A DNA stretch of 64,000 bases from Patescibacteria group bacterium. Its GTDB lineage: Bacteria; Patescibacteriota; Patescibacteriia; XYB2-FULL-38-15. Positions 1-64,000 of this stretch are shown in pieces (positions within the stretch are counted from its first letter, which is position 1; each line of letters opens with the position of its first letter). Made by a program: the position numbers and the translations under genes. The notes beneath the pieces were generated by a model. The model was given only the letters and a program-made list of their open reading frames with translations. It searched no databases and was not told the origin of the DNA. The DNA lies in assembly GCA_041737355.1 (NCBI GenBank), contig JBGSRW010000006.1, forward strand, positions 3,246 through 67,245, written 5' to 3'.

Positions 1-378
1 GATACGCAAATCGTCTTCGACAAGAAACCGGAACCGACCAGGATTGAAATCCAAAACGGAACTAAAAAGACCGGGCTTGCCGGACGGACCTCCCAGATGC
101 TTACGGAGCTGGGCTATAAAGTTGTAAAAGTCGGTAATGCCAAAGAGCAAAATTACGAACGGACCGTCATTTACGACCTGACCGGCGGCAAAAAAAATGA
201 CGAACTTGGCCTTCTGATGGAAAAATTCGATGCCGATCTTTCCCTCTCCGTCCCCTCTTGGATGACAAGCGATGTCACGCCAAGCGAAGTAACTATTTCA
301 AATCCCCCCGAATCCGCCTCTACCGCCAAATACAGCTCGGATTTCCTGATTATTCTCGGACAAAACGCTAAATTTTAA
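1..378 (+). CDS. C-terminal fragment (LytR_C domain) of an LCP-family (LytR/CpsA/Psr) cell-envelope protein; the 5' end lies outside the window
   Basis: Frame 1 is open from base 1 (DTQIVFDKKPEPTRIEIQNGTKKTGLAGRTSQMLTELGYKV...NAKEQNYERTVIY). This matches the LytR C-terminal domain pattern. Confidence 0.55.
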   Translation, partial: DTQIVFDKKPEPTRIEIQNGTKKTGLAGRTSQMLTELGYKVVKVGNAKEQNYERTVIYDLTGGKKNDELGLLMEKFDADLSLSVPSWMTSDVTPSEVTISNPPESASTAKYSSDFLIILGQNAKF

Positions 379-382
379 AAAT

Positions 383-1789
383 ATGCCGGAACGCGAGGAA
401 ACAAAAAATAAAATCACCAAACCCAACGAACCGTCAATTGCCATTGTCGGAAGGGCCAATGTCGGAAAATCAACTCTTTTCAACCGTCTTTTGGAACGGC
501 CCAAGGCAATGGTTTCTCCGATTGCCGGAACAACCAGGGACAGAAATTACGGCCGCGCCCGCTGGCGCGGTATGGATTTAATAATGGTGGACACGGGCGG
601 TCTCGAGGATGCCCAACCGTTAACCCAGGGCATTAAAAAACAAGTCGACATCGCTATTGCCAAAGCCGACCTTATTTTTTTTCTGATTGATATGAAAAGT
701 GGGATCCTTCCCCAGGACAGGACTATCGCCAAATTTTTAAAAAAATTGGGGAAACCCGTAATCCTGGTCGGGAATAAAGCCGACTCCCCTGAAATCATGG
801 ACCGCGCGGTGGAAAAGGAATGGCTAAAATTAAATTTTGGAAAACCTATCCCTGTATCCGCGGCTAACGGCGCCGGAACGGGCGATCTTCTGGATAAGGC
901 ATTTTCGGCCCTAAAAATAAAGTCGGCTAAAAAATCCGAAAATAATGACGTTGAGGCTATTCCTCCGATCAGAGTCGCGATTGTTGGAAAACCTAACGCG
1001 GGGAAATCATCTCTTGTTAATTCCCTCCTTGGCGAAGAGAGAGTTCTTGTAAGCGAAATACCCTTTACCACCCGCGAACCGCAGGACACTCTTTTGATTT
1101 ACGAAGATCAGCCTTTTCTTATTATCGATACGGTCGGGATGAGAAAAAACGCCAAAGTCGAGCCGGGCCTTGAAAGAGTCGGCGTCAAACGGAGTATCGC
1201 CGCCATGGAACGGGCCGATGTCGTGCTTTTTATTACCGAAGCCCAAAGCCAGATGACGGTCCAGGACAAACATCTCGCCCAGATGATTACTGAAAAAAAT
1301 ACCGGCTTAATCATTATCGCCAATAAATGGGATCTCGTAGAGGCCAAAGGTCCGGCAACGCCCAACCTATTTATAAATTATTACCGCGAATTTTTCCCAT
1401 CCCTGGCCTGGGCACCCATTCTTTTCGCCTCGGCCAAGACCGGAGAAAAAGTCCAAAAAATATTCGAAGCGATTTTAACCGTCAAAAAAGAACGGGAAAA
1501 ATTTTTGAGACAGGATCAACTGGGTAATTTTCTTCATCAAACCCTGGCCAAGCATTGGGCGGTTGTCCACCAAAGAAAAAAATCCGGCTTCGGCGCGCGG
1601 CCGTTCATAAAAAAAATCATACAAACCGGAATCCGTCCGCCCGCTTTCCAAATTGTTACGACCTCAAAAGAAAGAATTCCCGATGGTTTCATAAAATATA
1701 TTGAACGCCACATGAGAGAAAGCTTCGGATTCACAGGAACTCCGATCAGGATGGAAATAAAACAAGTTAAGGTGTCAAGGGATAAATAA
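383..1789 (+). CDS. der: GTPase Der/EngA (two tandem GTP-binding domains plus a KH-like C-terminal domain)
   Basis: Two G1 motifs (GRANVGKST, GKPNAGKSS), DTGG/DTVG and NKAD/NKWD motifs; 468 aa. Confidence 0.9.
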   Translation: MPEREETKNKITKPNEPSIAIVGRANVGKSTLFNRLLERPKAMVSPIAGTTRDRNYGRARWRGMDLIMVDTGGLEDAQPLTQGIKKQVDIAIAKADLIFFLIDMKSGILPQDRTIAKFLKKLGKPVILVGNKADSPEIMDRAVEKEWLKLNFGKPIPVSAANGAGTGDLLDKAFSALKIKSAKKSENNDVEAIPPIRVAIVGKPNAGKSSLVNSLLGEERVLVSEIPFTTREPQDTLLIYEDQPFLIIDTVGMRKNAKVEPGLERVGVKRSIAAMERADVVLFITEAQSQMTVQDKHLAQMITEKNTGLIIIANKWDLVEAKGPATPNLFINYYREFFPSLAWAPILFASAKTGEKVQKIFEAILTVKKEREKFLRQDQLGNFLHQTLAKHWAVVHQRKKSGFGARPFIKKIIQTGIRPPAFQIVTTSKERIPDGFIKYIERHMRESFGFTGTPIRMEIKQVKVSRDK

Positions 1790-1794
1790 ATTAT

Positions 1795-2352
1795 ATGAAA
1801 TTGGTTGTCGGCCTGGGAAACCCGGGCAAGGAATACGAAAAGACGCGGCACAACATCGGTTTTGAAATTGCCGAAATAATTGCCGAAGCCGCCTGGAAAA
1901 TAAATAAAAAATTCAGCGCGGAGATATCCGAAGGGAAAATCGGCCGGGAAAAAATTATTTTTTTGAAACCGCAAACTTTTATGAACGATTCCGGCAGAGC
2001 GGTTGCCGCGGCAGCCGGTTTTTACAAAATAAAACCTGCCGAAATTATCGTTATCCACGACGATATTGATTTGCCTCTCGGGAAAATAAGAATAAAAAAA
2101 GACGGCTCATCCGGGGGTCATCGCGGCGTGGAATCGATTATCACGGCACTCGGATCCCGGGATTTTCTTCGCCTCAAGATCGGCGTCGCTCCGGAGTCTA
2201 GGCCAAAAAATTTCAACGCAGCCAATTTTGTTTTAAAAAAATTCGGTAAAGCCGAAGACAAAACTCTGGAAAAAACAATCAAAAAAGCAACCGAAGCGGC
2301 TGCCTTGATTTTATCGGGAGAACCGGAGCGGGCGATGAATCTTTTCAATTAA
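1795..2352 (+). CDS. pth: peptidyl-tRNA hydrolase
   Basis: N-terminus MKLVVGLGNPGKEYEKTRHNIGF is the canonical Pth start; 185 aa. Confidence 0.9.
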   Translation: MKLVVGLGNPGKEYEKTRHNIGFEIAEIIAEAAWKINKKFSAEISEGKIGREKIIFLKPQTFMNDSGRAVAAAAGFYKIKPAEIIVIHDDIDLPLGKIRIKKDGSSGGHRGVESIITALGSRDFLRLKIGVAPESRPKNFNAANFVLKKFGKAEDKTLEKTIKKATEAAALILSGEPERAMNLFN

Positions 2353-2449
2353 TGCCCCGCCCATAACACTGCCTGCCAGCGTAAAGCCCATTCCGAAAAC
2401 GGAAAAAACTTTAACTTGTGGCTACTTGCGCTAGTCAGGAGGGTGACCG

Positions 2450-3643
2450 TTGCTTTCGCCGCTCGCAGGCAGAGGTATGGACAAGGATTCTTCCGAGTTT
2501 CCGATAATAAACTCTAACAAATTTAAAAATTTTGTCAACCCCATGATGCGAGAAGATGACCTAAAATATTGGGTCGCTATTTCCCGTAATCCAAAAATTG
2601 GCGCGACCCGTCTCGTAAGACTCTATAATTTTTTCCATTCCATGAAAGAAGCCTGGCAGGCTTCTTTTTCCGATTTAATAAGATCCGGGCTTGATGAAAA
2701 TATTATCCACGATTTTCTGGCGCAAAAAATGACAATTAATCCCGACGCTGAATGGGAAAAAATGGCTAAAGAAAATATCAAAGTTATAACCGTTAACGAT
2801 GAGCATTATCCAAAACTTTTAAAAGAAATCTGGAATCCGCCGGCCCTGCTTTATTTCTTAGGACATCTTCCGACGGACGAAGATTTTAATCTCGCCGTTG
2901 TCGGAACAAGAAAAATAAGCACTTACGGCCGGCAGCTGACCTCAATTCTTGTACGCGATCTCGTGCAAAACGGATTTACGGTTGTGAGCGGCCTGGCTTT
3001 GGGTGTTGACGCCCTGGCCCATAAAACAACGGTTGACGCCGGGGGAAAAACTATCGCCGTTCTGGGTTCGGGTATCGATTCGGAAAGTATTTATCCGGTA
3101 CAAAACCGCTATCTCGTTTCGCAAATTATCGATTCGGGCGGAGCAATAATCTCCGAGTATCCGCTTGGTTCAATCGCCCTGCCAACCAATTTCCCACAGA
3201 GAAACAGAATTGTCTCCGGCCTGTCGCTTGGCACCCTGGTAATAGAGGCGGCCGAAGAATCCGGCGCCTTGATTACCGCCAAATGCGCCCTTGAGCAAAA
3301 CCGCGAAGTTTTTGCCGTTCCCGGAAGTATTTTCAGCCCGACTTCGGCCGGACCGAACAAGCTCATCAAAATGGGCGCTAAAACCGTCACGACGGTTGCC
3401 GATATTTTGGAAACTCTTAATTTGTCGCAAGCCGCCGATTTTACCAGAAACCGAAAAACTCTTCCCGCCTCGCCGGAAGAAGAAAAAATCCTGACAAATC
3501 TATCACTTGAACCGACCCATGTCGACAAGCTGATTTTAACCTCGGGACTTGACGCGGCAAAAGTCGGTGCTATACTAACCCTCATGGAAATGAAGGGAAT
3601 GATCAGGAATCTCGGCGGAATGAACTATGTTTTGATGAAATAA
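2450..3643 (+). CDS. dprA: DNA processing protein DprA (Smf)
   Basis: DprA Rossmann core (GLALGVDALAHKTTVDAGGKTIAVLGSGID) and a C-terminal winged helix. TTG start preceded by AGGAGGGTGA; an alternative ATG at 2478. Confidence 0.8.
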   Translation: MLSPLAGRGMDKDSSEFPIINSNKFKNFVNPMMREDDLKYWVAISRNPKIGATRLVRLYNFFHSMKEAWQASFSDLIRSGLDENIIHDFLAQKMTINPDAEWEKMAKENIKVITVNDEHYPKLLKEIWNPPALLYFLGHLPTDEDFNLAVVGTRKISTYGRQLTSILVRDLVQNGFTVVSGLALGVDALAHKTTVDAGGKTIAVLGSGIDSESIYPVQNRYLVSQIIDSGGAIISEYPLGSIALPTNFPQRNRIVSGLSLGTLVIEAAEESGALITAKCALEQNREVFAVPGSIFSPTSAGPNKLIKMGAKTVTTVADILETLNLSQAADFTRNRKTLPASPEEEKILTNLSLEPTHVDKLILTSGLDAAKVGAILTLMEMKGMIRNLGGMNYVLMK

Positions 3644-3663
3644 AAAATTTTTATAAATATCTT

Positions 3664-5898
3664 ATGAATCTCGTCATCGTCGAGTCCCCCACTAAAGCCA
3701 AGACTATTTCCCGTTTTTTGGGGAAAGATTTTGTAATTAAATCGTCCTTCGGGCATCTGCGCGACCTGCCGCAAAAAGAAATGGGCATTGATATAGAGCA
3801 CGATTTCGCGCCGCATTACGTCGTGCCGAGGAAAAACCAGAAGACGGTTACGGATCTCAAGAAATCCGCCGCCAAGGCAAAATACATTTATTTCGCTTCC
3901 GACGAAGACCGCGAAGGAGAGGCGATTTCCTGGCACCTCGCCCAGATTTTGAAACCAAAAAAAGAGCAGACGCGCCGTATCGCTTTTCATGAAATTACTA
4001 AAGACGCGATTTTGGAAGCCCTTGAGCATCCCCGGGAAATAGATTTGAATATGGTCGACGCCCAGCAGGCCCGCCGAGTTTTGGACCGCCTGGTCGGCTA
4101 CGAACTCTCGCCATTTTTATGGCGCAAGGTTGCCAAAGGCTTATCTGCCGGCCGCGTTCAGTCGGTCGCCGTCCGCCTAATCGTTGAAAGGGAACGGGAA
4201 ATCCAGAAATTCATCCCCCAGGAATACTGGGGCATTGAAGGTGAATTTGAGAAAGAAAGCGGTAAAGAAAAATTTTTGGCAAAATTGAATAAAATCGACG
4301 ACGAGGTCCTGGATAAATTCGCCATCAAATCAAAAAACGAATCGGATAAAATTTTAAAAGATCTGGACGGCCGGACTTATGAAGTAATTGATATCGACGA
4401 AAAAGAAACCAAGCGCACTCCTCCCCCGCCTTTTACGACGTCCACCCTGCAACAGGATGCCAACCGCCGCCTGGGATTTTCCGCCAAGCAAACGATGGTT
4501 ATCGCCCAGCAGCTCTACGAGGGCGCGGAACTCGGAGGCGATGGTTCAATCGGCTTGATCACCTACATGAGAACTGATTCGGTTAATCTCGCGGAAAAAT
4601 TCCTCTCCGAAGGCCGGGCGGTTTTGGAAAAAACTTTCGGAAAAAAATATCTCTCGCCCTCCCCCCGCCGTTTTGCCACAAAATCAAAACTCGCCCAGGA
4701 GGCCCATGAAGCCATCCGTCCGACCGAGGCGGCGCGTGATCCGGAATCGGTCCGGCCGTATTTGGACGACCATCAATACAAACTTTATAATCTTATCTGG
4801 CGGCGGGCCATGGCTAGCCAAATGGCCGACGCCTCGCTCTTGAGCACCGGAGTCGATATTGCCGCGATAAAAGCCGGAGCGAAAAAACTCTACACTTTCC
4901 GGGCCAACGGCCTGACAATAAAATTTGACGGCTTTTTGAAAGTTTACGGAACAAGCCAGGAAAATATCTTGCCGGTTTTCAAAGTCAAAGAACCGCTGGA
5001 ACTTTTGAAATTGAATCCGGCCCAGCATTTTACCGAACCGCCGGCCCGCTATTCCGACGCTTCGATTGTTAAAGCGTTGGAAGAATACGGCATCGGCCGG
5101 CCGTCAACTTACGCCCCGACCATTTCCACGATTATTGACCGCGGCTACGTTGAACGGATTGAGGCGCGGCGGCTTAAGCCGACCGAGATTGCTTTTATGG
5201 TAAATGATTTATTGGTTGCCCACTTCCCCAAAATTGTCGATTACAAATTCACCGCTGCCATGGAAAGCGACTTGGATGAAATCGCCGAAGGAAAAAAGAA
5301 ATGGGTCCCGGTGATAAAAGAATTTTACGGACCCTTCAAGGAAAACCTTGACCAAAAATACAAAGAAATAGACAAGAAGGAATTGACCGAAGAAGCTACC
5401 AAGGAAATCTGTGATAAATGCGGTTCGCCCATGGTAATAAAAATGGGGCGCTACGGAAAATTTCTCGCCTGCAGCGGTTTCCCCAAATGCCGGAATATCA
5501 AGTCACTCGCCAAAGAAGGCGAAGCGCTTGAACCGGAAACGACCAATGAAATCTGCGATAAATGCGGCGCGCCAATGATAATAAAACACGGCCGGTTCGG
5601 AAAATTCTTGTCCTGCTCAAAATATCCAGAATGCAAAAATATGAAGCCGCTTTTAAAATCGACCGGCGTTACTTGTTCCGAATGCGGTAAAGGTGAAATC
5701 GTTGAACGCCGCTCCAAACGCGGCCGGACATTTTATTCCTGCAACCGCTATCCGGATTGCAAATTCGCCCTCTGGTCAAAACCGACCGGCGAAAAATGTC
5801 CCAAGTGCGGAAAATTGTTGATCTACGGAAAAAAGGATACCATCGTCTGCTCCAACCAGGAATGTGATTTTAAAAAAGAAAATACCGCGTCATCCTAA
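3664..5898 (+). CDS. topA: DNA topoisomerase I with four C-terminal C4 zinc-ribbon repeats
   Basis: Toprim N-terminus (MNLVIVESPTKAKTI), an active-site Tyr region, and repeated CDKCG...CSGFPKC zinc ribbons. Confidence 0.92.
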   Translation: MNLVIVESPTKAKTISRFLGKDFVIKSSFGHLRDLPQKEMGIDIEHDFAPHYVVPRKNQKTVTDLKKSAAKAKYIYFASDEDREGEAISWHLAQILKPKKEQTRRIAFHEITKDAILEALEHPREIDLNMVDAQQARRVLDRLVGYELSPFLWRKVAKGLSAGRVQSVAVRLIVEREREIQKFIPQEYWGIEGEFEKESGKEKFLAKLNKIDDEVLDKFAIKSKNESDKILKDLDGRTYEVIDIDEKETKRTPPPPFTTSTLQQDANRRLGFSAKQTMVIAQQLYEGAELGGDGSIGLITYMRTDSVNLAEKFLSEGRAVLEKTFGKKYLSPSPRRFATKSKLAQEAHEAIRPTEAARDPESVRPYLDDHQYKLYNLIWRRAMASQMADASLLSTGVDIAAIKAGAKKLYTFRANGLTIKFDGFLKVYGTSQENILPVFKVKEPLELLKLNPAQHFTEPPARYSDASIVKALEEYGIGRPSTYAPTISTIIDRGYVERIEARRLKPTEIAFMVNDLLVAHFPKIVDYKFTAAMESDLDEIAEGKKKWVPVIKEFYGPFKENLDQKYKEIDKKELTEEATKEICDKCGSPMVIKMGRYGKFLACSGFPKCRNIKSLAKEGEALEPETTNEICDKCGAPMIIKHGRFGKFLSCSKYPECKNMKPLLKSTGVTCSECGKGEIVERRSKRGRTFYSCNRYPDCKFALWSKPTGEKCPKCGKLLIYGKKDTIVCSNQECDFKKENTASS

Positions 5899-5912
5899 AA
5901 ATCTCCGACAAA

Positions 5913-5941
5913 AAACACCCCGGTCTTCGCCGGGGTGTTTC
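5913..5941. terminator. bidirectional rho-independent terminator between topA (+) and the 515-aa gene (-)
   Basis: Perfect hairpin aacaccccgg-tcttcg-ccggggtgtt flanked by A/T runs on both sides. Confidence 0.75.
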
Positions 5942-5964
5942 GATTCAATCTCCGGAAATATTAT

Positions 5965-7512
5965 TTATTTTTTCCCCTTCTTTTTTCTCTCTTCTTCTCC
6001 TAATATCCTCAAAGCTTCGTCCAACATATCGTCAGGGAAAGCCTCGTCGAGCGCAGCTCGTCTGCCCCACCAAGCTTTTTTATTAAATTCTTCACTCTTT
6101 ACGGACATGTCTTCGTCTATTAAATATTCGTAAGTCTTGCGATCAGTAAACAGAACTGCTTCTCCGTAAGGCTCTAGCGCCTTGTCAGATTTCTCTAGCG
6201 CATTTTCTAATTCCTCAGATTGCAACATCTTACTTGCTCTTTCCAACGCAATCCTTGCTCCCAGCGCATCTCTAACCCAGGCTATTATATTGTCCATTTC
6301 GTCTTCATCGAGTTCCTCTCCGCTTGCAAAAAGTTCAGATGCCTTTTTGATATTTGCTAGCCATTCTCCCTCCGTCAATCGGCGTGCTATTGCAGATGCA
6401 ACGGGAACAGCTCTGTCTCCCCCCCTACCCCTTGCTATCTCACACGCCGTAGAAAAAGCTTTTCGGGCTTCTTGCCGGGGGGAAAGTACGCCAAATTCTA
6501 TTGGCATTTCTAGCGATCCGGTAATATCGTCTCCGACCTCGACTCTCAAGCTTTGTCTTTTAACACCCCTTTTAACGGGTACCAAAACTTCCGGTTTACC
6601 CGGCCAACACAATTTTATACCTTTTTCCGTCGACTTTACCTCTAGCTTTGCTTCGGGTCCGAGGTGCGGAAGGGGAAATCTCATTTCAACCCGCTCACCA
6701 TCAAGGGAGAGACTAGAATCTCCTAAGTATAGATAGTGCGTCCTTGAAATCCACTCTGCCCTTTCTTTCCTGTAAGTCTCTCTCCACTCGCCGTCTTCCC
6801 TAACTTTTTCTTGCAAAAAGGCCTCATCTTCCGGATGTAGATTACTGCAGTGCCATTCCCACATTATTTTTTTTCTATCCGTCCCCTTTTCCTCAAACTC
6901 CCCGGTACGAGCCCCCGGTTGTATCGCACTCCAAGGAGCTATATCGGGGCCATATTTTTTTGTTGCCTCATAGGCTGCTCGGCCATGCACCCATGAATTT
7001 GGCATTTTCGCCGCTACCTCAGTTCTCTGCTCTACCGCTTCCCCTAAATCCTTTTTTATTCCGGTAATCCAGGGAAGATTTTCTTTAGAAAGATTGGCAA
7101 GAGTTCGCTGGGCTAAATCCAACTTAGCGGCTCTCTCTAGCAAATCTTTTTGCTCCTCTTCAATTTGCCATTCCTGAAGTCCTTTCTTCGAGTAATCTGA
7201 CTTGAATATAAGGTCTATATATTCTTTCAGATCCGATCTGCCAACTACTTCCGCAACTGCCTTTTCTTTTTCCTTAAAATACTGCTCGAGTTCCCGCAAC
7301 ATTTCTTGATTCAATTGTTTACTCTCTCCGTCATACCATGCTCCATAAGCTGATGCCAAAATTTCAATAAATTCGTTAGGTGTTCTAGGTCCTTCCTCCC
7401 TTACCATCCGATCGAAATCACCATAGCCTTCGAAAATTTCATCAAATTTTTTTGTTTTCTTTGTTCCCTGTCCAGCTGCTGATTCGGGAGAAAATCTTCC
7501 TTCTCCATTCAT
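5965..7512 (-). CDS. hypothetical 515-aa highly charged (E/K/R/D-rich) protein with no recognisable domain (module copy A gene)
   Basis: Long ORF, purine-rich coding strand, terminator downstream and the conserved (AG)n leader module upstream. No motifs recognised. Confidence 0.6.
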   Translation of the reverse strand: MNGEGRFSPESAAGQGTKKTKKFDEIFEGYGDFDRMVREEGPRTPNEFIEILASAYGAWYDGESKQLNQEMLRELEQYFKEKEKAVAEVVGRSDLKEYIDLIFKSDYSKKGLQEWQIEEEQKDLLERAAKLDLAQRTLANLSKENLPWITGIKKDLGEAVEQRTEVAAKMPNSWVHGRAAYEATKKYGPDIAPWSAIQPGARTGEFEEKGTDRKKIMWEWHCSNLHPEDEAFLQEKVREDGEWRETYRKERAEWISRTHYLYLGDSSLSLDGERVEMRFPLPHLGPEAKLEVKSTEKGIKLCWPGKPEVLVPVKRGVKRQSLRVEVGDDITGSLEMPIEFGVLSPRQEARKAFSTACEIARGRGGDRAVPVASAIARRLTEGEWLANIKKASELFASGEELDEDEMDNIIAWVRDALGARIALERASKMLQSEELENALEKSDKALEPYGEAVLFTDRKTYEYLIDEDMSVKSEEFNKKAWWGRRAALDEAFPDDMLDEALRILGEEERKKKGKK

Positions 7513-7600
7513 AAATTTAAAAAATAATAATTAACTCCTCCAATTAAAATAGTACTCTCTCTCTCTCTCTCTCTCTGGTTTTTGCAATTGAAAAAAATGA
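7513..7600 (-). promoter_or_regulatory. conserved leader/promoter module copy A: TTGCAA ... (AG)11 ... TACTAT ... GGAGGAG ... TAATTATTATTTTTTAAATTT ATG
   Basis: (CT)11 at 7555-7576 on the + strand. Near-identical architecture at 20692-20770. Confidence 0.6.
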
Positions 7601-7654
7601 CTTTTTGTCAAGGGTTATTTACAAAACCACCATTTTTATATAAACTTAATCGGT

Positions 7655-9142
7655 ATGGCCACGGTTGATGATTTAATCCAACGCATCAAATCTTACGCTC
7701 CGAATTCCGATACGGATTTGGTCCGCTTGGCTTTTGATTACGCCAAAAAAGCGCATAGCGGACAAAGGCGGCTTTCCGGCGAACCGTATATCAACCATCC
7801 GCTCGCGACCGCCATGAATCTGGCGGAAATGAAACTGCACCAGGATATTATTATTGCCGGCCTCCTGCACGACATTCCCGAAGATACCCATCCGGAAAAT
7901 CCGGAAATCGCCCTCAGGGAAATAAAACACAATTTCGGCGAAGAAGTCGCTTTCATGGTCAGGGGTATTACCAAACTCGGAAAAATAAAATACCGCGGCA
8001 TGGAACGGTATTTAGAAAATCTGCGCAAGATGTTTGTTGCTATGGCCGAAGATGTCCGGGTTGTTTTTATCAAATTCGCTGATCGGCTTCATAATCTGGA
8101 AACGCTGGATGCCCAGCCGCCGGCAAAACAGAAAAGGATTGCCATGGAGACCATGGAAATTTACGCCCCGATCGCCAACCGCCTTGGCATGTTTGACATC
8201 AAGGGACGGCTTGAAGATTTATCTTTCCAATATCTTTACTCTAAAGATTTTGAGGAACTAAAAAAAGAAGTTACTCCCCGCTTCAGGACCAAGGAAGATT
8301 ATTTGAAAAAAATCCGGGTAAAACTTTTGAAAACCTTGTCCACTTTTTCCCTGGGCGCGCCCGGAGAAAAAGGCGAACCGCAGCGGATTAAAGTTTATTC
8401 GATCCACGGCCGGACAAAACGCCTTTGGAGCATTTACCAAAAATTACAGACTAAAGGGCATGAGGATATTTCAAAAATTTATGATATCGTCGCCCTGCGC
8501 GTTATTGTTGAAACGGTCGCCGAATGCTACACTGTTTTGGGAATTATCCATCAGATATGGAAGCCCTTAAAAGGCCGGATCAAGGATTATATCGCTCAGC
8601 CAAAACCGAACGGCTACCAGTCGCTTCATACAACCGTTTTCTGCGACGAGGGAGAAATCGTCGAATTCCAGATCAGAACAAAAAAAATGCACGACGAAGC
8701 AGAATACGGTATTGCTGCCCACTGGTATTACGACGAAGACGGATCAAAACCGATCAACCGCGAAGTAAAATGGGTCAAGGAGCTTACGAAGTGGAAAAAA
8801 GAATTTGAGGAAAACCAGAGATATTTGGAATCCTTGAAAATAGACGTTTTTCAAAACCGCATCTTCGTTTTTACCCCCAAAGGCGACGTTATTGATCTGC
8901 CGGAAGAGGCCACGCCGGTAGATTTTGCCTATACCCTGCATACAGATTTGGGAGACAAATGCATGGGAACAAAAATAAATGAACAAATGGCCAAGCTTGA
9001 TACGAAATTGCATTCCGGCGACGTGGTGGAAATCGTTATTGACAAAAACCGTAAAACCCCTTCTTCCGACTGGCTAAAATTTGTCAAAACAAACGTTGCC
9101 AAACACAAAATAAAAAGCCGGATTAAAAACAGTAAAAAATAA
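7655..9142 (+). CDS. rel: (p)ppGpp synthetase/hydrolase Rel/SpoT homolog, short form (HD, synthetase and TGS domains; no C-terminal ACT/zinc-finger regulatory domains)
   Basis: HD motif HDIPEDT, a synthetase core (RVIVETVAECYTVLGIIHQ..YQSLHTTV) and a TGS-like C-terminus; 495 aa. Confidence 0.85.
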   Translation: MATVDDLIQRIKSYAPNSDTDLVRLAFDYAKKAHSGQRRLSGEPYINHPLATAMNLAEMKLHQDIIIAGLLHDIPEDTHPENPEIALREIKHNFGEEVAFMVRGITKLGKIKYRGMERYLENLRKMFVAMAEDVRVVFIKFADRLHNLETLDAQPPAKQKRIAMETMEIYAPIANRLGMFDIKGRLEDLSFQYLYSKDFEELKKEVTPRFRTKEDYLKKIRVKLLKTLSTFSLGAPGEKGEPQRIKVYSIHGRTKRLWSIYQKLQTKGHEDISKIYDIVALRVIVETVAECYTVLGIIHQIWKPLKGRIKDYIAQPKPNGYQSLHTTVFCDEGEIVEFQIRTKKMHDEAEYGIAAHWYYDEDGSKPINREVKWVKELTKWKKEFEENQRYLESLKIDVFQNRIFVFTPKGDVIDLPEEATPVDFAYTLHTDLGDKCMGTKINEQMAKLDTKLHSGDVVEIVIDKNRKTPSSDWLKFVKTNVAKHKIKSRIKNSKK

Positions 9143-9195
9143 ATTCGTATAATAAAAAATTGCTCCGGAGTGTACGAAGCAATTTTTTATATCTT

Positions 9196-10053
9196 CTATT
9201 TTTTGGAAAGTTTTTTTACCAAACTGTTCAATTCCTCGTCGCCGTAAAAATGGATCACTATCTGCCCGCCCGGGCCTCTTTTTTTAATTTCCACTTTTGT
9301 GCCCAGAACGCTCCGCAGAGTTTCTTCCTTGGCCGAGACAGCCGGGTTGGGAGTTGAGGCTTTGATCCCCCTGGCCCGCTTCACCGCCCCTTCGGCTTCC
9401 CTGGAAGTCATTTCGTTTTTTAAAATCTTGCTGAAATGTTTCAATTGTTCTTTTTCACTGTCGAGCCCAAGCAAACTTCTTGCGTGGCTTTCGGTCAATT
9501 TTCCGCTCCGCAGGGCTTTTTGTATCTCTTCGGGAAGCCCCAGAAGACGGAGCGTATTGGCTACAGCCGGACGGCTCTTCCCGACGCGCCGGGAAACTTC
9601 TTCCTGGGTTAAATTAAATTCGTCCATGAGTTGTTTGAAAGCCCTTGCTTCCTCAACCGGATTCAAATCTTTACGCTGTATATTTTCGATTAAGGCCAAT
9701 TCCAATTTTTCCTGATCGCGTACCGTCCGCAAAATCGCCGGAACGGTTTTCATATTGAGCATTTTGGCCGCCCGGAATCTCCGCTCACCGGCAATCAATT
9801 CGTAATTACCGCCGTCGATCTTCGAAACAACAAGCGGCTGAAGAATACCGTGTTCTTTTATGGAATTAATCAAATCCTCGAGATCCTGGTAATCAAAATT
9901 TTCCCTCGGCTGTTTCGGATTCGGCTTGATGCTCACCACGGGAATTTCCGCCAAGCGAACACCCGCCGGCATTTCAGTTTCGGCGGAAAGAGCTTGGATT
10001 ATTTTTTTAGGAGGAATCAAGGAATTCAATCCCCTGCCCAGACCGTAAGGCAT
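9196..10053 (-). CDS. parB: chromosome partitioning protein ParB/Spo0J
   Basis: ParB box GERRFRAAKMLN and an N-terminal GLGRGL motif. Confidence 0.9.
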   Translation of the reverse strand: MPYGLGRGLNSLIPPKKIIQALSAETEMPAGVRLAEIPVVSIKPNPKQPRENFDYQDLEDLINSIKEHGILQPLVVSKIDGGNYELIAGERRFRAAKMLNMKTVPAILRTVRDQEKLELALIENIQRKDLNPVEEARAFKQLMDEFNLTQEEVSRRVGKSRPAVANTLRLLGLPEEIQKALRSGKLTESHARSLLGLDSEKEQLKHFSKILKNEMTSREAEGAVKRARGIKASTPNPAVSAKEETLRSVLGTKVEIKKRGPGGQIVIHFYGDEELNSLVKKLSKK

Positions 10054-10071
10054 AATGATAAAATAAAATTT

Positions 10072-10836
10072 CTAAATTTTGTAATCAATAATTTCCCGGG
10101 CTAAACGCTCGTAGGCGTGAGCTCCTTTGCTTTTCGCGTCATACTGCAAAATCGAAAGACCGTGCGAAGGCGCTTCGGCCAGACGGATGTTTCTCGGAAT
10201 AACCGAACGAAAAATTTTATTCGGGAAATATTTATAAAGTTCATTCAGAATCGAATCGGAAAGGCCGACACGGCTGTCGTACATTGTAATAGCCGCGCCG
10301 AGAATTTTTAACTCCGGACGAAGGTTGTCCTGGACCAATTTAATTGTTTCCAAAAGCTGGCCCAATCCTTCAAGAGCGTAATACTCCGCCTGAACCGGAA
10401 TGAAAACTTGGTCTGCCGCCACCAGACTGTTGATTGTTAAAAGCCCCAAAGACGGCGGACAATCGATAAGAACATAATCAAAATCATTTCTTACTTCAAG
10501 CAGGGCGTCATAAAGACGATACTCCCGGCGGTCGACTCCGACCAGTTCGACATTGGCTCCGGCCAAAGAAACGGTTGCCGGAGCGACGCGGTAACCTTGA
10601 ATCGCCGTATTTACAATAACATCGCGGAAAGAAGACGTTCCGGCCAGAGTTTCATAAACCCCTTTAGGCAGTGAACGGTGATCAATTCCTAAACCCGACG
10701 TAGCATTGGCCTGGGGATCCATATCAACAAGCATGACGAATTTCCCGAGGCGGGCCAAATAAGCTCCGAGGTTAACGGCAGTCGTTGTTTTACCGACCCC
10801 TCCCTTTTGGTTGACAATAGCAATAATTTGCGCCAT
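10072..10836 (-). CDS. parA: chromosome partitioning ATPase ParA/Soj
   Basis: Deviant Walker A motif IVNQKGGVGKTTTAVNLGA. Confidence 0.9.
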   Translation of the reverse strand: MAQIIAIVNQKGGVGKTTTAVNLGAYLARLGKFVMLVDMDPQANATSGLGIDHRSLPKGVYETLAGTSSFRDVIVNTAIQGYRVAPATVSLAGANVELVGVDRREYRLYDALLEVRNDFDYVLIDCPPSLGLLTINSLVAADQVFIPVQAEYYALEGLGQLLETIKLVQDNLRPELKILGAAITMYDSRVGLSDSILNELYKYFPNKIFRSVIPRNIRLAEAPSHGLSILQYDAKSKGAHAYERLAREIIDYKI

Positions 10837-10865
10837 AATAAATTATCTGCGCTTTTAGTTTTATT

Positions 10866-10894
10866 ATTATACCTCAATATTGCTTTTTTGGCAA
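10866..10894 (-). promoter_or_regulatory. sigma70-like promoter for parA-parB (TTGCCA-N17-TATAAT on the minus strand)
   Basis: Read directly: RC of 10866-10894 is TTGCCA AAAAAGCAATATTGAGG TATAAT. Confidence 0.5.
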
Positions 10895-10921
10895 GATTGT
10901 TCTAAAATAGGAGTAAATTAC

Positions 10922-11008
10922 GCCGATGTGGCGGAACTGGCATACGCGTGCGACTCAAAATCGCATTCCCTTACGGGATTGTGGGTTCAACTCCCACCAT
11001 CGGCACCA
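10922..11008 (+). tRNA. tRNA-Leu (anticodon CAA) with a long variable arm
   Basis: Acceptor GCCGATG/CATCGGC, anticodon loop cTCAAaa, T arm GGTTCAACTCC, encoded ACCA. Confidence 0.8.
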
Positions 11009-11073
11009 TAGCCCTTGCCAAAAAATAAATTTTGGTGTATCTTTAAGGATAAAGCCGCAAAAAATAACATTAT

Positions 11074-11148
11074 AGCGGGGTGGAGAAGTAGCATCTCGCC
11101 TGGCCCATAACCAGGAGACCGCCGGTGCAAATCCGGCCCCCGCAACCA
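11074..11148 (+). tRNA. initiator tRNA-fMet (CAT)
   Basis: Near-identical to the E. coli tRNAfMet 3' half (GGTGCAAATCCGGCCCCCGCAACCA). Has a 1-72 mismatch and a CAT anticodon in CCCATAA. Confidence 0.75.
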
Positions 11149-11178
11149 AAATTTATAGGATTATCATAAAATGCCCAG

Positions 11179-11254
11179 GGCTGGGTAGCTCAGTTGGTAG
11201 AGCGTGGGACTCATAAGCCCGAGGTCGTGGGTTCAATCCCCACCCCAGCCACCA
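11179..11254 (+). tRNA. elongator-type tRNA with a CAT anticodon (Met or lysidine-Ile)
   Basis: GGCTGGGTAGCTCAGTTGGTAGAGC...CTCATAA...GGTTCAATCCCCACCCCAGCCACCA; perfect acceptor stem. Confidence 0.8.
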
Positions 11255-11265
11255 AAAGAAAAAAT

Positions 11266-11727
11266 ATGCTTCTTTCAATACATGCCGCCGCAGGAGCCCT
11301 GATCGGCCAACAAACCAATAATCCCATCCTTGCCTTTATTTTGGGCTTTGCTTCTCATTTCGCCTTAGACGCTGTCCCCCACGGCGACCAGGACTGGATT
11401 GAGGATTATAAAGGAGACGATAAATCCAGAGCCAAAAGAATAATCTTTCTTGTCGGTCTGGATGCCGTTATATTGCTCGGTCTCCTGGTTTCCCAATTTT
11501 TTTACAGATCCCTGACACCAACCCTGAATATTGCCTCCGGAATACTCGGCGGAATACTTCCCGATTTTCTTGTAGGGTGCCACGAATTATCGGACAAACT
11601 TTTCAAAAATTTCTATCAATTGCATTTTAAAATGCACGATCTGCTTAACATAAAACAGCCGTCGACAGTTCAGGGAATTGTTTTTCAGGCCGTAGTTTTG
11701 GGAATACTGCTTATCTTTGCATTTTAG
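11266..11727 (+). CDS. small hypothetical integral membrane protein
   Basis: The ORF-track start at 11194 lies inside the tRNA. The first ATG after the tRNA is at 11266; hydrophobic segments. Confidence 0.5.
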   Translation: MLLSIHAAAGALIGQQTNNPILAFILGFASHFALDAVPHGDQDWIEDYKGDDKSRAKRIIFLVGLDAVILLGLLVSQFFYRSLTPTLNIASGILGGILPDFLVGCHELSDKLFKNFYQLHFKMHDLLNIKQPSTVQGIVFQAVVLGILLIFAF

Positions 11728-11736
11728 ATCGGTGCG

Positions 11737-11768
11737 TAATAACAAAAAATCCGGATAATTTCCGGAAT
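11737..11768. terminator. bidirectional terminator (near-perfect palindrome aaaaatccggataatttccggaatttttt)
   Basis: Hairpin with T-runs on both strands between the convergent genes. Confidence 0.65.
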
Positions 11769-11787
11769 TTTTTATTATACAATAAAT

Positions 11788-12996
11788 TTATTTTACTGCC
11801 CGTTTGTAAACCTCCAATGTTTCCCGGGCGCACTTAGCCCAGCTAAACTCCTTCGCCTTTAACATTCCTTTCTCCCCGAGTTCCAGCCCAACGCTACGCT
11901 CCGACAAAACTTTTTTCATAGCCATTTCAATTGTTTTAATATTTATCGGATCGACGAGAATTGCTCCATCCCCCGCCAACTCCGGCAAGGAAGACGTATC
12001 GGAAGTAATTGTGGGAACTCCGAGCGACATAGCCTCAAGGACCGGCAAACCGAATCCTTCGTAGAGGGAGGGGAAAACAAAACACGAGGCATAACTGATA
12101 AGGGAAAATTTTTCCTGGCCGGGTATGTATCCTATATATTTAATCTTATTCTTTCCCCCCAAAATTTTGTTGCACTTTTCTATTTCTAAAAAAATTTTTT
12201 TGTATTTCCAGCCTTTCGCCCCAGCCAAAACAAGCTGATATTTTTCTCCAATCGCCTTGTTATTAGCGGCAAGACCGCAAAAAGCCCTAACCAGGGCGGC
12301 GATATTTTTTCTTGGCTCAACGGTTCCCAAAAATAAAATGTAATCTTCTTTCAACCCATATTTACTTTTAATATTTTTTGGACAAATTTTCCCTTCCGAT
12401 CCGCAGACGTCGTCATCTTTTGACGGCAGATTTTTGAATTCCACCCCTTCGTAAACCACGTCTACTTTGTCCGGCTTAATTTTAAAAATTTCCGCAATAT
12501 CTTTCTTGGTATTTTTTGAGACAGCGATAATCCTGGACGCCTTTTTCAAACTTTTTGGCACCAATATTTTTTTAGAAAATTCCTGCCCCGCTAAAAATTT
12601 TGAGGGGAACCATTCGGGATGTTTATAAATTGCCAAATCGTGTACGGTCACAACCGACTTTCCCTTGTAAGCCAGGGGAAGTGTGTAGGCCGGGGAATGG
12701 AAAATATCTAGTTTCTCCTTGTCCAGGGCGGCGGCGACCAGAATATGGGAAAAAGCAATCGGCAAATAATGTTTATAGCGGTGAAAGGGGAAAAATTTCG
12801 TCTCCGCGTTCGGGGCGACGGAGATAATTTCCCGAGCCGCTTCCCGGGATAATAAACTGTCAAAAAATAAAATATACCTATTTTTTTTATCCAGTTCGAG
12901 AAGATTCTTCACTAGATAATAGGTATAATGCCCGATTCCGGCGCCCTCTCCGTAGCCCGGATTTAAAATTGTACGGCAATCTATGCCAATCCTCAT
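11788..12996 (-). CDS. glycosyltransferase family 4 (GT-B fold)
   Basis: C-terminal EGFGLPVLEAMSLGVPTITSD motif. The likely start is MRIGIDCR (the ORF track extends to 13023). Confidence 0.8.
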   Translation of the reverse strand: MRIGIDCRTILNPGYGEGAGIGHYTYYLVKNLLELDKKNRYILFFDSLLSREAAREIISVAPNAETKFFPFHRYKHYLPIAFSHILVAAALDKEKLDIFHSPAYTLPLAYKGKSVVTVHDLAIYKHPEWFPSKFLAGQEFSKKILVPKSLKKASRIIAVSKNTKKDIAEIFKIKPDKVDVVYEGVEFKNLPSKDDDVCGSEGKICPKNIKSKYGLKEDYILFLGTVEPRKNIAALVRAFCGLAANNKAIGEKYQLVLAGAKGWKYKKIFLEIEKCNKILGGKNKIKYIGYIPGQEKFSLISYASCFVFPSLYEGFGLPVLEAMSLGVPTITSDTSSLPELAGDGAILVDPINIKTIEMAMKKVLSERSVGLELGEKGMLKAKEFSWAKCARETLEVYKRAVK

Positions 12997-13000
12997 AAAA

Positions 13001-13972
13001 TCATTGCCATTTGTAGTTTTCAAAAGTCCAGTCGGTTAATCCTTTTACTTCTTTGAACCTGTCTTCCGCCGAGGCGCTTCCCAGAACGACGGCGACAATC
13101 TTGTGCCCCTCCCTTTCGACTTCCACGGCTAAATTATATCCTGATTCTTCTATGTATCCGGTTTTTCCCCCAATAAGGGTGTAAGGCTCCTCGTTCAAAA
13201 AACTCCATAACAACTCGTTGGTGCTTTTAACGTAGTATGTATTGCTGCTTTTTCTCGGACTAAAAATATATTTTTTCTGTACGACGGCTTCCTTGATTTC
13301 CTCACGGTCAAGCGCGTTGGCTAAAAGTTTGGCGATATCTCGCGCCGTACTTTTATTCTCCGGGAGAAGACCTGTCGGGTCGACAAAAATGGTATTGTTC
13401 ATATCCAGCTCCCGGGCCTTGTTATTCATCTTCACGACAAAAGCTTCTTCGGTCATACCGGTTGAACGGGCGATCGCCGCAGCCGCGTTATTCACCGAAC
13501 CGACAAGCATCATCTTGAATAAATTTTCCATGGTTACTTCTTCCGGGGGCCGCGCGTATACGATACCCCCCTCCCTGTTATCGGCATATGCAAGTTTTAT
13601 ATATTTACCCCACTCCGGTTTCTCGTCCAAAATCACGAGCGCCGTCATAAGCTTGGTCAAACTGGCCAAAGAAAGTTTTTCCCCGGAATTTTTATCAAAT
13701 AAAATTTCTCCCGCGGCTTTGTCAAAAACCAAAGCCGCTCTCGCCGTAGTTTCTATCCCTAAACTTTTACTCTCCTCAATTTTTTGGGGAGAATGCGGCT
13801 CGGCGCGGGGCAAAAATGCTTTTGAAAAATCATTCTGTTCCGTCCCGACGATAGTTTCGTTACCGACCGCCGGTTTTTCTCTTCCCAGCCAATCAAAATT
13901 TACGCCCGTCGGAGAACTGGCGATTTGGGGAACAAGGAGAATAAAAAGACTTAGAATCAAAGAAAACATCAT
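13001..13972 (-). CDS. D-alanyl-D-alanine carboxypeptidase (serine peptidase S11, PBP5-like), secreted
   Basis: Signal peptide, SxxK motif (ASLTKLMT), SVNNAA and KTGY motifs. Confidence 0.8.
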   Translation of the reverse strand: MMFSLILSLFILLVPQIASSPTGVNFDWLGREKPAVGNETIVGTEQNDFSKAFLPRAEPHSPQKIEESKSLGIETTARAALVFDKAAGEILFDKNSGEKLSLASLTKLMTALVILDEKPEWGKYIKLAYADNREGGIVYARPPEEVTMENLFKMMLVGSVNNAAAAIARSTGMTEEAFVVKMNNKARELDMNNTIFVDPTGLLPENKSTARDIAKLLANALDREEIKEAVVQKKYIFSPRKSSNTYYVKSTNELLWSFLNEEPYTLIGGKTGYIEESGYNLAVEVEREGHKIVAVVLGSASAEDRFKEVKGLTDWTFENYKWQ

Positions 13973-14544
13973 ACACTTATTTTATCCTGGGGTTGCTCTT
14001 TTTCCGCGGACAGGTCTAAAATTTTTTCAAAAATTTCACTTTTGGATAATTTCTCGTAATCGGGCAATTCGCTTGTTTTTTTAATGCCAAGATATCTCAT
14101 AAAATCAAAAGTTATATTGTAAAGGGCTTCGCCCCCCTTGTCGGAAGCCTTAGCCTCGGCCAATCCCTTTATCATAAGATTACGGAGAATCAAGCTGCAA
14201 TTGACGCCGCGAATCTGTTCCAGATCCGGTTTTGAAATCGGCCCGCGATAAGCAACGATTGTCAGTGTTTCAAGGGCCGGCCGGGTAAGTTCGCCGGTTA
14301 TTTCATCTTTTAAAAATTCTTTTACCATTTTCGCCGTGTCGGGATTGGTAGACATCTGATACTCTCCGTCCACTTCCATAATCTGTATTCCTCTCCCTGC
14401 GGCGGCTCCTTCGCCGATCAGCTCATCAAGAGCATTTTTAACATCGTTTTTTTCCGCGCCAACTTCCTCGCCGATCTTTTTCAGGCTAAGCGGCCGGCTG
14501 GCGACAAAAAGTAAACTCTCAATTTTTGATTTTAGATTGGCCAT
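13969..14544 (-). CDS. scpB: segregation and condensation protein B
   Basis: ScpB-like N-terminal winged helix IESLLFVASRPLSLKKIGE; located directly downstream of scpA. Confidence 0.85.
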   Translation of the reverse strand: MANLKSKIESLLFVASRPLSLKKIGEEVGAEKNDVKNALDELIGEGAAAGRGIQIMEVDGEYQMSTNPDTAKMVKEFLKDEITGELTRPALETLTIVAYRGPISKPDLEQIRGVNCSLILRNLMIKGLAEAKASDKGGEALYNITFDFMRYLGIKKTSELPDYEKLSKSEIFEKILDLSAEKEQPQDKISV

Positions 14545-14547
14545 ATC

Positions 14548-15258
14548 CTATTGGGGCAAATTATCCCCCTTTTTAATATTTATTTCTCCGAACATTTTTT
14601 CCTGGGTTACTACTATATGCCGCTGCTTTAGAAGTTCGAGCACGGCTAAAAAATTTACGATTACTTCAACTTTATTTTTTGCCTTGGAAATAACGGTATG
14701 AAATTTTATTTCTATTTTTTCCCTTATTAAATTTTTTATGTGCTGTATTTTTTCCTGAATCGAAACGGTACTCTTGACCACTCCCCTGGGAAGACGGACG
14801 ATCGGTTCAAGGTCATCCAAGATTTCCTTGATAACCGCGGCCAATTTATCCGTGGTAAGCCACGGCGGAGGATTGAAAAAAATGTCTCCGGCCCCGAGCG
14901 GCGGACGTTCCCGCATAAAAGCGAATCGCTTTTTCAAAATCATTTTGTGAATCAAAAGCGAGGCATCCCTATACTCCTTATAAATTTTCAACTGTTCGGC
15001 CAAGTCGGAACCGTCCATGTTTTCTCCTTCAAGCGAAGGCAAAAGGGATTTTGATTTTATCCAAAGAAGTTTTGCGGCTACAACCAAAAAATCCGCCATT
15101 TCCGCGGGGTTAAGATTCTCCATCCCCTCAAGATATTCCACGTACTGATCGGCAATCCGGGCCAGTGAAACGTCCGAAATATTCATTTCTTCCCCTTCAA
15201 TCAAACGCAACAGCAGGTCCATCGGCCCTTCGAATTTTTCTATTTTTATTGTGTACAT
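14548..15258 (-). CDS. scpA: segregation and condensation protein A
   Basis: MDLLLRLIEGEEMNISDVSLARIADQYVEYL, typical of ScpA. Confidence 0.85.
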   Translation of the reverse strand: MYTIKIEKFEGPMDLLLRLIEGEEMNISDVSLARIADQYVEYLEGMENLNPAEMADFLVVAAKLLWIKSKSLLPSLEGENMDGSDLAEQLKIYKEYRDASLLIHKMILKKRFAFMRERPPLGAGDIFFNPPPWLTTDKLAAVIKEILDDLEPIVRLPRGVVKSTVSIQEKIQHIKNLIREKIEIKFHTVISKAKNKVEVIVNFLAVLELLKQRHIVVTQEKMFGEINIKKGDNLPQ

Positions 15259-15725
15259 TATTTCTTTTTACTGAAATCCCCCGTTACCCCTCCCGTGGCT
15301 TTAAAAAAATTTTTAGATGTCATCGTGACGGAATCCCGGTATGTCCCCGCTCCGGCAATAATATTTTTCACTCTCCCGAAACTTTTGTCAACAAAAACCG
15401 GGACTTTATAAATGGCTCCGAACGGAGTAACCGCCCCCGGCTTTATTTTAAAAAGTTTATTCATTATATTCTCCTTGGCGATTTCCACCTTTTTGGCTTT
15501 GGCAATTTTTTTTAACTTGCCCAAGTCAAGCCGGTGCGAAGCCGGGACTACCGCCAGAATATAAGCTTTATCGGCCTTTACTACAAGAGTCTTGGCAATT
15601 TCATTCAATTTAACCCCGAGCGTCTGTGCCGTATCGTAAGCGGTATAAACCGTTTTATGGTTTATTATTTTATACCCTGTCTTGGCGGTATCCAGATATT
15701 TTAAAATCTTTTTGGGAATAGCCAT
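15258..15725 (-). CDS. YbaK/ProX-type aminoacyl-tRNA deacylase domain protein
   Basis: 155 aa with a YbaK-like fold pattern (LGVKLNEIAKTLVVK...AGAG). Confidence 0.55.
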   Translation of the reverse strand: MAIPKKILKYLDTAKTGYKIINHKTVYTAYDTAQTLGVKLNEIAKTLVVKADKAYILAVVPASHRLDLGKLKKIAKAKKVEIAKENIMNKLFKIKPGAVTPFGAIYKVPVFVDKSFGRVKNIIAGAGTYRDSVTMTSKNFFKATGGVTGDFSKKK

Positions 15726-15751
15726 ACCTCTAAAGGATTAATAATCATACC

Positions 15752-17332
15752 TTATTTCTTTCTTTGACGCAAGATCTGCCAGACCATAATCCCGGCCATC
15801 GCGCCAACGAAGATCAGCCAGGCGACCATGCCGGCGGCAAAAATACTTTTGGTGTAAACCGAAGCCCAGTTGTAGGGAACCATTCCGTACCAGTTGGTTT
15901 CACCATAATGATACCACCCGGCAAGCCAAATAATCCCCACGCCGACCGTGATAATAAGTGCCAGACTCTGGAAAATCCAAGCGACTATATGGGCGGCCTT
16001 TGATTTGGTAAAAAATTGCAACAATGTACAGGCCGTGAATATCAGACCGGGCGGAGCTATGAATCCCAAGACGAGAATTATGCTTAGAACAACAAAGAAA
16101 ATAAGAACGCCGAGCAGTCCGCCTTGCCAATTGGACTCCCTCGCTCCCACTTTGTCGTTATTGGAAGCGGCGCGCGGATAAAGATCATAGGTCATTTCCG
16201 AAGGCTGCATATATCGAGACATCTTCGTAAGATAATTTTTCCCAGCCTGGGGCTTTACCCAAGGTTCACCGTTAGATTCCACGGCGAGCCTTTCAATATC
16301 TTTTCTTTTAACCCAATCCGCGTAATCGGTATTAAAGCCAGGCAATTCTTGTTTGCTGTCGGAAAAAACGTAAAGCATGATTGAAACGTTTTCCTGCCAA
16401 TAAGGACGCGGCGGCGCGATAGGATAAAGCTCTGGTTCGGTCGGTGCCGGCGCGGCCGCCCCGGTCCCACAATCGGATGGACCGCAGGTACACTGTCCGG
16501 AGATACAACAAGGGGTATCTTGACCGATAACTTGCGGGCAAAATAACCCGCCACATTGGTCGCTGCTCGCACAATTTTGCATTACTCGTGCTTCATCGGT
16601 TACTGCCACGCCCGAGGCTGAATTGCCCTCCTCCGTTAAAGGCACTGGCCATGGCTCTGATCCGGGCTGTTTAAGATATTCTGCGATTCCGGAAATTTTT
16701 AATGGATAGACTATTTTTGAAGATGAAAAAATAAATTTTAAAGGTACGGCATGGCCTTCTGCAAGCTGCGCCTCCACTCCGGCAGAAAGCGACCCCGTGT
16801 CTATTTTAATAGCCGTAAAATACCATTTATTGTCAATGTAGTCGTTCAGCAAATATTTCGCTTCTTCAGGAAAATTATATTTATTATCAGCAAGCCATTT
16901 TGTCAGAGCGTCGGGATTATCAGCCTCAAGGACGGTAATATCGTAATATTCGACTTTCTTGGTTTCAACCACTGTCACGCCTTTACCAACGGCCGCGCTT
17001 TCCGCTCCGCCGCTATACATCGGCATTACCCGGTTGTCGTATTGCGGTTCGGTTAATTTAGCCAGGGCGGTAAAAAGTTCATCGGTTGACTTGGAAACCT
17101 CGGGCCGGGCAGGTGTCGGGACAATCCAGCTAAACTTTTTTGCGTCACCCCGGAAAGTTATGGAAACAATCATGGTTTCCACATTTTTTTCATGAAAAAT
17201 TACTGCCTTTTGGTCGGTCTCCTGCATCCAGTAATCGGGCGGCGGGAAAATAACGCCGTCGGCGTAAGCGACGGCCGGAAAAACCAACGCGGCCAATCCA
17301 ATAACTGCAAAAAACTTTTTAAGGATTTTCAT
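15752..17332 (-). CDS. secreted DUF2330-family protein with a Cys-rich central segment and C-terminal transmembrane helices
   Basis: Signal peptide MKILKKFFAVIGLAALVFPAVAYA, a CASSDQCGGLFCPQ...CCISGQCTCGPSDCG cluster and 3-4 C-terminal TM helices. Confidence 0.6.
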   Translation of the reverse strand: MKILKKFFAVIGLAALVFPAVAYADGVIFPPPDYWMQETDQKAVIFHEKNVETMIVSITFRGDAKKFSWIVPTPARPEVSKSTDELFTALAKLTEPQYDNRVMPMYSGGAESAAVGKGVTVVETKKVEYYDITVLEADNPDALTKWLADNKYNFPEEAKYLLNDYIDNKWYFTAIKIDTGSLSAGVEAQLAEGHAVPLKFIFSSSKIVYPLKISGIAEYLKQPGSEPWPVPLTEEGNSASGVAVTDEARVMQNCASSDQCGGLFCPQVIGQDTPCCISGQCTCGPSDCGTGAAAPAPTEPELYPIAPPRPYWQENVSIMLYVFSDSKQELPGFNTDYADWVKRKDIERLAVESNGEPWVKPQAGKNYLTKMSRYMQPSEMTYDLYPRAASNNDKVGARESNWQGGLLGVLIFFVVLSIILVLGFIAPPGLIFTACTLLQFFTKSKAAHIVAWIFQSLALIITVGVGIIWLAGWYHYGETNWYGMVPYNWASVYTKSIFAAGMVAWLIFVGAMAGIMVWQILRQRKK

Positions 17333-17396
17333 AATTCTCTATATTTAATTTTTATATCCCTAATATTTTATTTTCCCGCCAAATACTGCGCGCCCG

Positions 17397-19745
17397 CTAT
17401 TTTTTATTCAAAGCCGCGTTCAAAACTTGGCCAACGTCGTCGGCAAAAATAAATTTGAGATCCTTGCGAACATTGTTCGGTATTTCCTCCAGATCTTTCT
17501 CGTTGTCCTTCGGCAGAATGATGGTTCTAACCTCGGCCCGGTGGGCGGCCAAAACTTTTTCCTTTACTCCTCCTATCTCAAGCGCTTTGCCGCGAAGAGT
17601 GACCTCTCCGGTCATCCCGACGTCTTTTTTGATTGACCGGCCGGTCAAAATAGAAATAATCGCCGTAGCCATAGCTACTCCGGCAGACGGACCATCTTTC
17701 GGAATAGCTCCCGAGGGAACATGAATATGAATATCGGAATTCTTATAAAATTCCCCTTTTATCCCGAGCGCTTTTGCCCTAGATCTCGCGTAAGAGAACG
17801 CCGCCTGGGCCGACTCCTGCATCACCTTACCAAGCTGACCGGTCAAAATTAAATTTCCCTTGCCCGGCATTTTGGTCGCCTCAATCAAAAGTATCTCTCC
17901 GCCCGCCTGTGTCCAGGCCAAACCAGTAGCTACACCGATCTCGTCTTTTTTCTCGGCCATAGTTGTATGATATCTTGGCTGCCCGAGAAATTCATGAAGA
18001 TCGGCTAAGCCGACTTTATAATGTTTCTTTTCCCCTTCGGCAAAACGTCGGGCTACCTTACGGCAAATGGCGGCTATATTTCTTTCCAGTTCTCTGACGC
18101 CGGCTTCTCTCGTGTATTCCCTCACAACCGTCCTGATCGCCGGTTCCGTAATTATTAATTTTCCTTCATCGTTCAGCCCATTTTCCCTTAACTGTTTTGG
18201 AATTAAAAATTTCTGGGCAATATGAATTTTTTCTTCCTCAACATATCCCGGAAATTCTATAACTTCCATTCTGTCCCGGAGCGGCGGAGGAATGGTATCT
18301 AAAATATTAGCGGTCGTTATGAACATCACGTCGGAAAGATCAAAAGGAACCTCAAGATAATGATCGGAAAAAGCGTAATTCTGTTCCGGGTCAAGCGCCT
18401 CAAGCAAAGCAGATGACGGATCGCCGCGAAAATCAGTCCCGACCTTATCTATTTCGTCGAGCATGAAAACCGGATTTTTTGTGCCTGCCGTGTTAACACC
18501 CTGAATAATTCTTCCCGGGAGAGCTCCGACGTATGTGCGCCGATGCCCGCGGATTTCGGCTTCGTCGCGGATACCTCCAAGTGACATTCTGAAAAATTTT
18601 CTGCCCAATGATTTGGCAATTGATTTTCCGATCGAAGTTTTGCCCGTGCCCGGCGGACCGGCAAAACAGAGAATCGGACCTTTTATTTTTCCGACTAATT
18701 TTTGCACCGCGAGATATTCCAGGACGCGCTCCTTTGCCTTATCCAGTCCGTAGTGATCTTCATCTAAAATATTCTTAGCTTTTTTTATATCAACCTTGCT
18801 TTCCGTCTTTTTCGACCAGGGAAGCATCAAGAGCCAATCAAGATAGGTTCTGATATAGGAAATTTCCGGGGAAAATGACGGCATTTTTTCGAGACGGGCA
18901 AGTTCTTTCAACGCCTGCTCTTTTGCCTCTTTGGGCATCCCGGCTTTTTCAATTTTTTCTTTTATTTCTTCTGTCTCGCTCCGTCCGCCGACGACACCCA
19001 GCTCTTTTTCGATTGTTTTCATCTGCTCGCGCAGGAACATCTCTTTTTCCATTTTGCCGAGTTCTTTGCCGGTTTCCGCCTGAATCTTCTGCGCCATCCG
19101 CAAAATATTAAGTTGCCGGCCTATTGCTACGGCTAATTTTTCCAGCTTGTCCTCTATATTTTCTGATTCCAGAATCGCCTGTTTCTCCTCAACTTTAAAA
19201 TCCAAATTAATGGCGATCAGGTCGGCCATTTCCCACGGATCGTTAACGCTTAGAATAACAAAGAAAACATCGAAGGGAACGTTCGCCCCCATTGTGACGC
19301 ATTCTTTGAACTGATTGACCAAACTTTTGGTCCAAGCCTCGATTCTCTCCGTTTTTTTGGAAACCGGTTCCGACATTGGTTCAACTTTCACTTTTAAAAA
19401 CGGCTCGGAGGAAACAATTTCGGAAATTTTTGCCCGTACCATTCCTTCGACGACAACCCTTACCGATCCGTCAGGCTGTTTGGTTGTTTCCCTGATTTTT
19501 GCGACGGTGCCAATAGAGTAAATGTCATCCCGTCCGACCTCGGTTAAAATTTCTTTTTTCTGCGCGACGCAAACCGCCAACTGATCGTGTTGCATGGCGA
19601 AATTAAGCGCCTGAAGCGTTTTTTCTCTTTTGATAACAAGTGTCAGCAAAACACGCGGAAAAACAACCACGTCAACCAACGGGACGAGGGCTAATTCTTT
19701 CTTAATTTTTCCGTCAAGATTTCCTAAAAATTTTTCTGCCTCCAT
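17397..19745 (-). CDS. lon: ATP-dependent Lon protease
   Basis: N-terminal Lon domain, Walker A GPPGTGKTS, and the catalytic Ser region DGPSAGVAMATAI. Confidence 0.92.
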   Translation of the reverse strand: MEAEKFLGNLDGKIKKELALVPLVDVVVFPRVLLTLVIKREKTLQALNFAMQHDQLAVCVAQKKEILTEVGRDDIYSIGTVAKIRETTKQPDGSVRVVVEGMVRAKISEIVSSEPFLKVKVEPMSEPVSKKTERIEAWTKSLVNQFKECVTMGANVPFDVFFVILSVNDPWEMADLIAINLDFKVEEKQAILESENIEDKLEKLAVAIGRQLNILRMAQKIQAETGKELGKMEKEMFLREQMKTIEKELGVVGGRSETEEIKEKIEKAGMPKEAKEQALKELARLEKMPSFSPEISYIRTYLDWLLMLPWSKKTESKVDIKKAKNILDEDHYGLDKAKERVLEYLAVQKLVGKIKGPILCFAGPPGTGKTSIGKSIAKSLGRKFFRMSLGGIRDEAEIRGHRRTYVGALPGRIIQGVNTAGTKNPVFMLDEIDKVGTDFRGDPSSALLEALDPEQNYAFSDHYLEVPFDLSDVMFITTANILDTIPPPLRDRMEVIEFPGYVEEEKIHIAQKFLIPKQLRENGLNDEGKLIITEPAIRTVVREYTREAGVRELERNIAAICRKVARRFAEGEKKHYKVGLADLHEFLGQPRYHTTMAEKKDEIGVATGLAWTQAGGEILLIEATKMPGKGNLILTGQLGKVMQESAQAAFSYARSRAKALGIKGEFYKNSDIHIHVPSGAIPKDGPSAGVAMATAIISILTGRSIKKDVGMTGEVTLRGKALEIGGVKEKVLAAHRAEVRTIILPKDNEKDLEEIPNNVRKDLKFIFADDVGQVLNAALNKK

Positions 19746-19783
19746 ATTATAAAAAATATTCTTTAATATTTAATACGAAATTT

Positions 19784-20080
19784 TTATTTAAAAGGTAACG
19801 GAACCTGTTCCCCCTGAAGCTTTTTCGCCGCCCGCCGGCCGTCCACTGTCAATTTTATTTCCCTAATAAACCACTTTTTCGGCGTTCGCATGCCGTAGCC
19901 GGTCAAAAATCCTTTGTCAATCAGGCGCTCCAGAGATTTAGTAACAATATTAACCTGGTCTTCTTTTTTTGGTTTCCATTTCTGCCGGTCGTAAAATTTC
20001 AATAATCGGCCGCGGCTGAATTTATCTTTTTCCCCGTAGCCGGCAAGCAAAATATGCTTCTGAAGTTGGGACAATTTCAT
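19784..20080 (-). CDS. small hypothetical basic protein, possibly a winged-helix DNA-binding protein
   Basis: 98 aa; the HILLAGYG...LERLIDKGFL pattern resembles a winged helix. Confidence 0.4.
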   Translation of the reverse strand: MKLSQLQKHILLAGYGEKDKFSRGRLLKFYDRQKWKPKKEDQVNIVTKSLERLIDKGFLTGYGMRTPKKWFIREIKLTVDGRRAAKKLQGEQVPLPFK

Positions 20081-20167
20081 AGCTTCATTGTACCAAAAAT
20101 AAGGCTTGGTGTAAACCCCGTTAAAAGTGTGTTTTCAAGGACAAAATTACTCTATTTCGGTATCAAA

Positions 20168-20196
20168 AAACCCCGCCATTTCTGGCGGGGTATTTC
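20168..20196. terminator. rho-independent terminator downstream of the 156-aa gene
   Basis: Hairpin ccccgcca-tttc-tggcgggg followed by a T-rich tail on the minus strand. Confidence 0.7.
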
Positions 20197-20220
20197 GATA
20201 TAAGTTGACGGAAATTATTT

Positions 20221-20691
20221 TTAAAGTTTCCCGAGAGCGTTCGAGATTTTTTCAAGCCCTTCTTGTGCCCTCTGAATCTGTTCTTGATAAATTTTTTCTC
20301 CTTTTTCCAATATTTTTTTTGTTTCCCCGATTCCGGGTATATCATATGTTTTATGCCAGTCCTCATCTGCTATAGAAAAATGAGAGATCGAATGCAGCGC
20401 CTCTCCGGAGTCAAGGATTCTAATTTTTTCAATTGTCTCCCAATTGATTGGAATTTTTAGTGTTGAGGGACTATCCAAAAAATCTTCACATTCATCGAAT
20501 ATCTTTGCCGCCCTTTCTTGCGTGCCTTGCCTTCTTGCCTTGTCCCACACCTGTCTTTCCCCAGTCGCGCCAAAGTGCTCTTGCAGCCAACGGATTTCTT
20601 GTGCCAGTCTCTGAAAAATAGCTGGCTCTGATTCGGTCTTATCTCCCTGAACTCCCTCGGGAGCCCCTCCTCTTTCCATATTTTTTCCCAT
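20221..20691 (-). CDS. hypothetical 156-aa acidic protein (module copy B gene)
   Basis: ORF preceded by the conserved (AG)10 leader module. Its N-terminus (MERGGAPEGVQGDKTE) loosely resembles the copy-A protein N-terminus (MNGEGRFSPESAAGQGTKKT). Confidence 0.55.
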   Translation of the reverse strand: MGKNMERGGAPEGVQGDKTESEPAIFQRLAQEIRWLQEHFGATGERQVWDKARRQGTQERAAKIFDECEDFLDSPSTLKIPINWETIEKIRILDSGEALHSISHFSIADEDWHKTYDIPGIGETKKILEKGEKIYQEQIQRAQEGLEKISNALGKL

Positions 20692-20770
20692 ATTTTAAAA
20701 ATTAATAATTATCTCTTCCGCTTCCTATAGTACTCTCTCTCTCTCTCTCTCTGATTTGCAAGCCCCAATT
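20692..20770 (-). promoter_or_regulatory. conserved leader/promoter module copy B: TTGCAA ... (AG)10 ... TACTAT ... GGAAG ... TAATTATTAATTTTTAAAAT ATG
   Basis: (CT)10 at 20733-20752 on the + strand; same flanks as copy A. Confidence 0.6.
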
Positions 20771-20793
20771 TTACTTAAATATGGAACAAAAAA

Positions 20794-20815
20794 GCGGCCG
20801 TTCCGGCCGCCCTAA
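20794..20815 (-). terminator. terminator after the HD-hydrolase operon
   Basis: Minus-strand hairpin gggcggccggaacggccgc followed by tttttt. Confidence 0.6.
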
Positions 20816-20833
20816 ATTAAACTAAATTTCGCC

Positions 20834-21478
20834 CTATATCTTACCCTGGACCTCGCTATTCAATCTTCCGAAAAAATTGACCATAAATAGGTGTCTTTTC
20901 TTAGCAATACGCTTACCCTCTTTTGTTAACATCTTATCTTTAATTTTACTTAATTTAACAAGGAATTCGCGATATGCGGTGTCTTCCCGGCTGTATTCTT
21001 TTGTCTTACTGATATCCACATTGATGTCGTGGACCCTGGCACCAACTTCGCCGGAAAACACGAAAGCTCTCCCTATCCCTATCGCGCCGATAGCATCAAG
21101 CTTATCGGCATCGAATAAAACTTTTGCCTCTTTTGACTCAGGGATATTTTTGCCACGGAACCGATGGCATTTTATACAATGAGCAATTTTTTCTATTTTT
21201 TCTTCCGAAAAACCATATCTTTTTAAAAAAATTCCAGCTATTTCCGCGCCTTTTTCGGCATGACAAATTTTTCCGCCAACTTTATCCTGGTGCCCCCTTG
21301 CTATATCATGGAGCAAGGCGGAAATTTCTATAATTTCCAAATCGGCTTTTTCTTTTCTGCCAATATGAAGCGCGAGATTACAGACTCTTTCCGTATGGTC
21401 CCAGTTATGACAACCTTTGGAATTATGAAAAAATTTCTTTGCCTCTTTTTTTATTTGCTCTAGAATCTTTTTGTTCAT
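20834..21478 (-). CDS. HD-domain phosphohydrolase
   Basis: H..HD (ALLHDIARGH) ... D (FDADKLDAIG) metal-binding motifs. Confidence 0.8.
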   Translation of the reverse strand: MNKKILEQIKKEAKKFFHNSKGCHNWDHTERVCNLALHIGRKEKADLEIIEISALLHDIARGHQDKVGGKICHAEKGAEIAGIFLKRYGFSEEKIEKIAHCIKCHRFRGKNIPESKEAKVLFDADKLDAIGAIGIGRAFVFSGEVGARVHDINVDISKTKEYSREDTAYREFLVKLSKIKDKMLTKEGKRIAKKRHLFMVNFFGRLNSEVQGKI

Positions 21479-21936
21479 TAATTTATTTTGTTCAAATCTC
21501 CGTCTAAAATAATCGGCTGCATGGCCAGCATTTCATCTTTATATCCCATCTCGGGTACCGGATTTAAAAGAAAAATCTTTTTATCTAGAACATGAGCGAA
21601 AGCCATTTCTAAAAAAGAATTCCCGCCGACATAGTTTGGTGCGCCGTGCCGCTCGCCGTTTAGAACTAAAATGGCATCACCTTGTTTTATCTCTTCAAAA
21701 TACTCCTTAATCAACCCGTATTTAACTTTATTGGCAGCCGACTCGTTGTGCATCTGTTCCAGGGTCGCCATTTCGGCGTATTCGTGGGTAAAGCGCGGCA
21801 AAATTACTTTATGGCCGAGATACAGTAATTCTTTTTCCGCTTCCACCATTTCCTTGGCAAAAGTCATGCTGCCGCAAACAACAATTTTCATATTTTTATT
21901 TAATTTCCTCCCACTCCACTCCTGAACTAAAAACAT
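21478..21936 (-). CDS. nucleoside 2-deoxyribosyltransferase-like (YtoQ/DNPH1-like) protein
   Basis: The MKIVVCGSMTF...ILPR pattern and short length resemble this family. The start may be the internal MKIVV at 21891. Confidence 0.45.
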   Translation of the reverse strand: MFLVQEWSGRKLNKNMKIVVCGSMTFAKEMVEAEKELLYLGHKVILPRFTHEYAEMATLEQMHNESAANKVKYGLIKEYFEEIKQGDAILVLNGERHGAPNYVGGNSFLEMAFAHVLDKKIFLLNPVPEMGYKDEMLAMQPIILDGDLNKIN

Positions 21937-21959
21937 TTAATTCCTGACTGTGTTGCTCT

Positions 21960-22208
21960 TTAGTTGCCCTCAATTGTGGCAAATCTTTTTTGCTCTATTG
22001 GTTTGCGTGGATCATCGAGAAAAGCTTTTAACTTTCTGGCGACGAATATATCTTTCCAGTCTATTTTGATAGCAAGCGCTGGCTCTTCTTTCAATGTCCT
22101 CAAAAAATCGTAAAAATCAATAGAATCCATTGCTAAAAATTCCGAGCTAATATCTTTCGGTTTAGATTCTTTTTCTGGCGTGAATCCCGCCTCTATTTTA
22201 TCTTTCAT
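21960..22208 (-). CDS. hypothetical 82-aa protein
   Basis: ORF only. Confidence 0.35.
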   Translation of the reverse strand: MKDKIEAGFTPEKESKPKDISSEFLAMDSIDFYDFLRTLKEEPALAIKIDWKDIFVARKLKAFLDDPRKPIEQKRFATIEGN

Positions 22209-22228
22209 AAATTTATTGATTAGCAGTA

Positions 22229-23086
22229 TTATTTCTCGACAAAAATCATCGCTTTTCTCCCGTTCTCCACGTCTCCCCCGTTCCAGTCGTGGACCGCGTT
22301 AATAAAAACATCCGGATCGTATAAATATCCCTCGCCGCGCTTTGTCCCCGGATCATTCGTAATAATCATCCCCTCTTTTGTCCAACCGCGGACAACAAGC
22401 ATGTGATAGAGCGGACCTGGCTGCTGAAAATATATGTTCCCAAGCAGCTGGCCGGCGGCCGGTAAAATTACCGGATGGCCGCTTGCCACTTCCTGCTTGA
22501 TATCATTTATATCTATGTCATAAACAACCCTGACATTTTGATAACCATATTTTTCGCGGAGAATTCGCGCCGTTTCTTCGGCGGTCGTATCAAGCCAATA
22601 ACCAAATGTTTGCAGTTCCCAATTCACGATGGCGTTAATTTCGTCGTCCGCGCTCTGCGGCGTAAAATTGCGGTTGGTATAAAAAGCGTCAATCATCATA
22701 ACCGATGCTTCCTCGCAGGCATCTTCGTGAATCTCGTCCCAAACCGCGAAAGGCGCCTGCGGAGTAAAGGGAACGGCAAGATTAAACTCGGCCGGCAAAC
22801 CTTCCGTATGGCCGGAAGTATTAGTGTTCGCTTCACCATCGCTACTAATAATTGGGATATTTGTGGCCTGATTTACGATCCATGATCCCTGACCGTTTCC
22901 CAACGCCTGTTTTATCTCGCTAAAATTCTGGGCCGGCGGCAAACTGCTTTGCCTTATTTTTTCCTCAATATAATTTTTTATGGGCACGCGGCAGAAAAAA
23001 ATAACCGCCCCCGCCAAAAGCAGGACGGCTAAAAAAATAGTTTTCTCTAAACTTAGCGAAAATTTTTTCTGGGATATTTTCGGCAT
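22229..23086 (-). CDS. membrane-anchored C39-like (papain-fold) peptidase domain protein
   Basis: N-terminal TM, then a domain with Cys/His spacing resembling peptidase_C39_2. Confidence 0.45.
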   Translation of the reverse strand: MPKISQKKFSLSLEKTIFLAVLLLAGAVIFFCRVPIKNYIEEKIRQSSLPPAQNFSEIKQALGNGQGSWIVNQATNIPIISSDGEANTNTSGHTEGLPAEFNLAVPFTPQAPFAVWDEIHEDACEEASVMMIDAFYTNRNFTPQSADDEINAIVNWELQTFGYWLDTTAEETARILREKYGYQNVRVVYDIDINDIKQEVASGHPVILPAAGQLLGNIYFQQPGPLYHMLVVRGWTKEGMIITNDPGTKRGEGYLYDPDVFINAVHDWNGGDVENGRKAMIFVEK

Positions 23087-23103
23087 GAACTTTAAAAACT
23101 TTT

Positions 23104-24495
23104 TTATTTTTCAACAACTTTTATGTGCGCATCTTTTAGCTGCGCCTCCGGCAATTCTGACGGCGCTCCCATTAGAATATCGCGAGCATCGGAAGTTTTC
23201 GGGAAAGCAATTACCTCGCGGATGTTCGGCTCGCCGGCCAGAATCATCGCCAGCCGGTCAAAGCCCGGAGCGATACCGCCGTGCGGCGGGGCGCCGTAAG
23301 CGAATGCTTCAAACATATGGCCAAAACGCGCCTCGGCATCGTCCTTGCTCACTCCGAGAAGACGGAAAATTTTTGCTTGCAAGCTCCGGTCGTGGATTCT
23401 GATACTGCCGCCTCCGACTTCATATCCGTTTAAAACAATATCATAGGCGTAGGCCCGGACATCGAGCGGATGTTCTTCTATGTCCTCTAAATCTTCTTTG
23501 TGGGGCATGGTAAAAGGGTGGTGCGAGGAAACCAGTTTCTTTTCCGACTCCGACCACTCAAAAAGAGGAAAATCAACTACCCAGCAAAAAGCCAGTTCGT
23601 TCGGATCGTTTTTATCTTTCCTCAAATCCGGCTTATCACTCTTATATTTTTTCATCGCCTCATCATAAGTCAGGATTGGAAAAGGAATTTTCTGAATTCT
23701 TTTCTCGGGCGCCACCTTCCCTACAAGCTCGATCATCATCTCTTCGGCCAATTTCATTACATCATCCTGCTCGACAAAAGACATCTCAATATCAATCTGG
23801 GTGAATTCCGGCTGGCGGTCTCCGCGCTGGTCTTCGTCGCGGAAACACCTGGCAATCTGAAAATATTTTTCGAGACCCGAGACCATTAAAAGCTGTTTAA
23901 ATTGCTGTGGCGACTGAGGCAGGACATAAAATTTTCCCGGGTGGAGTCTTGAGGGGACAACATATTCCCTCGCCCCTTCCGGCGTTCCTTTGGTAAGGTA
24001 AGGCGTCTCAACTTCGGTAAAATCGCGTTCGTGTAAAAATTTTCTAACCTCGTCGAGCATTTGGCTCCTCTGCGCAATATTTTTTCTCATCCGTTCGCTC
24101 CGCAAATCAAGATAGCGATATTTTAATCTCAATTCTTCATTCACGGCCCGCGTGTCTTTATCAATTTCAAAAGGCAGAGTTTTGGCCTCGTTCAAAATCT
24201 CCAATTTTTTCGCCTCGATTTCAACTTTTCCGGTGGCGAGATTCGGATTGACCATTTTTTCCGGCCGGGCATTAACTTTCCCGGTAATAGCTACGACAAA
24301 TTCCGAACGGAGTTTGTCGGCCTGGCTCATAAAATCCTTGTCTTTTGACACGAAGACAACCTGGATCAGGCCGGAAATATCACGCAGATCAATAAAAATA
24401 ATTTTCCCCATGTCCCGCCGGACATGAACCCAGCCCTTCAACAGAACCTCTTCCCCGACTTTATTAACCGTATCTTTAATTAAAGTCCGCTGCAT
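23104..24495 (-). CDS. aspS: aspartyl-tRNA synthetase, archaeal/eukaryal-type class IIb
   Basis: Motif 2 FRDEDQRGDRQPEFTQIDIEMSF and a class II motif 3 near the C-terminus; 463 aa. Confidence 0.8.
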   Translation of the reverse strand: MQRTLIKDTVNKVGEEVLLKGWVHVRRDMGKIIFIDLRDISGLIQVVFVSKDKDFMSQADKLRSEFVVAITGKVNARPEKMVNPNLATGKVEIEAKKLEILNEAKTLPFEIDKDTRAVNEELRLKYRYLDLRSERMRKNIAQRSQMLDEVRKFLHERDFTEVETPYLTKGTPEGAREYVVPSRLHPGKFYVLPQSPQQFKQLLMVSGLEKYFQIARCFRDEDQRGDRQPEFTQIDIEMSFVEQDDVMKLAEEMMIELVGKVAPEKRIQKIPFPILTYDEAMKKYKSDKPDLRKDKNDPNELAFCWVVDFPLFEWSESEKKLVSSHHPFTMPHKEDLEDIEEHPLDVRAYAYDIVLNGYEVGGGSIRIHDRSLQAKIFRLLGVSKDDAEARFGHMFEAFAYGAPPHGGIAPGFDRLAMILAGEPNIREVIAFPKTSDARDILMGAPSELPEAQLKDAHIKVVEK

Positions 24496-24499
24496 AAAA

Positions 24500-25792
24500 T
24501 TATGGTTTTAATCTGTTAATCATTCTCGGGAATGGAATTGTTTCCCTGACATGGTGTACGCCGCACATCCAGCCGACGATGCGCTCAAGACCATAGCCAA
24601 AACCCGAATGCGGCACCGAGCCGTATTTTCGGAGATCCAAATACCATTGGAAATCGGCAAGCGGCATTTTTTCTTCCTTCATCCGGGAAAGCAGCAAATC
24701 ATAATTGTCTTCGCGCTCCGAACCGCCGATAATTTCGCCGTGCCCTTCTGTCGCGATTAAATCCGAACCGAGCACTACTTCGGAATTTTGCGGATCGCGT
24801 TTCATGTAGAACGCCTTAATCTGCCGTGGCCACTTTTCCACAAAAACCGGCACGTCGGAATCCTGCGTCAATAAAGTTTCGTCATCGGCGCCCAAATCAT
24901 CGCCGTCTTTAATATCGGAGCCGAGCGATTGGACTTTTTTAATCGCATCATGATAAGTCATCCGGACAAACGGCGCTTTTATTTTTTCTAGCTTGCTTAT
25001 ATCCCTTTCCAAAATTTCTAATTCTTTTCTGTTCGTTTCCAGAACTTTTTTAACAATATGGCAAATTAATTCTTCCTGGATTTTCATATTCTCTTCGTGA
25101 TGCACAAATGCCGCCTCGGCGTCCATCATCCAGAATTCGGTAAGGTGCCTACGGGTTTTTGATTTTTCTGCCCGGAAAGTCGGGCCAAAATCAAAACACC
25201 GGCCGAAACTCATAGCCGCGGCTTCAAGATAAAGTTGCCCTGACTGCGCAAGATATGCCTTGCCCAAATCAAAATATGGAACCTCAAACAAAGTTGTTGT
25301 TCCCTCGCAGGCAGTAGGCGTCAGAATCGGCGTATCAATTTTTATAAAACCGTTCTGGTTAAAATATTCGTAAGTCGCGTTAATTACCGTATTACGGACG
25401 CGCATGGTTGCCCATTGTTTTGAAGAACGGAGCCAGAGGTGGCGTTCGTCCAACAAAAATTCCGGACCGTGCTCCTTTTTCCCGATCGGGTATTCCTCGG
25501 CAACCTGGACGATTTTTAAATTTTTTACCTGCAGTTCGTATTCTTCTTTTTTCGGGTGCTTGCTGACTGTGCCAACAATTTCCACCGAGGTCTCGATGGT
25601 GATTTTTTGGCAGGCCTCCCAAGCTTCAGCCGGCGCTTCGTTTTTCGAGACAATTGCCTGGATAAAGCCCGAACCGTCGCGGACCTGCAAAAAGAAAATG
25701 CTCCCCGAGGAACGGAAATTATAAATCCAGCCTCGAACCGCGACTTCCTGGCCTAAAAATTGGCTGATATCTTTCAATAAAATGGTTTGCAT
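24500..25792 (-). CDS. asnS: asparaginyl-tRNA synthetase
   Basis: FRAEKSKTRRHLTEFWMMDAEAAF is characteristic of AsnRS; 430 aa. Confidence 0.8.
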   Translation of the reverse strand: MQTILLKDISQFLGQEVAVRGWIYNFRSSGSIFFLQVRDGSGFIQAIVSKNEAPAEAWEACQKITIETSVEIVGTVSKHPKKEEYELQVKNLKIVQVAEEYPIGKKEHGPEFLLDERHLWLRSSKQWATMRVRNTVINATYEYFNQNGFIKIDTPILTPTACEGTTTLFEVPYFDLGKAYLAQSGQLYLEAAAMSFGRCFDFGPTFRAEKSKTRRHLTEFWMMDAEAAFVHHEENMKIQEELICHIVKKVLETNRKELEILERDISKLEKIKAPFVRMTYHDAIKKVQSLGSDIKDGDDLGADDETLLTQDSDVPVFVEKWPRQIKAFYMKRDPQNSEVVLGSDLIATEGHGEIIGGSEREDNYDLLLSRMKEEKMPLADFQWYLDLRKYGSVPHSGFGYGLERIVGWMCGVHHVRETIPFPRMINRLKP

Positions 25793-25842
25793 ATAATTGT
25801 ATAATTATAGATTATTTCTCGGATAAAATCAAGATAAAAAAG

Positions 25843-25868
25843 ACCGACTGGCTTGGCCAATCGGCGTG
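25843..25868 (-). terminator. terminator at the left edge of the GC-rich island
   Basis: Hairpin ccgactggc/gccaatcgg followed by a T-run on the minus strand. Confidence 0.5.
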
Positions 25869-25879
25869 TGTCTCCCCTC

Positions 25880-26074
25880 CTAATGTACTGCCTTCTTCTT
25901 ACCTTGCCGCTCAGCCCGGGCCCTGCGGATGGTGTCAATTGCCACCCAGCCCAGAAAACAGAGCGGAACGACGGTAGCGACCGCAACACCAGGCGTCTCG
26001 GAGAGCGCCAGACCGATTGTGGCGGCGACTCCGCCAAGAAAGAACAAGCTGATCAGAATGGCCAAGACCTTCAT
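25880..26074 (-). CDS. small 2-TM membrane protein with a basic C-terminal tail (GC-rich island)
   Basis: 64 aa, two hydrophobic helices, and an AAGAGAGGG SD. Confidence 0.5.
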   Translation of the reverse strand: MKVLAILISLFFLGGVAATIGLALSETPGVAVATVVPLCFLGWVAIDTIRRARAERQGKKKAVH

Positions 26075-26085
26075 TCTGCCCTCTC

Positions 26086-26385
26086 TTACTCCGCAGCTTC
26101 CGCGCGGTCATTTTCCGCCTTGATCGCTGCCAGTTCTTGTTTAAATTCATCGAGCCAACGCTTGGCCTTGAAGCTCGCCTTCACGAGCAAAATCAGCCAC
26201 GCACCAACAAAAGCGATTGGAAGGGTGATGACCAAAAATAACCACCAGCCCATTCCCCCGACGATGAAATCCCAACCGGCGATCCCAACGCACGCCCAGA
26301 TAAGCGCGGCCAGAATAAGCGCGAGCCACGGCGGGAAAAGCATGCCAATGTTCAGCTCGAGATCCTCTTTCTCGTTATCCATCAT
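26086..26385 (-). CDS. small 2-TM membrane protein with an amphipathic charged C-terminus (GC-rich island)
   Basis: Start chosen at ATGATGG behind GGAGGGG (the ORF track extends to 26451). Confidence 0.5.
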   Translation of the reverse strand: MMDNEKEDLELNIGMLFPPWLALILAALIWACVGIAGWDFIVGGMGWWLFLVITLPIAFVGAWLILLVKASFKAKRWLDEFKQELAAIKAENDRAEAAE

Positions 26386-26436
26386 CCCCTCCTTCTGTCT
26401 AAACCTTACCAAAAAATTACAAAAAGTCAACGTCTC

Positions 26437-26465
26437 TTGACGAAAAGGCATAAAAGTAATAATCT
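26437..26465 (+). promoter_or_regulatory. sigma70-like promoter TTGACG-N17-TAATCT for the 399-aa gene, overlapping a short inverted repeat
   Basis: Read directly from the sequence. Inverted repeat: GTCAACGTCTCTTGAC. Confidence 0.5.
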
Positions 26466-26534
26466 AAAAAATACTGTATCTGAAGATAGCTACTCGGGAT
26501 TTGGCAGGTATGGGGGCAAAAAGGAGGGAGTTCT

Positions 26535-27734
26535 TTGAAAAAGCAGATCGTTACGGCTTATGGTAAAACTTCTCTTGATGTAAGGCAGCTTCCCGGGGCG
26601 AACATCTTCGTCTCGCTGGAAAAAGCCATTTTCCCGACGGAAAAGAAAAAGCCCGGAGAAAAACAGCAAAGGGCGGAAATCCCGGCGGGAGCCATTCTCC
26701 TGCCCCATTGGAGCGGTTCCGGTTTCAACGCCCAGCGAGGTTACGTTGTCTACGCAAACGGCCTGTACGAGGCCCTGCGGGCGACAACGCACATCTTCTT
26801 CGGCTACGGAACTCGCGGCAACAAAGGAGAACTCCAGACGCTCGAAACGATGTCGAGACAACTAATCGACATCGTTTCCGTTCTGACTGCTGGCAAGGAA
26901 GCCGGGAGCAACCGGCTAACGGCGGTCCAGACCGAACTTGCGGTTATGGCCGAAGAAATGGCCGCGGTCCTGAACCAGACAAAACGCGAGGCCAGGGACA
27001 AAATCGACGCCTCTAAGGCGCTCGAAGTTTCCCATCCTTCCGGAAAGATGGTTCAAAATCTTCCGGCCAACGCGGTACGTCTTGCGGCCGCCCAACGGCG
27101 CATCGAACGGCGCCAAGACGAGGTGCGGAGAATCGCCGCCCGGCTCGTTTCTTGGGAACAGGTTCTGGCCTCAGAAATCGGCCGGACGTGGGATGCCCTG
27201 AATTGGTTTCGCAAGATGATCGACTCCGAAACGAAGCGCCTCTCGGGCCGATGGACGGACAGGGAGAGGGATGTTTTCCTCAACCGCGCCGGCTGGGCCA
27301 AGGCGCATCTTCTCCCGAGCATCGATGCCGAACCTTTCGTCAAAACCGCGCGCCTCATCCGGCGCGATCTTGGCCAGGCCATGTCTGCCGCTGGCGAGCA
27401 GGAGAAGGATAAGGTGGCCGTGGCGCTGAACCGCATCCTCGCCTCGCTCCGCTTCAAGGACGCTCAGCGAGCCTTTGAAGAAAAAATCCTTCTGCCTTTT
27501 TCCGTCCGACAGGAACTCGGTATTTTGACGCAAAACGACATGAGGCATTTTCGGGGCTGCACCGAAAACTTCCGGGAACGCCTGACCGTTTTGTCGGACC
27601 AGGGTTTCGCGAGTCCGCGCAAAGAGGAAATCATCATCCGCCTGAAACTCGCCGTGATCGAAATTGACCGGCTTGGCGTTGACGGTGCCGAGATCGTAAA
27701 AGACGCGCTGAAACGCGCTTCTCATCTGCTTTAG
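26535..27734 (+). CDS. hypothetical 399-aa GC-rich orphan protein
   Basis: TTG start 6 nt after AAGGAGGGAG; about 58% GC; terminator downstream. No motif recognised. Confidence 0.6.
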   Translation: MKKQIVTAYGKTSLDVRQLPGANIFVSLEKAIFPTEKKKPGEKQQRAEIPAGAILLPHWSGSGFNAQRGYVVYANGLYEALRATTHIFFGYGTRGNKGELQTLETMSRQLIDIVSVLTAGKEAGSNRLTAVQTELAVMAEEMAAVLNQTKREARDKIDASKALEVSHPSGKMVQNLPANAVRLAAAQRRIERRQDEVRRIAARLVSWEQVLASEIGRTWDALNWFRKMIDSETKRLSGRWTDRERDVFLNRAGWAKAHLLPSIDAEPFVKTARLIRRDLGQAMSAAGEQEKDKVAVALNRILASLRFKDAQRAFEEKILLPFSVRQELGILTQNDMRHFRGCTENFRERLTVLSDQGFASPRKEEIIIRLKLAVIEIDRLGVDGAEIVKDALKRASHLL

Positions 27735-27744
27735 CCAAAAATAC

Positions 27745-27830
27745 GCAGCACCCTAAAAAGTGCTGTTTTTTTATAAAAAAAGACCCAACTATGCTTGGTT
27801 GGGTCGAGAAACGTTAACACCTTACCCGCT
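27745..27830. terminator. pair of convergent terminators (cagcac...gtgctg-T7 on the + strand; gacccaacc...ggttgggtc-T7 on the minus strand)
   Basis: Two hairpins, each with a T-run in its own orientation. Confidence 0.7.
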
Positions 27831-27834
27831 CTTT

Positions 27835-28827
27835 CTAGAGCGGTGTCCTCACTCCTCCGAAAGGATCGTCTTCCCAGAGGAGATAATACAGCAGAGCTGT
27901 CCTCATCCACATGCCATTCCGTTCCTGACGCCAGATTTTGATGCGAGGGTCACGGTCGCAGGCCGGCTCAAGCTCTCCCCGCCTCGGCAGAGGATGCATG
28001 ACAATCGAGTGCGGCCTGAGAATCTTAAGATGTCGCTCCTGAAAAAAGAAGGGGGTAGCCCCTTTCTCTTTGTCAAAATCATCCTGGACGCGAGTCATAT
28101 AGACCGCGTCAGATACCGCCACGGCTGCCTCAAGATCTTCCGTTTCCTCAAACAGGATATTGTGCTTGCCGAGGAAATCCTTGATGTCTCCCTCCATACG
28201 ATAGGCTGGGGGAGAAACAAAGATAAGACGAACACCGGGGTAGTGCTTCATGAAGTAAGCGAGAGACCGGACTGTCCGGCCACGCTTCAGGTCCCCGGCC
28301 ATGGCAATAGTCTTGCCTTCAATCCCGCCCAACTCACGAAACTCACGATGCAATGTGTAAATGTCAAGCAGAGCTTGTGTCGGGTGCTGATCCTGGCCTG
28401 AACCGCCATTCACAATATGAGCCGCATGCCATGATTGGCGCACCCTCTCCCGGTCGAAGTACTCAGCTGCTTCCTTGGCAAGACCAGCATGAGGCGAACG
28501 CATAATGATGACGTCCGCATAAGACGCAAAAGTCGCCAGAGAATCAAGAGGCGTCTCGCCCTTAACTTCCGACGAAGTATTCGCGTCACGAATCTCAACA
28601 CAGTCCATCCCCAAATTCTGACAGGCAGACATAAACGAAACAAATGTCCGCGTCGAAACTTGGGTGAAGTACAGCGCTGCCCGCCTGTTTGGGAAAAGCT
28701 TCTTCAGTCGCAAAGCGCCGTCAGTTGTCTGAAATGCCTCCCTGATCTTCGTGGTCAGATTGCAAAGGTAGTCGAGTATTTCGCGGTCAAATTGCTGAGA
28801 TTCAAGAACATGGTAGAGACGCTTCAT
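27835..28827 (-). CDS. pyrB: aspartate carbamoyltransferase catalytic-chain-like transcarbamylase
   Basis: STRTFVSF (carbamoyl-phosphate loop, variant of STRTR), HPTQ, GDLKRGRTVRSL, TRVQ and HPLPR motifs. Start at MKRLYH behind GGAGGA. Confidence 0.7.
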   Translation of the reverse strand: MKRLYHVLESQQFDREILDYLCNLTTKIREAFQTTDGALRLKKLFPNRRAALYFTQVSTRTFVSFMSACQNLGMDCVEIRDANTSSEVKGETPLDSLATFASYADVIIMRSPHAGLAKEAAEYFDRERVRQSWHAAHIVNGGSGQDQHPTQALLDIYTLHREFRELGGIEGKTIAMAGDLKRGRTVRSLAYFMKHYPGVRLIFVSPPAYRMEGDIKDFLGKHNILFEETEDLEAAVAVSDAVYMTRVQDDFDKEKGATPFFFQERHLKILRPHSIVMHPLPRRGELEPACDRDPRIKIWRQERNGMWMRTALLYYLLWEDDPFGGVRTPL

Positions 28828-28867
28828 CGCCCGTCCTCCTTTCCTCCCCTTGCTCGGGTGCAAAAAA

Positions 28868-28900
28868 ACGGCGGAGGATTCCTCCACCGCCGCTTCGTGT
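28868..28900 (-). terminator. terminator after recO at the right edge of the island
   Basis: Minus-strand hairpin cggcggtggagg/cctccgccg followed by ttttttt. Confidence 0.55.
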
Positions 28901-28922
28901 CAACGTTCTAAAAAGAAGAATA

Positions 28923-29684
28923 TCAAAGTTTCAAAACCCGTGTCAAATAATTTATCCACAAGCCGCTTTTCGGTTCACGGTCGCTGTGGACCGCTAAAAA
29001 GCAATCAATGATCGCGGCTGTTTCCTTAAGCTGTTTTTTACTAATTTTAATTGCCGGAAAATATCCCGAATCTTTTTTCAAAACAAAGCGTAAAATTTTT
29101 ATTCCCGCCGCAGAAATGGGAATCCCCTCTCTGCCGCATTTTTTGCAAAATAATCCGCCACGTGCTGCATCGAAAAAATTCCCCTCCGGAACTATTTTAT
29201 TTTTGCATTTTAGGCAACTGTAAAGTTCCGGTTCCCATCCCAGAATGGACATCAATTTTATAATAAAAAATTTTGATAAAGCATAATTATTCAAAAATTT
29301 TTTTTCTTCCGAACCGTTCAAGATATTTAAAAATTCCCCGATCAACGCATAAATTTTATAATCCGGATGTCCGGGTTTGGTAAAATTGTCGACCGCTTCG
29401 AGACAAAAGCTTCCGAGCACCGTCTTCGCCAGATCTTTTCGGATATTAATAAATTTTTTTCTCTGATCGGCTCCGGCAATCTGGTAGTATGTTTTCCCAG
29501 GCGCGACCATAAGGTCGATCTCGGAAAATAGATCAAGATGCCCGGCCATTTTACTTTTTATTTTTCTTACTCCTTTGGCAATCGCCTCTATTTTTCCGAA
29601 CTCATCGGTATAAATTATAAAAAGACGATCGTTTTCACGATAGTCATTTTTTTTCAAAATTATTCCTCTGGCTTGGCGGGTCAT
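28923..29684 (-). CDS. recO: DNA repair protein RecO
   Basis: N-terminal OB fold (GIILKKNDYRENDRLFIIYT) and C-terminal zinc motif CLKC...CKKC. Confidence 0.85.
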   Translation of the reverse strand: MTRQARGIILKKNDYRENDRLFIIYTDEFGKIEAIAKGVRKIKSKMAGHLDLFSEIDLMVAPGKTYYQIAGADQRKKFINIRKDLAKTVLGSFCLEAVDNFTKPGHPDYKIYALIGEFLNILNGSEEKKFLNNYALSKFFIIKLMSILGWEPELYSCLKCKNKIVPEGNFFDAARGGLFCKKCGREGIPISAAGIKILRFVLKKDSGYFPAIKISKKQLKETAAIIDCFLAVHSDREPKSGLWINYLTRVLKL

Positions 29685-30073
29685 TATTTTCTGTCTAGGT
29701 AACTTTGCAAAATTATCATGGCCGCTACGGCATCGCGCTCCTTCACTCCGGAGTCCGCCATCAAATTATCGACCATGGAACTAGAAAATCTTTCGTCTTC
29801 GGTTTCTACCGCTGCCGATAAATTCTTTTTCAAAAAATCAACAAAGAGTAAAACTTCTTCCGCCTGAGGACCTCTTTCTCCGGACAAGGTCAGGGGCAGA
29901 CCGACTACGATTGTCCCGACATCTTCTTCAAGACAAATTTCTTTCAATCCCCCCAAAACGAAATCTTTATTTTTGTTTTCCAAAATCCCGACGGGTGAAG
30001 CTATTTTTGTTTCATCGTCCCCGATTGCCATACCTATTCTTTTTTCCCCGTAATCGATACCTAATAATTTCAT
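29684..30073 (-). CDS. ruvX: Holliday-junction resolvase-like RuvX/YqgF
   Basis: MKLLGIDYGEKRIGMAIGD. Confidence 0.85.
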   Translation of the reverse strand: MKLLGIDYGEKRIGMAIGDDETKIASPVGILENKNKDFVLGGLKEICLEEDVGTIVVGLPLTLSGERGPQAEEVLLFVDFLKKNLSAAVETEDERFSSSMVDNLMADSGVKERDAVAAMIILQSYLDRK

Positions 30074-30858
30074 AATTTAGTCAAAATTTCATGCCCGTTT
30101 CCGGTAACCAGCACGGTATGCTCAAACTGAGCCGACAAGCTTCCGTCAACCGTCGCAACTGTCCATCCGTCATCCAGGGTTTCAACTTCCGAACTTCCGG
30201 CGCAAATCATCGGCTCAAGACAAATTGTCATACCCTCGACGAGCTCAACTTGTTTTTCATAACGGTCAAAAAAATTCGGAACCTTCGGAGGTTCATGGAC
30301 TTTTTTACCTACGCCGTGTCCGACTAAATCCCGTACGACCGAAAAACCCCTGCTTTCGGCGTATCCCTGGATAGCCCGTCCAATATCGCTTACCAAATTC
30401 CCCGATTTAACCTGGGCGATTCCGGCAAGAAGTGCCTCTGCCGTTACCCTGATTAATTTATCCGCCTCGGGATTTATTTTCCCCACCCCAACGGTGATCG
30501 CCGCATCGGTAAAAAGTCCCTCGGGCCCGGCCGGATACTTCAAACCCAAATCCAAACAAATAATATCTCCTTCATTCAAAACTCTCGACGGTATGGCCGG
30601 CGCGTGAACAACTTCGTCGTTTACCGAAGTGCAAAGGGTTGTTGGGAAAGGCGTGTCTCTCGGATCTGGCCGATAATTTTTAAACGCCGGAACAGCGCCA
30701 TTCTCTTCGATCAATTTTTCCGCTAAAGCGTTAAGCGCCCCGGTAGTAATCCCCGGCCTTACGGCTTTTTTTAATTCATCCAAAACGAACGCCAAAATTC
30801 TTCCGCTTTGGCGCATTATTTTTATTTCTTCGCTTGTTTTTATAATAACTTTTTCCAT
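30070..30858 (-). CDS. map: methionine aminopeptidase type I
   Basis: MetAP fold motifs (ICLDLG, HGVGKKVHEPP, ICLEPM). The likely start is MEKVIIK. Confidence 0.88.
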   Translation of the reverse strand: MEKVIIKTSEEIKIMRQSGRILAFVLDELKKAVRPGITTGALNALAEKLIEENGAVPAFKNYRPDPRDTPFPTTLCTSVNDEVVHAPAIPSRVLNEGDIICLDLGLKYPAGPEGLFTDAAITVGVGKINPEADKLIRVTAEALLAGIAQVKSGNLVSDIGRAIQGYAESRGFSVVRDLVGHGVGKKVHEPPKVPNFFDRYEKQVELVEGMTICLEPMICAGSSEVETLDDGWTVATVDGSLSAQFEHTVLVTGNGHEILTKL

Positions 30859-30862
30859 AACT

Positions 30863-31510
30863 CTATTTTTTCCCCTCCAGCTGCGCAATAATCTTATTGA
30901 AAACTTTTTCTATCGGAGGCCTGGCGTCTATTTTAATCAATTTTTTTTCTTTTGCATATTTACTCAAAATTGGCTCAGTTTGCCCATGGTATATTCCAAG
31001 TCTTTTTTTTATCGACTCCGGGCGATCATCGCTCCGGACAGCCAGTTTCGTCCCGCAGTTATTACATGCTCCGTCTTCCTTCGGGGGCTTATTTTCCAAA
31101 TGATAAATCGCCCCGCACTTTGGACAAATTCTTCTTCCGCCGAGTCTTTTAAGTACGGTTTTATCGTCAATATCCAGTTGGATGATTATATCTAACCCGA
31201 AATTTTTTTCTAAAAAATCCAGCTGATTGAGGTTGCGGGGATATCCATCCAAAATAAAACCCTTTGAATATTTATTTTGTTTCAATTCATCGAAAATCAC
31301 CCTGTTGGTCACAACGTCCGGAACAAGCCTTCCTTTTTCGATAAATTTTTTAGCGAGGTTGCCGAGATCGGAGCCCTCTCTTATTTCTTTACGAAAAAAA
31401 TCCCCCGTCGCCAAAATATTAAATTTATATTTTTTAGCCAGCATCTCCGTCTGAGTCCCTTTGCCCGAACCCTGTGGCCCGAATAAAACTATTTTTCTTA
31501 TTCCCCGCAT
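30863..31510 (-). CDS. adk: adenylate kinase (with a zinc-lid cysteines)
   Basis: P-loop GPQGSGKGTQ and lid CPKCG...CNNCG. Confidence 0.9.
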   Translation of the reverse strand: MRGIRKIVLFGPQGSGKGTQTEMLAKKYKFNILATGDFFRKEIREGSDLGNLAKKFIEKGRLVPDVVTNRVIFDELKQNKYSKGFILDGYPRNLNQLDFLEKNFGLDIIIQLDIDDKTVLKRLGGRRICPKCGAIYHLENKPPKEDGACNNCGTKLAVRSDDRPESIKKRLGIYHGQTEPILSKYAKEKKLIKIDARPPIEKVFNKIIAQLEGKK

Positions 31511-31544
31511 AAATTGATAAATCCCACGCAACTGATGTGTGGGA

Positions 31545-31826
31545 TTATTTGTAAATTAATTTCTTTAATTTCTGATAATCGAAAGATGATATTTCTCCCG
31601 TTCCGACCGATTTATAGAGCTCCGGAAGAATACGCGTTCTGAATTCCTCGACGCTTACTCCTCCCGAACCCATGAATTTCAATATTTTACTTTTTACAAA
31701 CATTCTCTCTTTGTCATTCAGGCCGGTATGAAACAAAACATGCTCTATTTCCGACGAGGTGGCAAAAAGAACTCCTTGTTTTTTTGCCTTGTCTTCTCCT
31801 GAAGAAAACAGGCCAAAAAGCCCCAT
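31545..31826 (-). CDS. hypothetical 93-aa protein between secY and adk
   Basis: ORF only. Confidence 0.35.
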   Translation of the reverse strand: MGLFGLFSSGEDKAKKQGVLFATSSEIEHVLFHTGLNDKERMFVKSKILKFMGSGGVSVEEFRTRILPELYKSVGTGEISSFDYQKLKKLIYK

Positions 31827-31848
31827 ATCTTGTATTTTAAATTATAAA

Positions 31849-33120
31849 TTAAAGACCCTCGTATTCACGCATGGTTAGTTGCGAATCGATTTGCCTTATG
31901 GTTTCAATCACTACGGAAACTACAATCAAAACGCTGGTACCTCCGAATTTCAAAACCTGTACCCCTGTTATATTTTGTAGAACCATCGGCAAGACGGCAA
32001 TGACCGCCAAAAAAAGCGCGCCAGCCAAGATAATTCTCGTTGTTGTGTTGGCAAGGTATTGGGCGGTATGCGCTCCAGGCCTGATGCCAGGAATAAATCC
32101 GCCGTTTTTCTGCAAATTATCGGCTATCTGCTGAGGATGAAAAATAACTGCCGTGTAAAAATAGGTAAATCCAAAAACCAAAATAAAATAAGAAACACCA
32201 TAAACAGTTTGGTTACGGAAAATATCAATAACCCACTGAGCCGCTCCGGAAATCCAGGCAGTTTTAGCTTGGACAAAAAATTGGGCAATCATTGGGGGGA
32301 ACAAAATAATGGAGATGGCAAAGATAATCGGTATCACGCCGGCCATGTTTACCCGGAGCGGAAGATGAGTTGACATCCCTCCGTACATTTTGTTGCCACG
32401 GACCTGTTTTGCATAAGAAACCGGCACTTGTCTCTGCCCTTCGGTAATAATTACCACTCCGACAATGGTTACAACGGCAATAACCGCAAAAATAACAAAA
32501 TTTAAAATTTGCGAAGGATCAAAGACGACCAAAGCTTGCTGCACCGCCCCGGGCAAGCCGGTGATAATCCCGGCAAAAATTATTAACGAGATGCCGTTGC
32601 CTATTTTTTTCTCGGAAATTAATTCCCCAAGCCACATCAAAAAAATCGAACCGGCTGTAACGGTCGTAATCGTAAAAAATAAACTCCACGCGGAGATGTC
32701 TGTAATAATCGGATTGGCGGATTGCCTGAACATGGCAATCATTCCGTATGCGTTAAGAGCGGCAAGCGGTACCGCCAAAAATCTTGTCCATTGATTTATT
32801 TTTTGTCTTCCATATTCTTCCTTGGAAAGATCCTCAAGGCGGGGAATAATCATTATCAGCAACTGGAAAATGATGGAGGCGGTAATGTAGGGAGCAACGC
32901 CCAACATCACTACGGAAAAATTTTCCATACTGCCTCCGGAAAAAACATTCAGAAGACCGAGCATCTGATTTGACTCAAAAAATTTCTTCAAATTCTCAAT
33001 ATTAATTCCCGGAACGGGGATATGGGCTGCTAAACGAAAAATGCCGAGCATGCACAAAATAAAAAGTATACTCTTTCTTAAGTCAGGGAGCTTCCAAATT
33101 TGAAGAAGTTTTTGCCACAT
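31849..33120 (-). CDS. secY: preprotein translocase SecY
   Basis: 10-TM SecY pattern; position after rplO. Confidence 0.92.
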   Translation of the reverse strand: MWQKLLQIWKLPDLRKSILFILCMLGIFRLAAHIPVPGINIENLKKFFESNQMLGLLNVFSGGSMENFSVVMLGVAPYITASIIFQLLIMIIPRLEDLSKEEYGRQKINQWTRFLAVPLAALNAYGMIAMFRQSANPIITDISAWSLFFTITTVTAGSIFLMWLGELISEKKIGNGISLIIFAGIITGLPGAVQQALVVFDPSQILNFVIFAVIAVVTIVGVVIITEGQRQVPVSYAKQVRGNKMYGGMSTHLPLRVNMAGVIPIIFAISIILFPPMIAQFFVQAKTAWISGAAQWVIDIFRNQTVYGVSYFILVFGFTYFYTAVIFHPQQIADNLQKNGGFIPGIRPGAHTAQYLANTTTRIILAGALFLAVIAVLPMVLQNITGVQVLKFGGTSVLIVVSVVIETIRQIDSQLTMREYEGL

Positions 33121-33182
33121 ATGTTTAATAAATTAATTAGCGAATTAGTCAATTCTCTAATCCGCAATCCGCTAATTATTCT

Positions 33183-33626
33183 TTATTTCTCTAAAATTTT
33201 TCCACCGGACTTTTCTACCGCTTGTCTGACACTCTCTGAAACGGCGCATCCCTCAATAACAATCTTTTTCTTGAGCTCGCCATTGCCGAGAATTTTTACC
33301 CTTTCCCCCATTTTACCAACTAATCCCTTTTCAAGCAACGTTTTGGGGGTAACCCTCTCCCCGTCCTTGAATTTTTTTTCCAAATTGGACAAATTGACTA
33401 CGGCAAATTTAGGATAATGACTTTTGAAACCGCGCAGCTTCGGGGTTGACTGGATCAATCTTTTAAGACCCATCAACTTCAAACCCTTTTTGCCGCCGGA
33501 TCTCGCGCGTTGGCCTTTCTGACCGCGTCCGCTGTAAGTACCAGTGCTGCCCAAACCCCTACCTACCCTTTTCACTTTTTTCCGGGATTTTGGGAAAGAT
33601 TTAATTGTATGTAGTGTTAACGACAT
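33183..33626 (-). CDS. rplO: 50S ribosomal protein L15
   Basis: GRGxGSxxGxxxGRGxKG pattern. Confidence 0.9.
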   Translation of the reverse strand: MSLTLHTIKSFPKSRKKVKRVGRGLGSTGTYSGRGQKGQRARSGGKKGLKLMGLKRLIQSTPKLRGFKSHYPKFAVVNLSNLEKKFKDGERVTPKTLLEKGLVGKMGERVKILGNGELKKKIVIEGCAVSESVRQAVEKSGGKILEK

Positions 33627-33655
33627 AATTTTAATTTATTTTTTACCAAGATTCT

Positions 33656-34153
33656 TTATTTTCTGGAATCAAGTCTTAATTTCAATAAAGCATTCAGCGT
33701 GGCCCGGCTATTATTGATTTTATTTTTTGAACCCAATATTTTCCCCACCACGTTAGGAATTCCCGCAAGCTCAAAAACGCTTCTCATAGCACCGCCGGCC
33801 TTAATCCCCGTTCCTCTCGGCGCAGGTTTTATCAAAACAACCGCCGCACCGAATTTTTCTTTTACTTCGTGCGGAATGGTGTCGTTGCGTAAAGGAACGG
33901 TAACTAAATTTTTTTCGGCTTTAATCGAGGCTTTAGCTACTGCTTGAGTCACGTCGATCCCCTTTGCCACGGCGCATCCGGCACGGCCCTTTTTATCTCC
34001 AACAATAACGCAGGCCCTGAATTTCATTCTCTTACCCCCCGAGGTAACTCTTGTAACGCGGGCTACTTCCAAAATTTTCTGTTCAAATTCTTTTTCTTTA
34101 TCAAATCCTCTGTCTCTCCCTCTTCCCCTTCCCTGGCCTTTATTGTTAAACAT
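33656..34153 (-). CDS. rpsE: 30S ribosomal protein S5
   Basis: S5 dsRBD plus C-terminal domain. It is directly followed by rplO, with no L30 gene between them. Confidence 0.9.
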   Translation of the reverse strand: MFNNKGQGRGRGRDRGFDKEKEFEQKILEVARVTRVTSGGKRMKFRACVIVGDKKGRAGCAVAKGIDVTQAVAKASIKAEKNLVTVPLRNDTIPHEVKEKFGAAVVLIKPAPRGTGIKAGGAMRSVFELAGIPNVVGKILGSKNKINNSRATLNALLKLRLDSRK

Positions 34154-34171
34154 ATTATTTATCCAAAAAAA

Positions 34172-34582
34172 TTAAAATTTAAGTCCGCCTTCCCGGGCTC
34201 CATCCGCGACAGCCTTGATTCTTCCGTGATATTTAAAACCCCGCCGGTCAAAAACAACTTCTGCAATTCCAAGATCCTTCGCTTTTTTCGCTATCAATTT
34301 ACCGATTTCAAAAGCAACAGCGACTTTGGTTGTCATTTCGCCGGAATCCTTGGGCCGGACTGCTACCGTTCTCTTTCTTTTACCTACGATTTTTTTCCCC
34401 GTTGATAAATCGGAAATAGTGGCAAGGACACGGCCTTTCACATCATCAACTAATTCGACCATCACATGCTTAGCGCTTCTTGAAACGCAAAGTCTGGGCC
34501 TTTTTTCAGTACCAGATATTTTTGCCCTTATCCTCGCGTTTCTCAGCTTTTTTTTCTCCTGTTTAATTTTCTGAAGATTCAT
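34172..34582 (-). CDS. rplR: 50S ribosomal protein L18
   Basis: RPRLCVSRSAKHVMVELVDD. Confidence 0.9.
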   Translation of the reverse strand: MNLQKIKQEKKKLRNARIRAKISGTEKRPRLCVSRSAKHVMVELVDDVKGRVLATISDLSTGKKIVGKRKRTVAVRPKDSGEMTTKVAVAFEIGKLIAKKAKDLGIAEVVFDRRGFKYHGRIKAVADGAREGGLKF

Positions 34583-34605
34583 ATTTTATAAAACTTTTTC
34601 TTTAA

Positions 34606-35166
34606 TTAGGCTCCCGCCCCAGCTCCCGCCGCCTTAGCCGCCTTGCCGGCTTTCTTAATAATCGTTTCTTCAACATACTTAATCCCTTTTCCTTTGTAAG
34701 GCTCTGGCGGTTTTAAGTTTCTCAATCTCGCAGCCGTTTCTCCGACCAACTGTTTATCAACTCCGGCGATAGAGACAATATTCTTCTCAACCTTCGCGGT
34801 TATCCCTTTTGGTAAATCAAAATCAACTTGGTGGGAAAATCCCAAACTCAGCGCAATCTTTTCTCCTGATACCTGTGCCTTGAAGCCGACCCCATTAATT
34901 TCAAGCTTCTTCTCAAAACCAGAGGTAACGCCGATCACCATATTTTTTATCAAGCTCCCGTAGAGACCCCATAAGGCTTTATTCGCCTTAACTTCGGGAT
35001 CTTTAACCGTTACATTAATCTCGTTATTTTCTATTTTTAAAAAAACATTAGGATGAATTTTAACGGATATTTCTCCCTTTGGTCCTTTTATGGCAATAGA
35101 AAAATTGTCGATTTTTACTTCGACTCCCTTCGGTATGACAATTGGTTTTTTCCCTATTCTTGACAT
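34606..35166 (-). CDS. rplF: 50S ribosomal protein L6
   Basis: MSRIGKKPIVIPKGVEV. Confidence 0.92.
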   Translation of the reverse strand: MSRIGKKPIVIPKGVEVKIDNFSIAIKGPKGEISVKIHPNVFLKIENNEINVTVKDPEVKANKALWGLYGSLIKNMVIGVTSGFEKKLEINGVGFKAQVSGEKIALSLGFSHQVDFDLPKGITAKVEKNIVSIAGVDKQLVGETAARLRNLKPPEPYKGKGIKYVEETIIKKAGKAAKAAGAGAGA

Positions 35167-35199
35167 TGTCGCGATTAATTAATTCAAATTATTTAACCT

Positions 35200-35598
35200 C
35201 TAGTAAATTTCACAAATAACTTCCCCGCCCAGGCCCTTTTTCTGCGCTTCCTTGCCGGTCATCAATCCTTGCGAGGTAGACACAATGGCAATGCCCATAC
35301 CACCCAAAACTTTAGGCAGTTTGTCTTTCGGGGAATAAACTCTTTTACCCGGTTTGCTAATCCTCTTTAAATTTCTGATCACTGAAGTTTTGTCGCCTCT
35401 GTATTTAAGAAATACTTTGAATTTATTTTCCTTTTCAATGACCTCCATGCCGGATATAAATTTTTCCCCCTCCATTATTTTCGCAATTTCAAGTTTTATC
35501 CTTGATAAAGGAATCACAACCTCGGCCTTCCTGACGAGAACCGCGTTTCTGATTCTGGTTAGCATGTCTGAAATGGGATCCATAGTATTTTGTTGCAA
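35200..35598 (-). CDS. rpsH: 30S ribosomal protein S8
   Basis: DPISDMLTRIRNA. Confidence 0.92.
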   Translation of the reverse strand: MQQNTMDPISDMLTRIRNAVLVRKAEVVIPLSRIKLEIAKIMEGEKFISGMEVIEKENKFKVFLKYRGDKTSVIRNLKRISKPGKRVYSPKDKLPKVLGGMGIAIVSTSQGLMTGKEAQKKGLGGEVICEIY

Positions 35599-35628
35599 TA
35601 GTTTAAATGGTTTTAGATATTCAAAAAA

Positions 35629-35814
35629 TTACCAGCTGGATTTTGTAACTCCGGGGATTTCTCCTCGGTTTGCCAATTCCCTAAAACAAATCCGGCAAAG
35701 CGCAAATTTACGCATATATCCCCTTTTCCTTCCGCAACGCCAACAACGCCGCACGACGCGGGATTTAAATTTCGGTTTTTTAAGCGACTTGGAAATTTGA
35801 GCTTCAGTAGCCAT
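35629..35814 (-). CDS. rpsZ: 30S ribosomal protein S14 type Z (zinc-binding)
   Basis: 61 aa, [23 protein letters not shown]. Confidence 0.92.
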
Positions 35815-35817
35815 ATA

Positions 35818-36375
35818 TTATTTTTGTCCCTCCCTGAACGGGAAGCCAAGCAATTTTAATAATTCCAAACCCTCTTCCTTACTTTTTGCGGTTGTCCTGA
35901 TGGTAACTTGCAGTCCGTGCATTTTTTCTATTTCTTCAGATTTAATTTCCGGGAAACAAATATCGTCCTTGAACCCAACCGACAAATTTCCTGATTTGTC
36001 CATGAGCTCGGAGGAAAGACCTCTAAAATCACGAACACGCGGAAAAGTTATATTAATTAGCTTATCAAGAAAATCGTACATTCTGCTTCCCCTCAAGGTA
36101 ACCACCATTCCTACCGGCATACCCTGCCTGATCTTAAAATTGGCGATGGATTTTTTAGCCAATGTCTTAATCGGTTTCTGGCCGGTGATTTTTCTCAAAG
36201 TCTCCTCGACTATATCCAAAAATTTAGCGTCCTTCAGCCCTTGCGAGAGCCCTGCGCTAACAACGACTTTCTCGACTCTCGGAACGGCGAAAATATTTTT
36301 ATAACCAAATTTCGCTTCCAGCGCCGGAACCGATTCTTTTTGATATTTAATTTTTAATCTTGATTCGTTTTCCAT
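35818..36375 (-). CDS. rplE: 50S ribosomal protein L5
   Basis: L5 pattern and position. Confidence 0.9.
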   Translation of the reverse strand: MENESRLKIKYQKESVPALEAKFGYKNIFAVPRVEKVVVSAGLSQGLKDAKFLDIVEETLRKITGQKPIKTLAKKSIANFKIRQGMPVGMVVTLRGSRMYDFLDKLINITFPRVRDFRGLSSELMDKSGNLSVGFKDDICFPEIKSEEIEKMHGLQVTIRTTAKSKEEGLELLKLLGFPFREGQK

Positions 36376-36400
36376 AACTTTAAAGCTGCTGGCTTATTGT

Positions 36401-36712
36401 TTAATCTATTACCTCGCCGCACTGTTTGCACATCCTGACCTTTTTTTTATTTTCCAAAATTTTATACCCTACTCTCGTAGGTTTATTGCATTTGCTGCAA
36501 ACCAAAAGTATATTGGACGCGCGCATTGAAGAAGGAAACTGGATACGCTGTCCTTTTTCTCCGCTCCGACGGGGCCGCATATGCTTAACAACCAAATTCA
36601 ACCCTTCCACCGTAAGTCTTTCTTTTTCGGGGAAAATAACGAGGACCTTACCTTCTTTACCCTGGTCCTTACCAGCAATAATTTTTACTTTGTCGCCTTT
36701 CTTAATTTTCAT
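36401..36712 (-). CDS. rplX: 50S ribosomal protein L24 with a C-terminal Cys4 zinc ribbon
   Basis: KOW motif GDKVKIIAGKDQGKEGKV, then CSKC...CKQC. Confidence 0.88.
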   Translation of the reverse strand: MKIKKGDKVKIIAGKDQGKEGKVLVIFPEKERLTVEGLNLVVKHMRPRRSGEKGQRIQFPSSMRASNILLVCSKCNKPTRVGYKILENKKKVRMCKQCGEVID

Positions 36713-36746
36713 ATTTCCTTCTGTGTTTTAATTTATTTTCCGTTCT

Positions 36747-37118
36747 TTAAAGCACTTCCGGGGCTAATGAAATAATTTTCATGAAACCCTTGCCGCGAAT
36801 CTCTCTGGCTACTGGACCGAAAATTCTGGTCCCCTTCGGCTCTTTACTTTTTTTATCGACAATTACGGCCGCGTTATCATCAAACCTTACATACGTTCCG
36901 TCCGGACGGCGAGTTTCCTTGTGCGTTCTTATAATAACGGCGTGGACAACATCGCTTTTCTTCACCATGCCGTGCGGAACCGCTTCTTTCACTACGCAAG
37001 TAATAATATCTCCCAACCGGGCATATCTTTTTTTGTATCCGCCCAAAACCCTGATGCATTGAAGTTTCTTTGCACCGGTATTGTCTCCGACTTTTAGCAT
37101 TGTGCGATGTTGAACCAT
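36747..37118 (-). CDS. rplN: 50S ribosomal protein L14
   Basis: [17 protein letters not shown]. Confidence 0.92.
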
Positions 37119-37157
37119 ATTAAGATAAATTTTATCAGTTATGCTCGTCTTTTCTTC

Positions 37158-37421
37158 TTAACTCTCCTTTGTCCCAATCCTGCCGGTTAAACGCCATCTT
37201 TTTTCTTTAGAAATCGGCCTGCATTCTTCAAAAATAACTGCATCTCCGGTTTTACATTCATTCTTTTCATCGTGGATCTTGTATTTTTTGCTGACGCGAT
37301 AGCGCTTCCCGTATTTTGAATGCGCCTTTATTCTATCTACCACAACGACAGCCGTTTTGTCCATCCGGTGGGAAACGACTACGCCTCTGAACTTCTTGTT
37401 ATTTTTAATTTTTTCCGTCAT
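37158..37421 (-). CDS. rpsQ: 30S ribosomal protein S17
   Basis: S17 OB-fold pattern. Confidence 0.9.
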   Translation of the reverse strand: MTEKIKNNKKFRGVVVSHRMDKTAVVVVDRIKAHSKYGKRYRVSKKYKIHDEKNECKTGDAVIFEECRPISKEKRWRLTGRIGTKES

Positions 37422-37429
37422 AAATAAAA

Positions 37430-37639
37430 TTATTTTGCTTTATCGTTTGTTTCACTTTTCCTCTGTTTTTTCAGAGTCAGTATCTGGGCTATTTGCATTT
37501 TTTGAACCCTGATCTCCCGGACATCCTTCATTTGCTTCGCGGCAATCTTAAATTTCAAAACCTGCAAACCCTCTCTAGCCGCAACGAGCATCGCTTCCAG
37601 TTCTTTGTCATTTTTATTTTTTAATTCTTTGAACTTCAT
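37430..37639 (-). CDS. rpmC: 50S ribosomal protein L29
   Basis: 69 aa helical protein; position. Confidence 0.85.
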   Translation of the reverse strand: MKFKELKNKNDKELEAMLVAAREGLQVLKFKIAAKQMKDVREIRVQKMQIAQILTLKKQRKSETNDKAK

Positions 37640-37644
37640 ATTTT

Positions 37645-38055
37645 TTATTTAACGACAACTTTAGTTTTAACCGGCAATTTATAGCCGGCCAATCTCATCG
37701 CTTCCTTGGCGGCATCGGCGGGAACTCCATCCATTTCAAAAAGAACCGTGCCGGGCTTTACCGGAACCACGTAATGGTCAACCGCTCCTTTGCCTCCGCC
37801 CATCGGGATTTCGTTGCCCTTGGTTGTTATCGGTTTATCGGGAAAAACCCTTATCCATATCTTTCCGCCTTTTTTCATGGCTCTTATTAAAACTCTCCGG
37901 ACCGCTTCGAGCTGCCTCGAAGTAACCCAGGCGTAGCCCAACGAACGCAAGCCAAAACTTCCGAAACTTATTTCGGTCTTCCTGGTAGCGCTCCCTTTGC
38001 CTCTCCTTCTTCCCTTGAAGGATTTTCTGTGTTTTACTTTTTTGGGCATCAACAT
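37645..38055 (-). CDS. rplP: 50S ribosomal protein L16
   Basis: MLMPKKVKHRKSFKGRRRG. Confidence 0.92.
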   Translation of the reverse strand: MLMPKKVKHRKSFKGRRRGKGSATRKTEISFGSFGLRSLGYAWVTSRQLEAVRRVLIRAMKKGGKIWIRVFPDKPITTKGNEIPMGGGKGAVDHYVVPVKPGTVLFEMDGVPADAAKEAMRLAGYKLPVKTKVVVK

Positions 38056-38061
38056 ATATTT

Positions 38062-38718
38062 TTATGCAGCTACTTTTGATTTAAAAACTTCCCCTTTATA
38101 AATCCAAACTTTTATTCCTATCGCTCCGTAAATCGTGAAAGCCGGGCTGCTCGCATAATCTATATCCGCGCGCAAAGTATGAAGAGGAATTTTACCCCAG
38201 CTCAGCATTTCTTCCCTGGCAATCTCCGCTCCATCAAGCCTGCCAGAACAAACAACTTTTACGCCCTGGGCCCCGGCTCTTTGAACTCTCAAAATCGACT
38301 GCTTCATGACTCTTCTGAAGGGAATTCTTTTTTCAATGTCAGAAATCATACCCTGTATAACAATCTCGGCGGAAAGACTCGGGCTTTGAACTTCCTGAAC
38401 ATTCAGGTTAAAAGCCGTCTTTTTATCCAAAAATTTTTCTTTTATTTTTTTCTTCAAATCTTCTATCCCCGTACCGGCGTGTCCGATAATAAGGCCCGGT
38501 TTAGCGGAATGGATAATAACCGTCACGGCATTGGCTGTTCTTTCTATTTCAATTTTCGCAACTGCGGCTTCTTTCAGTGTTTTTTGTAAAAATAAGCGCA
38601 ATAAAACATCCTGTCTTAATCTGGCAATATAATCTTTTTTGGCAAACCACTTAGAATTCCAAGTATAAATTTGGCTCTGCCCTGTTCTGAAAATTTTTGG
38701 ATGAACTTTTTGTCCCAT
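38062..38718 (-). CDS. rpsC: 30S ribosomal protein S3
   Basis: MGQKVHPKIFR, KH domain. Confidence 0.92.
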   Translation of the reverse strand: MGQKVHPKIFRTGQSQIYTWNSKWFAKKDYIARLRQDVLLRLFLQKTLKEAAVAKIEIERTANAVTVIIHSAKPGLIIGHAGTGIEDLKKKIKEKFLDKKTAFNLNVQEVQSPSLSAEIVIQGMISDIEKRIPFRRVMKQSILRVQRAGAQGVKVVCSGRLDGAEIAREEMLSWGKIPLHTLRADIDYASSPAFTIYGAIGIKVWIYKGEVFKSKVAA

Positions 38719-38750
38719 TGTCTTCTATGATTAGTTTTTAATTCTTTATT

Positions 38751-39293
38751 TTATCCTGAACCAGTTTTTCTTTGCAAAATTTTCTTTAAAAAACCTTTCG
38801 ATTTTTTAACCTCTTTTCCTCTAGATTCCGATTGTCTCCTGTCCTTCTCGTCGATATTCTTTTCTTCCTTGGATTTTTCTCTGGTGTAGGCTTTCAGGGT
38901 TTCTGCCATTTTCGGTTTTTCAAGAACATCGTTATGTTTTTCGCCTGCTCTCTGGGTCGGGACCTTTTCGGCCAAGACAATCGAGATATGGGAAGATCTT
39001 TTACGAATCGGCGTGGCCCGGCCGAAAGCTCTGGGTTGCCATCTCTTCAAAACAGGCCCCCCATCAACCGTAATCGCCTTGATATACAAATTATCCTTTT
39101 GCAATTTAAGATTATTAACAGCATTAGCAATGCCCGAATTCAACAATTTCAAAACCAAACCTGCCGCCACTTTAGGCATAAATTGAAGTTGGCGGGACGC
39201 TTCCTCAACGTCCAATCCCCTGATCAGATCTATGACCAGTCTTGCTCTCCTTGGGGATGTTCTCACGAATTTTGCTTGCGCTTTAATTTCCAT
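38751..39293 (-). CDS. rplV: 50S ribosomal protein L22 with a roughly 70-aa lysine/glutamate-rich C-terminal extension
   Basis: L22 core followed by a long charged tail; 180 aa. Confidence 0.88.
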   Translation of the reverse strand: MEIKAQAKFVRTSPRRARLVIDLIRGLDVEEASRQLQFMPKVAAGLVLKLLNSGIANAVNNLKLQKDNLYIKAITVDGGPVLKRWQPRAFGRATPIRKRSSHISIVLAEKVPTQRAGEKHNDVLEKPKMAETLKAYTREKSKEEKNIDEKDRRQSESRGKEVKKSKGFLKKILQRKTGSG

Positions 39294-39314
39294 AAAATTT
39301 TATTTTCCGAACGT

Positions 39315-39638
39315 TTATTTTTTCGCCGCCGTTGTTTCGGCCTTAGCCGCTTCGGCTTGTTTCTGCTCAATCTCTTTCTGCATTCTTCCGCCGTGACGAA
39401 TAAATTTTCTCGTCGGTGAAAATTCACCAAGTTTATGGCCGACCATATCTTCAGTTATCAAAACCGACACATGAATCCTACCGTTATAAACTCCGATTGT
39501 AAAACCAACCATCTCGGGGGTAATTGTCGAAGCCCGAGACCAAGTTTTAATTATTGTCTTATCTCCGGCTTTCAGTTTTCCAACCTTGGCTAACAATCTC
39601 AGATCAACAAACGGGCCTTTTTTTAAACTTCTTGGCAT
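39315..39638 (-). CDS. rpsS: 30S ribosomal protein S19
   Basis: [12 protein letters not shown]. Confidence 0.92.
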
Positions 39639-39655
39639 ATTTAATAAATAATTTT

Positions 39656-40483
39656 TTATCTTCTCCTTTTCAGAATAAATTTATCTGACCATTTATTCGG
39701 TTTTCTTGTCTTGACACCGAGAGCGTGTTTGCCCCATTTGGTTTTGGGATATTTTAAACCGATTGGCGAAAGACCTTCACCGCCGCCGTGCGGATGATCG
39801 ACCGGATTCATGGCCTTACCGCGAACAGTCGGCCGCCAACCGCGGTAGCGCATTCTCCCCGCTTTGCCCCAACGAATCAAACGTCTATCCTTAGCCCCCA
39901 CTTCTCCAACCGTTGCCGCACACTCCTTTTTCACCAATCTCGCCTCTTTGGACGGGAGTTTCAATTGGGCATAATCTCCTTCAACTGCTAAAAGCTGAGC
40001 GCCAAGCCCGGCCCCCCGCACCAATATACCACCCATTCCCGGCTGTAGTTCTATATTGTGGACAACCGTTCCGACCGGCATAGCCTCCAAGGGCATCCTG
40101 TTACCCGCTTTTATCTCAACCTGTTTTTTTGAAGAAACAATTTCATCGCCCACTTTAAGACCCAATGGAGAAATAATATAACTTTTTTCTCCGCCGGGAT
40201 ATTGCAGTAAGGCAATGCGAGCAGTCCGGTTCGGATCGTATTCTATAGCTAGAACCTTCCCCGGTACATCAAATTTATCCCGTTTAAAATCAACTAAACG
40301 GAGGTATCGTCTTGTCCCGCCCCCGCGGTGTCTGGTCGTTATCTTGCCTCCCGCGCGTCCGGATTTCTTTTTCTTGACGATTATCAAAGATTTCTCCGGT
40401 TCAATTTTTGTTATATCCTCAAAAGTGTCAACCGATGAGTTTCGGCGACCAGGACTGGTTGGTTTGTAAATTCTAATCGGCAT
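39656..40483 (-). CDS. rplB: 50S ribosomal protein L2
   Basis: L2 signature GGGxxRxxRxxDF...HPHGGGEG. Confidence 0.93.
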
Positions 40484-40514
40484 AAATTAATTGTTTTGAT
40501 TGCTATTTTTACCG

Positions 40515-40931
40515 TTAAACTCCTTCGTGAATCTCTATTTTTTCTCCCGGCTTCAGGGTAATAACCGCCTTTTTCCTTTTTTTAGTTTGTCCAAGGGTTT
40601 TTCCGTACCTTACTTGTTTTCCCCGGGTGCGGATTATATTGATACTAATCGGCCTGACTCCGTAGATACTTTCAATGGCCTTGGCAATTTCAATCTTGTT
40701 AGCCTTGCAGGAAACCTCAAAAATGTATTGCCCGTATTGGCCGATAAAAGCGGCTTTTTCGGTAACCAATGGTTTAACCAAAACACCGACAATCTTTTTG
40801 TTGTTTTTCCTTTTCGAAACCGCCTGAGGTTTCCGCGCCGCCTGTGGTTTTTCTTCCATGGCAGGCGCCTTCTCCTTGGCGTTTTCTTTCGGTTTTTCTT
40901 CTTTACCTTTTAATTTATCCAAAATAGACAT
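40515..40931 (-). CDS. rplW: 50S ribosomal protein L23 with an N-terminal lysine-rich extension
   Basis: L23 core (LVKPLVTEKAA...) behind an extension of about 40 aa. The true start is uncertain. Confidence 0.85.
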   Translation of the reverse strand: MSILDKLKGKEEKPKENAKEKAPAMEEKPQAARKPQAVSKRKNNKKIVGVLVKPLVTEKAAFIGQYGQYIFEVSCKANKIEIAKAIESIYGVRPISINIIRTRGKQVRYGKTLGQTKKRKKAVITLKPGEKIEIHEGV

Positions 40932-40938
40932 AATTCTT

Positions 40939-41568
40939 TTACTTAAGGTGCTGCTCCATAAAACGTAACGCGGCTATGGGCAACATTATATATTCATTCT
41001 GCAACACGTCTGCTACATTCAGCCCCCTGGCTTCGATCGTTTTGATCTGGGGTAAATTTGCGGCTGATTTCACTATTTTTTTATCGTTACCGGCTAAAAC
41101 TACCAGAGTTTTCTTTTCCTTCAACGGAAGCTTATTAATAATTTCAGCGAATTTTTTAGTTTTAAAATTTTCCAGTTCCAGCTTGTCAACCAGAACTATC
41201 TTCTCTTCCCTGGCTCTGTCGGAAAGACACATCAGGAGGGCTTTTCTTTTCATTTTCTTATTAATTTTTTGCGTAAAATTTCTATCGTTTCTCGGCCCGA
41301 AAACAACACCGCCACCGACCCAAAGAGGAGATCTTATGGATCCTTGACGGGCCCGGCCAGTACCTTTTTGTTTCCACGGCTTTATACCGCCGCCGCTGAC
41401 TTCGCCCCGGTGCTTGGTGTGGGCGACAACTTGCCTGCGATTTGCGAGCTGCGCGGTTGCGGCCTGGTGGACCAAGCCGACTTTTACTTCGATATCAAAT
41501 AACGCCGGGTCAAGATTCTCTTCCCCAACCACTTCGCCGGACATATTGTAAATTTTAGCTTTCAGCAT
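40939..41568 (-). CDS. rplD: 50S ribosomal protein L4
   Basis: L4 pattern (KPWKQKGTGRARQGS). Confidence 0.92.
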   Translation of the reverse strand: MLKAKIYNMSGEVVGEENLDPALFDIEVKVGLVHQAATAQLANRRQVVAHTKHRGEVSGGGIKPWKQKGTGRARQGSIRSPLWVGGGVVFGPRNDRNFTQKINKKMKRKALLMCLSDRAREEKIVLVDKLELENFKTKKFAEIINKLPLKEKKTLVVLAGNDKKIVKSAANLPQIKTIEARGLNVADVLQNEYIMLPIAALRFMEQHLK

Positions 41569-41576
41569 AATAAATT

Positions 41577-42182
41577 TTATTTCTGGCTAATCATTAATAA
41601 CGCCCCACGAGCTCCCGGAACCGCTCCCTTCAAGGCCAAAATATTATTTTTTTCGTCTATCTCAACGACTTCAAGATTTTTAACTGTTACTCTGTCTCCG
41701 CCCATTCTTCCGGCCATTCTCATCCCTTTAAAAACCCTCTGCACTCCGCCAGCGCCTATTGAACCAGGCATTCTCAGGTTGTCTTTGTGGCCGTGGGAAG
41801 CCGGACCGCCATGGAAACCATGCCTCTTAACCACTCCAGCAAATCCTTTTCCTTTTGAAAAACCCATAACCTCTACTTTTCCGCCAACCGTAAATTCGGA
41901 AACCTTTATTTCCTGACCGCGTTTGTATTCTTCCGGTTTTTCAACCTCAAATTCGACCAGGTGTCTAAAATTTTCTAGCTCTTTCAGATGACCGGCCATG
42001 GGTTTGGAAATTTTTTTCTGTAACCCAAAGCCGACTTGAACGGCGTCGCAGTTGTCCTTTCCTTTCGTTTTAACCTGAGTAACTTTGCACGGACCAGCGG
42101 AAACCAAAGTAACCGGAACCACGGTTCCGTCTTCCTTGAACTTTTGCGACATTTCTATTTTTTTACCAAGTATAAACTTCAT
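41577..42182 (-). CDS. rplC: 50S ribosomal protein L3
   Basis: MKFILGKKIEMSQ... Confidence 0.92.
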   Translation of the reverse strand: MKFILGKKIEMSQKFKEDGTVVPVTLVSAGPCKVTQVKTKGKDNCDAVQVGFGLQKKISKPMAGHLKELENFRHLVEFEVEKPEEYKRGQEIKVSEFTVGGKVEVMGFSKGKGFAGVVKRHGFHGGPASHGHKDNLRMPGSIGAGGVQRVFKGMRMAGRMGGDRVTVKNLEVVEIDEKNNILALKGAVPGARGALLMISQK

Positions 42183-42443
42183 AATGGTTTGTAACGCAAA
42201 CTTTTTACTATCTTTTTACCATGTTTTACAATTAATTCTTCCTTTCAAAACAAAAAACCGAACTTAAAGCCGGCTTCCGTTTTCCCGGATTCTAAGTTTT
42301 CTCGATTTGATGGTTAATTGTAAAACCTTTCAAATAATCAGGGGCAAATAGAGGTTTTATCCAGCCCTTTTGGCGAAGAACGATTATTCATTCTCCATCA
42401 AAAGGGCCTGACATCTTTCTTTACTCTCCCCTAACTAATTAAA

Positions 42444-42788
42444 TTACATTTTGATCTCCACATCCACACCGGCCGGAAGATTCAAGTTTGTTAAGGCGTC
42501 TACAGTTTTGGACGTTGGCTCCAAAATATCAATCAATCTTTTGTGCGTTCTCATTTCGTATTGCTCCCGAGCGTCCTTATGGACAAAGGTGGAGCGGTTG
42601 ACGGTATATTTTTTGATTTCCGTCGGGAGAGGCGTAGGACCGGAGATTGATGCGCCGGTTCTTATGGCCGTCTCAATAATGGTACGCGCCGATTGATCAA
42701 TTATTTTGTGATCATAGGCCCTGATTTTTATTCTTATTCTGGGCCGCGCATCTTCTTTTTCCACTTTTTCAGGATTTTTAGTTTCCAT
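42444..42788 (-). CDS. rpsJ: 30S ribosomal protein S10
   Basis: [17 protein letters not shown]. Confidence 0.92.
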
Positions 42789-42796
42789 TTTGTTTT

Positions 42797-42830
42797 GTAA
42801 GCCCCGTTAGCAGTTAAAACTGCTAACGGG
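42797..42830 (-). terminator. perfect 12-bp hairpin between tuf and rpsJ (attenuator or partial terminator)
   Basis: ccccgttagcag-ttttaa-ctgctaacgggg, with no strong T-run downstream. Confidence 0.5.
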
Positions 42831-42844
42831 GTAAGAACGATAAA

Positions 42845-44035
42845 TTATTTTATAATTTTTGTCACAACTCCGGCACCAACGGTTTTACCGCCTTCACGGA
42901 TAGCGAATTTCATCTTCTCTTCGAGAGCAACCGGAACGATCAATTTAATCTTCAAATTAACCGTATCGCCAGGCATAACCATTTCGGTGCCCGCGGGCAA
43001 TTCTACTTCACCGGTAACGTCTGTAGTTCTGATATAAAACTGCGGTTTGTAGCCCTTGAAAAAAGGTTTATGGCGTCCGCCCTCTTCCTTGGTCAAAGCG
43101 ATGATTTCCGCTTCGAACTCGGTATGCGGATTAACCGAACCCGGTTTAGCCAAAACCTGTCCGCGTTCGACATCCTCTTTCTTTGTACCGCGAAGCAAAA
43201 TACCGGCATTATCACCAGCCCGGCCTTCGTCCAAAGATTTATTGAACATTTCAATGCCGGTCACGACAGTTTTTTGCGTATCGCGCATACCGACAATTTC
43301 CATTTCGTCGTTCAATTTAACTATGCCTCTCTCAATTCTTCCGGTTACAACCGTACCGCGACCTTCGATTGAGAATATGTCTTCAATCGGCATCAAGAAC
43401 GGCTGATCCGTAGCGCGCTGCGGTTCGGGAATATATTCATCCAAAGTTTTAACTAATTCCATGATCGGCTTTGAGGCTTCCTCGTCTCCCGGATTCTGGA
43501 CAGCCTTCAGGGCTGAACCTCTGATAATCGGAGTCGTATCACCAGGAAAATTATATTTTTTAAGCAAATCTCTAACTTCTTCCTCGACCAAATCGATAAG
43601 CTCCTTGTCTTCAACCATGTCGCATTTGTTCAAAAAAACAACGATGTAAGGAACACCTACTTGGCGAGCTAAAAGAATATGCTCTCTGGTTTGAGGCATC
43701 GGACCGTCGGTCGCTGAAACAACCAAAATAGACCCGTCCATCTGGGCTGCGCCCGTAATCATGTTTTTAATATAATCGGCGTGGCCGGGGCAGTCGACGT
43801 GGGCATAGTGTCTTTTTTCCGTCTCATACTCAACGTGAGCGGTAGCAATAGTAATGCCTCTGGCTTTTTCTTCCGGGGCGGAGTCGATCTGGTCAACATT
43901 TTTGTCGGAAGCTTTCATGCCGTGCGCCCGAAGAACCGCCAAAATAGCTGCGGTTAAAGTTGTTTTGCCATGGTCAACGTGGCCGATTGTTCCCACGTTA
44001 ACATGGGGTTTTGCTCTTTCGAATTTTTCTGCCAT
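42845..44035 (-). CDS. tuf: elongation factor Tu
   Basis: [21 protein letters not shown]. Confidence 0.95.
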
Positions 44036-44130
44036 ATTAAAACTCCTTACGCGACCCCCTCCGAAGGATTTCGGAAGAGTTTTATCCAGCCGCTAATTTA
44101 TTATTTATTATTTTTTAAAACTCAATTTCT

Positions 44131-44158
44131 ATTATAGCACTGCCTATTTTTTTTGCAA
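44131..44158 (-). promoter_or_regulatory. sigma70-like promoter for tuf (TTGCAA-N16-TATAAT)
   Basis: Read on the minus strand; followed by a small leader hairpin and an AAGGAG SD. Confidence 0.55.
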
Positions 44159-44161
44159 CCC

Positions 44162-44473
44162 TTACTCCACCGGCTCGAAATAAAACTGGCTTTCCTCTTC
44201 CGCCGGCTTTTCTTCCACCGGCAAAAGAGCGGGAGGCTCGCTTTCTGTTTTTGTCGCTTCTTCCCGCCAAAGGGCAATGTCCTGATTAATTTTATCTATT
44301 TTATCGGGCGCCCTTTCTTCTGTCAAGCCCCGGTCGCTAACCGCTCCAACCATCTTCTCGTAATCCCTAAAATCCATTACCGCATAGGCAGTTTGGTCTT
44401 TTGGATCAACGACAATAACTTTATCCCCGGTTTTCTTGATTAAATTAAGCGCTCTTTCCAATATTTCCCTCAT
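44162..44473 (-). CDS. hypothetical 103-aa acidic protein inserted between fusA and tuf
   Basis: ORF with native GC content; no motif recognised. Confidence 0.45.
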   Translation of the reverse strand: MREILERALNLIKKTGDKVIVVDPKDQTAYAVMDFRDYEKMVGAVSDRGLTEERAPDKIDKINQDIALWREEATKTESEPPALLPVEEKPAEEESQFYFEPVE

Positions 44474-44522
44474 ATTCTGGTGTTCTTATTATAGATAAAT
44501 GACCTAAAAAGTCAACCCCCCC

Positions 44523-46604
44523 CTATTTCTTGCCCTTTTCTCCGACGATAGTCTCCGACACGTTTCTCGGAACTTCGGCGTAATTTGCAAATTCCATATT
44601 GTAACTTGCCCGACCCTGGGACATCGATCTTAGAGAAGTAGCATAGCCGAACATTTCGGCAAGCGGTACCATAGCATCAATTACTTTAATCCCGGCCCGG
44701 TCGCGCATTTCCTGGATCTGGCCTCGCTTGGAATTCAAATCTCCGATAACCTCGCCCATAAACTGCTCCGGAGTCAAAACCTCGACTTTCATCATCGGCT
44801 CCAGCAAAACCAGATTGGCTTTTTTAGCGGCCGCCTGTACTGCCATTGATCCGGCAATTTTAAAGGCTGCTTCGGAAGAATCGACTTCATGATACGAGCC
44901 ATCATAAACCGTAGCCTTGACGTCAATAACCGGATAACCGGCCAAAATTCCTTTTTCTAAAGCCTCTTTAGCGCCTTTGCCGATTGGAGCTATGTACTCT
45001 TTTGGAACCACGCCACCTTTTATCTCGTCCGCAAATTCAAAACCCTTTCCTCTTTCCAAGGGTTCAACTTTAATCCAACAATGGCCATATTGACCACGGC
45101 CACCGGATTGTTTGATGTATTTTCCTTCCGCTTCAGCGGTTTTCAAAATTGTTTCTTTGTAAGCAACCTGCGGTTTGCCGACATTGGCTTCCACTTTAAA
45201 TTCTCTTTTCATGCGATCAACGATGATATCCAGATGCAATTCACCCATACCTCCGATAATGGTTTGCAAAGTATCTTCATCGGTGCGGACTTTGAAAGTC
45301 GGATCCTCTTCGGCCAATTTCTGGAGGGCAACTCCCATTTTTTCCTGGTCGGCCTTGGTTTTCGGCTCAATGGCAATATGGATAACCGGCTCGGGAAACA
45401 CAATGGACTCGAGCATCATCGGATGATCCGGATCGCACAGGGTGTGCCCGGTAAAAGTATTCTTGAAACCTACCGCGGCGGCTATTTCTCCAGCAAAAAC
45501 TTCATCTACGTCTTCGCGATGGTTGGCGTGCATCCGGACAATACGGCTGATTCTCTCGCGTTCACCGGTTGAAACATTCAAAACGTACGATCCCGCTTTT
45601 AAGGTTCCTGAATAAACTCTGAAAAAACAAAGTTTGCCGACAAAAGGATCGGAAGCTACCTTAAATGCCAAAGCCGTAAAAGGTTCTTCGTCTGATGCCC
45701 GGCGGGTTATTTTTTTATCCTTGTTTTTGGAATCAAAACCTTCCGTCGGCGGAACGTCGAGCGGGGAAGGCAGGTAGTCGGCTACCGCGTCCAACATAAA
45801 CTGTACACCCTTATTTTTCAAAGCGCTGCCACAAAGAATTGGGACGATATTATTAGCAATAACCGCCTTGCGCAAAACTTTTTTCAAATCGGCTACCGGG
45901 ATATCTTCGCCGGCCAAATATTTATTCATCAAGGACTCGTCATTTTCCACTATGGCTTCTATCAGTTTCGCCCGATATTCCTCAACTTTTTCTTTCATGT
46001 CGGCCGGGACATCTTCTTCGGAAATATCCTTGCCCATCTCGTCATGATAAATATAGGCCTTGCGGGTGAACAAATCTATAATTCCTTTAAAATTAGCTTC
46101 TGTTCCGATCGGCAATTGCAAAGGATGAGCATTGAGAGTAAGTCGATCGTGAATGGATTTAACATCGTTATAAAAATCGGCGCCCATCCGGTCAAGTTTA
46201 TTGATAAAACACATGCGCGGAACATTATATCCGTCAGCGTAGCGCCAGTTGGTTTCCGATTGCGGCTCGACCCCGGCTACTCCGTCAAAAATAACAACAG
46301 CGCCGTCCAAAACGCGCAGGGATCTTTTAACTTCCACGGTAAAATCAATGTGGCCTGGAGTGTCAATCAGGTTGATGCGGACGTCTTTCCAAAAACAGGT
46401 TGTGGCCGCGGCAGTAATTGTAATACCGCGCTCTCTTTCCTGTTCCATCCAGTCCATTTCCGCCGCACCCTCATGAACCTCGCCGATTTTATGTTTTTTC
46501 CCGGTATAGTAGAGAACACGCTCGGAAACAGTTGTTTTACCGGCATCGATATGGGCAATGATGCCGATATTTCTCGTTTGTTCCAAGGAATATTGTCTAG
46601 GCAT
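44523..46604 (-). CDS. fusA: elongation factor G
   Basis: [20 protein letters not shown] domains IV and V. Confidence 0.95.
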
Positions 46605-46619
46605 AAATATTTAAAAAAA

Positions 46620-47090
46620 TTAAAATCTCGCGAAATGGGCAAAGGCCCGGTTGGCTTCGGCCATGCGGTGCACATCCATTCTCTTTTTTACGGCATCACC
46701 CTGGTTCTGGTAAGCTTCCATCAATTCGTTGGCCAATTTTTCAGCCATCGGTTTGCCTTTTTTGTGCCTGGCCGCGTCCAAAATCCAGTGGCAGGCCAGG
46801 GAAAGCTTGCGCTCGCCTCTGACCGGAATCGGAATCTGGTAGTTGGCGCCGCCGACTCTCCGGCTTTTAACTTCAAGCGCCGGAGTCACATTTTTCAAGG
46901 CCTGGTCAAAAACCTCGAGCGGATCCTGTTTGGTTTTTTCTTTGACAATATCAAAAGCTCCATAGACAATCGATTGAGCTATGGTTTTTTTACCACCAAT
47001 CATTACATAATTGATAAATTTGGCAATGTTGGTGCTTTTGTATTTGGGATCCGGCAATAATTTTCTTTTAGGTGCTCTCTTGCCTCTCAT
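46620..47090 (-). CDS. rpsG: 30S ribosomal protein S7
   Basis: S7 pattern. Confidence 0.92.
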
Positions 47091-47120
47091 ATGATTATTT
47101 TTGTTTTAAACAAATTAAAA

Positions 47121-47540
47121 TTATTTAGGCGCTTTAGCCCCGTATAGCGACCGGCCGCGTCTCCGCCCGTCAACGCCCTGGGTATCGTAAACCCCTCGGA
47201 CAATATGATATCTGACGCCAGGCAAATCCTTAACGCGTCCGCCGCGGATCATAACAATCGAGTGCTCCTGCAAATTATGCCCGACGCCCGGAATATAGGC
47301 CGTAACTTCCATGCCGTTGGATAACCTGACCCTGGCGATTTTACGCAAGGCCGAGTTTGGCTTTTTCGGAGTAACAGTTGTCACTTTAAGACAAACGCCG
47401 CGCTTGAAAGAACTCCCCTTTGCCAAATCTCTTCTCTTTCTATGGAGCGTATCCAAAGTAGACTGAAGAGCCGGCGTCTTGGTCTTTTTCAAGAGTGGTT
47501 TTCTTCCTCTTTTGATAAGTTGGTTGATTGTAGGCATATG
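47121..47540 (-). CDS. rpsL: 30S ribosomal protein S12
   Basis: [13 protein letters not shown]. The ORF-track extension upstream of this Met is 5'UTR. Confidence 0.92.
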
Positions 47541-47682
47541 CCTTTTAACTAATTTTTTGTAAATTAAAAATGACAAAAAAATAAAAAATTTTGTCATCCT
47601 GATGCAGGGCAAAGTTTTAGCCACGCTTCGCCCTATTGATGTGGAACTCCTTCAAGATGAACCTCTTTTTCTTACAATTTGA

Positions 47683-47711
47683 ATATTACACAAAAGCTTT
47701 TTTGTCGTCAA
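47683..47711 (-). promoter_or_regulatory. sigma70-like promoter TTGACG-N17-TAATAT for the str operon (rpsL), followed by a structured leader of about 140 nt
   Basis: Read on the minus strand; leader hairpin tgacaaaa...ttttgtca. Confidence 0.5.
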
Positions 47712-47719
47712 GCCCCCTG

Positions 47720-48367
47720 CTAAAAAATAGGCGGAAGCCCTAAAATCCGATCAATTAAGGATAAAATCGGATCAATGAGATAACTAAAAATGGAAATATT
47801 GGCCACCCAGCTCAAGAGAACCAAACCAAGCAAAATCTGCGGCCCATAAACATCCATAAAGCGGCTGATATTTGGCCAGCGCCGGTCAACCGCAAGGTGA
47901 AGCAAATAAGAACCATCAAGCGGCGGAATCGGCAAAAGGTTGAAAACCATCAAGACGCCGTTAAAACCAACGAGAGCTCCGAGGAAAATCGTCAAATAAT
48001 TCATCGGCCCCAAAATAGGGTAAAAAATTTTCAGAATCAGCCCGAAGACAATAATTAAAATCAAATTTGACGCCGGGCCGCCGAGCGCAACGAGAGTCGG
48101 CCCATATTTCTGGTTTTTAAGATTATATGGATTAAACGGCGCCGGATTTCCCCAGCCAAAACCAATAAATAAAATCGCCAAGGTCCCCCAGAGATCAAGG
48201 TGGACTAGCGGATTCAATGTTAACCGCCCCATTCTCTCTCCCGTATGATCCCCCAAAAGACGCGCCACGAGAACGTGGCAAAATTCATGAAAAGTAATGG
48301 AAATAACGAGAGCGAGAAAGACGGCGAAAAAAAGGATTGGTTCGGAAAAAAGCAGACTAATCAGCAT
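47720..48367 (-). CDS. site-2 protease family (peptidase M50) membrane metalloprotease
   Basis: HEFCH zinc motif within a TM helix; multiple TM segments. Confidence 0.75.
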   Translation of the reverse strand: MLISLLFSEPILFFAVFLALVISITFHEFCHVLVARLLGDHTGERMGRLTLNPLVHLDLWGTLAILFIGFGWGNPAPFNPYNLKNQKYGPTLVALGGPASNLILIIVFGLILKIFYPILGPMNYLTIFLGALVGFNGVLMVFNLLPIPPLDGSYLLHLAVDRRWPNISRFMDVYGPQILLGLVLLSWVANISIFSYLIDPILSLIDRILGLPPIF

Positions 48368-48373
48368 ATTTTA

Positions 48374-48402
48374 TTGACACTTTAATTTATCTTTGTTAAT
48401 CT
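48374..48402 (+). promoter_or_regulatory. promoter TTGACA-N17-TAATCT for rpmB
   Basis: Read directly from the sequence. Confidence 0.5.
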
Positions 48403-48436
48403 AAAAATACTAACTATTTGTTATAAAATACTTTAT

Positions 48437-48610
48437 ATGTCAAGACGCTGTGATGTTTGCGGCAAGGGACCGCTAAGTTCCGCCTCGAGAAGCCACTCCA
48501 ACATTAAAACCAAGAGACGGCTTTATTTGAATTTACAGACCAAAAGGCTTGACGGTAAAAAAACTAAAATCTGCGCCAATTGCCTTAAAACAAGAAGCAA
48601 AACCAAGTAA
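48437..48610 (+). CDS. rpmB: 50S ribosomal protein L28 (57 aa), absent from the ORF track because it is under 60 aa
   Basis: Manual translation gives MSRRCDVCGKGPLSSASRSHSNIKTKRRLYLNLQTKRLDGKKTKICANCLKTRSKTK, which matches the L28 pattern (MSRxCxVxGK...NRSHA.N.TKRRF.PNL). Confidence 0.8.
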   Translation: MSRRCDVCGKGPLSSASRSHSNIKTKRRLYLNLQTKRLDGKKTKICANCLKTRSKTK

Positions 48611-48639
48611 TCAAATTATACCTTAATCTAGCCAAAAAA

Positions 48640-48720
48640 TAAACTCCGCCTTTTCGGCGGAGTTTTGATTTATAAAAATAAAAAAGCGGGATGTGACGTT
48701 TAATCGCATTCCCGCTTGAA
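48640..48720. terminator. two hairpin terminators (ctccgcc-ttttc-ggcggag for rpmB on the + strand; gcgggaatg...catcccgc for the GC-rich minus-strand gene)
   Basis: Hairpins with appropriate T-runs. Confidence 0.6.
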
Positions 48721-48730
48721 CGTAGGCGGA

Positions 48731-49315
48731 TTACTTCTTCTTGTGCAAGACAAGCCAGGCGATGAGACCGGAATGGAACAACCCCTCGATTGGGTGCAGC
48801 CTCACCACGCGCAGAGGGTTGTGGCAATCCCAGTAGCCGTTTCTCCCAAAGACCGGGACGACTGATTGTTCGGAGCGGCGCCATTCCGTGGGAAGGACGA
48901 GCGAACAGCGGGTCTGGATATCGGGATTTTTGGAGATGAACTGCATGCCCCGACGCGGGCCGCACCTTCGATATCCCTCATTATTCAGCCGGCGAACAAT
49001 CTCGTCTCCATGGAGACCGAGAGCCAAATTTGCAAAACTATACTGATGAACTTCCCAGTCGTCTTCGTCCGGCGCGATTGGCTCCAGAGGAAAACGCGAT
49101 TCGTTGAAATCGGCGTCGATTTCGTCCTGCCGGCAAGCGTCAAAAAGTCTTTGCCAGGCTGAAGGAACCATCTCGCTAATGAGCGCACGCCGAAGTCCGT
49201 CGGCCAGATCCTGCGGCCGATGAAGCCAGTGCTGAACCCGCTCAGACGAAAGATCGCGTGGCAAAGCGCGGAGCACTGCCTGCTCAAACTCCTCCCCTCG
49301 AGATTCTTCACTCAT
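48731..49315 (-). CDS. hypothetical 194-aa GC-rich orphan protein
   Basis: About 55% GC; own promoter TTGACA-N16-TAAAAT at 49338-49365; an AGGGAG SD. Contains a weak Rx4H motif (RVVRLH). Confidence 0.55.
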   Translation of the reverse strand: MSEESRGEEFEQAVLRALPRDLSSERVQHWLHRPQDLADGLRRALISEMVPSAWQRLFDACRQDEIDADFNESRFPLEPIAPDEDDWEVHQYSFANLALGLHGDEIVRRLNNEGYRRCGPRRGMQFISKNPDIQTRCSLVLPTEWRRSEQSVVPVFGRNGYWDCHNPLRVVRLHPIEGLFHSGLIAWLVLHKKK

Positions 49316-49371
49316 TTTTTACTCCCTATCTGTCTTCATTTTATTCATCTTTAAAATTTTGTCAAAAAAAC

Positions 49372-49397
49372 AAACCCCGCCAAACGGCGGGGTTTTC
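49372..49397 (-). terminator. terminator after eno
   Basis: aaaccccgcc-aaac-ggcggggttt followed by a T-run on the minus strand. Confidence 0.65.
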
Positions 49398-49418
49398 AGC
49401 TACACGTTACGTTATAAA

Positions 49419-50669
49419 TTAAGCTTTCAATTTATCTTCAATCCACATCAACCGATTATATTTGCAAATTCTTTCGCTGCGCGAGAGCGAGCCGGTTTTG
49501 ATGTAAGGGCAACCGAGACCGACAACCAGGTCGGCAATGAATGGATCTTCGGTTTCGCCGGAGCGATGCGAGACAACCGCCGACCATCCTTGTTTTTGTG
49601 TCATCTGGATCGCATCAATTGTTTCAGAGAGCGAGCCGATTTGATTTAATTTGATGAGCACGGAATTTACGGCGTCGCGGTCAATCGCCGTTTTTATTCT
49701 TTCGATATTGGTCACAAGCAAATCGTCGCCAACAATTTTAATTTTTTTGCCGAAAATTTTTGTCATCTCGGTAAAGGCCGCCCAATCATCTTCGGCAAAC
49801 GGGTCTTCAACTAAAACAATCGGGTATTTTGCCAATAATTTTTTATACCAGACCAAGAGCTCGTTGCTTTTTAATTTCTTCTCCTTACCGTTGATTTTTA
49901 ATTTATAAATTCCTTTTTCAAAGAAACTTGAAGCGGCCACATCCATCCCGATTTTTACTTTGCCGGTATAGCCGGCTTTTTTAATTGCTTCCACAATTAA
50001 ATCCAGCGCCTTCTCGTTTGACGGCAATCGCGGAGCAAACCCGCCTTCGTCGCCCACTCCGGTCTGATAGCCTTTCTTTTTTAAAATATCTTTCAGGGTA
50101 TGAAAAATTTCTGCCCCGGCCCGCAGACGTTCGTGAAAATTTGTAAATCCAACCGGCAAAATCATGAACTCCTGGGGATCAAGGCCGCTGTCGGCGTGTT
50201 TTCCGCCGTTTACGATATTCATCATCGGCACCGGAAGTTTTAAATCTTTGTTGCCCACTAAACCGCCGAGATATTCGTACAATTCCACACCGCCTACAAA
50301 TGCCGCAGCGCGGCCAAAAGCCAGCGACACTCCCAAAATTGCATTTGCTCCGAGACGCGATTTATTTTTTGTTCCGTCCAGTTGAATTAAAAAATTATCC
50401 AAACCGCGCTGGTCAAAATCTTTGCCGACGATAGCAGAGGAAATCGTTTCATTTACATTACGAACCGCTTTCAGCACGCCTTTACCCAGATATCTTTTTT
50501 TGTCTCCGTCGCGAAGTTCGAGGGCTTCATGAATTCCGGTTGAAGCGCCGCTCGGTACTGAAGCAATACCTCTCCCACCCTCAAGATTTAATTCCACTTC
50601 AATTGTCGGATTTCCCCGTGAATCCAAAATTTCCCTTGCTTGGATTGAAATAATTTTTGCCATAGTCAA
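49419..50669 (-). CDS. eno: enolase
   Basis: Enolase signatures ([11 protein letters not shown]..., SHRSGETED). Confidence 0.95.
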
Positions 50670-50754
50670 AAAAATTTATAATTTTATTACTTAATCATAC
50701 CATAAATCAGACAAACAAAAAAACCGCGCCGGCCGGCGCGGTTTTGGAAAATTA

Positions 50755-51348
50755 TTATTGTTGTTTTTGCACAACCTCTACCGTTTTATCTTTAACGAGA
50801 TAGCCGACCAATCTTTTTACCTCATCTTGCGTTTTTTGATTGGCGTTGGCCATCATCTCGGCCGTTGTCGAGTTTTCCTCGGCCTGTTTAATCATCTCTA
50901 CCACCGCCTGATTGTAGCCGTCGTTGTTCTCAAAAATTCTCTTAAGGAGTCCCTGCTTATTTTCCAGATTGATATCACCGACTATCCTTGAATTAAAAAT
51001 CTCTGCGGCCGGAATTGCAACAACTACTTTATCGGTTTCTATTTTTATATCCTCTTCTCCAAGTTTTGCCAAATCAACTCCCAAATTTACTTCGGCCACA
51101 CCATACGCTTTTATCGCCTGGCCCCAGAGAATTTTTCGCCAAAAACTTTCCGCATCGTTAGCAATTGTTATCACCTCGTTGAAAACATTCGTCTGCGTCA
51201 CCAGGAATCCCCGATCGCGAAGGGCCGACAAAATTACCTGGCTTGTTACCTGCGGCGCCACAACCCTCTTTGTCCCCCACCACCCGGCAATAATCCCGAC
51301 CGCAAAAATCACGACGGCGATACCGACATACCAAAAAACTTTCTTCAT
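50755..51348 (-). CDS. DUF4230-family membrane-anchored protein
   Basis: N-terminal TM followed by a DUF4230-like pattern. Confidence 0.5.
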   Translation of the reverse strand: MKKVFWYVGIAVVIFAVGIIAGWWGTKRVVAPQVTSQVILSALRDRGFLVTQTNVFNEVITIANDAESFWRKILWGQAIKAYGVAEVNLGVDLAKLGEEDIKIETDKVVVAIPAAEIFNSRIVGDINLENKQGLLKRIFENNDGYNQAVVEMIKQAEENSTTAEMMANANQKTQDEVKRLVGYLVKDKTVEVVQKQQ

Positions 51349-51354
51349 AGAATT

Positions 51355-51669
51355 TTACAAAATCCAATTAGTAATAAAACCTATAATTATGCCTCCCGTT
51401 ACTCCAATCCCAATAATCGGCACATAAGCCCGCGTAATAATTGCCGACGGCAGACTAAGCCCCAGTCCAAAAATTGCGCCCGTCATGGCTGGGTGGATTC
51501 CTAAACTCATAACCGGAACCAAAAATCCAAGCATAAAACGATCGACGAAAGCGCTTATCAAAGCTTCCTGTTTTTTTCTTTTGTCTTCGATTTTAATCGG
51601 CAGCATTACTAACACATCAAGAACCCCAAAAACTAATCCGCAAATTAAACCTAAGGTTATAGCGCTCAT
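51355..51669 (-). CDS. small integral membrane protein (104 aa)
   Basis: Three hydrophobic helices. Confidence 0.45.
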   Translation of the reverse strand: MSAITLGLICGLVFGVLDVLVMLPIKIEDKRKKQEALISAFVDRFMLGFLVPVMSLGIHPAMTGAIFGLGLSLPSAIITRAYVPIIGIGVTGGIIIGFITNWIL

Positions 51670-51675
51670 AAAACT

Positions 51676-52176
51676 TTATTCAACTTGTGCGAAAAGAACC
51701 ACATAATTTTTCCCGTAGACCTTGGCGCATTTAGGACAGGTTGTATAGGAAAAATAAAGTTTTTTCATTGTCCTACCTTTTGCTTTTACATACTCCGCCA
51801 TTTCCGCAGCCCATTTCCCCGCATTCTGATACGGCCCTTCAAAAACTTTTGTAAAAAATGTCCCGGAAAGAGTTACCATCTTGGCGCCGGGCACGTCACG
51901 TGTCGCATCAATATAAATATCCGCGCCCCAAAGCGACTTTTCGTCGGTGAGCATCAATTGTTCGCCTTTCGCTCCCGCTTTTTCTATCAATGCCATGTTT
52001 TTGACAACCTTTCTGCCCATATTGAGAGGCATATGCAAGAAACTTGTCACATGGTCTTTGGCAAATAACTTCTTTTCCCACTTGATTTCTTTGTCCTTCC
52101 ACGGTTCCGGACTGAACGGTTCGCAGCAGCCGGTTCTCTTGATGTTTTGTTCGGTCATAAATTTTAAATTATTCAA
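51676..52176 (-). CDS. hypothetical 166-aa protein
   Basis: ORF; Cys motifs CCEP and CPKC; no confident family assignment. Confidence 0.4.
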   Translation of the reverse strand: MNNLKFMTEQNIKRTGCCEPFSPEPWKDKEIKWEKKLFAKDHVTSFLHMPLNMGRKVVKNMALIEKAGAKGEQLMLTDEKSLWGADIYIDATRDVPGAKMVTLSGTFFTKVFEGPYQNAGKWAAEMAEYVKAKGRTMKKLYFSYTTCPKCAKVYGKNYVVLFAQVE

Positions 52177-52205
52177 AATTATTTTAATTCCTATCGCGGC
52201 CTTAG

Positions 52206-52276
52206 TCGGGGTGCCGGGAATTGAACCCGGATCACACCCACCCCAAGGGTGCGTCCTGCCGTTAGACTACACCCCG
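52206..52276 (-). tRNA. tRNA-Pro (anticodon GGG); CCA not encoded
   Basis: RC reads CGGGGTG-TA-GTCTAACGGCAGGAC-G-CACCC-TTGGGGT-GGGTG-TGAT-CCGGG-TTCAATT-CCCGG-CACCCCG-A. Confidence 0.7.
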
Positions 52277-52487
52277 ACCAAAGCCACGATTGAATTCTTT
52301 CAGTATAAAGGAATTACAAATAACCCGCAATCATCCTTCTCTATCGGCGCTCGCTCGGAAATGAAATTAAAATTTCATTTCTCTCGCTCGCTTGATAATA
52401 AAAAAGCGGGCCAAACGCAACTGCGTCAGGCCCACAATCTCTTTTTTCGCGCGTTCCTCCTTAAGCGCGAAAGTGTTCGGCCACAAG

Positions 52488-52802
52488 CTAGCAGCCGTGG
52501 CCAGTCACCTTTCCCCAGCCGGAAACTTCTTCGTTGGTAAGTGGTGGCGAGTTGCTCACTTTCCCCTCAGAGCCTGCCTCAGGCTCTGCGCGTTTGGTTG
52601 TCTCGCTCTCGCCAGCCGACGTAGGGGGGATACCAAGAAAATTCATATCGTGCCCAATCGGCTCGGCAAAGATTCTGCCGAGAAGATCAACCTCTTCGTC
52701 TTTCGTCATCTCGTGCTTGCCAAGTTTTCTCTCTCTCGCTTCCCGCCGTAGACGGTCCGCCCGCAGTTCAATAGGCCGCTTTTCTTTCCCTATCCCGCTC
52801 AT
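52488..52802 (-). CDS. hypothetical 104-aa GC-rich orphan protein
   Basis: AAGGAGGAG SD 4 nt before the ATG; about 55% GC. Confidence 0.5.
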   Translation of the reverse strand: MSGIGKEKRPIELRADRLRREARERKLGKHEMTKDEEVDLLGRIFAEPIGHDMNFLGIPPTSAGESETTKRAEPEAGSEGKVSNSPPLTNEEVSGWGKVTGHGC

Positions 52803-52867
52803 TCTCTCCTCCTTTTGTTAAAACCTCAAATTCGACGGCTAGGGAAAAAATCCTTTCCTCAGCCGTC

Positions 52868-52900
52868 GAACCAAAAACCGCTCCGATTTTCGTCGGAGCG
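52868..52900. terminator. bidirectional terminator ccgctccga-ttttc-gtcggagcgg
   Basis: Perfect hairpin with flanking A/T runs. Confidence 0.65.
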
Positions 52901-53030
52901 GTTTTAATCAATTTATTTTAGACTAAAAACCTTTCCGACGATTCGGAGTAAAAAAGAAAAAAGTAAAATATTTCCAAACGGCTGTGTTCATACTTTTTTA
53001 TTTTACCGCTAATCAAAATTTGGCCAGTAA

Positions 53031-53636
53031 CTATTCTTTGATGCCGTCGACGTTAACGTCGTACAGCATCTTATCCTGCACGAGATTGTATTTGAAAACT
53101 TCTTCCGGCCGGAACCAGATGGCTATTTCTTTTTCCGCCTCGTCAACGCTTCCCGAAGCGTGGATCAAATTTCTGATAGCCCGTTCGTCAAGGTCGCTCA
53201 TATCGTAGGAATCAACCGTAAAATCGCCGCGGATTGTCCCGACATCAGAGGTCAGGGGCTCTGTCCCGCCGGTAATTTTTCTCACAATACCAACCGCCTT
53301 GTTTCCCTGCCAAACCATGGCAATTACCGGACCGCTGGTCATATATTTTTTAAGACGCCCCAAAACCGCCCGTCCGCAATCTTCCGGATTTTTAAATGGA
53401 GCCTCGAGACCCTTGCCTTGATAAGAGGCAATTGATTTTTCCCCTACTTTTCTTATCCAGGCCGGATCAACCGTGTAATGTCTTTCGACAAAATCTTCCG
53501 TGGGGATAGTCATTTTAAGAGCTGCGAGCTTAAGCCCGGTTCTTTCATAACGCCTGACGATTTCACCGATAAGGGTTCTCTGTATCCCGTCTGGTTTTAT
53601 AATTACGAGCGTTCGTTCTTTTTTGGGGTGTTCCAT
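53031..53636 (-). CDS. ndk: nucleoside diphosphate kinase (long form with a C-terminal extension)
   Basis: RTLVIIKPDG, NxxHGSD-like core; 201 aa. Confidence 0.85.
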   Translation of the reverse strand: MEHPKKERTLVIIKPDGIQRTLIGEIVRRYERTGLKLAALKMTIPTEDFVERHYTVDPAWIRKVGEKSIASYQGKGLEAPFKNPEDCGRAVLGRLKKYMTSGPVIAMVWQGNKAVGIVRKITGGTEPLTSDVGTIRGDFTVDSYDMSDLDERAIRNLIHASGSVDEAEKEIAIWFRPEEVFKYNLVQDKMLYDVNVDGIKE

Positions 53637-53719
53637 AAATAAAAACTATTTTAATGAATAATTAGGCTATCATAACAAAAGATATAAAAAAAACAATACT
53701 GCCGATGTTTATCCCCTCC

Positions 53720-54592
53720 TCATTTATTTTTTACCTCTATTTTTGTTCCATCGCTTATAATTTTAATATCTCCGTTTTTATCGGTCCTCAATATTTTCAC
53801 ACCCGCCTTGGTGAGTCTCTCCAATGTGAGCTCGCTCGGATGGCCAAAAGTGTTTTTTTTCCCGACCGAAATAACGGCAATCTCCGGTTTAACTTTTTCC
53901 AAAAAATTCTGGCTGGTGGAGTATTTGCTGCCGTGGTGCGCGACTTTGAGAACATTCGCCGCCAAATTGTCTGACTTTATCAATTGTTTTTCTTCCTCGT
54001 TTTCCGCATCACCGGTAAAGAAAAAAGAAGTTTCGCCAAAATCCAACCTAAAAACGATGGAAGTATTGTTCAGAGAATCAGCTTTCTTACCGGTTAAATC
54101 ATCCGCGGGAGAAAGTATTTCTAGTTTAATTTTTTCTCCGAGATTTATCTTTTGTCCCGCCCTTGCAATATCCATCGGAATTTTTTGTTTCTTAATTTCT
54201 TCAAGCCATTTTATATACTCTGAAGTCGTGTGTAGAACGCCCGTTGATAAAACTTTTTTTACTTTGTATCTTTTTAAAACTTCGATTAACCCGGTCAGGT
54301 GATCGGCGTGCGGATGGGTCAAAATAACAAGGTCAATATTTTTGTCGTAAAATGGCAGATTCTCCCCGAGCTTTGTCACGACTTTGTTATCTGGACCGCC
54401 GTCAACCAGAATTCTTTGATGTTCCGGCGTCTTAATCAGAATTGAATCACCCTGTCCAACATCGAAAAAATCAATCTCAAGACCCTTGCTCTCTCCGGAA
54501 AATTGAAAAAAGGAAATACCAGCCAAAACCAAAAGGGCGGAAAAAAATCCAATGAGCCGGACGGTCAATTTTTTATATTTTGATTCAAGCAT
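53720..54592 (-). CDS. ComEC/Rec2-related metallo-beta-lactamase domain protein (equivalent to the C-terminal part of ComEC)
   Basis: N-terminal TM, then MBL motifs (DVGQGDS, THPHADH, HHGS). Confidence 0.8.
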   Translation of the reverse strand: MLESKYKKLTVRLIGFFSALLVLAGISFFQFSGESKGLEIDFFDVGQGDSILIKTPEHQRILVDGGPDNKVVTKLGENLPFYDKNIDLVILTHPHADHLTGLIEVLKRYKVKKVLSTGVLHTTSEYIKWLEEIKKQKIPMDIARAGQKINLGEKIKLEILSPADDLTGKKADSLNNTSIVFRLDFGETSFFFTGDAENEEEKQLIKSDNLAANVLKVAHHGSKYSTSQNFLEKVKPEIAVISVGKKNTFGHPSELTLERLTKAGVKILRTDKNGDIKIISDGTKIEVKNK

Positions 54593-54613
54593 TAGTTTTT
54601 AAATTATTGCTTT

Positions 54614-56077
54614 TCATTTTTTCCCCTGTCGCCAGACGAACCATGCGATTATTAAATATGTCACAACGACGACGATCCAATGTATCTGGCCGAGATTGAA
54701 AGCGGCAAAAGGAATTTCCGCCAAAATCTCCGCCGCCTTTATTATATAACTTAGGGAAAACCATGCCAACCAAGCCAGAACCTGGCCCAACCCGGTATAA
54801 ATCAGCCCGCCCAGCACGGCAATAAAACCGAGCGCCATTGTCAGGGGAATTACCGGCAAAATCAAAAGATTAGCTATTGGCGCGATAAAAGAGATTCTGC
54901 CAAAATTGTATAAAATCAGAGGCAAGGTCATGACGATTGCTGATAGAGTTGTGGTAAGCGATTCTTTTATACCAAAAAACGACGGTGCCTTGGCTAAATA
55001 TTTTTCCAAAATCGGCGAAAGAAAAACGAGGCCAACGGTGGCGGCAAAAGACAATTGAAATCCCACGTCAAATGCCAAAATTTTCGGATTTAAAAATAGC
55101 ATGGCCGCGGCGGTGAGCATTAGCGCATTTGTTATTTTACTTACCCGCCCGACTTGGGAGGCAAGAAGAACCAGGCAGCCCATTATGGCGGCCCGTACTA
55201 CCGAAGCGGAAGCGCCGGTTAAAATAACGAAAAAAATTATCCCGGAAAGAGCAACCCAGAAAGATTTTTTTCTGGCGAGGCCGAGCCCTTTCGCAAGCTT
55301 CATCAAGAGAGCTGCCAAAATTGTGATGTTGTATCCGGAAATGGCGATGATATGCGTCGTGCCGGTGATATTAAATTTTTCCATCAAATCCTGCGGGATG
55401 CCGCGCCGCGCACCGTAAAGTAAGCCGCCAAGAAACGCCGCCTGCGGTTCCGGCAAAATCCGGTTAACCGTAAAAACTAATTTTTCTTTAACCAATAGAA
55501 TTCCGATCACGATCCAATTACCCTCCCCGCCGCCCAGCAACTTAATTTCCGGCCAATAACAAAGTGAGTAAATATTTTCCTTGGCCAGATATTTGTCGTA
55601 AGCGAATTCTTCAATCGGTTCGGGTTTTTTAAGCTCGCATTTTATTTCGAGTTTGTCACCGTATTTATAATCGGGATAGAGTTTGGCGTTCACTAAAACT
55701 TTTCCGCTAATATTTTTCCGCCCGCCGCCGGTTACCAGCCCAGAACTTTCCACTATCAATTTCACGCCGCTATCTCTCGTATCCGGTTCTGCGGCTACAA
55801 CCCCGACAAAAGTTTGCTCCCACCCATTGTAGAAGCTGATTTGATTTTCGTTTTGCGGAACGATACTGGCCTCATAACGTAAAATCCCAAAAAATAAAAA
55901 AACTCCTCCCAGTCCGGCAACAATAAAAATTTTCTTAGGCCAGCCGAAAAACAAAAAACCGCATCCGGCTAAAAATACTCCGAACGCGGCCCAAAGCGGC
56001 AGTGGCAAATATGAAGCTATTCCCACGCCTAAGATAAAAAATAAACAGGAATAGAAAAATATTTTGGACTTTGTCAT
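54614..56077 (-). CDS. comEC: ComEC/Rec2 competence channel domain protein (DUF4131 plus competence domain)
   Basis: Multi-TM protein with a ComEC-like topology. It is separated from the MBL ORF by a single in-frame TAA. Confidence 0.75.
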   Translation of the reverse strand: MTKSKIFFYSCLFFILGVGIASYLPLPLWAAFGVFLAGCGFLFFGWPKKIFIVAGLGGVFLFFGILRYEASIVPQNENQISFYNGWEQTFVGVVAAEPDTRDSGVKLIVESSGLVTGGGRKNISGKVLVNAKLYPDYKYGDKLEIKCELKKPEPIEEFAYDKYLAKENIYSLCYWPEIKLLGGGEGNWIVIGILLVKEKLVFTVNRILPEPQAAFLGGLLYGARRGIPQDLMEKFNITGTTHIIAISGYNITILAALLMKLAKGLGLARKKSFWVALSGIIFFVILTGASASVVRAAIMGCLVLLASQVGRVSKITNALMLTAAAMLFLNPKILAFDVGFQLSFAATVGLVFLSPILEKYLAKAPSFFGIKESLTTTLSAIVMTLPLILYNFGRISFIAPIANLLILPVIPLTMALGFIAVLGGLIYTGLGQVLAWLAWFSLSYIIKAAEILAEIPFAAFNLGQIHWIVVVVTYLIIAWFVWRQGKK

Positions 56078-58488
56078 TAAACCACAATATTGACGAGCTT
56101 ACCTTTAACAAAAATAATTTTTTTGATTTCCTTGCCCTCAATCCACTTTTTAACCTTCTCGCTCCCGATCGCAAATTTTTTCGCATCATCCTCGCCGATA
56201 TCCGCCCTTGCCTTTACCGTATCACGTACTTTTCCGTTTATTTGAATAACTAAATCTATTTCTTCTTCTACTACCAACTTGGAATCATGCTCCGGCCATT
56301 TTTCAAGATGAATACTTTTTTTCCCACCAGCTTTTTCCCAAAGCTCTTCAACCAAATGCGGGGCAAAAGGCGCTAATATTCTCAAAAATAATTTCCAAAC
56401 ATCCGGAGAAATTTTTTCTTCACCGCTCATAGCGTTCATTAAAATCATCATCTGGGAAACAGCCGTATTGAATTTCATTGCTTCGATATCTTCTCCGACT
56501 TTCTTGACCGTTTGGTGCAATATTTTTTCAATTTCTCTGTTTGCGTTTTTCCCGCTTACCTTTTCCTGCAGCCGCCAAACTCTCTCCAAAAATCTGTAAA
56601 CTCCGACCACTCCCTTTTCATCCCAGGGAATGGCCTGATCAAACGGCCCCATGAACATTTCGTAAATCCGCAAAGTATCGGCGCCGAAACGGGTTACTAC
56701 GTCATCGGGATTGACGACATTTCCGCGCGATTTTGACATTTTTTCTCCGCCCTCGCCCAAAATCAAACCGTGCGAAGTTCTTTTTTTGTACGGTTCATCG
56801 CCGCACTCTTTGGGAATAACGCCGATATCATATAAAAATTTATACCAAAAACGCGAATACAAAAGATGAAGAGTGGTATGCTCCATTCCCCCATTGTACC
56901 AATCAACCGGCATCCAATATTTTAAATTCTTGCCGTTGGCAAATTCTTTTTTATTTTTCGGATCGGTGTAGCGCATGAAATACCAGGACGATCCGGCCCA
57001 ATTTGGCATGGTGTCCGTCTCACGCCGCGCCGTGCCATTACACTTCGGGCATTTTGTCTTGACCCATTTTTCCATTGCCGCAAGCGGCGACTCGCCTGTC
57101 TCGGTCGGCTCATATTTTTTAACTTTCGGCAACTCAACCGGCAAGTCTTTTTCCGGCACCGGCACCCAGCCGCATTTTTCACAATAGATAAGCGGAATCG
57201 GCTCGCCCCAATATCTTTGCCTAGAAAAAACCCAGTCGCGCAATTTATAATTCACGGCTTTTTTGCCAATCTTTTTTTCCAGAAGCCACGCTGTCATTTT
57301 TTCAATCGCTTCGCTTGGCTTCAGACCGTTTAAAAATTCTGAATTGACCATTATCCCCTTATCAATTTCGGTAAAAGCTCCCTTACTAATGTCACCACCA
57401 CTGATCACTTCTCGAATTAGCAAATCAAATTTTTTAGCGAAAGCAAAATCCCGTTCGTCGTGGGCCGGGACAGCCATAATCGCGCCAGTGCCATAACCGG
57501 TCAAAACATAATCGGCCACCCAAATGGGAATCTCCTCATTATTCACCGGATTAATTGCCTTGATACCCCCCAACTCCACGCCAGTTTTTTCTTTTTGTAA
57601 TTCCGTCCGTTCCAAATCAGACTTTCTTTTTGCTTTGGCAATATATTTTTCCACTTCGACCCAATTAGAAATTTTTGATTTTAATTTTTCCACCATCTCG
57701 TGTTCCGGCGCCAAAACCATGTAAGTAGCGCCAAACAAAGTATCCGGTCTTGTTGTAAACACCTTAATCTTTAATTCTGAATTCTTAATTCCAAATTCCA
57801 CCTCCGTGCCTTCCGATTTTCCAATCCAATTTACCTGCTGATCCTTTATCCGCGGGGCGTAATCAACTTTTTCCAAACCCTCGAGCAGCCGCTCGGCGTA
57901 TTTGGTAATTTTTATCATCCACTGCTCTTTCGTCTTTTTTTCCACTATGCCACCACAGCGCTCGCAAACGCCGTTCACCACTTCTTCATTCGCCAGACCG
58001 ATTTTGCATTTTGTACACCAGTTGATAGCGATTTTATCTTTGTAGGCCAGGCCGTGTTTGAAAAATTGTAGAAACATCCATTGCGTCCATTTGTAATATT
58101 CGGGATCGGTTGTATTTATCTCCCGCGACCAATCGAAAGAAAGGCCAAGCGATTTCAACTGCCTAGTAAAATTTTTAATATTTTTGGCAGTGGCAATTGC
58201 CGGCTGAATCCCGGTTTTTATGGCGTAATTTTCCGCGGGTAAACCAAAAGCGTCCCAACCGATTGGGTACAAAACATTTTTCCCCTGCATCCGATGTTTT
58301 CGGGCAACGATGTCCAGAGCCGTATAACTTCGCGGGTGGCCGACGTGCAGCCCTTCGCCGGACGGATAGGGGAACTCAATCAGGCAATAAAACTTCTCCT
58401 TTTTGGAATTTTCTTTAACTTCGTAAATTTTCCCTTTTTCCCATTTTGCCTGCCACTTCTTCTCAATTTTCTTGAAATTATAATCCAT
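56077..58488 (-). CDS. leuS: leucyl-tRNA synthetase
   Basis: HIGH (HVGHPRSY) and KMSKS motifs, plus the CP1 editing domain. Confidence 0.95.
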   Translation of the reverse strand: MDYNFKKIEKKWQAKWEKGKIYEVKENSKKEKFYCLIEFPYPSGEGLHVGHPRSYTALDIVARKHRMQGKNVLYPIGWDAFGLPAENYAIKTGIQPAIATAKNIKNFTRQLKSLGLSFDWSREINTTDPEYYKWTQWMFLQFFKHGLAYKDKIAINWCTKCKIGLANEEVVNGVCERCGGIVEKKTKEQWMIKITKYAERLLEGLEKVDYAPRIKDQQVNWIGKSEGTEVEFGIKNSELKIKVFTTRPDTLFGATYMVLAPEHEMVEKLKSKISNWVEVEKYIAKAKRKSDLERTELQKEKTGVELGGIKAINPVNNEEIPIWVADYVLTGYGTGAIMAVPAHDERDFAFAKKFDLLIREVISGGDISKGAFTEIDKGIMVNSEFLNGLKPSEAIEKMTAWLLEKKIGKKAVNYKLRDWVFSRQRYWGEPIPLIYCEKCGWVPVPEKDLPVELPKVKKYEPTETGESPLAAMEKWVKTKCPKCNGTARRETDTMPNWAGSSWYFMRYTDPKNKKEFANGKNLKYWMPVDWYNGGMEHTTLHLLYSRFWYKFLYDIGVIPKECGDEPYKKRTSHGLILGEGGEKMSKSRGNVVNPDDVVTRFGADTLRIYEMFMGPFDQAIPWDEKGVVGVYRFLERVWRLQEKVSGKNANREIEKILHQTVKKVGEDIEAMKFNTAVSQMMILMNAMSGEEKISPDVWKLFLRILAPFAPHLVEELWEKAGGKKSIHLEKWPEHDSKLVVEEEIDLVIQINGKVRDTVKARADIGEDDAKKFAIGSEKVKKWIEGKEIKKIIFVKGKLVNIVV

Positions 58489-58578
58489 ATTATTAATATC
58501 TTAACATAAACGTCCTAATAAAAAAAGCTCCGCGGTTGGCCTTTAAACCATGCACACGGAGCATGTCTCTCTCCAAAA

Positions 58579-59571
58579 CTAACCCGAGAGCCGGACCGAC
58601 GGAACGAGCCGGCGGTACCTTGCCCGAAGCTTACCGTTCAGTGCGGCATTCCGGGGAAGGCCTCGGACCAAGAGTTCGATTCTCCCGCTTACAACGTGGC
58701 TTCTTACCTGGAGCACTTCGTTGGAGCCCTCTCTTTCGTTGTAGGCAGTCCGGAGACAGACCGGTTCGTCCTGATCGAGGATGTCGCAGGAGATCTCCTT
58801 CATGACTACCCAGGCAAGCAGATACTCCTCAAGCGAGAGCACCTCCCAACCAGCGGGCGCCTGCCGCTCGAATTCGCTGAAGTTCTTACCATGCCGCGGC
58901 GCGCTTCCGCCGATCTCCGCCCAGAACCAGTAGCCTTCGCTTGTGGGAGAGAAGGCAATCCAGCTCCTGTCTCCCTCCCGCAGGGTCGAATGGCCTCCGA
59001 GGCCGATGGCCTCCATCAGTCGGCCGTAGGAAACCTTGACCTCTGGCGGCCGGTAGATCAGCTGTTTGTTTTCCCCGCAGCCGGTCTCGAATTCCTCGGC
59101 CGTAATCGCCGCCCTGGGTACCTCGATACCGTTGAAGTCGTAGAGGCGGAAGAGATTCTCCGCGGTCTGCCGCCAGTTTTCCACGGGGTCATCAGTTGCC
59201 GCAGAGGGCGGAACCGACGGACATATCCGCCTGGCCACCGTAGCCGTTTTGGGACGAACATCTTCCGACTCGCCCACGAACTGTGCCGCCGCAAGCTGGA
59301 TATCGAGCTCCGCTACACGCGTGCGGAGAAGCTCGAGTTCCTCGCGCTCTTCCGGCTTGAGCTCCGGACAGACGAGCCTCGTCGATTCGGAATCGGAGGT
59401 GTTGCCCTCCAGAGCCGCTTCGATTGCCAACTTGAAACCGCGAAGCGCGATCTCCGCCGTCATTTCCTTACGTTCAACCAAGTCGCAAAGACGCTGCCAC
59501 CTGCCGGCCATCCGCTCCATAAGAGCGAGATCGGCAAGAAGCTTGTCGATTCTCTTCGGGTCTCTTTCCAT
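58579..59571 (-). CDS. hypothetical 330-aa GC-rich orphan protein
   Basis: GGAGGAGGAAGG SD; a TTGACA promoter at about 59640-59674; about 58% GC. Confidence 0.55.
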   Translation of the reverse strand: MERDPKRIDKLLADLALMERMAGRWQRLCDLVERKEMTAEIALRGFKLAIEAALEGNTSDSESTRLVCPELKPEEREELELLRTRVAELDIQLAAAQFVGESEDVRPKTATVARRICPSVPPSAATDDPVENWRQTAENLFRLYDFNGIEVPRAAITAEEFETGCGENKQLIYRPPEVKVSYGRLMEAIGLGGHSTLREGDRSWIAFSPTSEGYWFWAEIGGSAPRHGKNFSEFERQAPAGWEVLSLEEYLLAWVVMKEISCDILDQDEPVCLRTAYNEREGSNEVLQVRSHVVSGRIELLVRGLPRNAALNGKLRARYRRLVPSVRLSG

Positions 59572-59720
59572 CTGCCTTCCTCCTCCCCCGCTCTCGGAGG
59601 TTTTTATTATATTTGACGATCATCCACAAATTTGGAGATCTCATTATCTAAATACTTTTTTTCAATTTTGTCAACCCTGATAAAATAAAAAGGGCTGGCT
59701 TGATCCAACCCTCCGCCTCC

Positions 59721-60158
59721 TTACTTTCTTTCGATCTGCTTCCGGCCGGAAGCCCTTGCCCAGCTGCCGCTCGAGATCTCCCCGCCGACCGCGTTGCCGG
59801 CCTTTTTCCTCGGCAAAATCTTTTTCCTAATATACCCCAGGCAATGCTCACTCATTTCGCGCTCAAATTCCTGCCGTCGGGCGGGAAAATTTCTCCACTC
59901 GGCAATGACTCTATCGCATGGCCAACAGAGCTTGTCCGTATTGTACATTGCAAGAGTCGCTCCGCAGCATTCGCATCTCCGTCTACCCGGAATAGTTGGA
60001 AGCGACTGAACGGTCTCGGAGATTTTGTCCTCGCCGTCCGTCTCAGTAAGAGACGCTGTTTCGGGCAAATTTTTCTCCGATGAAACGGGCTCGACGGACG
60101 TCTCGACCGTCTTCGGCTTTTTGGAAAACCCTTCTTTGTCTTTTATTTTTCTCGACAT
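59721..60158 (-). CDS. hypothetical GC-rich protein with a CxxC...CxxC zinc ribbon
   Basis: Start at MSRKIK behind GGAGGAG. Motif CECCGATLAMYNTDKLCWPC. Confidence 0.5.
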   Translation of the reverse strand: MSRKIKDKEGFSKKPKTVETSVEPVSSEKNLPETASLTETDGEDKISETVQSLPTIPGRRRCECCGATLAMYNTDKLCWPCDRVIAEWRNFPARRQEFEREMSEHCLGYIRKKILPRKKAGNAVGGEISSGSWARASGRKQIERK

Positions 60159-60212
60159 TTTCTCTCCTCCGTCTAACTTTAATGATTCTGCCCGAAAAGT
60201 CAATTCAACAAA

Positions 60213-60241
60213 AAATCCGCCTCTCCGGCGGATTTTTTAAT
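60213..60241 (-). terminator. terminator after gdhA
   Basis: aaaaatccgcc-tctcc-ggcggatttttt. Confidence 0.7.
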
Positions 60242-60251
60242 TTTTTATATT

Positions 60252-61520
60252 TTATGCCCAACCTCTAGTCTTAATCGCTTTTTCCAACCGTCCGAGCGCC
60301 AAGGCAAAAACCGCAGTCCGGAAATCAGTTTTATTCTTTTCTTTTATTTCCCATGCCGCGTCAAAATTTTCCACCATGATTTTTTTTAATTTTTCAAAAA
60401 CTTCCTTTTCCGCCCAATAATAATTGGCCAAATTCTGCACCCATTCAAAATAAGAAACCGTCACCCCGCCGGCGTTGGCCAGGACATCAGGAACGATAAG
60501 GGTTCCCTTTTTAAATAATTTTTCATCGGCCTCGGGGGAAGTCGGACCGTTGGCGAGCTCAACGACAACTTTTGCCTTAATTTTCCCCATGTTCTTTTTA
60601 GTAATCTGGTTTTCCAAAGCCGCTAAAATTAAAATATCGCAATCGGTTTCCAAAAGCTTATCGTTTGTAATGTGGACATGATTTTTGCAGGAACATTTTA
60701 TTTCGCTGCACTCACAGACATCAACCATTCCTTTTTGTTCCTTTATTTTGGCGATAACATGGGAATCGAAGCCCTTACCGGTTTTATCTATAATCGCGGT
60801 TTGCGAATCGGAAATACCAATGATTTTATAGCCAGCGTGAAAACATAAATCGGCCATGTTGTAACCGGCGTTGCCAAAACCTTGGATGACAATTTTTGTT
60901 TTTTGGGGGTCAATTTTTAATTTTTTTACCACTTCTTCCAAAATATAAAATCCTCCTTGGGCCGTTGCCGTCCCCCGCCCGGCCGAACCGCCGAGCTCAA
61001 GGGGCTTTCCTGTAACGACACCCGGAACATTATATCCTTTTATTTTGGAAAATTCGTCCATTATCCAGGCCATGATTTGGGGTGTGGTATAGACGTCAGG
61101 CGCCGGAATATCTTTTTCCGGACCAATATCGTTTTGCAGTGCTTGAGTATATCCCCGGGCCAATCTCTCGATTTCACCACGGCTCAACTTTTTCGGATCA
61201 ACCGTAACTCCGCCCTTTCCCCCGCCGTAAGGAATCCCGACTGCGGCGCATTTGATCGTCATCCAAAAAGACAATGCCTCCACTTCATTCAAGTCGGTTT
61301 GCTGATGAAAACGGATTCCGCCCTTGAATGGCCCCCTGGCGTTGTTCCACTGGACTCGATAGCCGTCAAAAACTCTCGTTTCACCGCTGTCCATTTTGAC
61401 CGGAATGGAAAATTGCAAAATCTTTTTCGGTTTTTTCAAAATTTCTAAAACTGCCGTATCAAGTTTTATAAGTTCGGCCGCCTTTTTCAATTGCGCGAGA
61501 GCGTTTTGTAACGGGCTCAT
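60252..61520 (-). CDS. gdhA: NAD(P)-specific glutamate dehydrogenase
   Basis: GDH catalytic motif (GGGKGG) and a Rossmann fold (GFGNAG). Confidence 0.9.
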   Translation of the reverse strand: MSPLQNALAQLKKAAELIKLDTAVLEILKKPKKILQFSIPVKMDSGETRVFDGYRVQWNNARGPFKGGIRFHQQTDLNEVEALSFWMTIKCAAVGIPYGGGKGGVTVDPKKLSRGEIERLARGYTQALQNDIGPEKDIPAPDVYTTPQIMAWIMDEFSKIKGYNVPGVVTGKPLELGGSAGRGTATAQGGFYILEEVVKKLKIDPQKTKIVIQGFGNAGYNMADLCFHAGYKIIGISDSQTAIIDKTGKGFDSHVIAKIKEQKGMVDVCECSEIKCSCKNHVHITNDKLLETDCDILILAALENQITKKNMGKIKAKVVVELANGPTSPEADEKLFKKGTLIVPDVLANAGGVTVSYFEWVQNLANYYWAEKEVFEKLKKIMVENFDAAWEIKEKNKTDFRTAVFALALGRLEKAIKTRGWA

Positions 61521-61523
61521 AAA

Positions 61524-62444
61524 TTATTTGTTAATTTTCGTTTTTTGCAAATAAGCGTAAGCTGAAAGGGCGGCTTTTGCTCCTTCCCCGGCGGCAATGA
61601 CAATTTGTTTGTAAGGAACGGTCGTTGCGTCGCCGGCGGCGAAAACTCCGGAAAAATTGGTTTCATTCTTTTGGTTGATAATTATCTGCTGGTTTTCATC
61701 GAGTGCCACAAGCTTTTTCACAAAATCAGATTCAACAATATGGCCGATTTCGACAAACACTCCGTTAACCTCGACCTCACGCTTCTCCCCTCCGGAAACA
61801 CTCTCAACGGCAAGGCTACATATTTTTTTATCACCGCCCAACCCTTTGACTTCCGAACTTAGAACGATCTCGACATTCGACAGGGATTTTATCTCGTTGA
61901 TTCTTGCCTCTTCGGCCCGAAAACCGTCGCGCCGATGGATAAGATAAACTTTCTTGGCAAACTTGGACAAGAGAATCGCGGCATCAAGCGCGGCGTTCCC
62001 TCCGCCTACTACGGCAACGACTTTATTTTTATAAAACGGGGCATCGCAAGTCGCGCAATAAGAAATTCCGCAGCCCTTGAATCTATCCTCGTCTGGGATA
62101 CCAAGCTTCCGGGGAACGGCGCCGAAAGCGAGAATAACCGCCCTCCCTTCAAAAACTTCTCCGTCTTTATCTTTTATTTCAAATTTTTCACCGTCTTTCA
62201 GGATTTCCTTGGCTTCAGTCGCGATAATTTCCGCCCCGACCGTTTTTGCCTGCTCGGCTATCTTCTGCATCAATTCAAAACCCGGGACCAGACCGAGGCC
62301 GGGGTAATTCTCGACCTTGGAAGCGTAAACAGCTTGGCCTCCTGTTTCTTTTCCCAAAACCAAAACTTTAAGCGCCCGGCGCGCTGCGTAAATCGCTGCT
62401 GTGAGGCCAGCTGGACCGGACCCGACGATAATTAAGTCGTACAT
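61524..62444 (-). CDS. trxB: thioredoxin reductase
   Basis: GSGPAG FAD motif and redox CATC. Confidence 0.92.
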   Translation of the reverse strand: MYDLIIVGSGPAGLTAAIYAARRALKVLVLGKETGGQAVYASKVENYPGLGLVPGFELMQKIAEQAKTVGAEIIATEAKEILKDGEKFEIKDKDGEVFEGRAVILAFGAVPRKLGIPDEDRFKGCGISYCATCDAPFYKNKVVAVVGGGNAALDAAILLSKFAKKVYLIHRRDGFRAEEARINEIKSLSNVEIVLSSEVKGLGGDKKICSLAVESVSGGEKREVEVNGVFVEIGHIVESDFVKKLVALDENQQIIINQKNETNFSGVFAAGDATTVPYKQIVIAAGEGAKAALSAYAYLQKTKINK

Positions 62445-62447
62445 AAA

Positions 62448-62774
62448 TTATTTTTTCGCTTTTTCAAGACGATTTTTAATTTCTTCCTTGTTTTGAATTC
62501 CGACAAACTCGTCGACGACTTGCCCACCCTTAAAAATTTTAAAAGTTGGTATACTCATCACATTATATTTTTCCGCTGTCGCCGCCGCCTCGTCAACATT
62601 AAGTTTCGCCACTTTCACCGGCTGGCCCTCAAGCTCTTTAGCTACCTCCTCGACGATCGGCCCCATCATTTTGCATGGTCCGCACCAAGGCGCCCAAAAA
62701 TCAACTAAAACCGGCACCTCCGATTTTAAAACTTCATTCTCAAAATTTTGATCGTTCAAGATAATTTCCGCCAT
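62448..62774 (-). CDS. trxA: thioredoxin
   Basis: WCGPC active site. Confidence 0.95.
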   Translation of the reverse strand: MAEIILNDQNFENEVLKSEVPVLVDFWAPWCGPCKMMGPIVEEVAKELEGQPVKVAKLNVDEAAATAEKYNVMSIPTFKIFKGGQVVDEFVGIQNKEEIKNRLEKAKK

Positions 62775-62839
62775 AAAATTAAGCTTAATAATTATTTACC
62801 CATTATAACAGCAAATGACGCGAAAAACAAAAAACAGAG

Positions 62840-62868
62840 ACAAAAATACCGGACAAACCCGGTATTTT
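62840..62868 (-). terminator. terminator after infB
   Basis: ataccgg-acaaa-cccggtat followed by ttttt. Confidence 0.6.
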
Positions 62869-62882
62869 TTACTTTATCAAAT

Positions 62883-64000
62883 TTATTCTAATTTTCTGAT
62901 TCTTTTTTCTTCTTTATACATCGCCAGAACATCTCCAACCTGAATAATCGGTTTGCCCTTGTATTTTATTCCGCATTCCTGCCCGGCCGCGGCCTCTTTT
63001 ATTTCCGCTTTGGCCGACTGCAACTGAATTAAAATTCCTTCACCAATCTCTTCCTGTTTCCTCAAAATTTTTATCTTTGTCTGGCCAGCCTTAGGGTCAA
63101 AAACAATTTTTCCCTCCCTGACCTTCCCGCCAACAATCATGCTAGCCGGCTCCGTCCGGAAAATCGCGGCAACCTCCATTTTCCCAAGTTCTGTCCGGAT
63201 AATTTCAACGTCAAGCAGGGCTTCGAGTCCATTTTTAACTTCATCGATAAGATTGTATATAATATTGAAAATTTTTATTTCTACTCCCTTATCGCGGGCC
63301 AGTTCTTCAATATTCGGCCCCATCAAAACATTGAAACCAAAAATTTTTGCCCCGATAGCCTCGGCCTGTAGAACTTCCGCTTCGGTGATATTCCCCAATC
63401 CGCGGCTGACTATTTCAAGACTTACTGTCGGATAATCCATTTTTTCAAAAGACGCTAAAAGCGCTTCAAGCGATCCCAAAACATCGGTTTTCAAAATAAC
63501 ATTCAGTTTTTTCTTTTTCTTTTCCTCTTCATCGCCGGTTTTTTTAACTACAACCTGGTCACGGCGTGCATAGGTCGGTTTTATTTTCCTTTGGCACTCG
63601 CTCAAATCTCCCTTAACTTCCAAAATATCCCCGACTTGAGGAGCCGCCTTAAGGCCTAAAATTTTTACCGGCGTGCCTGGGGTTGCTTCGTCAACAACTT
63701 CGCCACGAAAATTTTTCATTGCCCTTGTCCGGCCATATAAAACATTATCAACGGTCAAATTATCGTTACGATTAAGAGTTCCGGCCTGGACCAAAACCGT
63801 AGCTACCGGTCCCTCACCTTTATCTATATGTGATTCAATAACCGTACCCAAGGCACAACGATCGGGGTTTGCCATAATTTTCTCCTTCTCCATGTCGGCA
63901 AGAAGAAGAACCATGTCCAAAAGGTCGTCTATCCCAGTCATCTGTTTGGCGGAAATCGGCACACAGATGGTTTTGCCTCCCCAGTCTTCGGGAATCAAGT
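62883..64000 (-). CDS. infB: translation initiation factor IF-2, C-terminal portion (the gene continues past the window end)
   Basis: IF-2 domains II through C2; the ORF is open to position 64000. Confidence 0.88.
   Translation of the reverse strand, partial: LIPEDWGGKTICVPISAKQMTGIDDLLDMVLLLADMEKEKIMANPDRCALGTVIESHIDKGEGPVATVLVQAGTLNRNDNLTVDNVLYGRTRAMKNFRGEVVDEATPGTPVKILGLKAAPQVGDILEVKGDLSECQRKIKPTYARRDQVVVKKTGDEEEKKKKKLNVILKTDVLGSLEALLASFEKMDYPTVSLEIVSRGLGNITEAEVLQAEAIGAKIFGFNVLMGPNIEELARDKGVEIKIFNIIYNLIDEVKNGLEALLDVEIIRTELGKMEVAAIFRTEPASMIVGGKVREGKIVFDPKAGQTKIKILRKQEEIGEGILIQLQSAKAEIKEAAAGQECGIKYKGKPIIQVGDVLAMYKEEKRIRKLE

Follow-up and report, generated by a model that had tools for sequence, protein, structure and literature searches.

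A portable promoter-leader-terminator unit with a candidate slippage-tuned AG spacer in a lineage of Patescibacteria

Two genes with unrelated products on a Patescibacteria chromosome are preceded by the same module of about 75 nt, in which a pure AG dinucleotide repeat lies between two promoter-like hexamers. This arrangement leads us to ask what the repeat does there: whether it sets the strength of a promoter, as in the slipped-strand switch suggested in a preliminary description of this DNA, or whether the module is the conserved 5' end of a mobile or duplicated cassette family, which the same description offered as an alternative.

Two modules in an ordinary stretch of chromosome

The window, meaning the whole 64-kb stretch of DNA that was analysed, contains the module at 7513-7587 and 20692-20761, on the minus strand in both cases as originally described, with the elements TTGCAA, (AG)11 or (AG)10, TACTAT, a purine block, an AT-rich leader and ATG. 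Read on the minus strand from 7587 to 7510, the first copy is TTGCAA-AAACC-(AG)11-TACTAT-TTTAATT-GGAGGAG-TTAATTATTATTTTTTAAATTT-ATG. The conserved module begins with its -35-like hexamer TTGCAA (7582-7587), followed by a 27-nt spacer (7555-7581) consisting of AAACC and the perfect (AG)11 tract (7555-7576), the -10-like hexamer TACTAT (7549-7554), the blocks TTTAATT and GGAGGAG (7535-7548), which would represent the discriminator and the mRNA 5' end, and an unstructured A/T-rich leader of 22 nt (7513-7534) that runs to the ATG at 7512. The gene of this unit (5965-7512) encodes a highly charged protein of 515 aa and ends at a conserved bidirectional terminator, AAACACCCCGGCGAAGACCGGGGTGTTTTTT (5907-5943; -27.3 kcal/mol, z -4.3), common to the convergent topA. 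An orphan TTGACA occupies 7606-7611 of the same strand, 18 nt upstream of the TTGCAA.

The second copy, on the minus strand from 20761 to 20689, reads TTGCAA-ATC-(AG)10-TACTAT-AGGAAGC-GGAAGAG-ATAATTATTAATTTTTAAAAT-ATG. Its TTGCAA lies at 20756-20761, the 23-nt spacer (ATC and a perfect (AG)10 tract, 20733-20752) at 20733-20755, TACTAT at 20727-20732, the purine block AGGAAGC plus GGAAGAG at 20713-20726, and the A/T-rich leader at 20680-20712, with ATGs at 20691 and 20679 and a 12-nt local duplication between them. The charged product of the second gene (20221-20691) has 156 aa, or 152 aa if translation begins at the second ATG. NCBI places the start there (MERGG...), and alignment with the other copies favours it, so that it is likely the true one. 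The spacers (27 and 23 nt) and ORF lengths (515 and 156 aa) given earlier are correct, with this probable shift of the second start. The unit is closed by the terminator AAATACCCCGCCAGAAATGGCGGGGTTTTTT (20170-20191; -26.8 kcal/mol, z -6.5); a hairpin at the end of each ORF had been seen before, while the homology between the two 3' ends was absent from the earlier account. On the upstream side, the terminator of an HD-domain gene (20791-20813, minus strand) lies 29 nt from TTGCAA.

This two-module arrangement is real, far beyond chance, and no artefact. AG runs of at least five units occur in the window only in the two modules, against 0.03 expected, and no match to TTGCAA-N-(AG)6 is expected there by chance. 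TRF reported no dinucleotide array in the window besides the two module tracts, and a nucleotide profile built from all known copies found no third module in it, in agreement with the statement that nothing else in the window shares the module. The gene order of the window is der, pth, dprA, topA, the first unit, rel, parB, parA, tRNAs, scpAB, lon, the second unit, the HD-domain gene, AspRS/AsnRS and the ribosomal-protein operons; it is ordinary chromosome.

Promoter, leader and spacer length

Promoters of the lineage follow the pattern TTGxxx-16/18-TAxxxT; within the window, tuf is preceded by TTGCAA-16-TATAAT, and predicted -10 boxes lie at a median of about 33 nt from the start codon, compared with a steady 35-38 nt from TACTAT to ATG in the 13 full modules known to us. 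In the mechanism that we propose, the module would be a promoter of the sigma-70 type, with TTGCAA as its -35 and TACTAT as its -10 hexamer, the AG tract acting as spacer and transcription starting at about GGAGGAG. Two other assignments were tried and rejected: TACTAT as -35 with AAYTAT as -10, the -35 matching at 1/6 positions only, and TTGACA as -35 with TTGCAA as -10, the latter being without A2 and T6. The TTGACA hexamer has a different explanation in relatives, where promoters without the module in the interval between rel and topA (hereafter the slot) read TTGACA-17/18-TATCAT, TAAGAT or TATTAT (L039, L040, L041, L043 and L044); there TTGACA serves as -35 hexamer to a canonical promoter directed into the slot, and the orphan TTGACA of the window appears to be a remnant of, or common to, the promoter of these module-less strains.

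Relatives were reached through orthologues of the 515-aa protein, a scan of a genome collection, a metagenome scan whose pattern left the AG tract optional, and walks outward from the adjacent rel gene in strains with 97-83% identity. These searches yielded 11 more distinct copies in related Patescibacteria genomes and metagenomes, of the kind that the preliminary description had suggested looking for, giving 13 full modules with those of the window; among close homologues of rel, the source organisms are named as 'Patescibacteria group bacterium' and 'Candidatus Magasanikbacteria', which places the organism of the window in the CPR. Chance (AG)3-4 runs in unrelated phyla made up 17 of the 18 matches in the genome-collection scan, and a single unrelated coding sequence 11 of the 16 in the metagenome scan. 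TACTAT is present in all 13 full copies, and also in the partial copy L027b, and the -35-like hexamer is TTGCAA in 12 of the 13 and TTGCAG in one. The succession of TTGCAA, 3-5 nt, (AG)n and TACTAT, with a perfect repeat between the hexamers, is kept in 12/13 copies, with n equal to 5, 6 (four copies), 7 (four copies), 8, 10 and 11; the tract has decayed in one copy.

Repeat length thus varies among relatives, and with further copies at hand the outcome that would have refuted the preliminary description, no additional modules and an unchanging length, did not come about. The spacer varies with the repeat: 15 nt in one copy, 17 nt in five, 19 nt in four, 21 nt in one, 23 nt in the second unit of the window and 27 nt in the first. 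The modal value, found in 5/13 copies, is the canonical sigma-70 spacing of 17 nt (n = 6), an argument that rests on fewer than 13 events, the copies not being phylogenetically independent. The lone interrupted tract, in L042a (AAATCAGAGAGGGAGGG; AGAGAGGGAGGG), is point-mutated and has a spacer of exactly 17 nt. Spacing of 19 nt is poor for a sigma-70 of the E. coli type. With only 3-5 bases outside (AG)n, the spacer would measure about 5+2n; slipped-strand mispairing during replication would alter n and so shift the spacer by 2 bp at a time through the 17-bp optimum, reached at n = 6, and such a change could tune or switch transcription of the downstream gene. The sequence-level traits of phase variation by a simple sequence repeat (SSR) in a promoter spacer are all present, namely a repeat between the hexamers, a 17-bp spacing at n = 6, and polymorphic n with pure tracts.

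The purity of the tracts bears on the first competing explanation, in which AG is a neutral passenger of a recombining promoter-leader cassette, transcription starts from TACTAT as a -10-only promoter or comes from read-through, and n has no regulatory effect. A neutral tract should gather interruptions, yet 12 of the 13 are perfect where about 4 would be expected at the module's own 8.2% per-site divergence from consensus (P<=5e-6, a value that is only indicative, as the copies are not fully independent). All dinucleotide runs of at least 6 units in 160.6 kb of the lineage are module tracts, and the same 160.6 kb contain one homopolymer of at least 9 only. In a comparison of the window with L003, the 515-aa gene is saturated at synonymous sites (pS 0.76), and the 30-nt module core differs at only 2-4 positions; generally, flanks diverge between copies while the tracts stay perfect, save that of L042a. 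Purity together with length variation is what ongoing slippage, selection for mutability or the two together would leave behind.

Several observations do agree with a passenger. As a single block the module clearly moves or recombines, and so comes to precede unrelated genes with mosaic N-termini (see below), spacers range from 15 to 27 nt with 17 in only five of the copies, and L027b retains TACTAT to ATG, directly after upstream stop codons, with neither a -35 hexamer nor an AG tract. A second partial copy, L033b, consists of the A/T block only; both stand before second genes of their units, and they show that the downstream half of the module persists without the switch. Against this stand, besides purity, the constant flanking of the tract by TTGCAA, the modal spacer of exactly 17 nt with the same 17 nt in the decayed tract, and the position of TTATCCACA, which has the consensus sequence of a DnaA box and precedes TTGCAA by exactly 8 nt in four copies that do not adjoin rel. 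Such fixed geometry speaks for TTGCAA as a functional element of the promoter, and is what would be expected of a site for a promoter-proximal factor. We therefore regard a neutral passenger as unlikely.

It could also be that (AG)n/(CT)n is needed as a DNA sequence, with length secondary, either because a regulator of the GAGA or polypurine-binding type attaches to it or because it forms a supercoiling-sensitive H-DNA or triplex element in the promoter. An (AG)n tract is a mirror repeat and is able to form H-DNA; the non-template strand is almost all purine from the AG tract through GGAGGAG, the tract stays perfect, and the first unit adjoins topA. L042a retains the length and not the AG sequence, though, tract length varies more than 2-fold among copies, and our analysis brought up no candidate regulator; we know of no bacterial GAGA-type or polypurine-binding regulator of such a kind. 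We consider a requirement for the DNA sequence as such very improbable.

In five copies (the second unit of the window, L003, L027a, L029 and L039), only about 15-30 nt separate TTGCAA from the end of a preceding terminator, which leaves no room for another promoter, so that the AG tract should not be a transcribed leader unless it is read through. This weighs against an RNA-level element, in which a transcribed AG tract with its purine blocks would serve as a platform for CsrA-like or other RNA-binding proteins, as a structured leader or as a riboswitch. Several GGA/GGAG motifs do flank the start codon, and GGAGGAG is conserved without being a ribosome-binding site. RNAalifold predicted 0 pairs from TACTAT to codon 10 over 14 sequences, the leader folded no better than shuffled sequences (z-scores 0.1 to 1.3), and Rfam matched tRNAs only and nothing in the module leader; on these three grounds a riboswitch or structured leader was rejected. 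GGAGGAG, moreover, may act in RNA without the AG tract being transcribed, and we give an RNA-level role of the tract very little credence.

Shine-Dalgarno (SD) sites are nearly absent from the genes of the window, whose A/T-rich leaders run to the ATG. In a genome nearly devoid of SD sites, the A/T block of the module is the normal context of initiation, and the proposed unit would use this type of initiation. For the same reason, and because it lies 23-29 nt before the ATG, the SD-like GGAGGAG is not a ribosome-binding site; by analogy with STAB-SD we would only suggest it as a possible 5' stabiliser or standby site. An upstream mini-ORF, or GGAGGAG as the SD of another start, was also rejected: there is an in-frame stop in the first module, and no start or frame is conserved.

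Returning to a promoter tuned by spacer length, the two copies of the window depart from the optimum by 5 and 3 repeat units and are not at an on/off boundary. The hexamers 17 bp upstream of their TACTAT, AGAGAG and ATCAGA, are poor -35 matches. At 27 and 23 bp, the spacers therefore predict an off state for both genes, i.e. silence or very weak transcription, with their ORFs intact. The long tracts of the window should be the most mutable, and an independent Logan assembly of the window strain (L001) again has n = 11, so that two assemblies agree; database look-ups for the 156-/152-aa products, which might have given further within-strain length variants, returned no match. The window copies look more like long-term drift or lock-off than like a poised toggle. 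The slipped-strand switch of the preliminary description is thus supported by its conserved hexamers, its n of 5-11 among relatives and its mode of 17, and less so by the invariant n of the two same-strain assemblies and the off-optimum copies of the window. On balance the promoter is probably phase-variable. With moderate confidence, we favour a portable expression unit whose promoter would be tuned by slippage, and are somewhat less confident that it undergoes true phase variation at the population level.

Exchangeable genes, a conserved terminator and the rel-topA slot

The proposed unit would comprise the promoter, a purine block at about the mRNA 5' end, the A/T leader, shared N-terminal codons, a variable ORF (sometimes two), hereafter the cargo, and an intrinsic terminator. 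At least nine unrelated and fast-evolving cargo genes stand behind this module: the family of about 515 aa in the window, L002 and L003; the 152/156-aa gene of the second window unit; a 99-aa gene in L012 and L033b; 230 aa in L022; 188/190 aa in L026 and L029; 153 and 162 aa in L027; 87 aa in L033a; 173 aa in L039; and 193 and 115 aa in L042. The two cargos of the window are not homologous to one another (BLASTP E>2), and the similarity of their N-termini that had been pointed out is limited to a short N-terminal stub, itself part of the module. N-termini are mosaic across the copies: L022 and L029 have their first 17 residues in common and nothing else, and L026 and L029 have the body in common with a different N-terminus, which indicates recombination within the module and the first codons.

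Orthologues of the 515-aa protein were found at 84% and 57% identity, its dN/dS is 0.28, and values of 0.19-0.28 for the tested cargos show that these are real genes. The two genes of the window had been called orphans, a term that suits the 156-/152-aa protein, for which no homologue was found outside its own genome, and not strictly the 515-aa protein. The latter has 97 remote relatives, some of which reach about 1000 aa and match Lon_C and TPR weakly. Pfam and PADLOC searches with all cargos gave nothing credible, the weak matches being MTase_II on the 152-aa protein (E 1.7e-4) and a VapB-like match on the 87-aa cargo (E 0.02). AF2 models had a pLDDT of 57.5 for the 515-aa cargo and 52.7 for that of the second unit, and a Foldseek search of PDB with the weak model of the 515-aa cargo gave no fold match (best E 0.23), a result that carries little information. 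All cargos contain about 20% Asp+Glu and 16% Lys+Arg, and have neither signal peptide nor lipobox.

Conservation resumes at the 3' end. A homologous terminator, AATC(A/G)AAA(C/T)ACCCCGG...CCGGGGTGTTTTTT, closes every unit, with compensatory changes in its stem; these ends consist of a GC-rich hairpin and a U-tract, as in intrinsic terminators, and in the window the terminator arm is perfectly matched only at the two cargo ends. The terminator is also found on the non-coding unit of module-less strains. Units occur singly or in tandem (L042, L027, L033), in the slot and elsewhere. These unrelated cargos and the conserved terminator support the cassette-family alternative of the preliminary description; the comparative data speak for it and for a switch at once, and that interpretation is overall partly supported.

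All long loci are syntenic, with scpAB, a glycosyltransferase gene, parA, parB, rel, the slot and a convergent topA. What lies in the slot differs from strain to strain: the module with the 515-aa gene in the window, with a 99-aa gene in L012 and with 87-aa and 99-aa genes in L033; two complete units in L042; a retron-type reverse transcriptase and a two-gene unit in L027; GC-rich, SD-led foreign genes in L038 and L039, the latter having a module unit as well; and, in L040, L041, L043 and L044, no ORF at all, only a promoter-to-terminator unit of about 95 nt that folds as a long hairpin. The slot holds 0-3 genes, and its content differs already at 96-97% rel identity. By these comparisons, the rel-topA interval is a hot spot of gene turnover in the lineage.

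Such turnover raises the possibility of a mobile-element boundary or recombination site, with MITE-, IS- or integron-like ends and the AG tract as crossover or attachment site. Conserved 5' and 3' ends around unrelated cargos, tandem units, the retron-type reverse transcriptase and the GC-rich foreign genes in the fast-changing slot would all be compatible with it, as would the junction of L027b, which falls exactly at the AG/TACTAT boundary. Yet no integrase or transposase was found beside any module locus, where the neighbours are rel, parB, parA, topA, dprA, or the HD gene and lon. A search for terminal inverted repeats gave none that was convincing, the one candidate being an A/T-rich 20-mer with 75% complementarity in the first unit and not in the second, and neither target-site duplications nor flanking direct repeats were found around the window units. 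MITE and IS origins were discarded on these grounds, and an integron because no IntI tyrosine recombinase is adjacent and the 3' ends, judged by their hairpins and U-tracts, are ordinary terminators rather than attC, present even on the module-less non-coding unit. A phage origin was likewise rejected, two scans of viral contigs having returned 0 matches to the module. Homologous recombination between the conserved ends suffices and would be the simplest mechanism of unit exchange; a dedicated mobile-element boundary has, in our estimation, only a slim chance of being correct.

As a tentative proposal, one that we ourselves hold with considerable doubt, the portable unit might belong to an integrase-free cassette system of Patescibacteria (CPR), in which a promoter-leader-terminator frame with a stochastic (AG)n switch presents a rapidly exchanged pool of unrelated charged proteins, in a rel-topA hot spot shared with retron-type reverse transcriptases and foreign genes. 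The units would then be contingency loci for bet-hedging, producing host-interaction or anti-phage factors in ultra-small episymbionts. To our knowledge, contingency-locus bet-hedging is documented only in host-adapted pathogens and mycoplasmas. CPR bacteria are hard to culture, and little is known of their gene regulation and interplay with hosts. If the proposed mechanism is true, n relative to 6 would offer a marker, readable in metagenomes, of whether a set of genes is on or off; a fast-evolving orphan family would be flagged as probably important at the host/phage interface; and there would be at hand a natural, compact promoter-leader-terminator frame able to function in the absence of an SD site.

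Comparison with known systems

Repeat-driven promoter switching is textbook material for a handful of pathogens, and a literature search on phase variation together with simple sequence repeats in Patescibacteria found no report for CPR bacteria. A few CPR papers touch on phase variation tangentially, one of them concerning a repeat in a coding region. In Neisseria meningitidis opc, a poly-C tract in the spacer places promoter strength under the control of slippage. Known spacer-repeat switches include the poly-G of porA, the (TA)n of hifA/B, B. pertussis fim and M. hyorhinis vlp (PMC3899988). One close in form is that of Haemophilus influenzae hifA/hifB, where (TA)n is the spacer between -35 and -10 (van Ham et al. 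1993, reviewed in PMC3899988): both have a perfect dinucleotide spacer repeat that passes, in our case putatively, through the optimum in 2-bp steps. They differ in the unit, AG instead of TA, in the single rather than bidirectional overlapping promoter, in the cytoplasmic-looking charged cargos in place of fimbriae, and in the window tracts being 3-5 units off the optimum. N. meningitidis porA (poly-G; PMC3899988) resembles what we propose for the module in that slippage sets spacer length and promoter strength is graded, whereas the tracts of porA and opc are homopolymers, changing in 1-bp steps, and control outer-membrane proteins of a pathogen.

Also comparable are the promoter-repeat switch of Mycoplasma mycoides Vmm (PMC2628566) and the vlp system (PMC3899988), since these likewise belong to bacteria that have small genomes and depend on a host, with an SSR located in promoters of small variable proteins, and since in vlp one promoter and 5' region heads a family of divergent genes. 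Vmm and vlp products are surface lipoproteins with signal peptides, unlike the cargos of the module, which belong to unrelated families, have no signal peptide or lipobox, and are followed by a conserved terminator.

Two further parallels concern parts of the unit. STAB-SD is reportedly a 5' mRNA stabiliser of Bacillus thuringiensis cryIIIA, and the GGAGGAG block alone would share with it an SD-like GGAGG close to the putative mRNA 5' end and at too great a distance from the start codon for a ribosome-binding site; it differs in that its host genome mostly does without SD sites and in that its 5' end is a prediction. An integron couples a Pc promoter and attI to exchangeable cassettes. The module, too, offers fixed expression signals at a conserved chromosomal site, behind which stand one to three small ORFs that are unrelated and exchangeable, the downstream ones having no full promoter; unlike an integron, it has neither integrase nor attC, its units run from a promoter to an intrinsic terminator, and exchange presumably proceeds by homologous recombination. 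The STAB-SD work (Agaisse & Lereclus 1996) is among the references of PMC7509114. The type of mechanism proposed is thus already known, and the differences lie in the AG unit, the CPR host, the unrelated and non-secreted-looking cargos, and the promoter-leader-terminator frame in a hypervariable slot.

Sequences at the borders of the module-led units

Four copies of the module from related genomes and metagenomes carry the DnaA-box consensus, TTATCCACA, at a distance of exactly 8 nt on the 5' side of their TTGCAA hexamer (L003:29-37; L027:~2290-2298, L029:~936-944 and L039:~1385-1393, the last three on the minus strand). These four are the copies that are preceded by a terminator and not by rel. 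Upstream of both window copies of the module the sequence is missing, and its single occurrence in the window, at 28952, corresponds to the chance level.

At the other end of the units, the C-terminal tails of unrelated cargo proteins are alike in being rich in Lys, Gly and Glu (…KKKGKK*, …SEGKK*, …NRGRK*; for example window 5965-5990, L002, L003 and L027), so conservation at the 3' end of the unit, like that at its 5' end, may reach a few codons into the coding sequence. In unit 1, the start of the 3' UTR (5954-5973) and the 5' leader (7519-7538) share a 20-nt A/T-rich match that is 75% complementary and could in principle allow pairing between the two UTRs. The match has no counterpart in unit 2 and is probably due to chance.

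Directly 3' of the unit terminators of several relatives we found a palindromic, MITE-like repeat, GTCATTGCGAG…CTCGCAATGAC (L002:~2250-2330; L022:~3060-3140; L026:~170-250; L044:~60-130; and two places in L042, where a copy separates the locus's two units); it was not found in the window. A separate 22-nt tandem repeat of 2.3 copies, ATTTTCATATCCCTAATATTTA, occurs at window 17325-17375, between lon and the start of a DUF2330 gene.

Non-coding elements between rel and topA

In four relatives that lack the module (L040, L041, L043 and L044), the hypervariable slot between rel and topA holds a canonical promoter (TTGACA-17/18-TATCAT/TAAGAT/TATTAT) and, under its control, a non-coding unit of ~95 nt (in L040 the locus is ~2768-2893, minus strand). 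The unit folds into a long hairpin that is conserved and is succeeded by the terminator common to the cargo units. We consider this element a candidate small RNA; it has no Rfam match. On the opposite strand is a second conserved non-coding element, …CCAATGGTGATGCTAGGGTGGTCGCTCGGACTCC… (L040:2742-2817 and L041:2829-2862, plus strand; it also occurs in L043 and, 5' of the module, in L022), and the motif GTGATGCTAGG is common to both. The sole Rfam match of this second element, BSnc120, is sub-threshold: it scores 30 bits, whereas the gathering score is 114.

Translation starts, GC-rich genes and a reverse transcriptase

Shine-Dalgarno sequences are almost absent from the genome, A/T-rich leaders running right up to the ATG throughout the window; tuf, which has AAGGAG at about -13, and GC-rich ORFs are among the exceptions there. 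Two such ORFs, at 26535-27734 (plus strand) and 58579-59571 (minus strand), lie in stretches with a GC content of 0.53-0.55, against about 0.44, and unlike nearly all other window genes they have a strong Shine-Dalgarno site and no Pfam match; they were possibly acquired horizontally. In two strains that share 96-97% identity with the window in rel, the slot is filled by GC-rich genes with strong Shine-Dalgarno sites (L038:3-260 and L039:1446-2771, both minus strand); these genes seem to have been inserted recently, from a foreign source, into a genome devoid of such sites.

The taxonomic label of one relative also deserves comment. Because L012 (OZ246416.1), an 886-kb complete MAG chromosome, is syntenic with and highly similar to the Patescibacteria lineage of the window, its label, 'uncultured Gammaproteobacteria', is probably wrong.

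Finally, the slot of L027 is occupied, immediately 5' of the module unit, by a GC-rich retron-type reverse transcriptase (2339-3337, minus strand) that matches the PADLOC RT families (E 1e-41) and carries YADD and VTG motifs. A GC-rich stretch 5' of this gene could be its msr/msd region.

Follow-up and report, generated by a model that had tools for sequence, protein, structure and literature searches.

The DNA analysed here, a window of 64,000 nucleotides from a Patescibacterium, carries a GC-rich block of about 3 kb between the core genes asnS and recO, and this block raises a key question: is it a horizontally acquired foreign cassette, as a preliminary description proposed, or one variant of something more widespread at this position? 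The block itself is real. Positions 25,843-28,857 have a GC content of 54.3%, compared with 44.5% in the rest of the window (z 4.7 against the other 3-kb windows, which have a mean of 0.445, an sd of 0.021 and a maximum of 0.504). A step from 42% to 58% had been reported; the rise is there, but as an average it was somewhat overstated, because values of 0.59-0.615 are only local peaks, which fall within the 399-aa gene. The GC scan and tetranucleotide comparison proposed as a check both set the block apart: the k-mer signature is not uniform, and the composition-normalised tetranucleotide correlation with the rest is lowest in the window at 26-29 kb (0.778 vs a median of 0.899). All four island genes are outliers in gene GC (z 3.1-5.2) and most strongly in two-fold-codon GC3 (0.53-0.71 vs 0.375 +/- 0.047; z 3.3-7.1). 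Their RSCU correlates between genomes (r 0.63-0.85), and also with that of one 65% GC genome, compared with only -0.40 to 0.36 against their own cores (0.14-0.36 for the window genes). GC content, codon usage and oligonucleotide composition thus all deviate from the host, as in genomic islands. Four further GC-rich single-gene islets lie within the same 64-kb window.

The four ORFs of the block and the flanking asnS and recO were found where they had been described (Table 1), and the SD sequences quoted at the time, the TTGACG-N17-TAATCT promoter and the inverted repeat GTCAACGTCTCTTGAC are all present in the sequence.

Table 1 Features of the asnS-recO region (positions counted from the first nucleotide of the window)
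Feature	Position	Strand	Remarks
asnS	24500-25792	-	left flank gene
asnS promoter, TTGATT-17-TATAAT	25832-25804	-	conserved; island left edge directly upstream
intrinsic terminator of tm99-tm64 unit (island left edge)	25843-25865	-	10-bp stem, T-tract
tm64	25880-26074	-	64 aa, 2 TM predicted
tm99	26086-26385	-	99 aa, 2 TM predicted
divergent promoter region (predicted)	26425-26465	both	read from sequence
399-aa gene	26535-27734	+	TTG start, SD AAGGAGG
hairpin ending 399-aa gene	27745-27766	+/- (bidirectional)	terminator scan
terminator ending pyrB	27782-27805	-	terminator scan; convergent with 27745-27766
pyrB-like gene	27835-28827	-	330 aa; Pfam OTCace_N + OTCace
recO terminator	28867-28891	-	11-bp stem, T7
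recO	28923-29684	-	right flank gene

Where exactly does the island end? On the left, nine genomes align over asnS and its promoter as far as an A/T tract, where the homology stops (alignment A5). On the right, the recO hairpin and 'TTTTTTTG.ACCC' are kept in seven genomes, before pyrB or DUF5701 alike, and homology stops right after (alignment A4). The hairpin at 28867-28891, kept whichever gene comes next, is recO's own terminator, a part of the conserved flank lying outside the island, whose right edge falls at ~28,857, directly 3' of it. Hairpins with T-tracts do bound the block as described, except that the right-hand one belongs to recO and not to the island.

The island units had been credited with promoters of their own. 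On the + strand, a -35 TTGACG (26437-26442) and, after 17 nt, TAATCT (26460-26465) form the predicted promoter of the 399-aa gene, and TTGAC(A/G)-N17-GATAA precedes this gene in sister loci (alignment A2). On the - strand, a -35 TTGACT (26430-26425) followed by TGG-TAAGGT is the predicted promoter of tm99, the SD of which is GAAGGAGGGG and the longest ORF of which reaches 26451. The inverted repeat once suggested as an operator has arms of just 5 bp and amounts to these two back-to-back -35 boxes. For pyrB (ATG at 28827, directly preceded by GGAAAGGAGG), the gap of ~25 nt between the recO terminator and the SD is too short for a promoter, and transcription probably arises by read-through of the recO terminator or from a promoter-like TTGACA-N16-GATATT within the recO 3' end. 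The promoter and attenuator assignments are predictions from consensus matches.

Is this arrangement confined to one genome? In loci of distant relatives, recO and asnS are directly adjacent (gap <= 300 bp) in 14 of 32 cases, which bears out the described insertion between core genes and makes an empty junction the probable ancestral condition. Within the clade of the window, represented by Komeilibacteria/Falkowbacteria-labelled MAGs, the slot is always filled, always by GC-rich genes and in at least six layouts: recO-pyrB-asnS (loci L085, L086/87), recO-pyrB-RNaseJ-like-asnS (L005), RNaseJ-like-399aa-asnS (L001/L090; the gene pair also in L092), recO-DUF5701-399aa-asnS (L003, L004, L094), recO-DUF5701-399aa-TM pair-asnS (L093), and pyrB, the 399-aa gene, tm99 and tm64 in the window. 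The last set recurs in no other locus compared, where sister loci are mostly short metagenomic contigs and few layouts run from end to end (L005, L085, L086, L093, L094). Hence, presence among relatives is patchy, as in genomic islands, with an empty slot in some and alternative contents within the clade; moreover, one slot holds different or divergent genes in all clade members, which is the pattern of replacement islands. The occurrence of the same genes at this locus with native-like composition in related genomes had been named as evidence against foreign origin: the genes do occur in relatives, but with a high GC in those genomes as well. Because the slot is filled with different GC-rich genes across the whole clade, the block is no one-off insertion but a genomic island of an ordinary type, albeit with a few unusual details.

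The histories of the individual modules differ. The gene pyrB (GC 0.53) lies between recO and asnS in L005, L085 and L086/87, and its product is 76-78% identical to the window PyrB in L005 and L085 and 67% in L086. These identities follow the flanking genes (76, 77 and 82.5 vs 66-68%, in parallel with recO, ruvX and aspS), so that PyrB and recO/ruvX appear to have a common history in the four genomes. The 399-aa gene (GC 0.574, GC3 0.67) was found in seven further loci (L001/L090, L003, L004, L092, L093, L094) and stands beside asnS in all of them except L092, a short contig on which asnS is not present; its TTG start is kept in five aligned loci. Its products fall into two allele groups with 60-72% identity within and 37-41% between groups, and the groups are as far from each other as either is from the family member in L002, which is a neighbour of gyrB and has a GC close to native. 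Group I is the one in the window and the other is in L093, despite AsnS proteins that are 96% identical.

L093, the closest relative, also allows a breakpoint to be located. DNA identity between the window and L093 is ~0.88 up to ~26,160, then 0.5-0.6, and again 0.65-0.83 from the recO terminator on, so that homology runs 300 bp into the island and breaks (0.87 to 0.53) inside tm99. Correspondingly, the tm64 product is 84% identical to its L093 homologue, whereas the tm99 products are 34% identical overall and have only the C-terminal 'AAIKAENDR.EAAE' in common. Synonymous divergence is low on the left (dS of asnS 0.53, tm64 0.34, aspS 0.81) and high on the right (recO 1.31, map 1.34, secY 1.60). 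The left end, i.e., tm64 and the 3' part of tm99, thus appears to share a much more recent asnS/aspS history with L093. Because pyrB follows recO/ruvX and the left end follows asnS/aspS, the islet would sit on a recombination junction. In this pair of fairly divergent MAGs the right-hand divergence stays high for at least 7 kb, and the asymmetry of this 7-kb flank could reflect a large recombination unconnected with the islet. All modules are under purifying selection (dN/dS 0.07-0.26; PyrB 0.07, 399-aa protein 0.15-0.24, tm64 0.26).

We consider it probable that the block is the form taken in this genome by a replacement-type flexible islet, swapped by homologous recombination and supplied from a GC-rich pool. 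The fixed slot, from the recO terminator to the asnS promoter in one Patescibacteria clade, would take independently translated modules, each with an SD, an ORF and a hairpin terminator: a pyrB-like ATCase, an RNase-J-like beta-CASP nuclease, DUF5701, the 399-aa protein and the 2-TM protein pair. We infer that these modules come from a gene pool richer in GC than the host cores (~37-45% GC) and that related genomes gain, lose and swap them by homologous recombination; crossovers would fall either within the islet or in the flanks that are conserved, and no site-specific element would take part.

In other bacteria, replacement islands have been described that are traded through homologous recombination and show peaks of substitutions at their edges (Lopez-Perez, Martin-Cuadrado & Rodriguez-Valera 2014, PMC4033161). 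The islet resembles them in its fixed chromosomal slot between core genes in all clade members, in slot genes that differ or diverge strongly between genomes in the absence of a recombinase, and possibly also in raised, mostly synonymous border divergence (here, dS 0.3-0.8 vs 1.3-1.6, with the break within the islet). In contrast to those islands of tens of kb, it measures just 1-3 kb with 1-4 genes, is richer rather than poorer in GC than the core, and was compared among species- or genus-level MAGs rather than strains of one species. Nor are its genes recognisable as surface-glycosylation or exposed-structure genes; the products are two small membrane proteins, the 399-aa protein, which has no TM segment, and PyrB of cytoplasmic metabolism. 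Genomic islands and mostly intra-phylum HGT are likewise documented in groundwater Patescibacteria (mSystems 2025, PMC12455944), and those atypical blocks in streamlined CPR genomes are similarly ascribed to HGT, mostly between Patescibacteria. That survey predicts islands per genome (IslandViewer/MetaCHIP); it describes neither a conserved slot with alternative GC-rich contents nor the window gene set or the 399-aa family, and its text does not contain 'carbamoyltransferase', 'pyrimidine' or 'hotspot'.

Could the genes instead be native and vertically inherited, with local forces keeping their GC high, either GC-biased gene conversion at a recombination hotspot or selection acting on the mRNA or protein? 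We regard this as unlikely, although several observations speak for it. The slot is evidently recombinogenic, and pyrB has a higher GC3 than its flanks in each of the four genomes that share its synteny (by +0.08 to +0.32), despite dS of 1.3-2.2 among them; for a decaying donor signature, such persistence requires a very GC-rich donor or very slow drift to host composition, and a force maintaining high GC is therefore possible. In addition, the GC excess is partly driven by amino acids (GC12 of the island genes z 1.5-3.7), and four-fold sites of the window pyrB are not GC-enriched (0.53 vs a background of 0.56). Against local maintenance, there is no spill-over to the adjoining core (GC3 of recO 0.39, among the window's lowest; of asnS 0.515), and the boundaries coincide with gene ends; 399-aa family members in L095, L096 and L002 have native or near-native GC. 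Finally, high GC is common to modules that are not homologous to one another (DUF5701, RNase-J-like, TM pair), and even close relatives carry different contents, which requires gene flux in any case.

In a further reading, which we hold to be unlikely, the high GC would be the mark of a distinct accessory gene pool and not a donor signature that is fading. Such a pool would circulate among AT-rich Patescibacteria, and its GC would stay high because genes are imported again and again from partners or hosts rich in GC, or through some bias of another kind; deeply divergent alleles of the structurally novel 399-aa protein (~38-40% identity) would be maintained at one slot, in near-identical backgrounds, by diversifying selection, e.g., for host-cell or phage interaction in episymbionts; and the four other single-gene islets of the window would be the same phenomenon.

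Another important question is whether the islet could be a degraded or cryptic mobile element, such as a phage remnant, an integron-like array or a defence island, that has lost its recombinase. The earlier statement that there is no integrase, direct repeat or tRNA attachment site was borne out by domain, repeat and tRNA searches: no integrase or recombinase was found among the island ORFs (Pfam, NCBIfam), the neighbours of which are housekeeping genes, or in ~20 kb around the slot in any well-covered locus; the tRNAs that ARAGORN finds in the window all lie at 10.9-11.3 kb or at 52.2 kb, none near the island; and flanking repeats are limited to chance-level imperfect matches of 12-27 nt, none at either junction. 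Phage and defence loci often contain small TM and uncharacterised proteins, and stacked single-ORF modules with hairpins, some apparently promoterless, with content varying between relatives, resemble integron gene-cassette arrays. However, generic repeat and Pfam checks revealed neither intI nor attC-like conserved imperfect repeats in the islet or att-like repeats at module borders, the hairpins with their T-tracts are canonical terminators, and one module runs in the other direction from a predicted promoter of its own. No window gene matches PHROG (the sole match is the L005 nuclease, as a generic metal-dependent hydrolase), no island protein or companion module matches PADLOC, the island has no Rfam match, and the 399-aa protein has no relatives in IMG/VR, INPHARED or PLSDB. 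Taken together, a cryptic element is very improbable.

A single, recent cassette private to this genome fares no better, and we judge it highly improbable. The atypical GC, codon and tetranucleotide composition, the adjacency of the flank genes in many relatives and the unique layout of the window speak for it. Yet all components have syntenic counterparts in sister genomes (pyrB, the 399-aa gene, and tm64 in L093), homology with L093 extends into the island, and dS of the island genes between genomes is at least 1, so that residence must be old. Of the horizontally acquired cassette first proposed, the foreign composition thus stands, but not a private or recent origin; no donor lineage was identified for the island genes. 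A GC-rich foreign fragment joined into an AT-rich contig during assembly or binning, which the sharp composition steps at both ends might suggest, is excluded, because at least 10 assemblies made independently from separate samples (ENA, JGI, Logan, NCBI) have GC-rich islands in the recO-asnS slot, bordered by the same junctions at the asnS promoter and the recO terminator, and these junction sequences align base for base across genomes.

Patescibacteria are ultra-small and streamlined and are devoid of most mobile-element machinery. If the favoured reading of a replacement islet holds, accessory genes in this group may turn over via tiny fixed slots between essential genes; a pool of distinct composition would supply the contents of these slots, and homologous recombination would exchange them. 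For island callers, there is a caution that a strong GC anomaly does not equal recent or private acquisition.

The proteins themselves provide additional information. The tm64 product (gene GC 0.58) shows hydropathy peaks at residues 3 and 28 and has no match in Pfam, PHROG, PADLOC or NCBIfam, while that of tm99 has two TM helices followed by a C-terminal amphipathic tail. The 399-aa protein had been called an orphan; a profile search revealed a family of 206 cluster representatives, which places it in an uncharacterised Patescibacteria family of ~400 aa. Its AF2 model (pLDDT 95.6, pTM 0.90) predicts a beta domain at the N-terminus with helical bundles after it and has no significant PDB match and no BFVD match at E <= 0.001. 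A widespread, well-folded and structurally unmatched family is a lead worth pursuing.

The PyrB-like protein contains both carbamoyltransferase domains (PF02729 OTCace_N, 6.4e-28; PF00185 OTCace, 1.6e-22). ATCase models beat OTCase models by >100 bits, and the best PDB matches are to PYRB of plants and to the ATCase domain of CAD (~1e-55). An alignment to Arabidopsis PYRB shows that the window protein has the HPTQ, GRTVRS, TRVQ and HPLPR motifs as well as residues equivalent to K84 and R105, and that it carries a 10-residue insertion after the R105 region. Compared with PyrB of TIGR00670, it scores 219 bits, under the equivalog cut-off of 236.95, and has STRTF in place of STRTR, as in L005. 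The product most likely makes carbamoyl-aspartate. No other pyr gene adjoins the window pyrB, and upstream lies the recO terminator, with no PyrR site (no match in Rfam). The nearest PyrB of native composition is 61% identical and comes from a 65% GC genome of unknown phylum. The clade is generally thought to be without de novo nucleotide synthesis, and a lone, slightly divergent ATCase kept beside recO is a second lead.

The GC-rich block between recO and asnS was confirmed: positions 25,853-28,900 contain 54.3% GC versus 44.5% in the remainder of the window (z = 4.7 relative to the other 3-kb windows, which have a mean of 0.445, an sd of 0.021 and a maximum of 0.504). The 26-29 kb window also gave the lowest composition-normalised tetranucleotide correlation (0.778 versus a median of 0.899). 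The four island genes have two-fold-codon GC3 values of 0.53-0.71, compared with 0.375 +/- 0.047 for a background of 60 genes (z 3.3-7.1); codon positions 1+2 are enriched in GC as well (z 1.5-3.7), and four-fold sites have a smaller shift, with none for pyrB. Thus, amino-acid content alone does not account for the compositional difference. The ORFs, Shine-Dalgarno sequences (SDs), TTG start, hairpin terminators and motifs quoted in the preliminary description are all present in the sequence.

Junction alignments showed that homology between genomes stops exactly past the recO terminator ("...CCTCCGCCGTTTTTTTG.ACCC") on one side and just upstream of the asnS promoter on the other. The island therefore spans approximately 25,843-28,857, and the hairpin at 28,867-28,891, previously taken as its boundary, belongs to recO. 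Chimeric assembly, considered at the outset, is excluded because the GC-rich slot is found in independent assemblies from several sources. No Rfam match was obtained for the island.

Coordinates of island genes and other features in the window
Feature	Positions	Strand	Description
tm64	25880-26074	-	64 aa, two hydrophobic segments
tm99	26086-26385	-	99 aa, two hydrophobic segments
399-aa gene	26535-27734	+	member of a ~400-aa family
pyrB	27835-28827	-	aspartate/ornithine carbamoyltransferase fold; Pfam OTCace_N + OTCace
Inverted repeat	26844-26878		perfect 13-bp arms, 9-nt loop, GAAACGATGTCGA...TCGACATCGTTTC
Promoter-like element	28917-28946	-	TTGACA-N16-GATATT in the final recO codons, 10/12 matches
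Insertion relative to L093	20124-20760		native GC; holds a 156-aa ORF (20221-20691) with no family match
Insertion relative to L093	21924-22223		native GC
GC-rich ORF	48731-49315	-	
GC-rich ORF	52488-52802	-	
GC-rich ORF	58579-59571	-	
GC-rich ORF	59721-60203	-	

The state of the same locus in other genomes bears directly on whether the block is a foreign cassette inserted between core genes. AsnS retrieved Patescibacteria MAGs labelled Komeilibacteria, Falkowbacteria, Uhrbacteria and Magasanikbacteria, and the gene order adk-map-ruvX-recO-asnS-aspS is widespread. The gap between recO and asnS is <=300 bp in 14 of the 32 loci having recO before asnS, so the empty slot is likely the ancestral state. 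In the clade of the window itself the slot is not empty: all relatives with AsnS identity of at least 86% carry GC-rich genes there, with varying contents, and the inserted genes have 0.51-0.62 GC in each genome versus 0.30-0.46 in the flanks. Slot fillers of ~1 kb in some GC-rich Uhrbacteria-like genomes were set aside as unrelated genes of native composition. Many public MAG records bear wrong-looking titles ("uncultured Gammaproteobacteria", "Deltaproteobacteria", "Pseudobdellovibrionaceae", "Cloacimonetes"; L008, L013-L015, L018-L021, L028, L030 and others); with AsnS 65-72% identical and Patescibacteria gene order, these records are probably mislabelled.

Contents of the slot in the window and in loci of related genomes (L-numbers)
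Locus	Gene order
Window	recO-pyrB-399aa-tm99-tm64-asnS
L093	recO-DUF5701-399aa + tm99-like + tm64, asnS
L003, L004, L094	recO-DUF5701-399aa-asnS
L001/L090	(RNase-J-like)-399aa-asnS
L092	same gene pair as L001/L090, asnS not seen
L005	recO-pyrB-(RNase-J-like beta-CASP)-asnS
L085, L086/87	recO-pyrB-asnS

The genes of the slot have different histories. PyrB identity is 76% between the window and L005, 77% between the window and L085, 82.5% between L005 and L085, and 66-68% between each of these and L086, the same rank order as for recO, ruvX and aspS. This agreement shows that pyrB is not a recent arrival: either it was already in place in the last ancestor shared by these four genomes, or it has moved together with recO and ruvX. 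The 399-aa gene occurs as two allele groups, one in the window and L001 and the other in L003, L004, L092, L093 and L094, with 60-72% identity within and 37-41% between groups; the two are no closer to each other than either is to L002, where the gene lies by gyrB at near-native GC. L093, the genome closest to the window (AsnS 96%, AspS 95%, Lon 92%, SecY 94%), has the opposite allele group and carries DUF5701 in place of pyrB.

The comparison with L093 also reveals steps in divergence. DNA identity is ~0.88 from lon through asnS and the intergenic region and on across tm64 into the 3' part of tm99, drops to 0.5-0.6 at about 26,160, and is only 0.65-0.83 from the recO terminator on. Correspondingly, dS is 0.53 for asnS, 0.34 for tm64 and 0.81 for aspS versus 1.31 for recO, 1.34 for map and 1.60 for secY. 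The identity break and the dS contrast point to a putative recombination junction inside the island. The window's RecO, map and pyrB are not nearer to L093 or L085 than to remoter relatives, which suggests that the pyrB side may have been imported along with the core genes next to it, from a relative that is more divergent.

Could the high GC have arisen in place? GC-biased conversion is unlikely to be the whole explanation: GC3 of recO is among the lowest in the window, and the absence of GC spill-over into recO and asnS counts against a hotspot from which biased conversion has spread. In codon usage, the island genes of different genomes correlate with one another (r 0.63-0.85) and also with L088 (a 65% GC genome, GCA_041643055.1), versus a poor or negative correlation with each genome's own core. 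L088 carries, at 8001-9005 between queA and rpsB, the nearest PyrB found at native composition (61% identical), and is a candidate example of the type of GC-rich lineage able to have supplied pyrB. The GC3 excess of pyrB (+0.08 to +0.32) persists in four genomes despite mutual dS of 1.3-2.2, an excess outlasting expectation that is of interest in itself and is compatible with incomplete drift to host composition only for a very GC-rich source.

In composition and patchy distribution, the block agrees with a definition of horizontally derived islands, and the preliminary interpretation as a foreign cassette is partly upheld. As previously noted, no tRNA lies nearby and no meaningful flanking repeat is present; searches for an integrase, a tRNA or att repeats, and for a phage or known-defence origin, were all negative for the island. 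For Patescibacteria, genomic islands have been reported, with transfer mostly within the phylum (PMC12455944), and replacement flexible genomic islands are exchanged by homologous recombination (PMC4033161). We consider it fairly probable that the block is a small replacement-type islet, closest in behaviour to the latter, with which it shares a single slot whose contents vary and the lack of a recombinase; the steps in divergence near its border may be a further parallel. Unlike those islands, it is tiny, GC-richer than the core and not obviously composed of surface-structure genes, and it was compared across species-level MAGs rather than strains.

All island genes and the companion modules of other genomes have dN/dS of 0.07-0.26 and thus encode real, constrained proteins. 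The GC-rich proteins of the window are not paralogous to one another, and outside the island the window lacks RNase-J-like and DUF5701 genes. Searches of Pfam, PHROG, PADLOC and NCBIfam gave no family assignment for tm64 and tm99. The best models for PyrB are ATCases throughout, scoring >100 bits over OTCase models, although TIGR00670 (219 bits) falls just below its 237-bit equivalog cut-off; the closest solved structures are plant PYRB and the CAD ATCase domain (~1e-55). The motifs HPTQ, GRTVRS, TRVQ and HPLPR are preserved, and STRTR is changed to STRTF, as in the L005 orthologue. This lone divergent ATCase is of secondary interest.

The 399-aa protein, initially regarded as an orphan, has relatives. 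A word-indexed search gave only four, and one started from a 60-sequence alignment added a single member; a profile search against 1.84 billion representatives gave 206 clusters at E <= 1e-3, including 69 at <= 1e-10, and most matches listed are full-length (about 350-440 aa). The protein has no match in Pfam, NCBIfam, PHROG or PADLOC, and searches among phages, plasmids and IMG/VR gave no homologue. An AlphaFold model based on the 60-sequence alignment (pLDDT 95.6, pTM 0.90) predicts long helical bundles preceded by a beta domain at the N-terminus (about residues 1-75), and this structurally unmatched, uncharacterised ~400-aa family also deserves attention. Of four family members located elsewhere (beside ligA, argS/tyrS or gyrB), three have native or near-native GC, so the protein itself does not need high GC. 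The perfect inverted repeat inside the coding sequence (chance expectation for the region roughly 2e-3) is missing in all seven homologous genes examined. In L097 (~51% GC, Patescibacteria-like), argS and tyrS flank a distant member of the family; two adjacent genes there (10947-12922), one Eco57I-like, have only 0.31-0.33 GC and are an AT-rich restriction-modification-type insertion, opposite in compositional direction to the island.

Another question is how these genes are transcribed. At the consensus level, the 399-aa gene has a putative promoter, TTGACG-N17-TAATCT; sister loci have TTGAC(A/G)-N17-GATAA and an AAGGAGG SD, and the TTG start is identical in the five loci aligned. On the opposite strand, TTGACT-N13-TGG-TAAGGT can be used by tm99-tm64. 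The operator proposed in this region, GTCAACGTCTCTTGAC, was abandoned: its 5-bp arms are at chance level, coincide with two back-to-back -35 boxes and are unconserved in sister loci. In L001, L003, L004 and L094, a small conserved hairpin upstream of the 399-aa gene, AAAACCC(N5)GGGT, which could be a translational control element, adjoins the AAGGAGG SD (seen in alignments A2 and A5, of the region upstream of this gene and the asnS promoter side); it is absent from the window.

Only about 25 nt separate the recO terminator from the pyrB SD, so pyrB must be transcribed from upstream; judging from consensus matches, it would rely on read-through of the terminator or on the promoter-like element in the 3' end of recO, which is conserved in seven genomes (alignment A4, of the recO terminator). 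A transcript from this candidate promoter would start ~20 nt upstream of the terminator hairpin, and the downstream gene, pyrB or DUF5701, would thereby receive a terminator-containing leader. A pyrB-specific attenuator or PyrR site is ruled out, since the same hairpin precedes DUF5701 elsewhere and Rfam is negative.

Another four ORFs of the window are rich in GC (0.51-0.61; two-fold-codon GC3 z 3.5-7.0); they are placed singly amid housekeeping genes (enolase, tRNA-Pro, leuS, gdh) and suggest that islets of this GC-rich kind are scattered through the genome. They have no Pfam, PHROG, PADLOC or NCBIfam match and no paralogues among themselves. They share the codon usage of the island (RSCU r 0.70-0.78), and the 330-aa ORF among them has a 35%-identical stretch in L006, a locus from another genome.

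Follow-up and report, generated by a model that had tools for sequence, protein, structure and literature searches.

GC-rich, Shine-Dalgarno-led gene cassettes in fixed slots between core genes of a Patescibacteria bacterium: a probable case of clade-conserved genes of foreign origin

Why do several GC-rich genes with strong Shine-Dalgarno (SD) sites stand between the core genes of a bacterium whose native genes are rich in AT and hardly ever carry such sites? The question is raised by a 64,000-nucleotide stretch of DNA (hereafter the window) from a Patescibacteria group bacterium, a genome of the Parcubacteria/Paceibacteria-like type. The window has a GC content of 44.9%, and eight genes at four intergenic sites within it are GC-rich, at about 53-61% (per-gene GC 0.525-0.605; z 2.8-5.5). 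An earlier note on this DNA had offered two origins for such inserts, repeated independent acquisition from a high-GC, SD-using donor and a deliberate or artefactual insertion.

The GC-rich inserts between core genes were borne out. Compared to the native genes (n = 67), which had a GC of 0.439 ± 0.030 (43.9 ± 3.0%) and a GC3 of 0.462 ± 0.046, the eight cassette genes had a GC3 of 0.576-0.719 (z 2.5-5.6; Mann-Whitney p = 4e-6) and codon adaptation indices at z -1.8 to -4.5. Per-gene GC, GC3 and codon adaptation index, the last of them a check proposed in the earlier note, thus all split cassette from native genes. Sliding GC rose to 0.55-0.63 at 25.85-28.9, 48.7-49.3, 52.4-52.8 and 58.5-60.1 kb, against a window mean of 0.45. 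The difference extended to the proteins, with Lys and Arg at 5.3% and 9.3% in cassette products and 10.2% and 5.1% in native ones, i.e. Arg in place of Lys. The flanking genes rpmB, eno, ndk, tRNA-Pro, leuS, gdhA, asnS and recO were confirmed by Pfam and ARAGORN. Just past the right end of the window, a purF-like gene is the fifth of the GC-rich kind, and the rny/infB slot also lies just outside.

SD sites of at least 5 nt preceded six of the eight cassette genes and two of the 67 native genes (dprA and tuf; Fisher p = 3.7e-6), and sites of at least 4 nt preceded all eight. Native hup also has an SD site, like tuf and dprA, and the leaders of native genes are A/T-rich. With regard to a strong SD offsetting mRNA structure at GC-rich starts, predicted folding around the start codon showed no difference between cassette and native genes (p = 0.13).

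Among GTDB representatives the best LeuRS match was 65%, with no close relative, and synteny was therefore taken from metagenome contigs (L numbers below). Between asnS and recO, the window carries a 3-kb island of four genes. Two of them encode small predicted membrane proteins, the third an orphan of 399 aa and the fourth a carbamoyltransferase-like protein. The two predicted membrane proteins, both on the minus strand, are 64 aa (25880..26074; GC 0.585, SD GAGG; a singleton cluster) and 99 aa long (26086..26385; GC 0.537, SD AGGAG), and a TTGACT-N16-TAAGGT-like site lies upstream of the 99-aa gene. The 399-aa gene (26535..27734, plus strand; GC 0.574) starts with TTG after AGGAGG and is the constant member of this island among relatives: homologues 39-59% identical adjoin asnS in L089 and lie in the asnS-recO gap of L090. 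The more remote homologue of L088 (402 aa) has a GC already as low as 45.5% yet retains AAGGAGG and the TTG start; SD and TTG start were kept across 39%-identical homologues. The 399-aa protein had no match in Pfam, the PDB or PADLOC, its AlphaFold2 model was poor (pLDDT 57.7), and Foldseek against the PDB returned noise. The fourth gene (27835..28824, minus strand; 329 aa, GC 0.527, SD AGGAGG) encodes, judging by its domains, a divergent member of the aspartate carbamoyltransferase (ATCase) family. Its product carries both Pfam domains (PF02729 and PF00185), matches PDB ATCases at E 3e-55 and scores 219 bits against TIGR00670, under the equivalog cut-off of 236.95. This is the variable cargo position of the island, where L089 has an RNase J-like gene and L090 has DUF5701. 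Like the ATCase-like and PurF-like genes, these two belong to ordinary bacterial families.

The slot between eno and rpmB holds a 194-aa orphan (48731..49315, minus strand; GC 0.564, SD GGAG). Its ORF has a GC1/2/3 pattern that looks coding. The protein matched only itself among 5.8 billion proteins and gave no tblastn match in relatives, and on these searches the gene appears unique to this genome. In L096 and L100 the eno-rpmB gap measures 119-126 bp, i.e. the slot is empty, and elsewhere it contains a 72-aa GC-rich ORF (L098) or a 233-aa ORF (L091). A short N-terminal pattern, WQRL..D......E..A, is alike in the orphan and in the 330-aa family of the gdhA/leuS slot but is not significant; hhalign of the orphan against that family's profile gave a probability of 1.4%.

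Between ndk and tRNA-Pro (52205-52276, ARAGORN) lies a gene for a small protein of 104 aa (52488..52802, minus strand; GC 0.562, SD AGGAGG). Eight relatives have GC-rich, SD-led small ORFs in the same gap, with the common motifs GREMTxEE..FL..LF and SW.ERIGYGF/…GHGC and a conserved C-terminal end, G(H/Y)G(C/F). A profile of the relatives' ORF-A matched the 104-aa protein at E 2.5e-5, at the top of 1186 six-frame pieces, and the C-terminal part showed weak similarity (E 0.57). The 104-aa protein corresponds to a pair of small SD-led ORFs in the relatives' gap, fused into one.

The fourth slot, between gdhA and leuS, holds a pair of minus-strand genes. One encodes a zinc-ribbon protein (59721..60158; GC 0.525, SD GGAGG) with CxCC...CxxC and a basic tail, whose length, previously given as 146 aa, is corrected to 145 aa. 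The other (58579..59571; GC 0.605, SD AGGAGG) encodes a 330-aa protein that has a coiled coil in its N-terminal part and, at the C-terminus, a domain of an uncharacterised family; this wider family comprises 116 clusters with very different amino-acid composition among members. The AlphaFold2 model for the 330-aa family was poor (pLDDT 44.6). A zinc-ribbon gene was present at this slot in every relative (identity 42-81%), accompanied by a large ORF between gdhA and leuS in L085, L086/L087, L091, L096 and L100, and by one upstream of leuS-comEC in L083. The relatives' pairs are 51-62% GC with GGAGG-type SDs, and the flanks are 41-46% GC. In L083, an IS110/TIGR-Tas-like GC-rich gene adjoins the cassette. 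Compared to L085, the 330-aa gene had 55 synonymous and 23 non-synonymous codon differences, indicating purifying selection, and cassette plus spacers were 87-95% identical in nucleotides, above the flanks at 83-88%. Across all relatives the flanks are 82-89% identical in nucleotides, a comparison based for some loci on short flank fragments, and the cassette proteins are 20-93% identical and fall into three classes. These at least three deep allele classes do not track the two leuS-flank architectures, which indicates that alleles have been swapped by recombination.

Most cassettes are bordered by sites that resemble promoters and terminators; promoter-like sites were mildly enriched overall (27 found vs 18.4 ± 3.7 expected). 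On the minus strand, TTGACA-16-TAAAAT (11/12; 49338-49365) precedes the 194-aa gene directly after the predicted eno terminator hairpin (49372-49395), and TTGACT-16-TAAAGT (60176-60203) precedes the zinc-ribbon gene directly after the predicted gdhA terminator hairpin (60210-60238). A third site, TTGACA-17-TTAGAT (59646-59674), lies in the internal spacer of the gdhA/leuS pair and falls outside the scanner's -10 rule, although it is kept in relatives. Together with a hairpin (59689-59714) it forms a minus-strand element (59646..59714) that is 95% identical to L085 and conserved between divergent alleles. No clear promoter was seen upstream of the 104-aa gene, which has a minus-strand hairpin (52831..52870) immediately 5' of its SD; the predicted ndk terminator lies at 52874-52905.

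Insulation by hairpin terminators, as proposed in the earlier note, is predicted from sequence at most cassettes. A predicted intrinsic-terminator hairpin (25843..25865, minus strand) ends the membrane-protein pair at the left edge of the asnS/recO island, beside the asnS start, and two more (27745-27766 and 27782-27805) stand back to back between the convergent 399-aa and carbamoyltransferase-like genes. Predicted minus-strand terminators of hairpin plus T-run follow the 194-aa gene (48680..48729, with the predicted native bidirectional rpmB terminator beyond at 48641-48665), the 104-aa gene (52400..52435, upstream of tRNA-Pro) and the 330-aa gene (58520..58562, just upstream of the leuS start at 58488). 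The internal promoter-like site and the SD sites persist in alleles whose proteins are only about 47% identical, an argument for their being functional. It is plausible that the expression signals are optimised.

At three of the four sites (asnS/recO, ndk/tRNA-Pro and gdhA/leuS), relatives carry homologous GC-rich, SD-led genes at the equivalent position, with GC3 of 0.57-0.76 throughout. The earlier note had named inserts at the same loci in related genomes as a refutation, and they were found at these three sites; the 194-aa gene alone is unique to this genome. Polarised substitutions between the window and L085, where the outgroups for parsimony were distant (about 50% protein identity) and shifts from a common base to a rare one can be over-counted, gave GC→AT:AT→GC ratios of 26:9 for the 330-aa gene and 28:9 for the zinc-ribbon gene. 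The corresponding ratio in five native genes, taken from a different genome pair as control, was 197:302 (Fisher p = 6.8e-5). The excess in cassette but not native genes indicates that the cassettes are still ameliorating. Outside the clade, homologues of the 330-aa family occur on a 64% GC contig (L171) and on a 73% GC contig (L084), the latter with GC3 0.93 and 53-56% identical to the L086/L083 alleles. This 73% GC homologue is nested within the alleles of the Candidate Phyla Radiation (CPR), and transfer may thus have run from CPR to a GC-rich organism, or there may have been more than one event. Neither a donor genome nor, for four of the eight genes (194-, 104-, 64- and 99-aa), a homologue outside the clade was found; the donor would presumably have been a GC-rich, SD-using bacterium. 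The composition, codon use, Arg/Lys content, GC→AT excess and GC-rich homologues support a foreign, GC-rich origin of the cassette genes. This part of the earlier proposal holds, but the claim that the acquisitions were independent, in this genome, is not supported. HGT or genomic islands have been reported in Patescibacteria (PMC12455944). Screening for GC islands at +0.10 above the local median gave too much noise to gauge the spread of the pattern in other CPR lineages.

Several other explanations compete with natural acquisition before the relatives diverged. An assembly chimera or deliberate construct might be suspected from the sharp composition change at the edges and the textbook-looking expression signals. 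The same junctions, however, were found in Logan contigs of the same sample, i.e. by a second assembler, and homologous architecture was found in more than ten other samples' metagenome assemblies (Logan, ENA/MEGAHIT and JGI). The alleles also diverge naturally, with the 330-aa gene under purifying selection. This recurrence across unrelated samples and assemblers argues that the cassettes are neither engineered nor artefactual; we reject that origin, to which we assign practically no probability. Another possibility is that the cassettes are remnants of a prophage, plasmid or integron scattered into the chromosome, as the moron-like promoter-gene-terminator layout with odd composition, the site abutting tRNA-Pro and the IS110/TIGR-Tas-like gene beside the L083 cassette might indicate. 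This is highly improbable: the flanks are all core genes, and the window lacks recombinase and integrase genes as well as attC-like and terminal repeats, nor is any cassette surrounded by a target-site duplication, terminal inverted repeat or flanking repeat. PHROGs gave no significant match for the orphans and, for the ATCase-like gene, a family of unknown function; the 330-aa protein had no match in IMG/VR contigs, INPHARED phages or PLSDB plasmids and the 399-aa protein none in IMG/VR. An integron gene cassette, defined by an ORF without a promoter, an attC site after it and an integron integrase close by, does not fit: the units have promoter-like sites of their own, they have no repeat family in common, and there is no integrase in the window. 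Structured non-coding RNA is rejected as well, on the coding GC1/2/3 pattern, protein-level homology and synonymous excess; Rfam returned only tRNAs at the gathering score, and a relaxed threshold added chance terminator-like matches. Searches for orphan functions in Pfam, PHROGs, PADLOC, NCBIfam and PDB sequence profiles were empty.

A series of separate, recent insertions into the present genome, all from one high-GC donor, is the main reading of the earlier note and would account for the similar GC (53-61%) of all cassettes and for the unique 194-aa gene, whose slot is empty in L096 and L100. We consider this improbable, as positional homologues exist at three of four sites in relatives whose flanks are just 82-89% identical in nucleotides, and the AT-rich internal promoter-like site is common to alleles with 47% protein identity. 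It is only slightly less improbable that the genes are native, with high GC and SD held by selection as an SD-dependent class in an otherwise SD-less genome. The SD and TTG start of the 399-aa gene, kept in homologues that are 39% identical, among them the L088 copy with its nearly complete amelioration, the SD sites at native tuf, dprA and hup, and the GC3 of 0.57-0.76 in all relatives are consistent with this. Against it, the GC→AT excess is confined to cassette genes, high GC has not been kept in every copy, as L088 shows, homologues occur in GC-rich genomes at equilibrium composition, and predicted start-codon folding shows no difference from native genes (p = 0.13). A more serious competitor, though still an unlikely one, is derivation of the genes from, and continuing exchange with, the GC-rich host cell of this episymbiont, the genes serving host interaction, e.g. 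as mimics or regulators. This is suggested by the full-length or domain homologues of the 330-aa family in 73% and 64% GC contigs, the nesting of the former among CPR alleles, the deep, fast-diverging allele classes expected of interaction genes, and the presence of comEC and dprA. On the other hand, no host is known, the GC-rich and CPR contigs come from different samples, the wider family (116 clusters) is very mixed in amino-acid composition, and no secretion signals were noted. One could also speculate on a joint reading, to which we give somewhat less credence than to host exchange on its own: host-derived GC-rich genes, re-exchanged, would form the sole strongly SD-dependent translation class of a lineage that had otherwise given up SD-led initiation, with the zinc-ribbon and hypervariable 330-aa proteins as an arms-race host-interaction or immunity module and the ndk/tRNA-Pro products as strongly expressed signalling or precursor peptides of a new family.

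The explanation that we consider probable is that these are natural, foreign GC-rich genes, acquired before the relatives diverged, held in fixed slots, still ameliorating, and swapped at least at gdhA/leuS. In such a CPR bacterium of the Parcubacteria/Paceibacteria type, with AT-rich genes of its own that almost never use an SD, accessory genes from GC-rich, SD-using bacteria would sit at asnS/recO, eno/rpmB, ndk/tRNA-Pro, gdhA/leuS and rny/infB. Each gene or pair would be a self-contained unit, transcribed from an AT-rich promoter of the sigma-70 type, translated from a strong SD and closed by a hairpin terminator, which we propose would allow expression without disturbing the neighbours. 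Most units would have been acquired before the related genomes diverged and then inherited, evolving far faster than core genes with their GC still falling, and would be exchanged between lineages by recombination through conserved flanks, at least at gdhA/leuS. Because comEC and dprA lie in the window, natural transformation is a candidate route of uptake. As to function, our best guess is that some cassettes encode lineage-specific proteins for host interaction or regulation, the zinc-ribbon protein binding nucleic acid together with a variable partner, and that others encode salvaged nucleotide-metabolism enzymes (ATCase-like and PurF-like).

These results lift the suspicion of contamination or engineering from this genome. 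They suggest that a streamlined CPR symbiont stores foreign genes in a few fixed slots between core operons, as insulated units with a strong ribosome-binding site that its own genes hardly use. The slots would be natural markers for following strain-level variation, and the flow of genes, in a clade without cultured members. The cargo points to uncharacterised families, namely the domain family of about 116 clusters, the 399-aa family, the zinc-ribbon partner and the small G(H/Y)G(C/F)-ended peptides, which may mediate symbiont-host interaction. SD-led cassettes and SD-less native genes in one genome also provide a natural test of SD-dependent initiation in Parcubacteria.

SD-poor translation initiation is also found in Bacteroidota. 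The native genes here resemble those of SD-poor Parcubacteria and Bacteroidota in their A/T-rich leaders, with an SD in just 2/67. About half of Parcubacteria have lost the anti-SD motif (PMC9297842). Unlike in those systems, a minority of genes (the cassettes, tuf, dprA and hup) has a strong SD kept across divergent alleles, which suggests that the anti-SD may still be in use in this lineage.

According to the model ascribed to Lawrence and Ochman, horizontally acquired genes reportedly undergo amelioration. The cassettes resemble such genes in their atypical GC, codon and amino-acid usage, in substitutions biased to the recipient's composition, and in the existence of a fully ameliorated relative (L088, 45.5% GC). 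In contrast to the classical case, they are of clade-shared age yet still 10-15 GC points above the genome, and they combine recipient-like regulatory DNA with donor-like coding DNA.

Phage morons, reportedly described by Hendrix and Juhala in 2000, are autonomous units of promoter, gene and terminator that have a deviant composition and lie between two genes. Most cassettes here have a predicted promoter-like site, SD and terminator (the 104-aa gene being without a clear promoter), and each lies between unrelated genes and differs in composition from its surroundings. However, the units are flanked by core genes (ribosomal, tRNA-synthetase and metabolic) rather than phage genes, the families searched had no phage homologues (PHROGs matched the ATCase-like gene only), and the units are inherited across a bacterial clade. 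Replacement-type flexible genomic islands or islets are loci at which related strains have divergent versions of genes in one and the same slot, bounded by conserved core genes. The present loci share with them fixed slots between core genes, contents that are divergent or non-homologous in relatives, allele classes independent of the flanks, and one slot beside a tRNA gene. They differ in that the units are very small (1-4 genes) and lie in a symbiont genome of roughly the 1-Mb class, all stand out as GC-rich and SD-led in a genome otherwise rich in AT and poor in SD sites, and the cargo is not the usual surface-polysaccharide genes. The cassettes may therefore best be labelled clade-conserved replacement-type genomic islets of moron-like transcription units.

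A GC profile of the window recovered the four GC-rich stretches where an earlier note had placed them, and the observation of several GC-rich inserts stands. The stretches carry eight genes between core genes: two small predicted membrane proteins (64 and 99 aa), a 399-aa orphan and an ATCase-like protein between asnS and recO, a 194-aa protein between eno and rpmB, a 104-aa protein between ndk and tRNA-Pro, and a zinc-ribbon protein with a 330-aa protein between gdhA and leuS. Using a curated gene list, we compared these cassette genes with the 67 native genes. GC, GC3 and codon adaptation set the two groups apart, as the note had expected: the cassette genes (n = 8) had a GC of 0.525-0.605 and a GC3 of 0.576-0.719 compared to 0.439 ± 0.030 and 0.462 ± 0.046 for the native genes (n = 67), and their codon adaptation index, relative to the native genes, was 1.8-4.5 sd under the mean. 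Lys/Arg usage was inverted (K 5.3%, R 9.3% in cassette proteins; K 10.2%, R 5.1% in native proteins). All eight genes had a coding-type GC1/GC2/GC3 pattern, and an Rfam search of them gave no match.

Core chromosomal genes occur across the whole window (GC 44.9%): der, pth, dprA, topA, relA/spoT, parAB, scpAB, lon, aspS/asnS, recO, a ribosomal-protein cluster, tuf, fusA, rpsGL, rpmB, eno, ndk, comEC, leuS, gdhA, trxAB and infB. The closest LeuRS matches in a one-genome-per-species GTDB set were Parcubacteria/Paceibacteria metagenome-assembled genomes with only 60-65% identity; the organism is therefore a CPR bacterium without a close sequenced representative. Logan contigs of run SRR28170473 hold identical DNA, with the same genes neighboring the GC-rich genes.

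SD sites of at least 5 nt preceded six of the eight cassette genes compared to 2 of the 67 native genes (dprA and tuf; Fisher p = 3.7e-6), and native leaders were 78% A+T. The native genes that do have an SD are tuf (42845-44035), dprA (2450-3643) and, just beyond the window, hup (200-475 of L001, a contig of the same genome). Most cassettes are flanked by predicted promoter-like sites and hairpin terminators, while no obvious promoter was found for the 104-aa gene. Promoter-like sites are mildly enriched regionally (27 observed, 18.4 ± 3.7 expected), and the promoter argument rests on individual sites, not on the overall count. For predicted mRNA folding at start codons, we saw no difference between the two gene sets; this gives no evidence for SD sites compensating structure. 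A published survey did not detect the anti-SD motif in about half of Parcubacteria (PMC9297842). Here, the SD motifs upstream of cassette genes are kept across highly divergent alleles, and tuf, dprA and hup have SD motifs as well, a pattern that argues for an anti-SD still in use in this lineage.

A search of 5.8 billion proteins identified six relatives of the 330-aa protein. The gdhA–leuS interval holds a zinc-ribbon ORF and a 330-aa homologue in the related metagenome contigs L085 (93% identity) and L086/L087 (46%), and both genes are found upstream of leuS-comEC in L083 (47%). In each case the pair has 53-62% GC and GGAGG-type SD sites while the flanks have 41-46% GC and no SD. A metagenome scan for NDK added syntenic relatives (L091, L096, L100, L098, L094, L095, L101, and L092; NDK 81-90% identical), with the GC-rich pair likewise at gdhA/leuS.

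A distance tree of the large ORF at this site has three deep classes: the window with L085, P0008, L086, and L083; L091 with P0018 and P0019; and L096 with L100. A homologue of 73% GC (L084) nests within the first. There are also two flank architectures. In the window, L085, L091, and L092, leuS begins immediately behind the cassette terminator; in L083, L086, L096, and L100, a 47-nt copy of the leuS promoter/start and a 110-130-nt spacer precede the real start. This copy, which includes the first codons, follows right after the terminator (L083 2395-2556; compare window 58463-58509); it may be a trace of recombination or act as a leader element of leuS.

Between the window and L085, nucleotide identity is 87-92% in the cassette genes and 92-95% in the spacers compared to 88% at the flanking end of gdhA and 83% at that of leuS. 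The AT-rich internal promoter is recognizably the same between alleles at 47% protein identity. Codon differences in the 330-aa gene (55 synonymous, 23 non-synonymous) indicate purifying selection, which was not seen in the zinc-ribbon gene (14 synonymous, 28 non-synonymous). Nucleotide identity to the window is 82-89% in the flank fragments of every relative; for the cassette proteins, identity spans about 20% to 93%. Whole cassette alleles would thus be exchanged between lineages through recombination in the conserved flanks, because the allele classes cut across both leuS architectures, identity in cassettes and spacers exceeds that of the flanks, and the proteins are far more variable. No transposon-like repeats were found around the cassettes and no recombinase genes in the window. 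Since comEC and dprA both lie within the window, natural transformation is a plausible route of uptake.

Other variation surrounds these sites. In L083, a very GC-rich gene fragment (25-684; GC3 0.87) adjoins the cassette in the place of gdhA in other relatives; the contig ends within this gene, and gdhA may lie further upstream. The fragment scored 146.8 bits (NCBIfam cut-off 100) for "TIGR-Tas system RNA-guided endonuclease" and weakly matched IS110 transposases; it is GC-rich mobile or guide-RNA-system DNA that landed at the same hot spot. LeuRS reaches 1017-1198 aa in several relatives (L091 3862-7458, L096 4215-7490, L083 2557-5610) owing to one or two alpha/beta serine-hydrolase domains (PF06821) inserted behind the editing domain. 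The window LeuRS (56077-58488; 803 aa) has no such insert, and that of L100 (902 aa) is ~100 aa longer than the window's with no PF06821 match. L091 (14086-15093), L098 (3595-4599), and L100 (13140-14144) carry, between DUF4230 and eno, a 334-aa HD-domain gene with native-like GC that the window and L096 lack; the cassette neighborhood is therefore also subject to ordinary gene-content variation.

Four relatives were identified for the 399-aa gene of the asnS/recO site; the gene follows asnS in L089 and lies between asnS and recO in L090, exactly as in the window. Its opposite-strand partner varies from ATCase-like (window) to RNase J-like (L089) to DUF5701 (L090), all about 53-60% GC and SD-led. 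The 399-aa homologues all start with TTG behind a strong AAGGAGG-type SD (window 26516-26537, L089 455-499, L090 280-325, L088 1030-1062), and L089 and L090 have a common promoter and a small hairpin just 5' of the SD with compensatory changes (ccctaaaacaggg vs ccccgaaatgggg).

In the ndk/tRNA-Pro gap, eight relatives have a GC-rich stretch (0.54-0.69 per 100 nt) with one or two small SD-led ORFs that have motifs in common with the window's 104-aa protein. A profile of their first ORF ranked the 104-aa ORF top among 1186 six-frame pieces (E = 2.5e-5) while their second ORF matched it weakly (E = 0.57). Small GC-rich, SD-led ORFs with G(H/Y)G(C/F/V) ends occur in these gaps in L094, L095, L096, L098, L100, and L101 and in the eno/rpmB slot of L098 (5935-6200). 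Their C-termini (...ERIGYGF, ...MTGHGV, ...TPHGCT; VTGHGC in the window) show weak mutual similarity, and the ORFs may form a peptide family with a conserved C-terminal end.

The eno/rpmB slot is only 119-126 bp in L096 and L100 and holds other ORFs in L098 and L091. No search returned a homologue of its 194-aa gene (48731-49315), the sole cassette gene unique to this genome. Residues 53-75 of the product (AWQRLFDACRQDEIDADFNESRF) resemble the N-terminal motif of the 330-aa family (RWQRLCDLVERKEMTAEIALRGF); the hhalign probability of 1.4% is not significant. A fifth GC-rich cassette lies just past the window's right end at about 65.0-66.4 kb (L001 3205-4551), between rny and infB. It encodes a 448-aa purF-like amidophosphoribosyltransferase and has a GC of 0.584, the SD AGAAGGAGGG and its own terminator; with the ATCase-like gene, this makes two nucleotide-biosynthesis enzymes among the GC-rich genes.

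The recurrence of GC-rich genes at homologous positions bears directly on their origin. Deliberate or artifactual insertion had been one suggestion, and chimeras and engineering are excluded because the same architecture recurs across samples. The other, repeated independent acquisition, fails by the note's own test at asnS/recO, ndk/tRNA-Pro, and gdhA/leuS, where relatives have positional homologues, and is left with the 194-aa gene at eno/rpmB.

High GC that is common to the clade could mean that the genes were imported long ago and have not finished ameliorating, or that they are native and selection maintains their GC. We polarized substitutions between the window and L085 in the 330-aa gene (outgroups L086 and L083) and the zinc-ribbon gene (outgroup L091). 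GC→AT changes exceeded AT→GC changes in both (26 vs 9, binomial p = 0.006, and 28 vs 9, respectively), while five native genes (ndk, eno, gdhA, comEC, and an MBL-fold gene; window compared with L091, and L096 and L100 as outgroups) gave 197 vs 302, a contrast (Fisher p = 6.8e-5) subject to the known parsimony bias with divergent outgroups and to a native control from a different genome pair. The cassettes are therefore losing GC and the resident genome is not. The native AT→GC excess fits the slightly higher genome GC of the window/L091 lineages (0.45 vs 0.42). In L088, the 399-aa gene has a distant homologue (402 aa) that is already at 45.5% GC in a 42% GC contig and retains AAGGAGG and the TTG start, and 330-aa family members occur in contigs of 73% (L084, gene GC3 0.93) and 64% GC (L171). 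Together, these data favor the high-GC donor origin proposed earlier: as read from sequence, the cassettes would have been imported from GC-rich bacteria and then slowly ameliorated.

What the cassettes encode can be described with low confidence, as lineage-specific interaction or regulatory proteins together with salvaged nucleotide-metabolism enzymes. Both carbamoyltransferase domains are present in the ATCase-like protein, which scores under the ATCase equivalog cut-off. The zinc-ribbon protein keeps a CxCC…CxxC motif and a basic tail in all alleles, and our guess is that it binds nucleic acid. At its C-terminus, the 330-aa protein has a domain that defines an uncharacterized family of 116 clusters out of 1.84 billion representatives searched, with no Pfam domain in any of the 68 members scanned. 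No viral, phage, or plasmid relatives were found for the cassette families searched, and predicted protein structures were too weak to use.

The GC-rich cassette pattern is real and natural, and it is best filed as horizontally acquired genes in replacement-type flexible islets, not as a new kind of element. Published work covers horizontal transfer and genomic islands in Patescibacteria in a general way (PMC12455944); our literature search found no description of this particular GC-rich, SD-led cassette architecture. In their predicted organization, the cassettes resemble phage morons. Less ordinary are their small and tidy units, their persistence across a CPR clade though still 10-15 GC points above the genome, and the sharp contrast between SD-led cassettes and almost SD-free resident genes.
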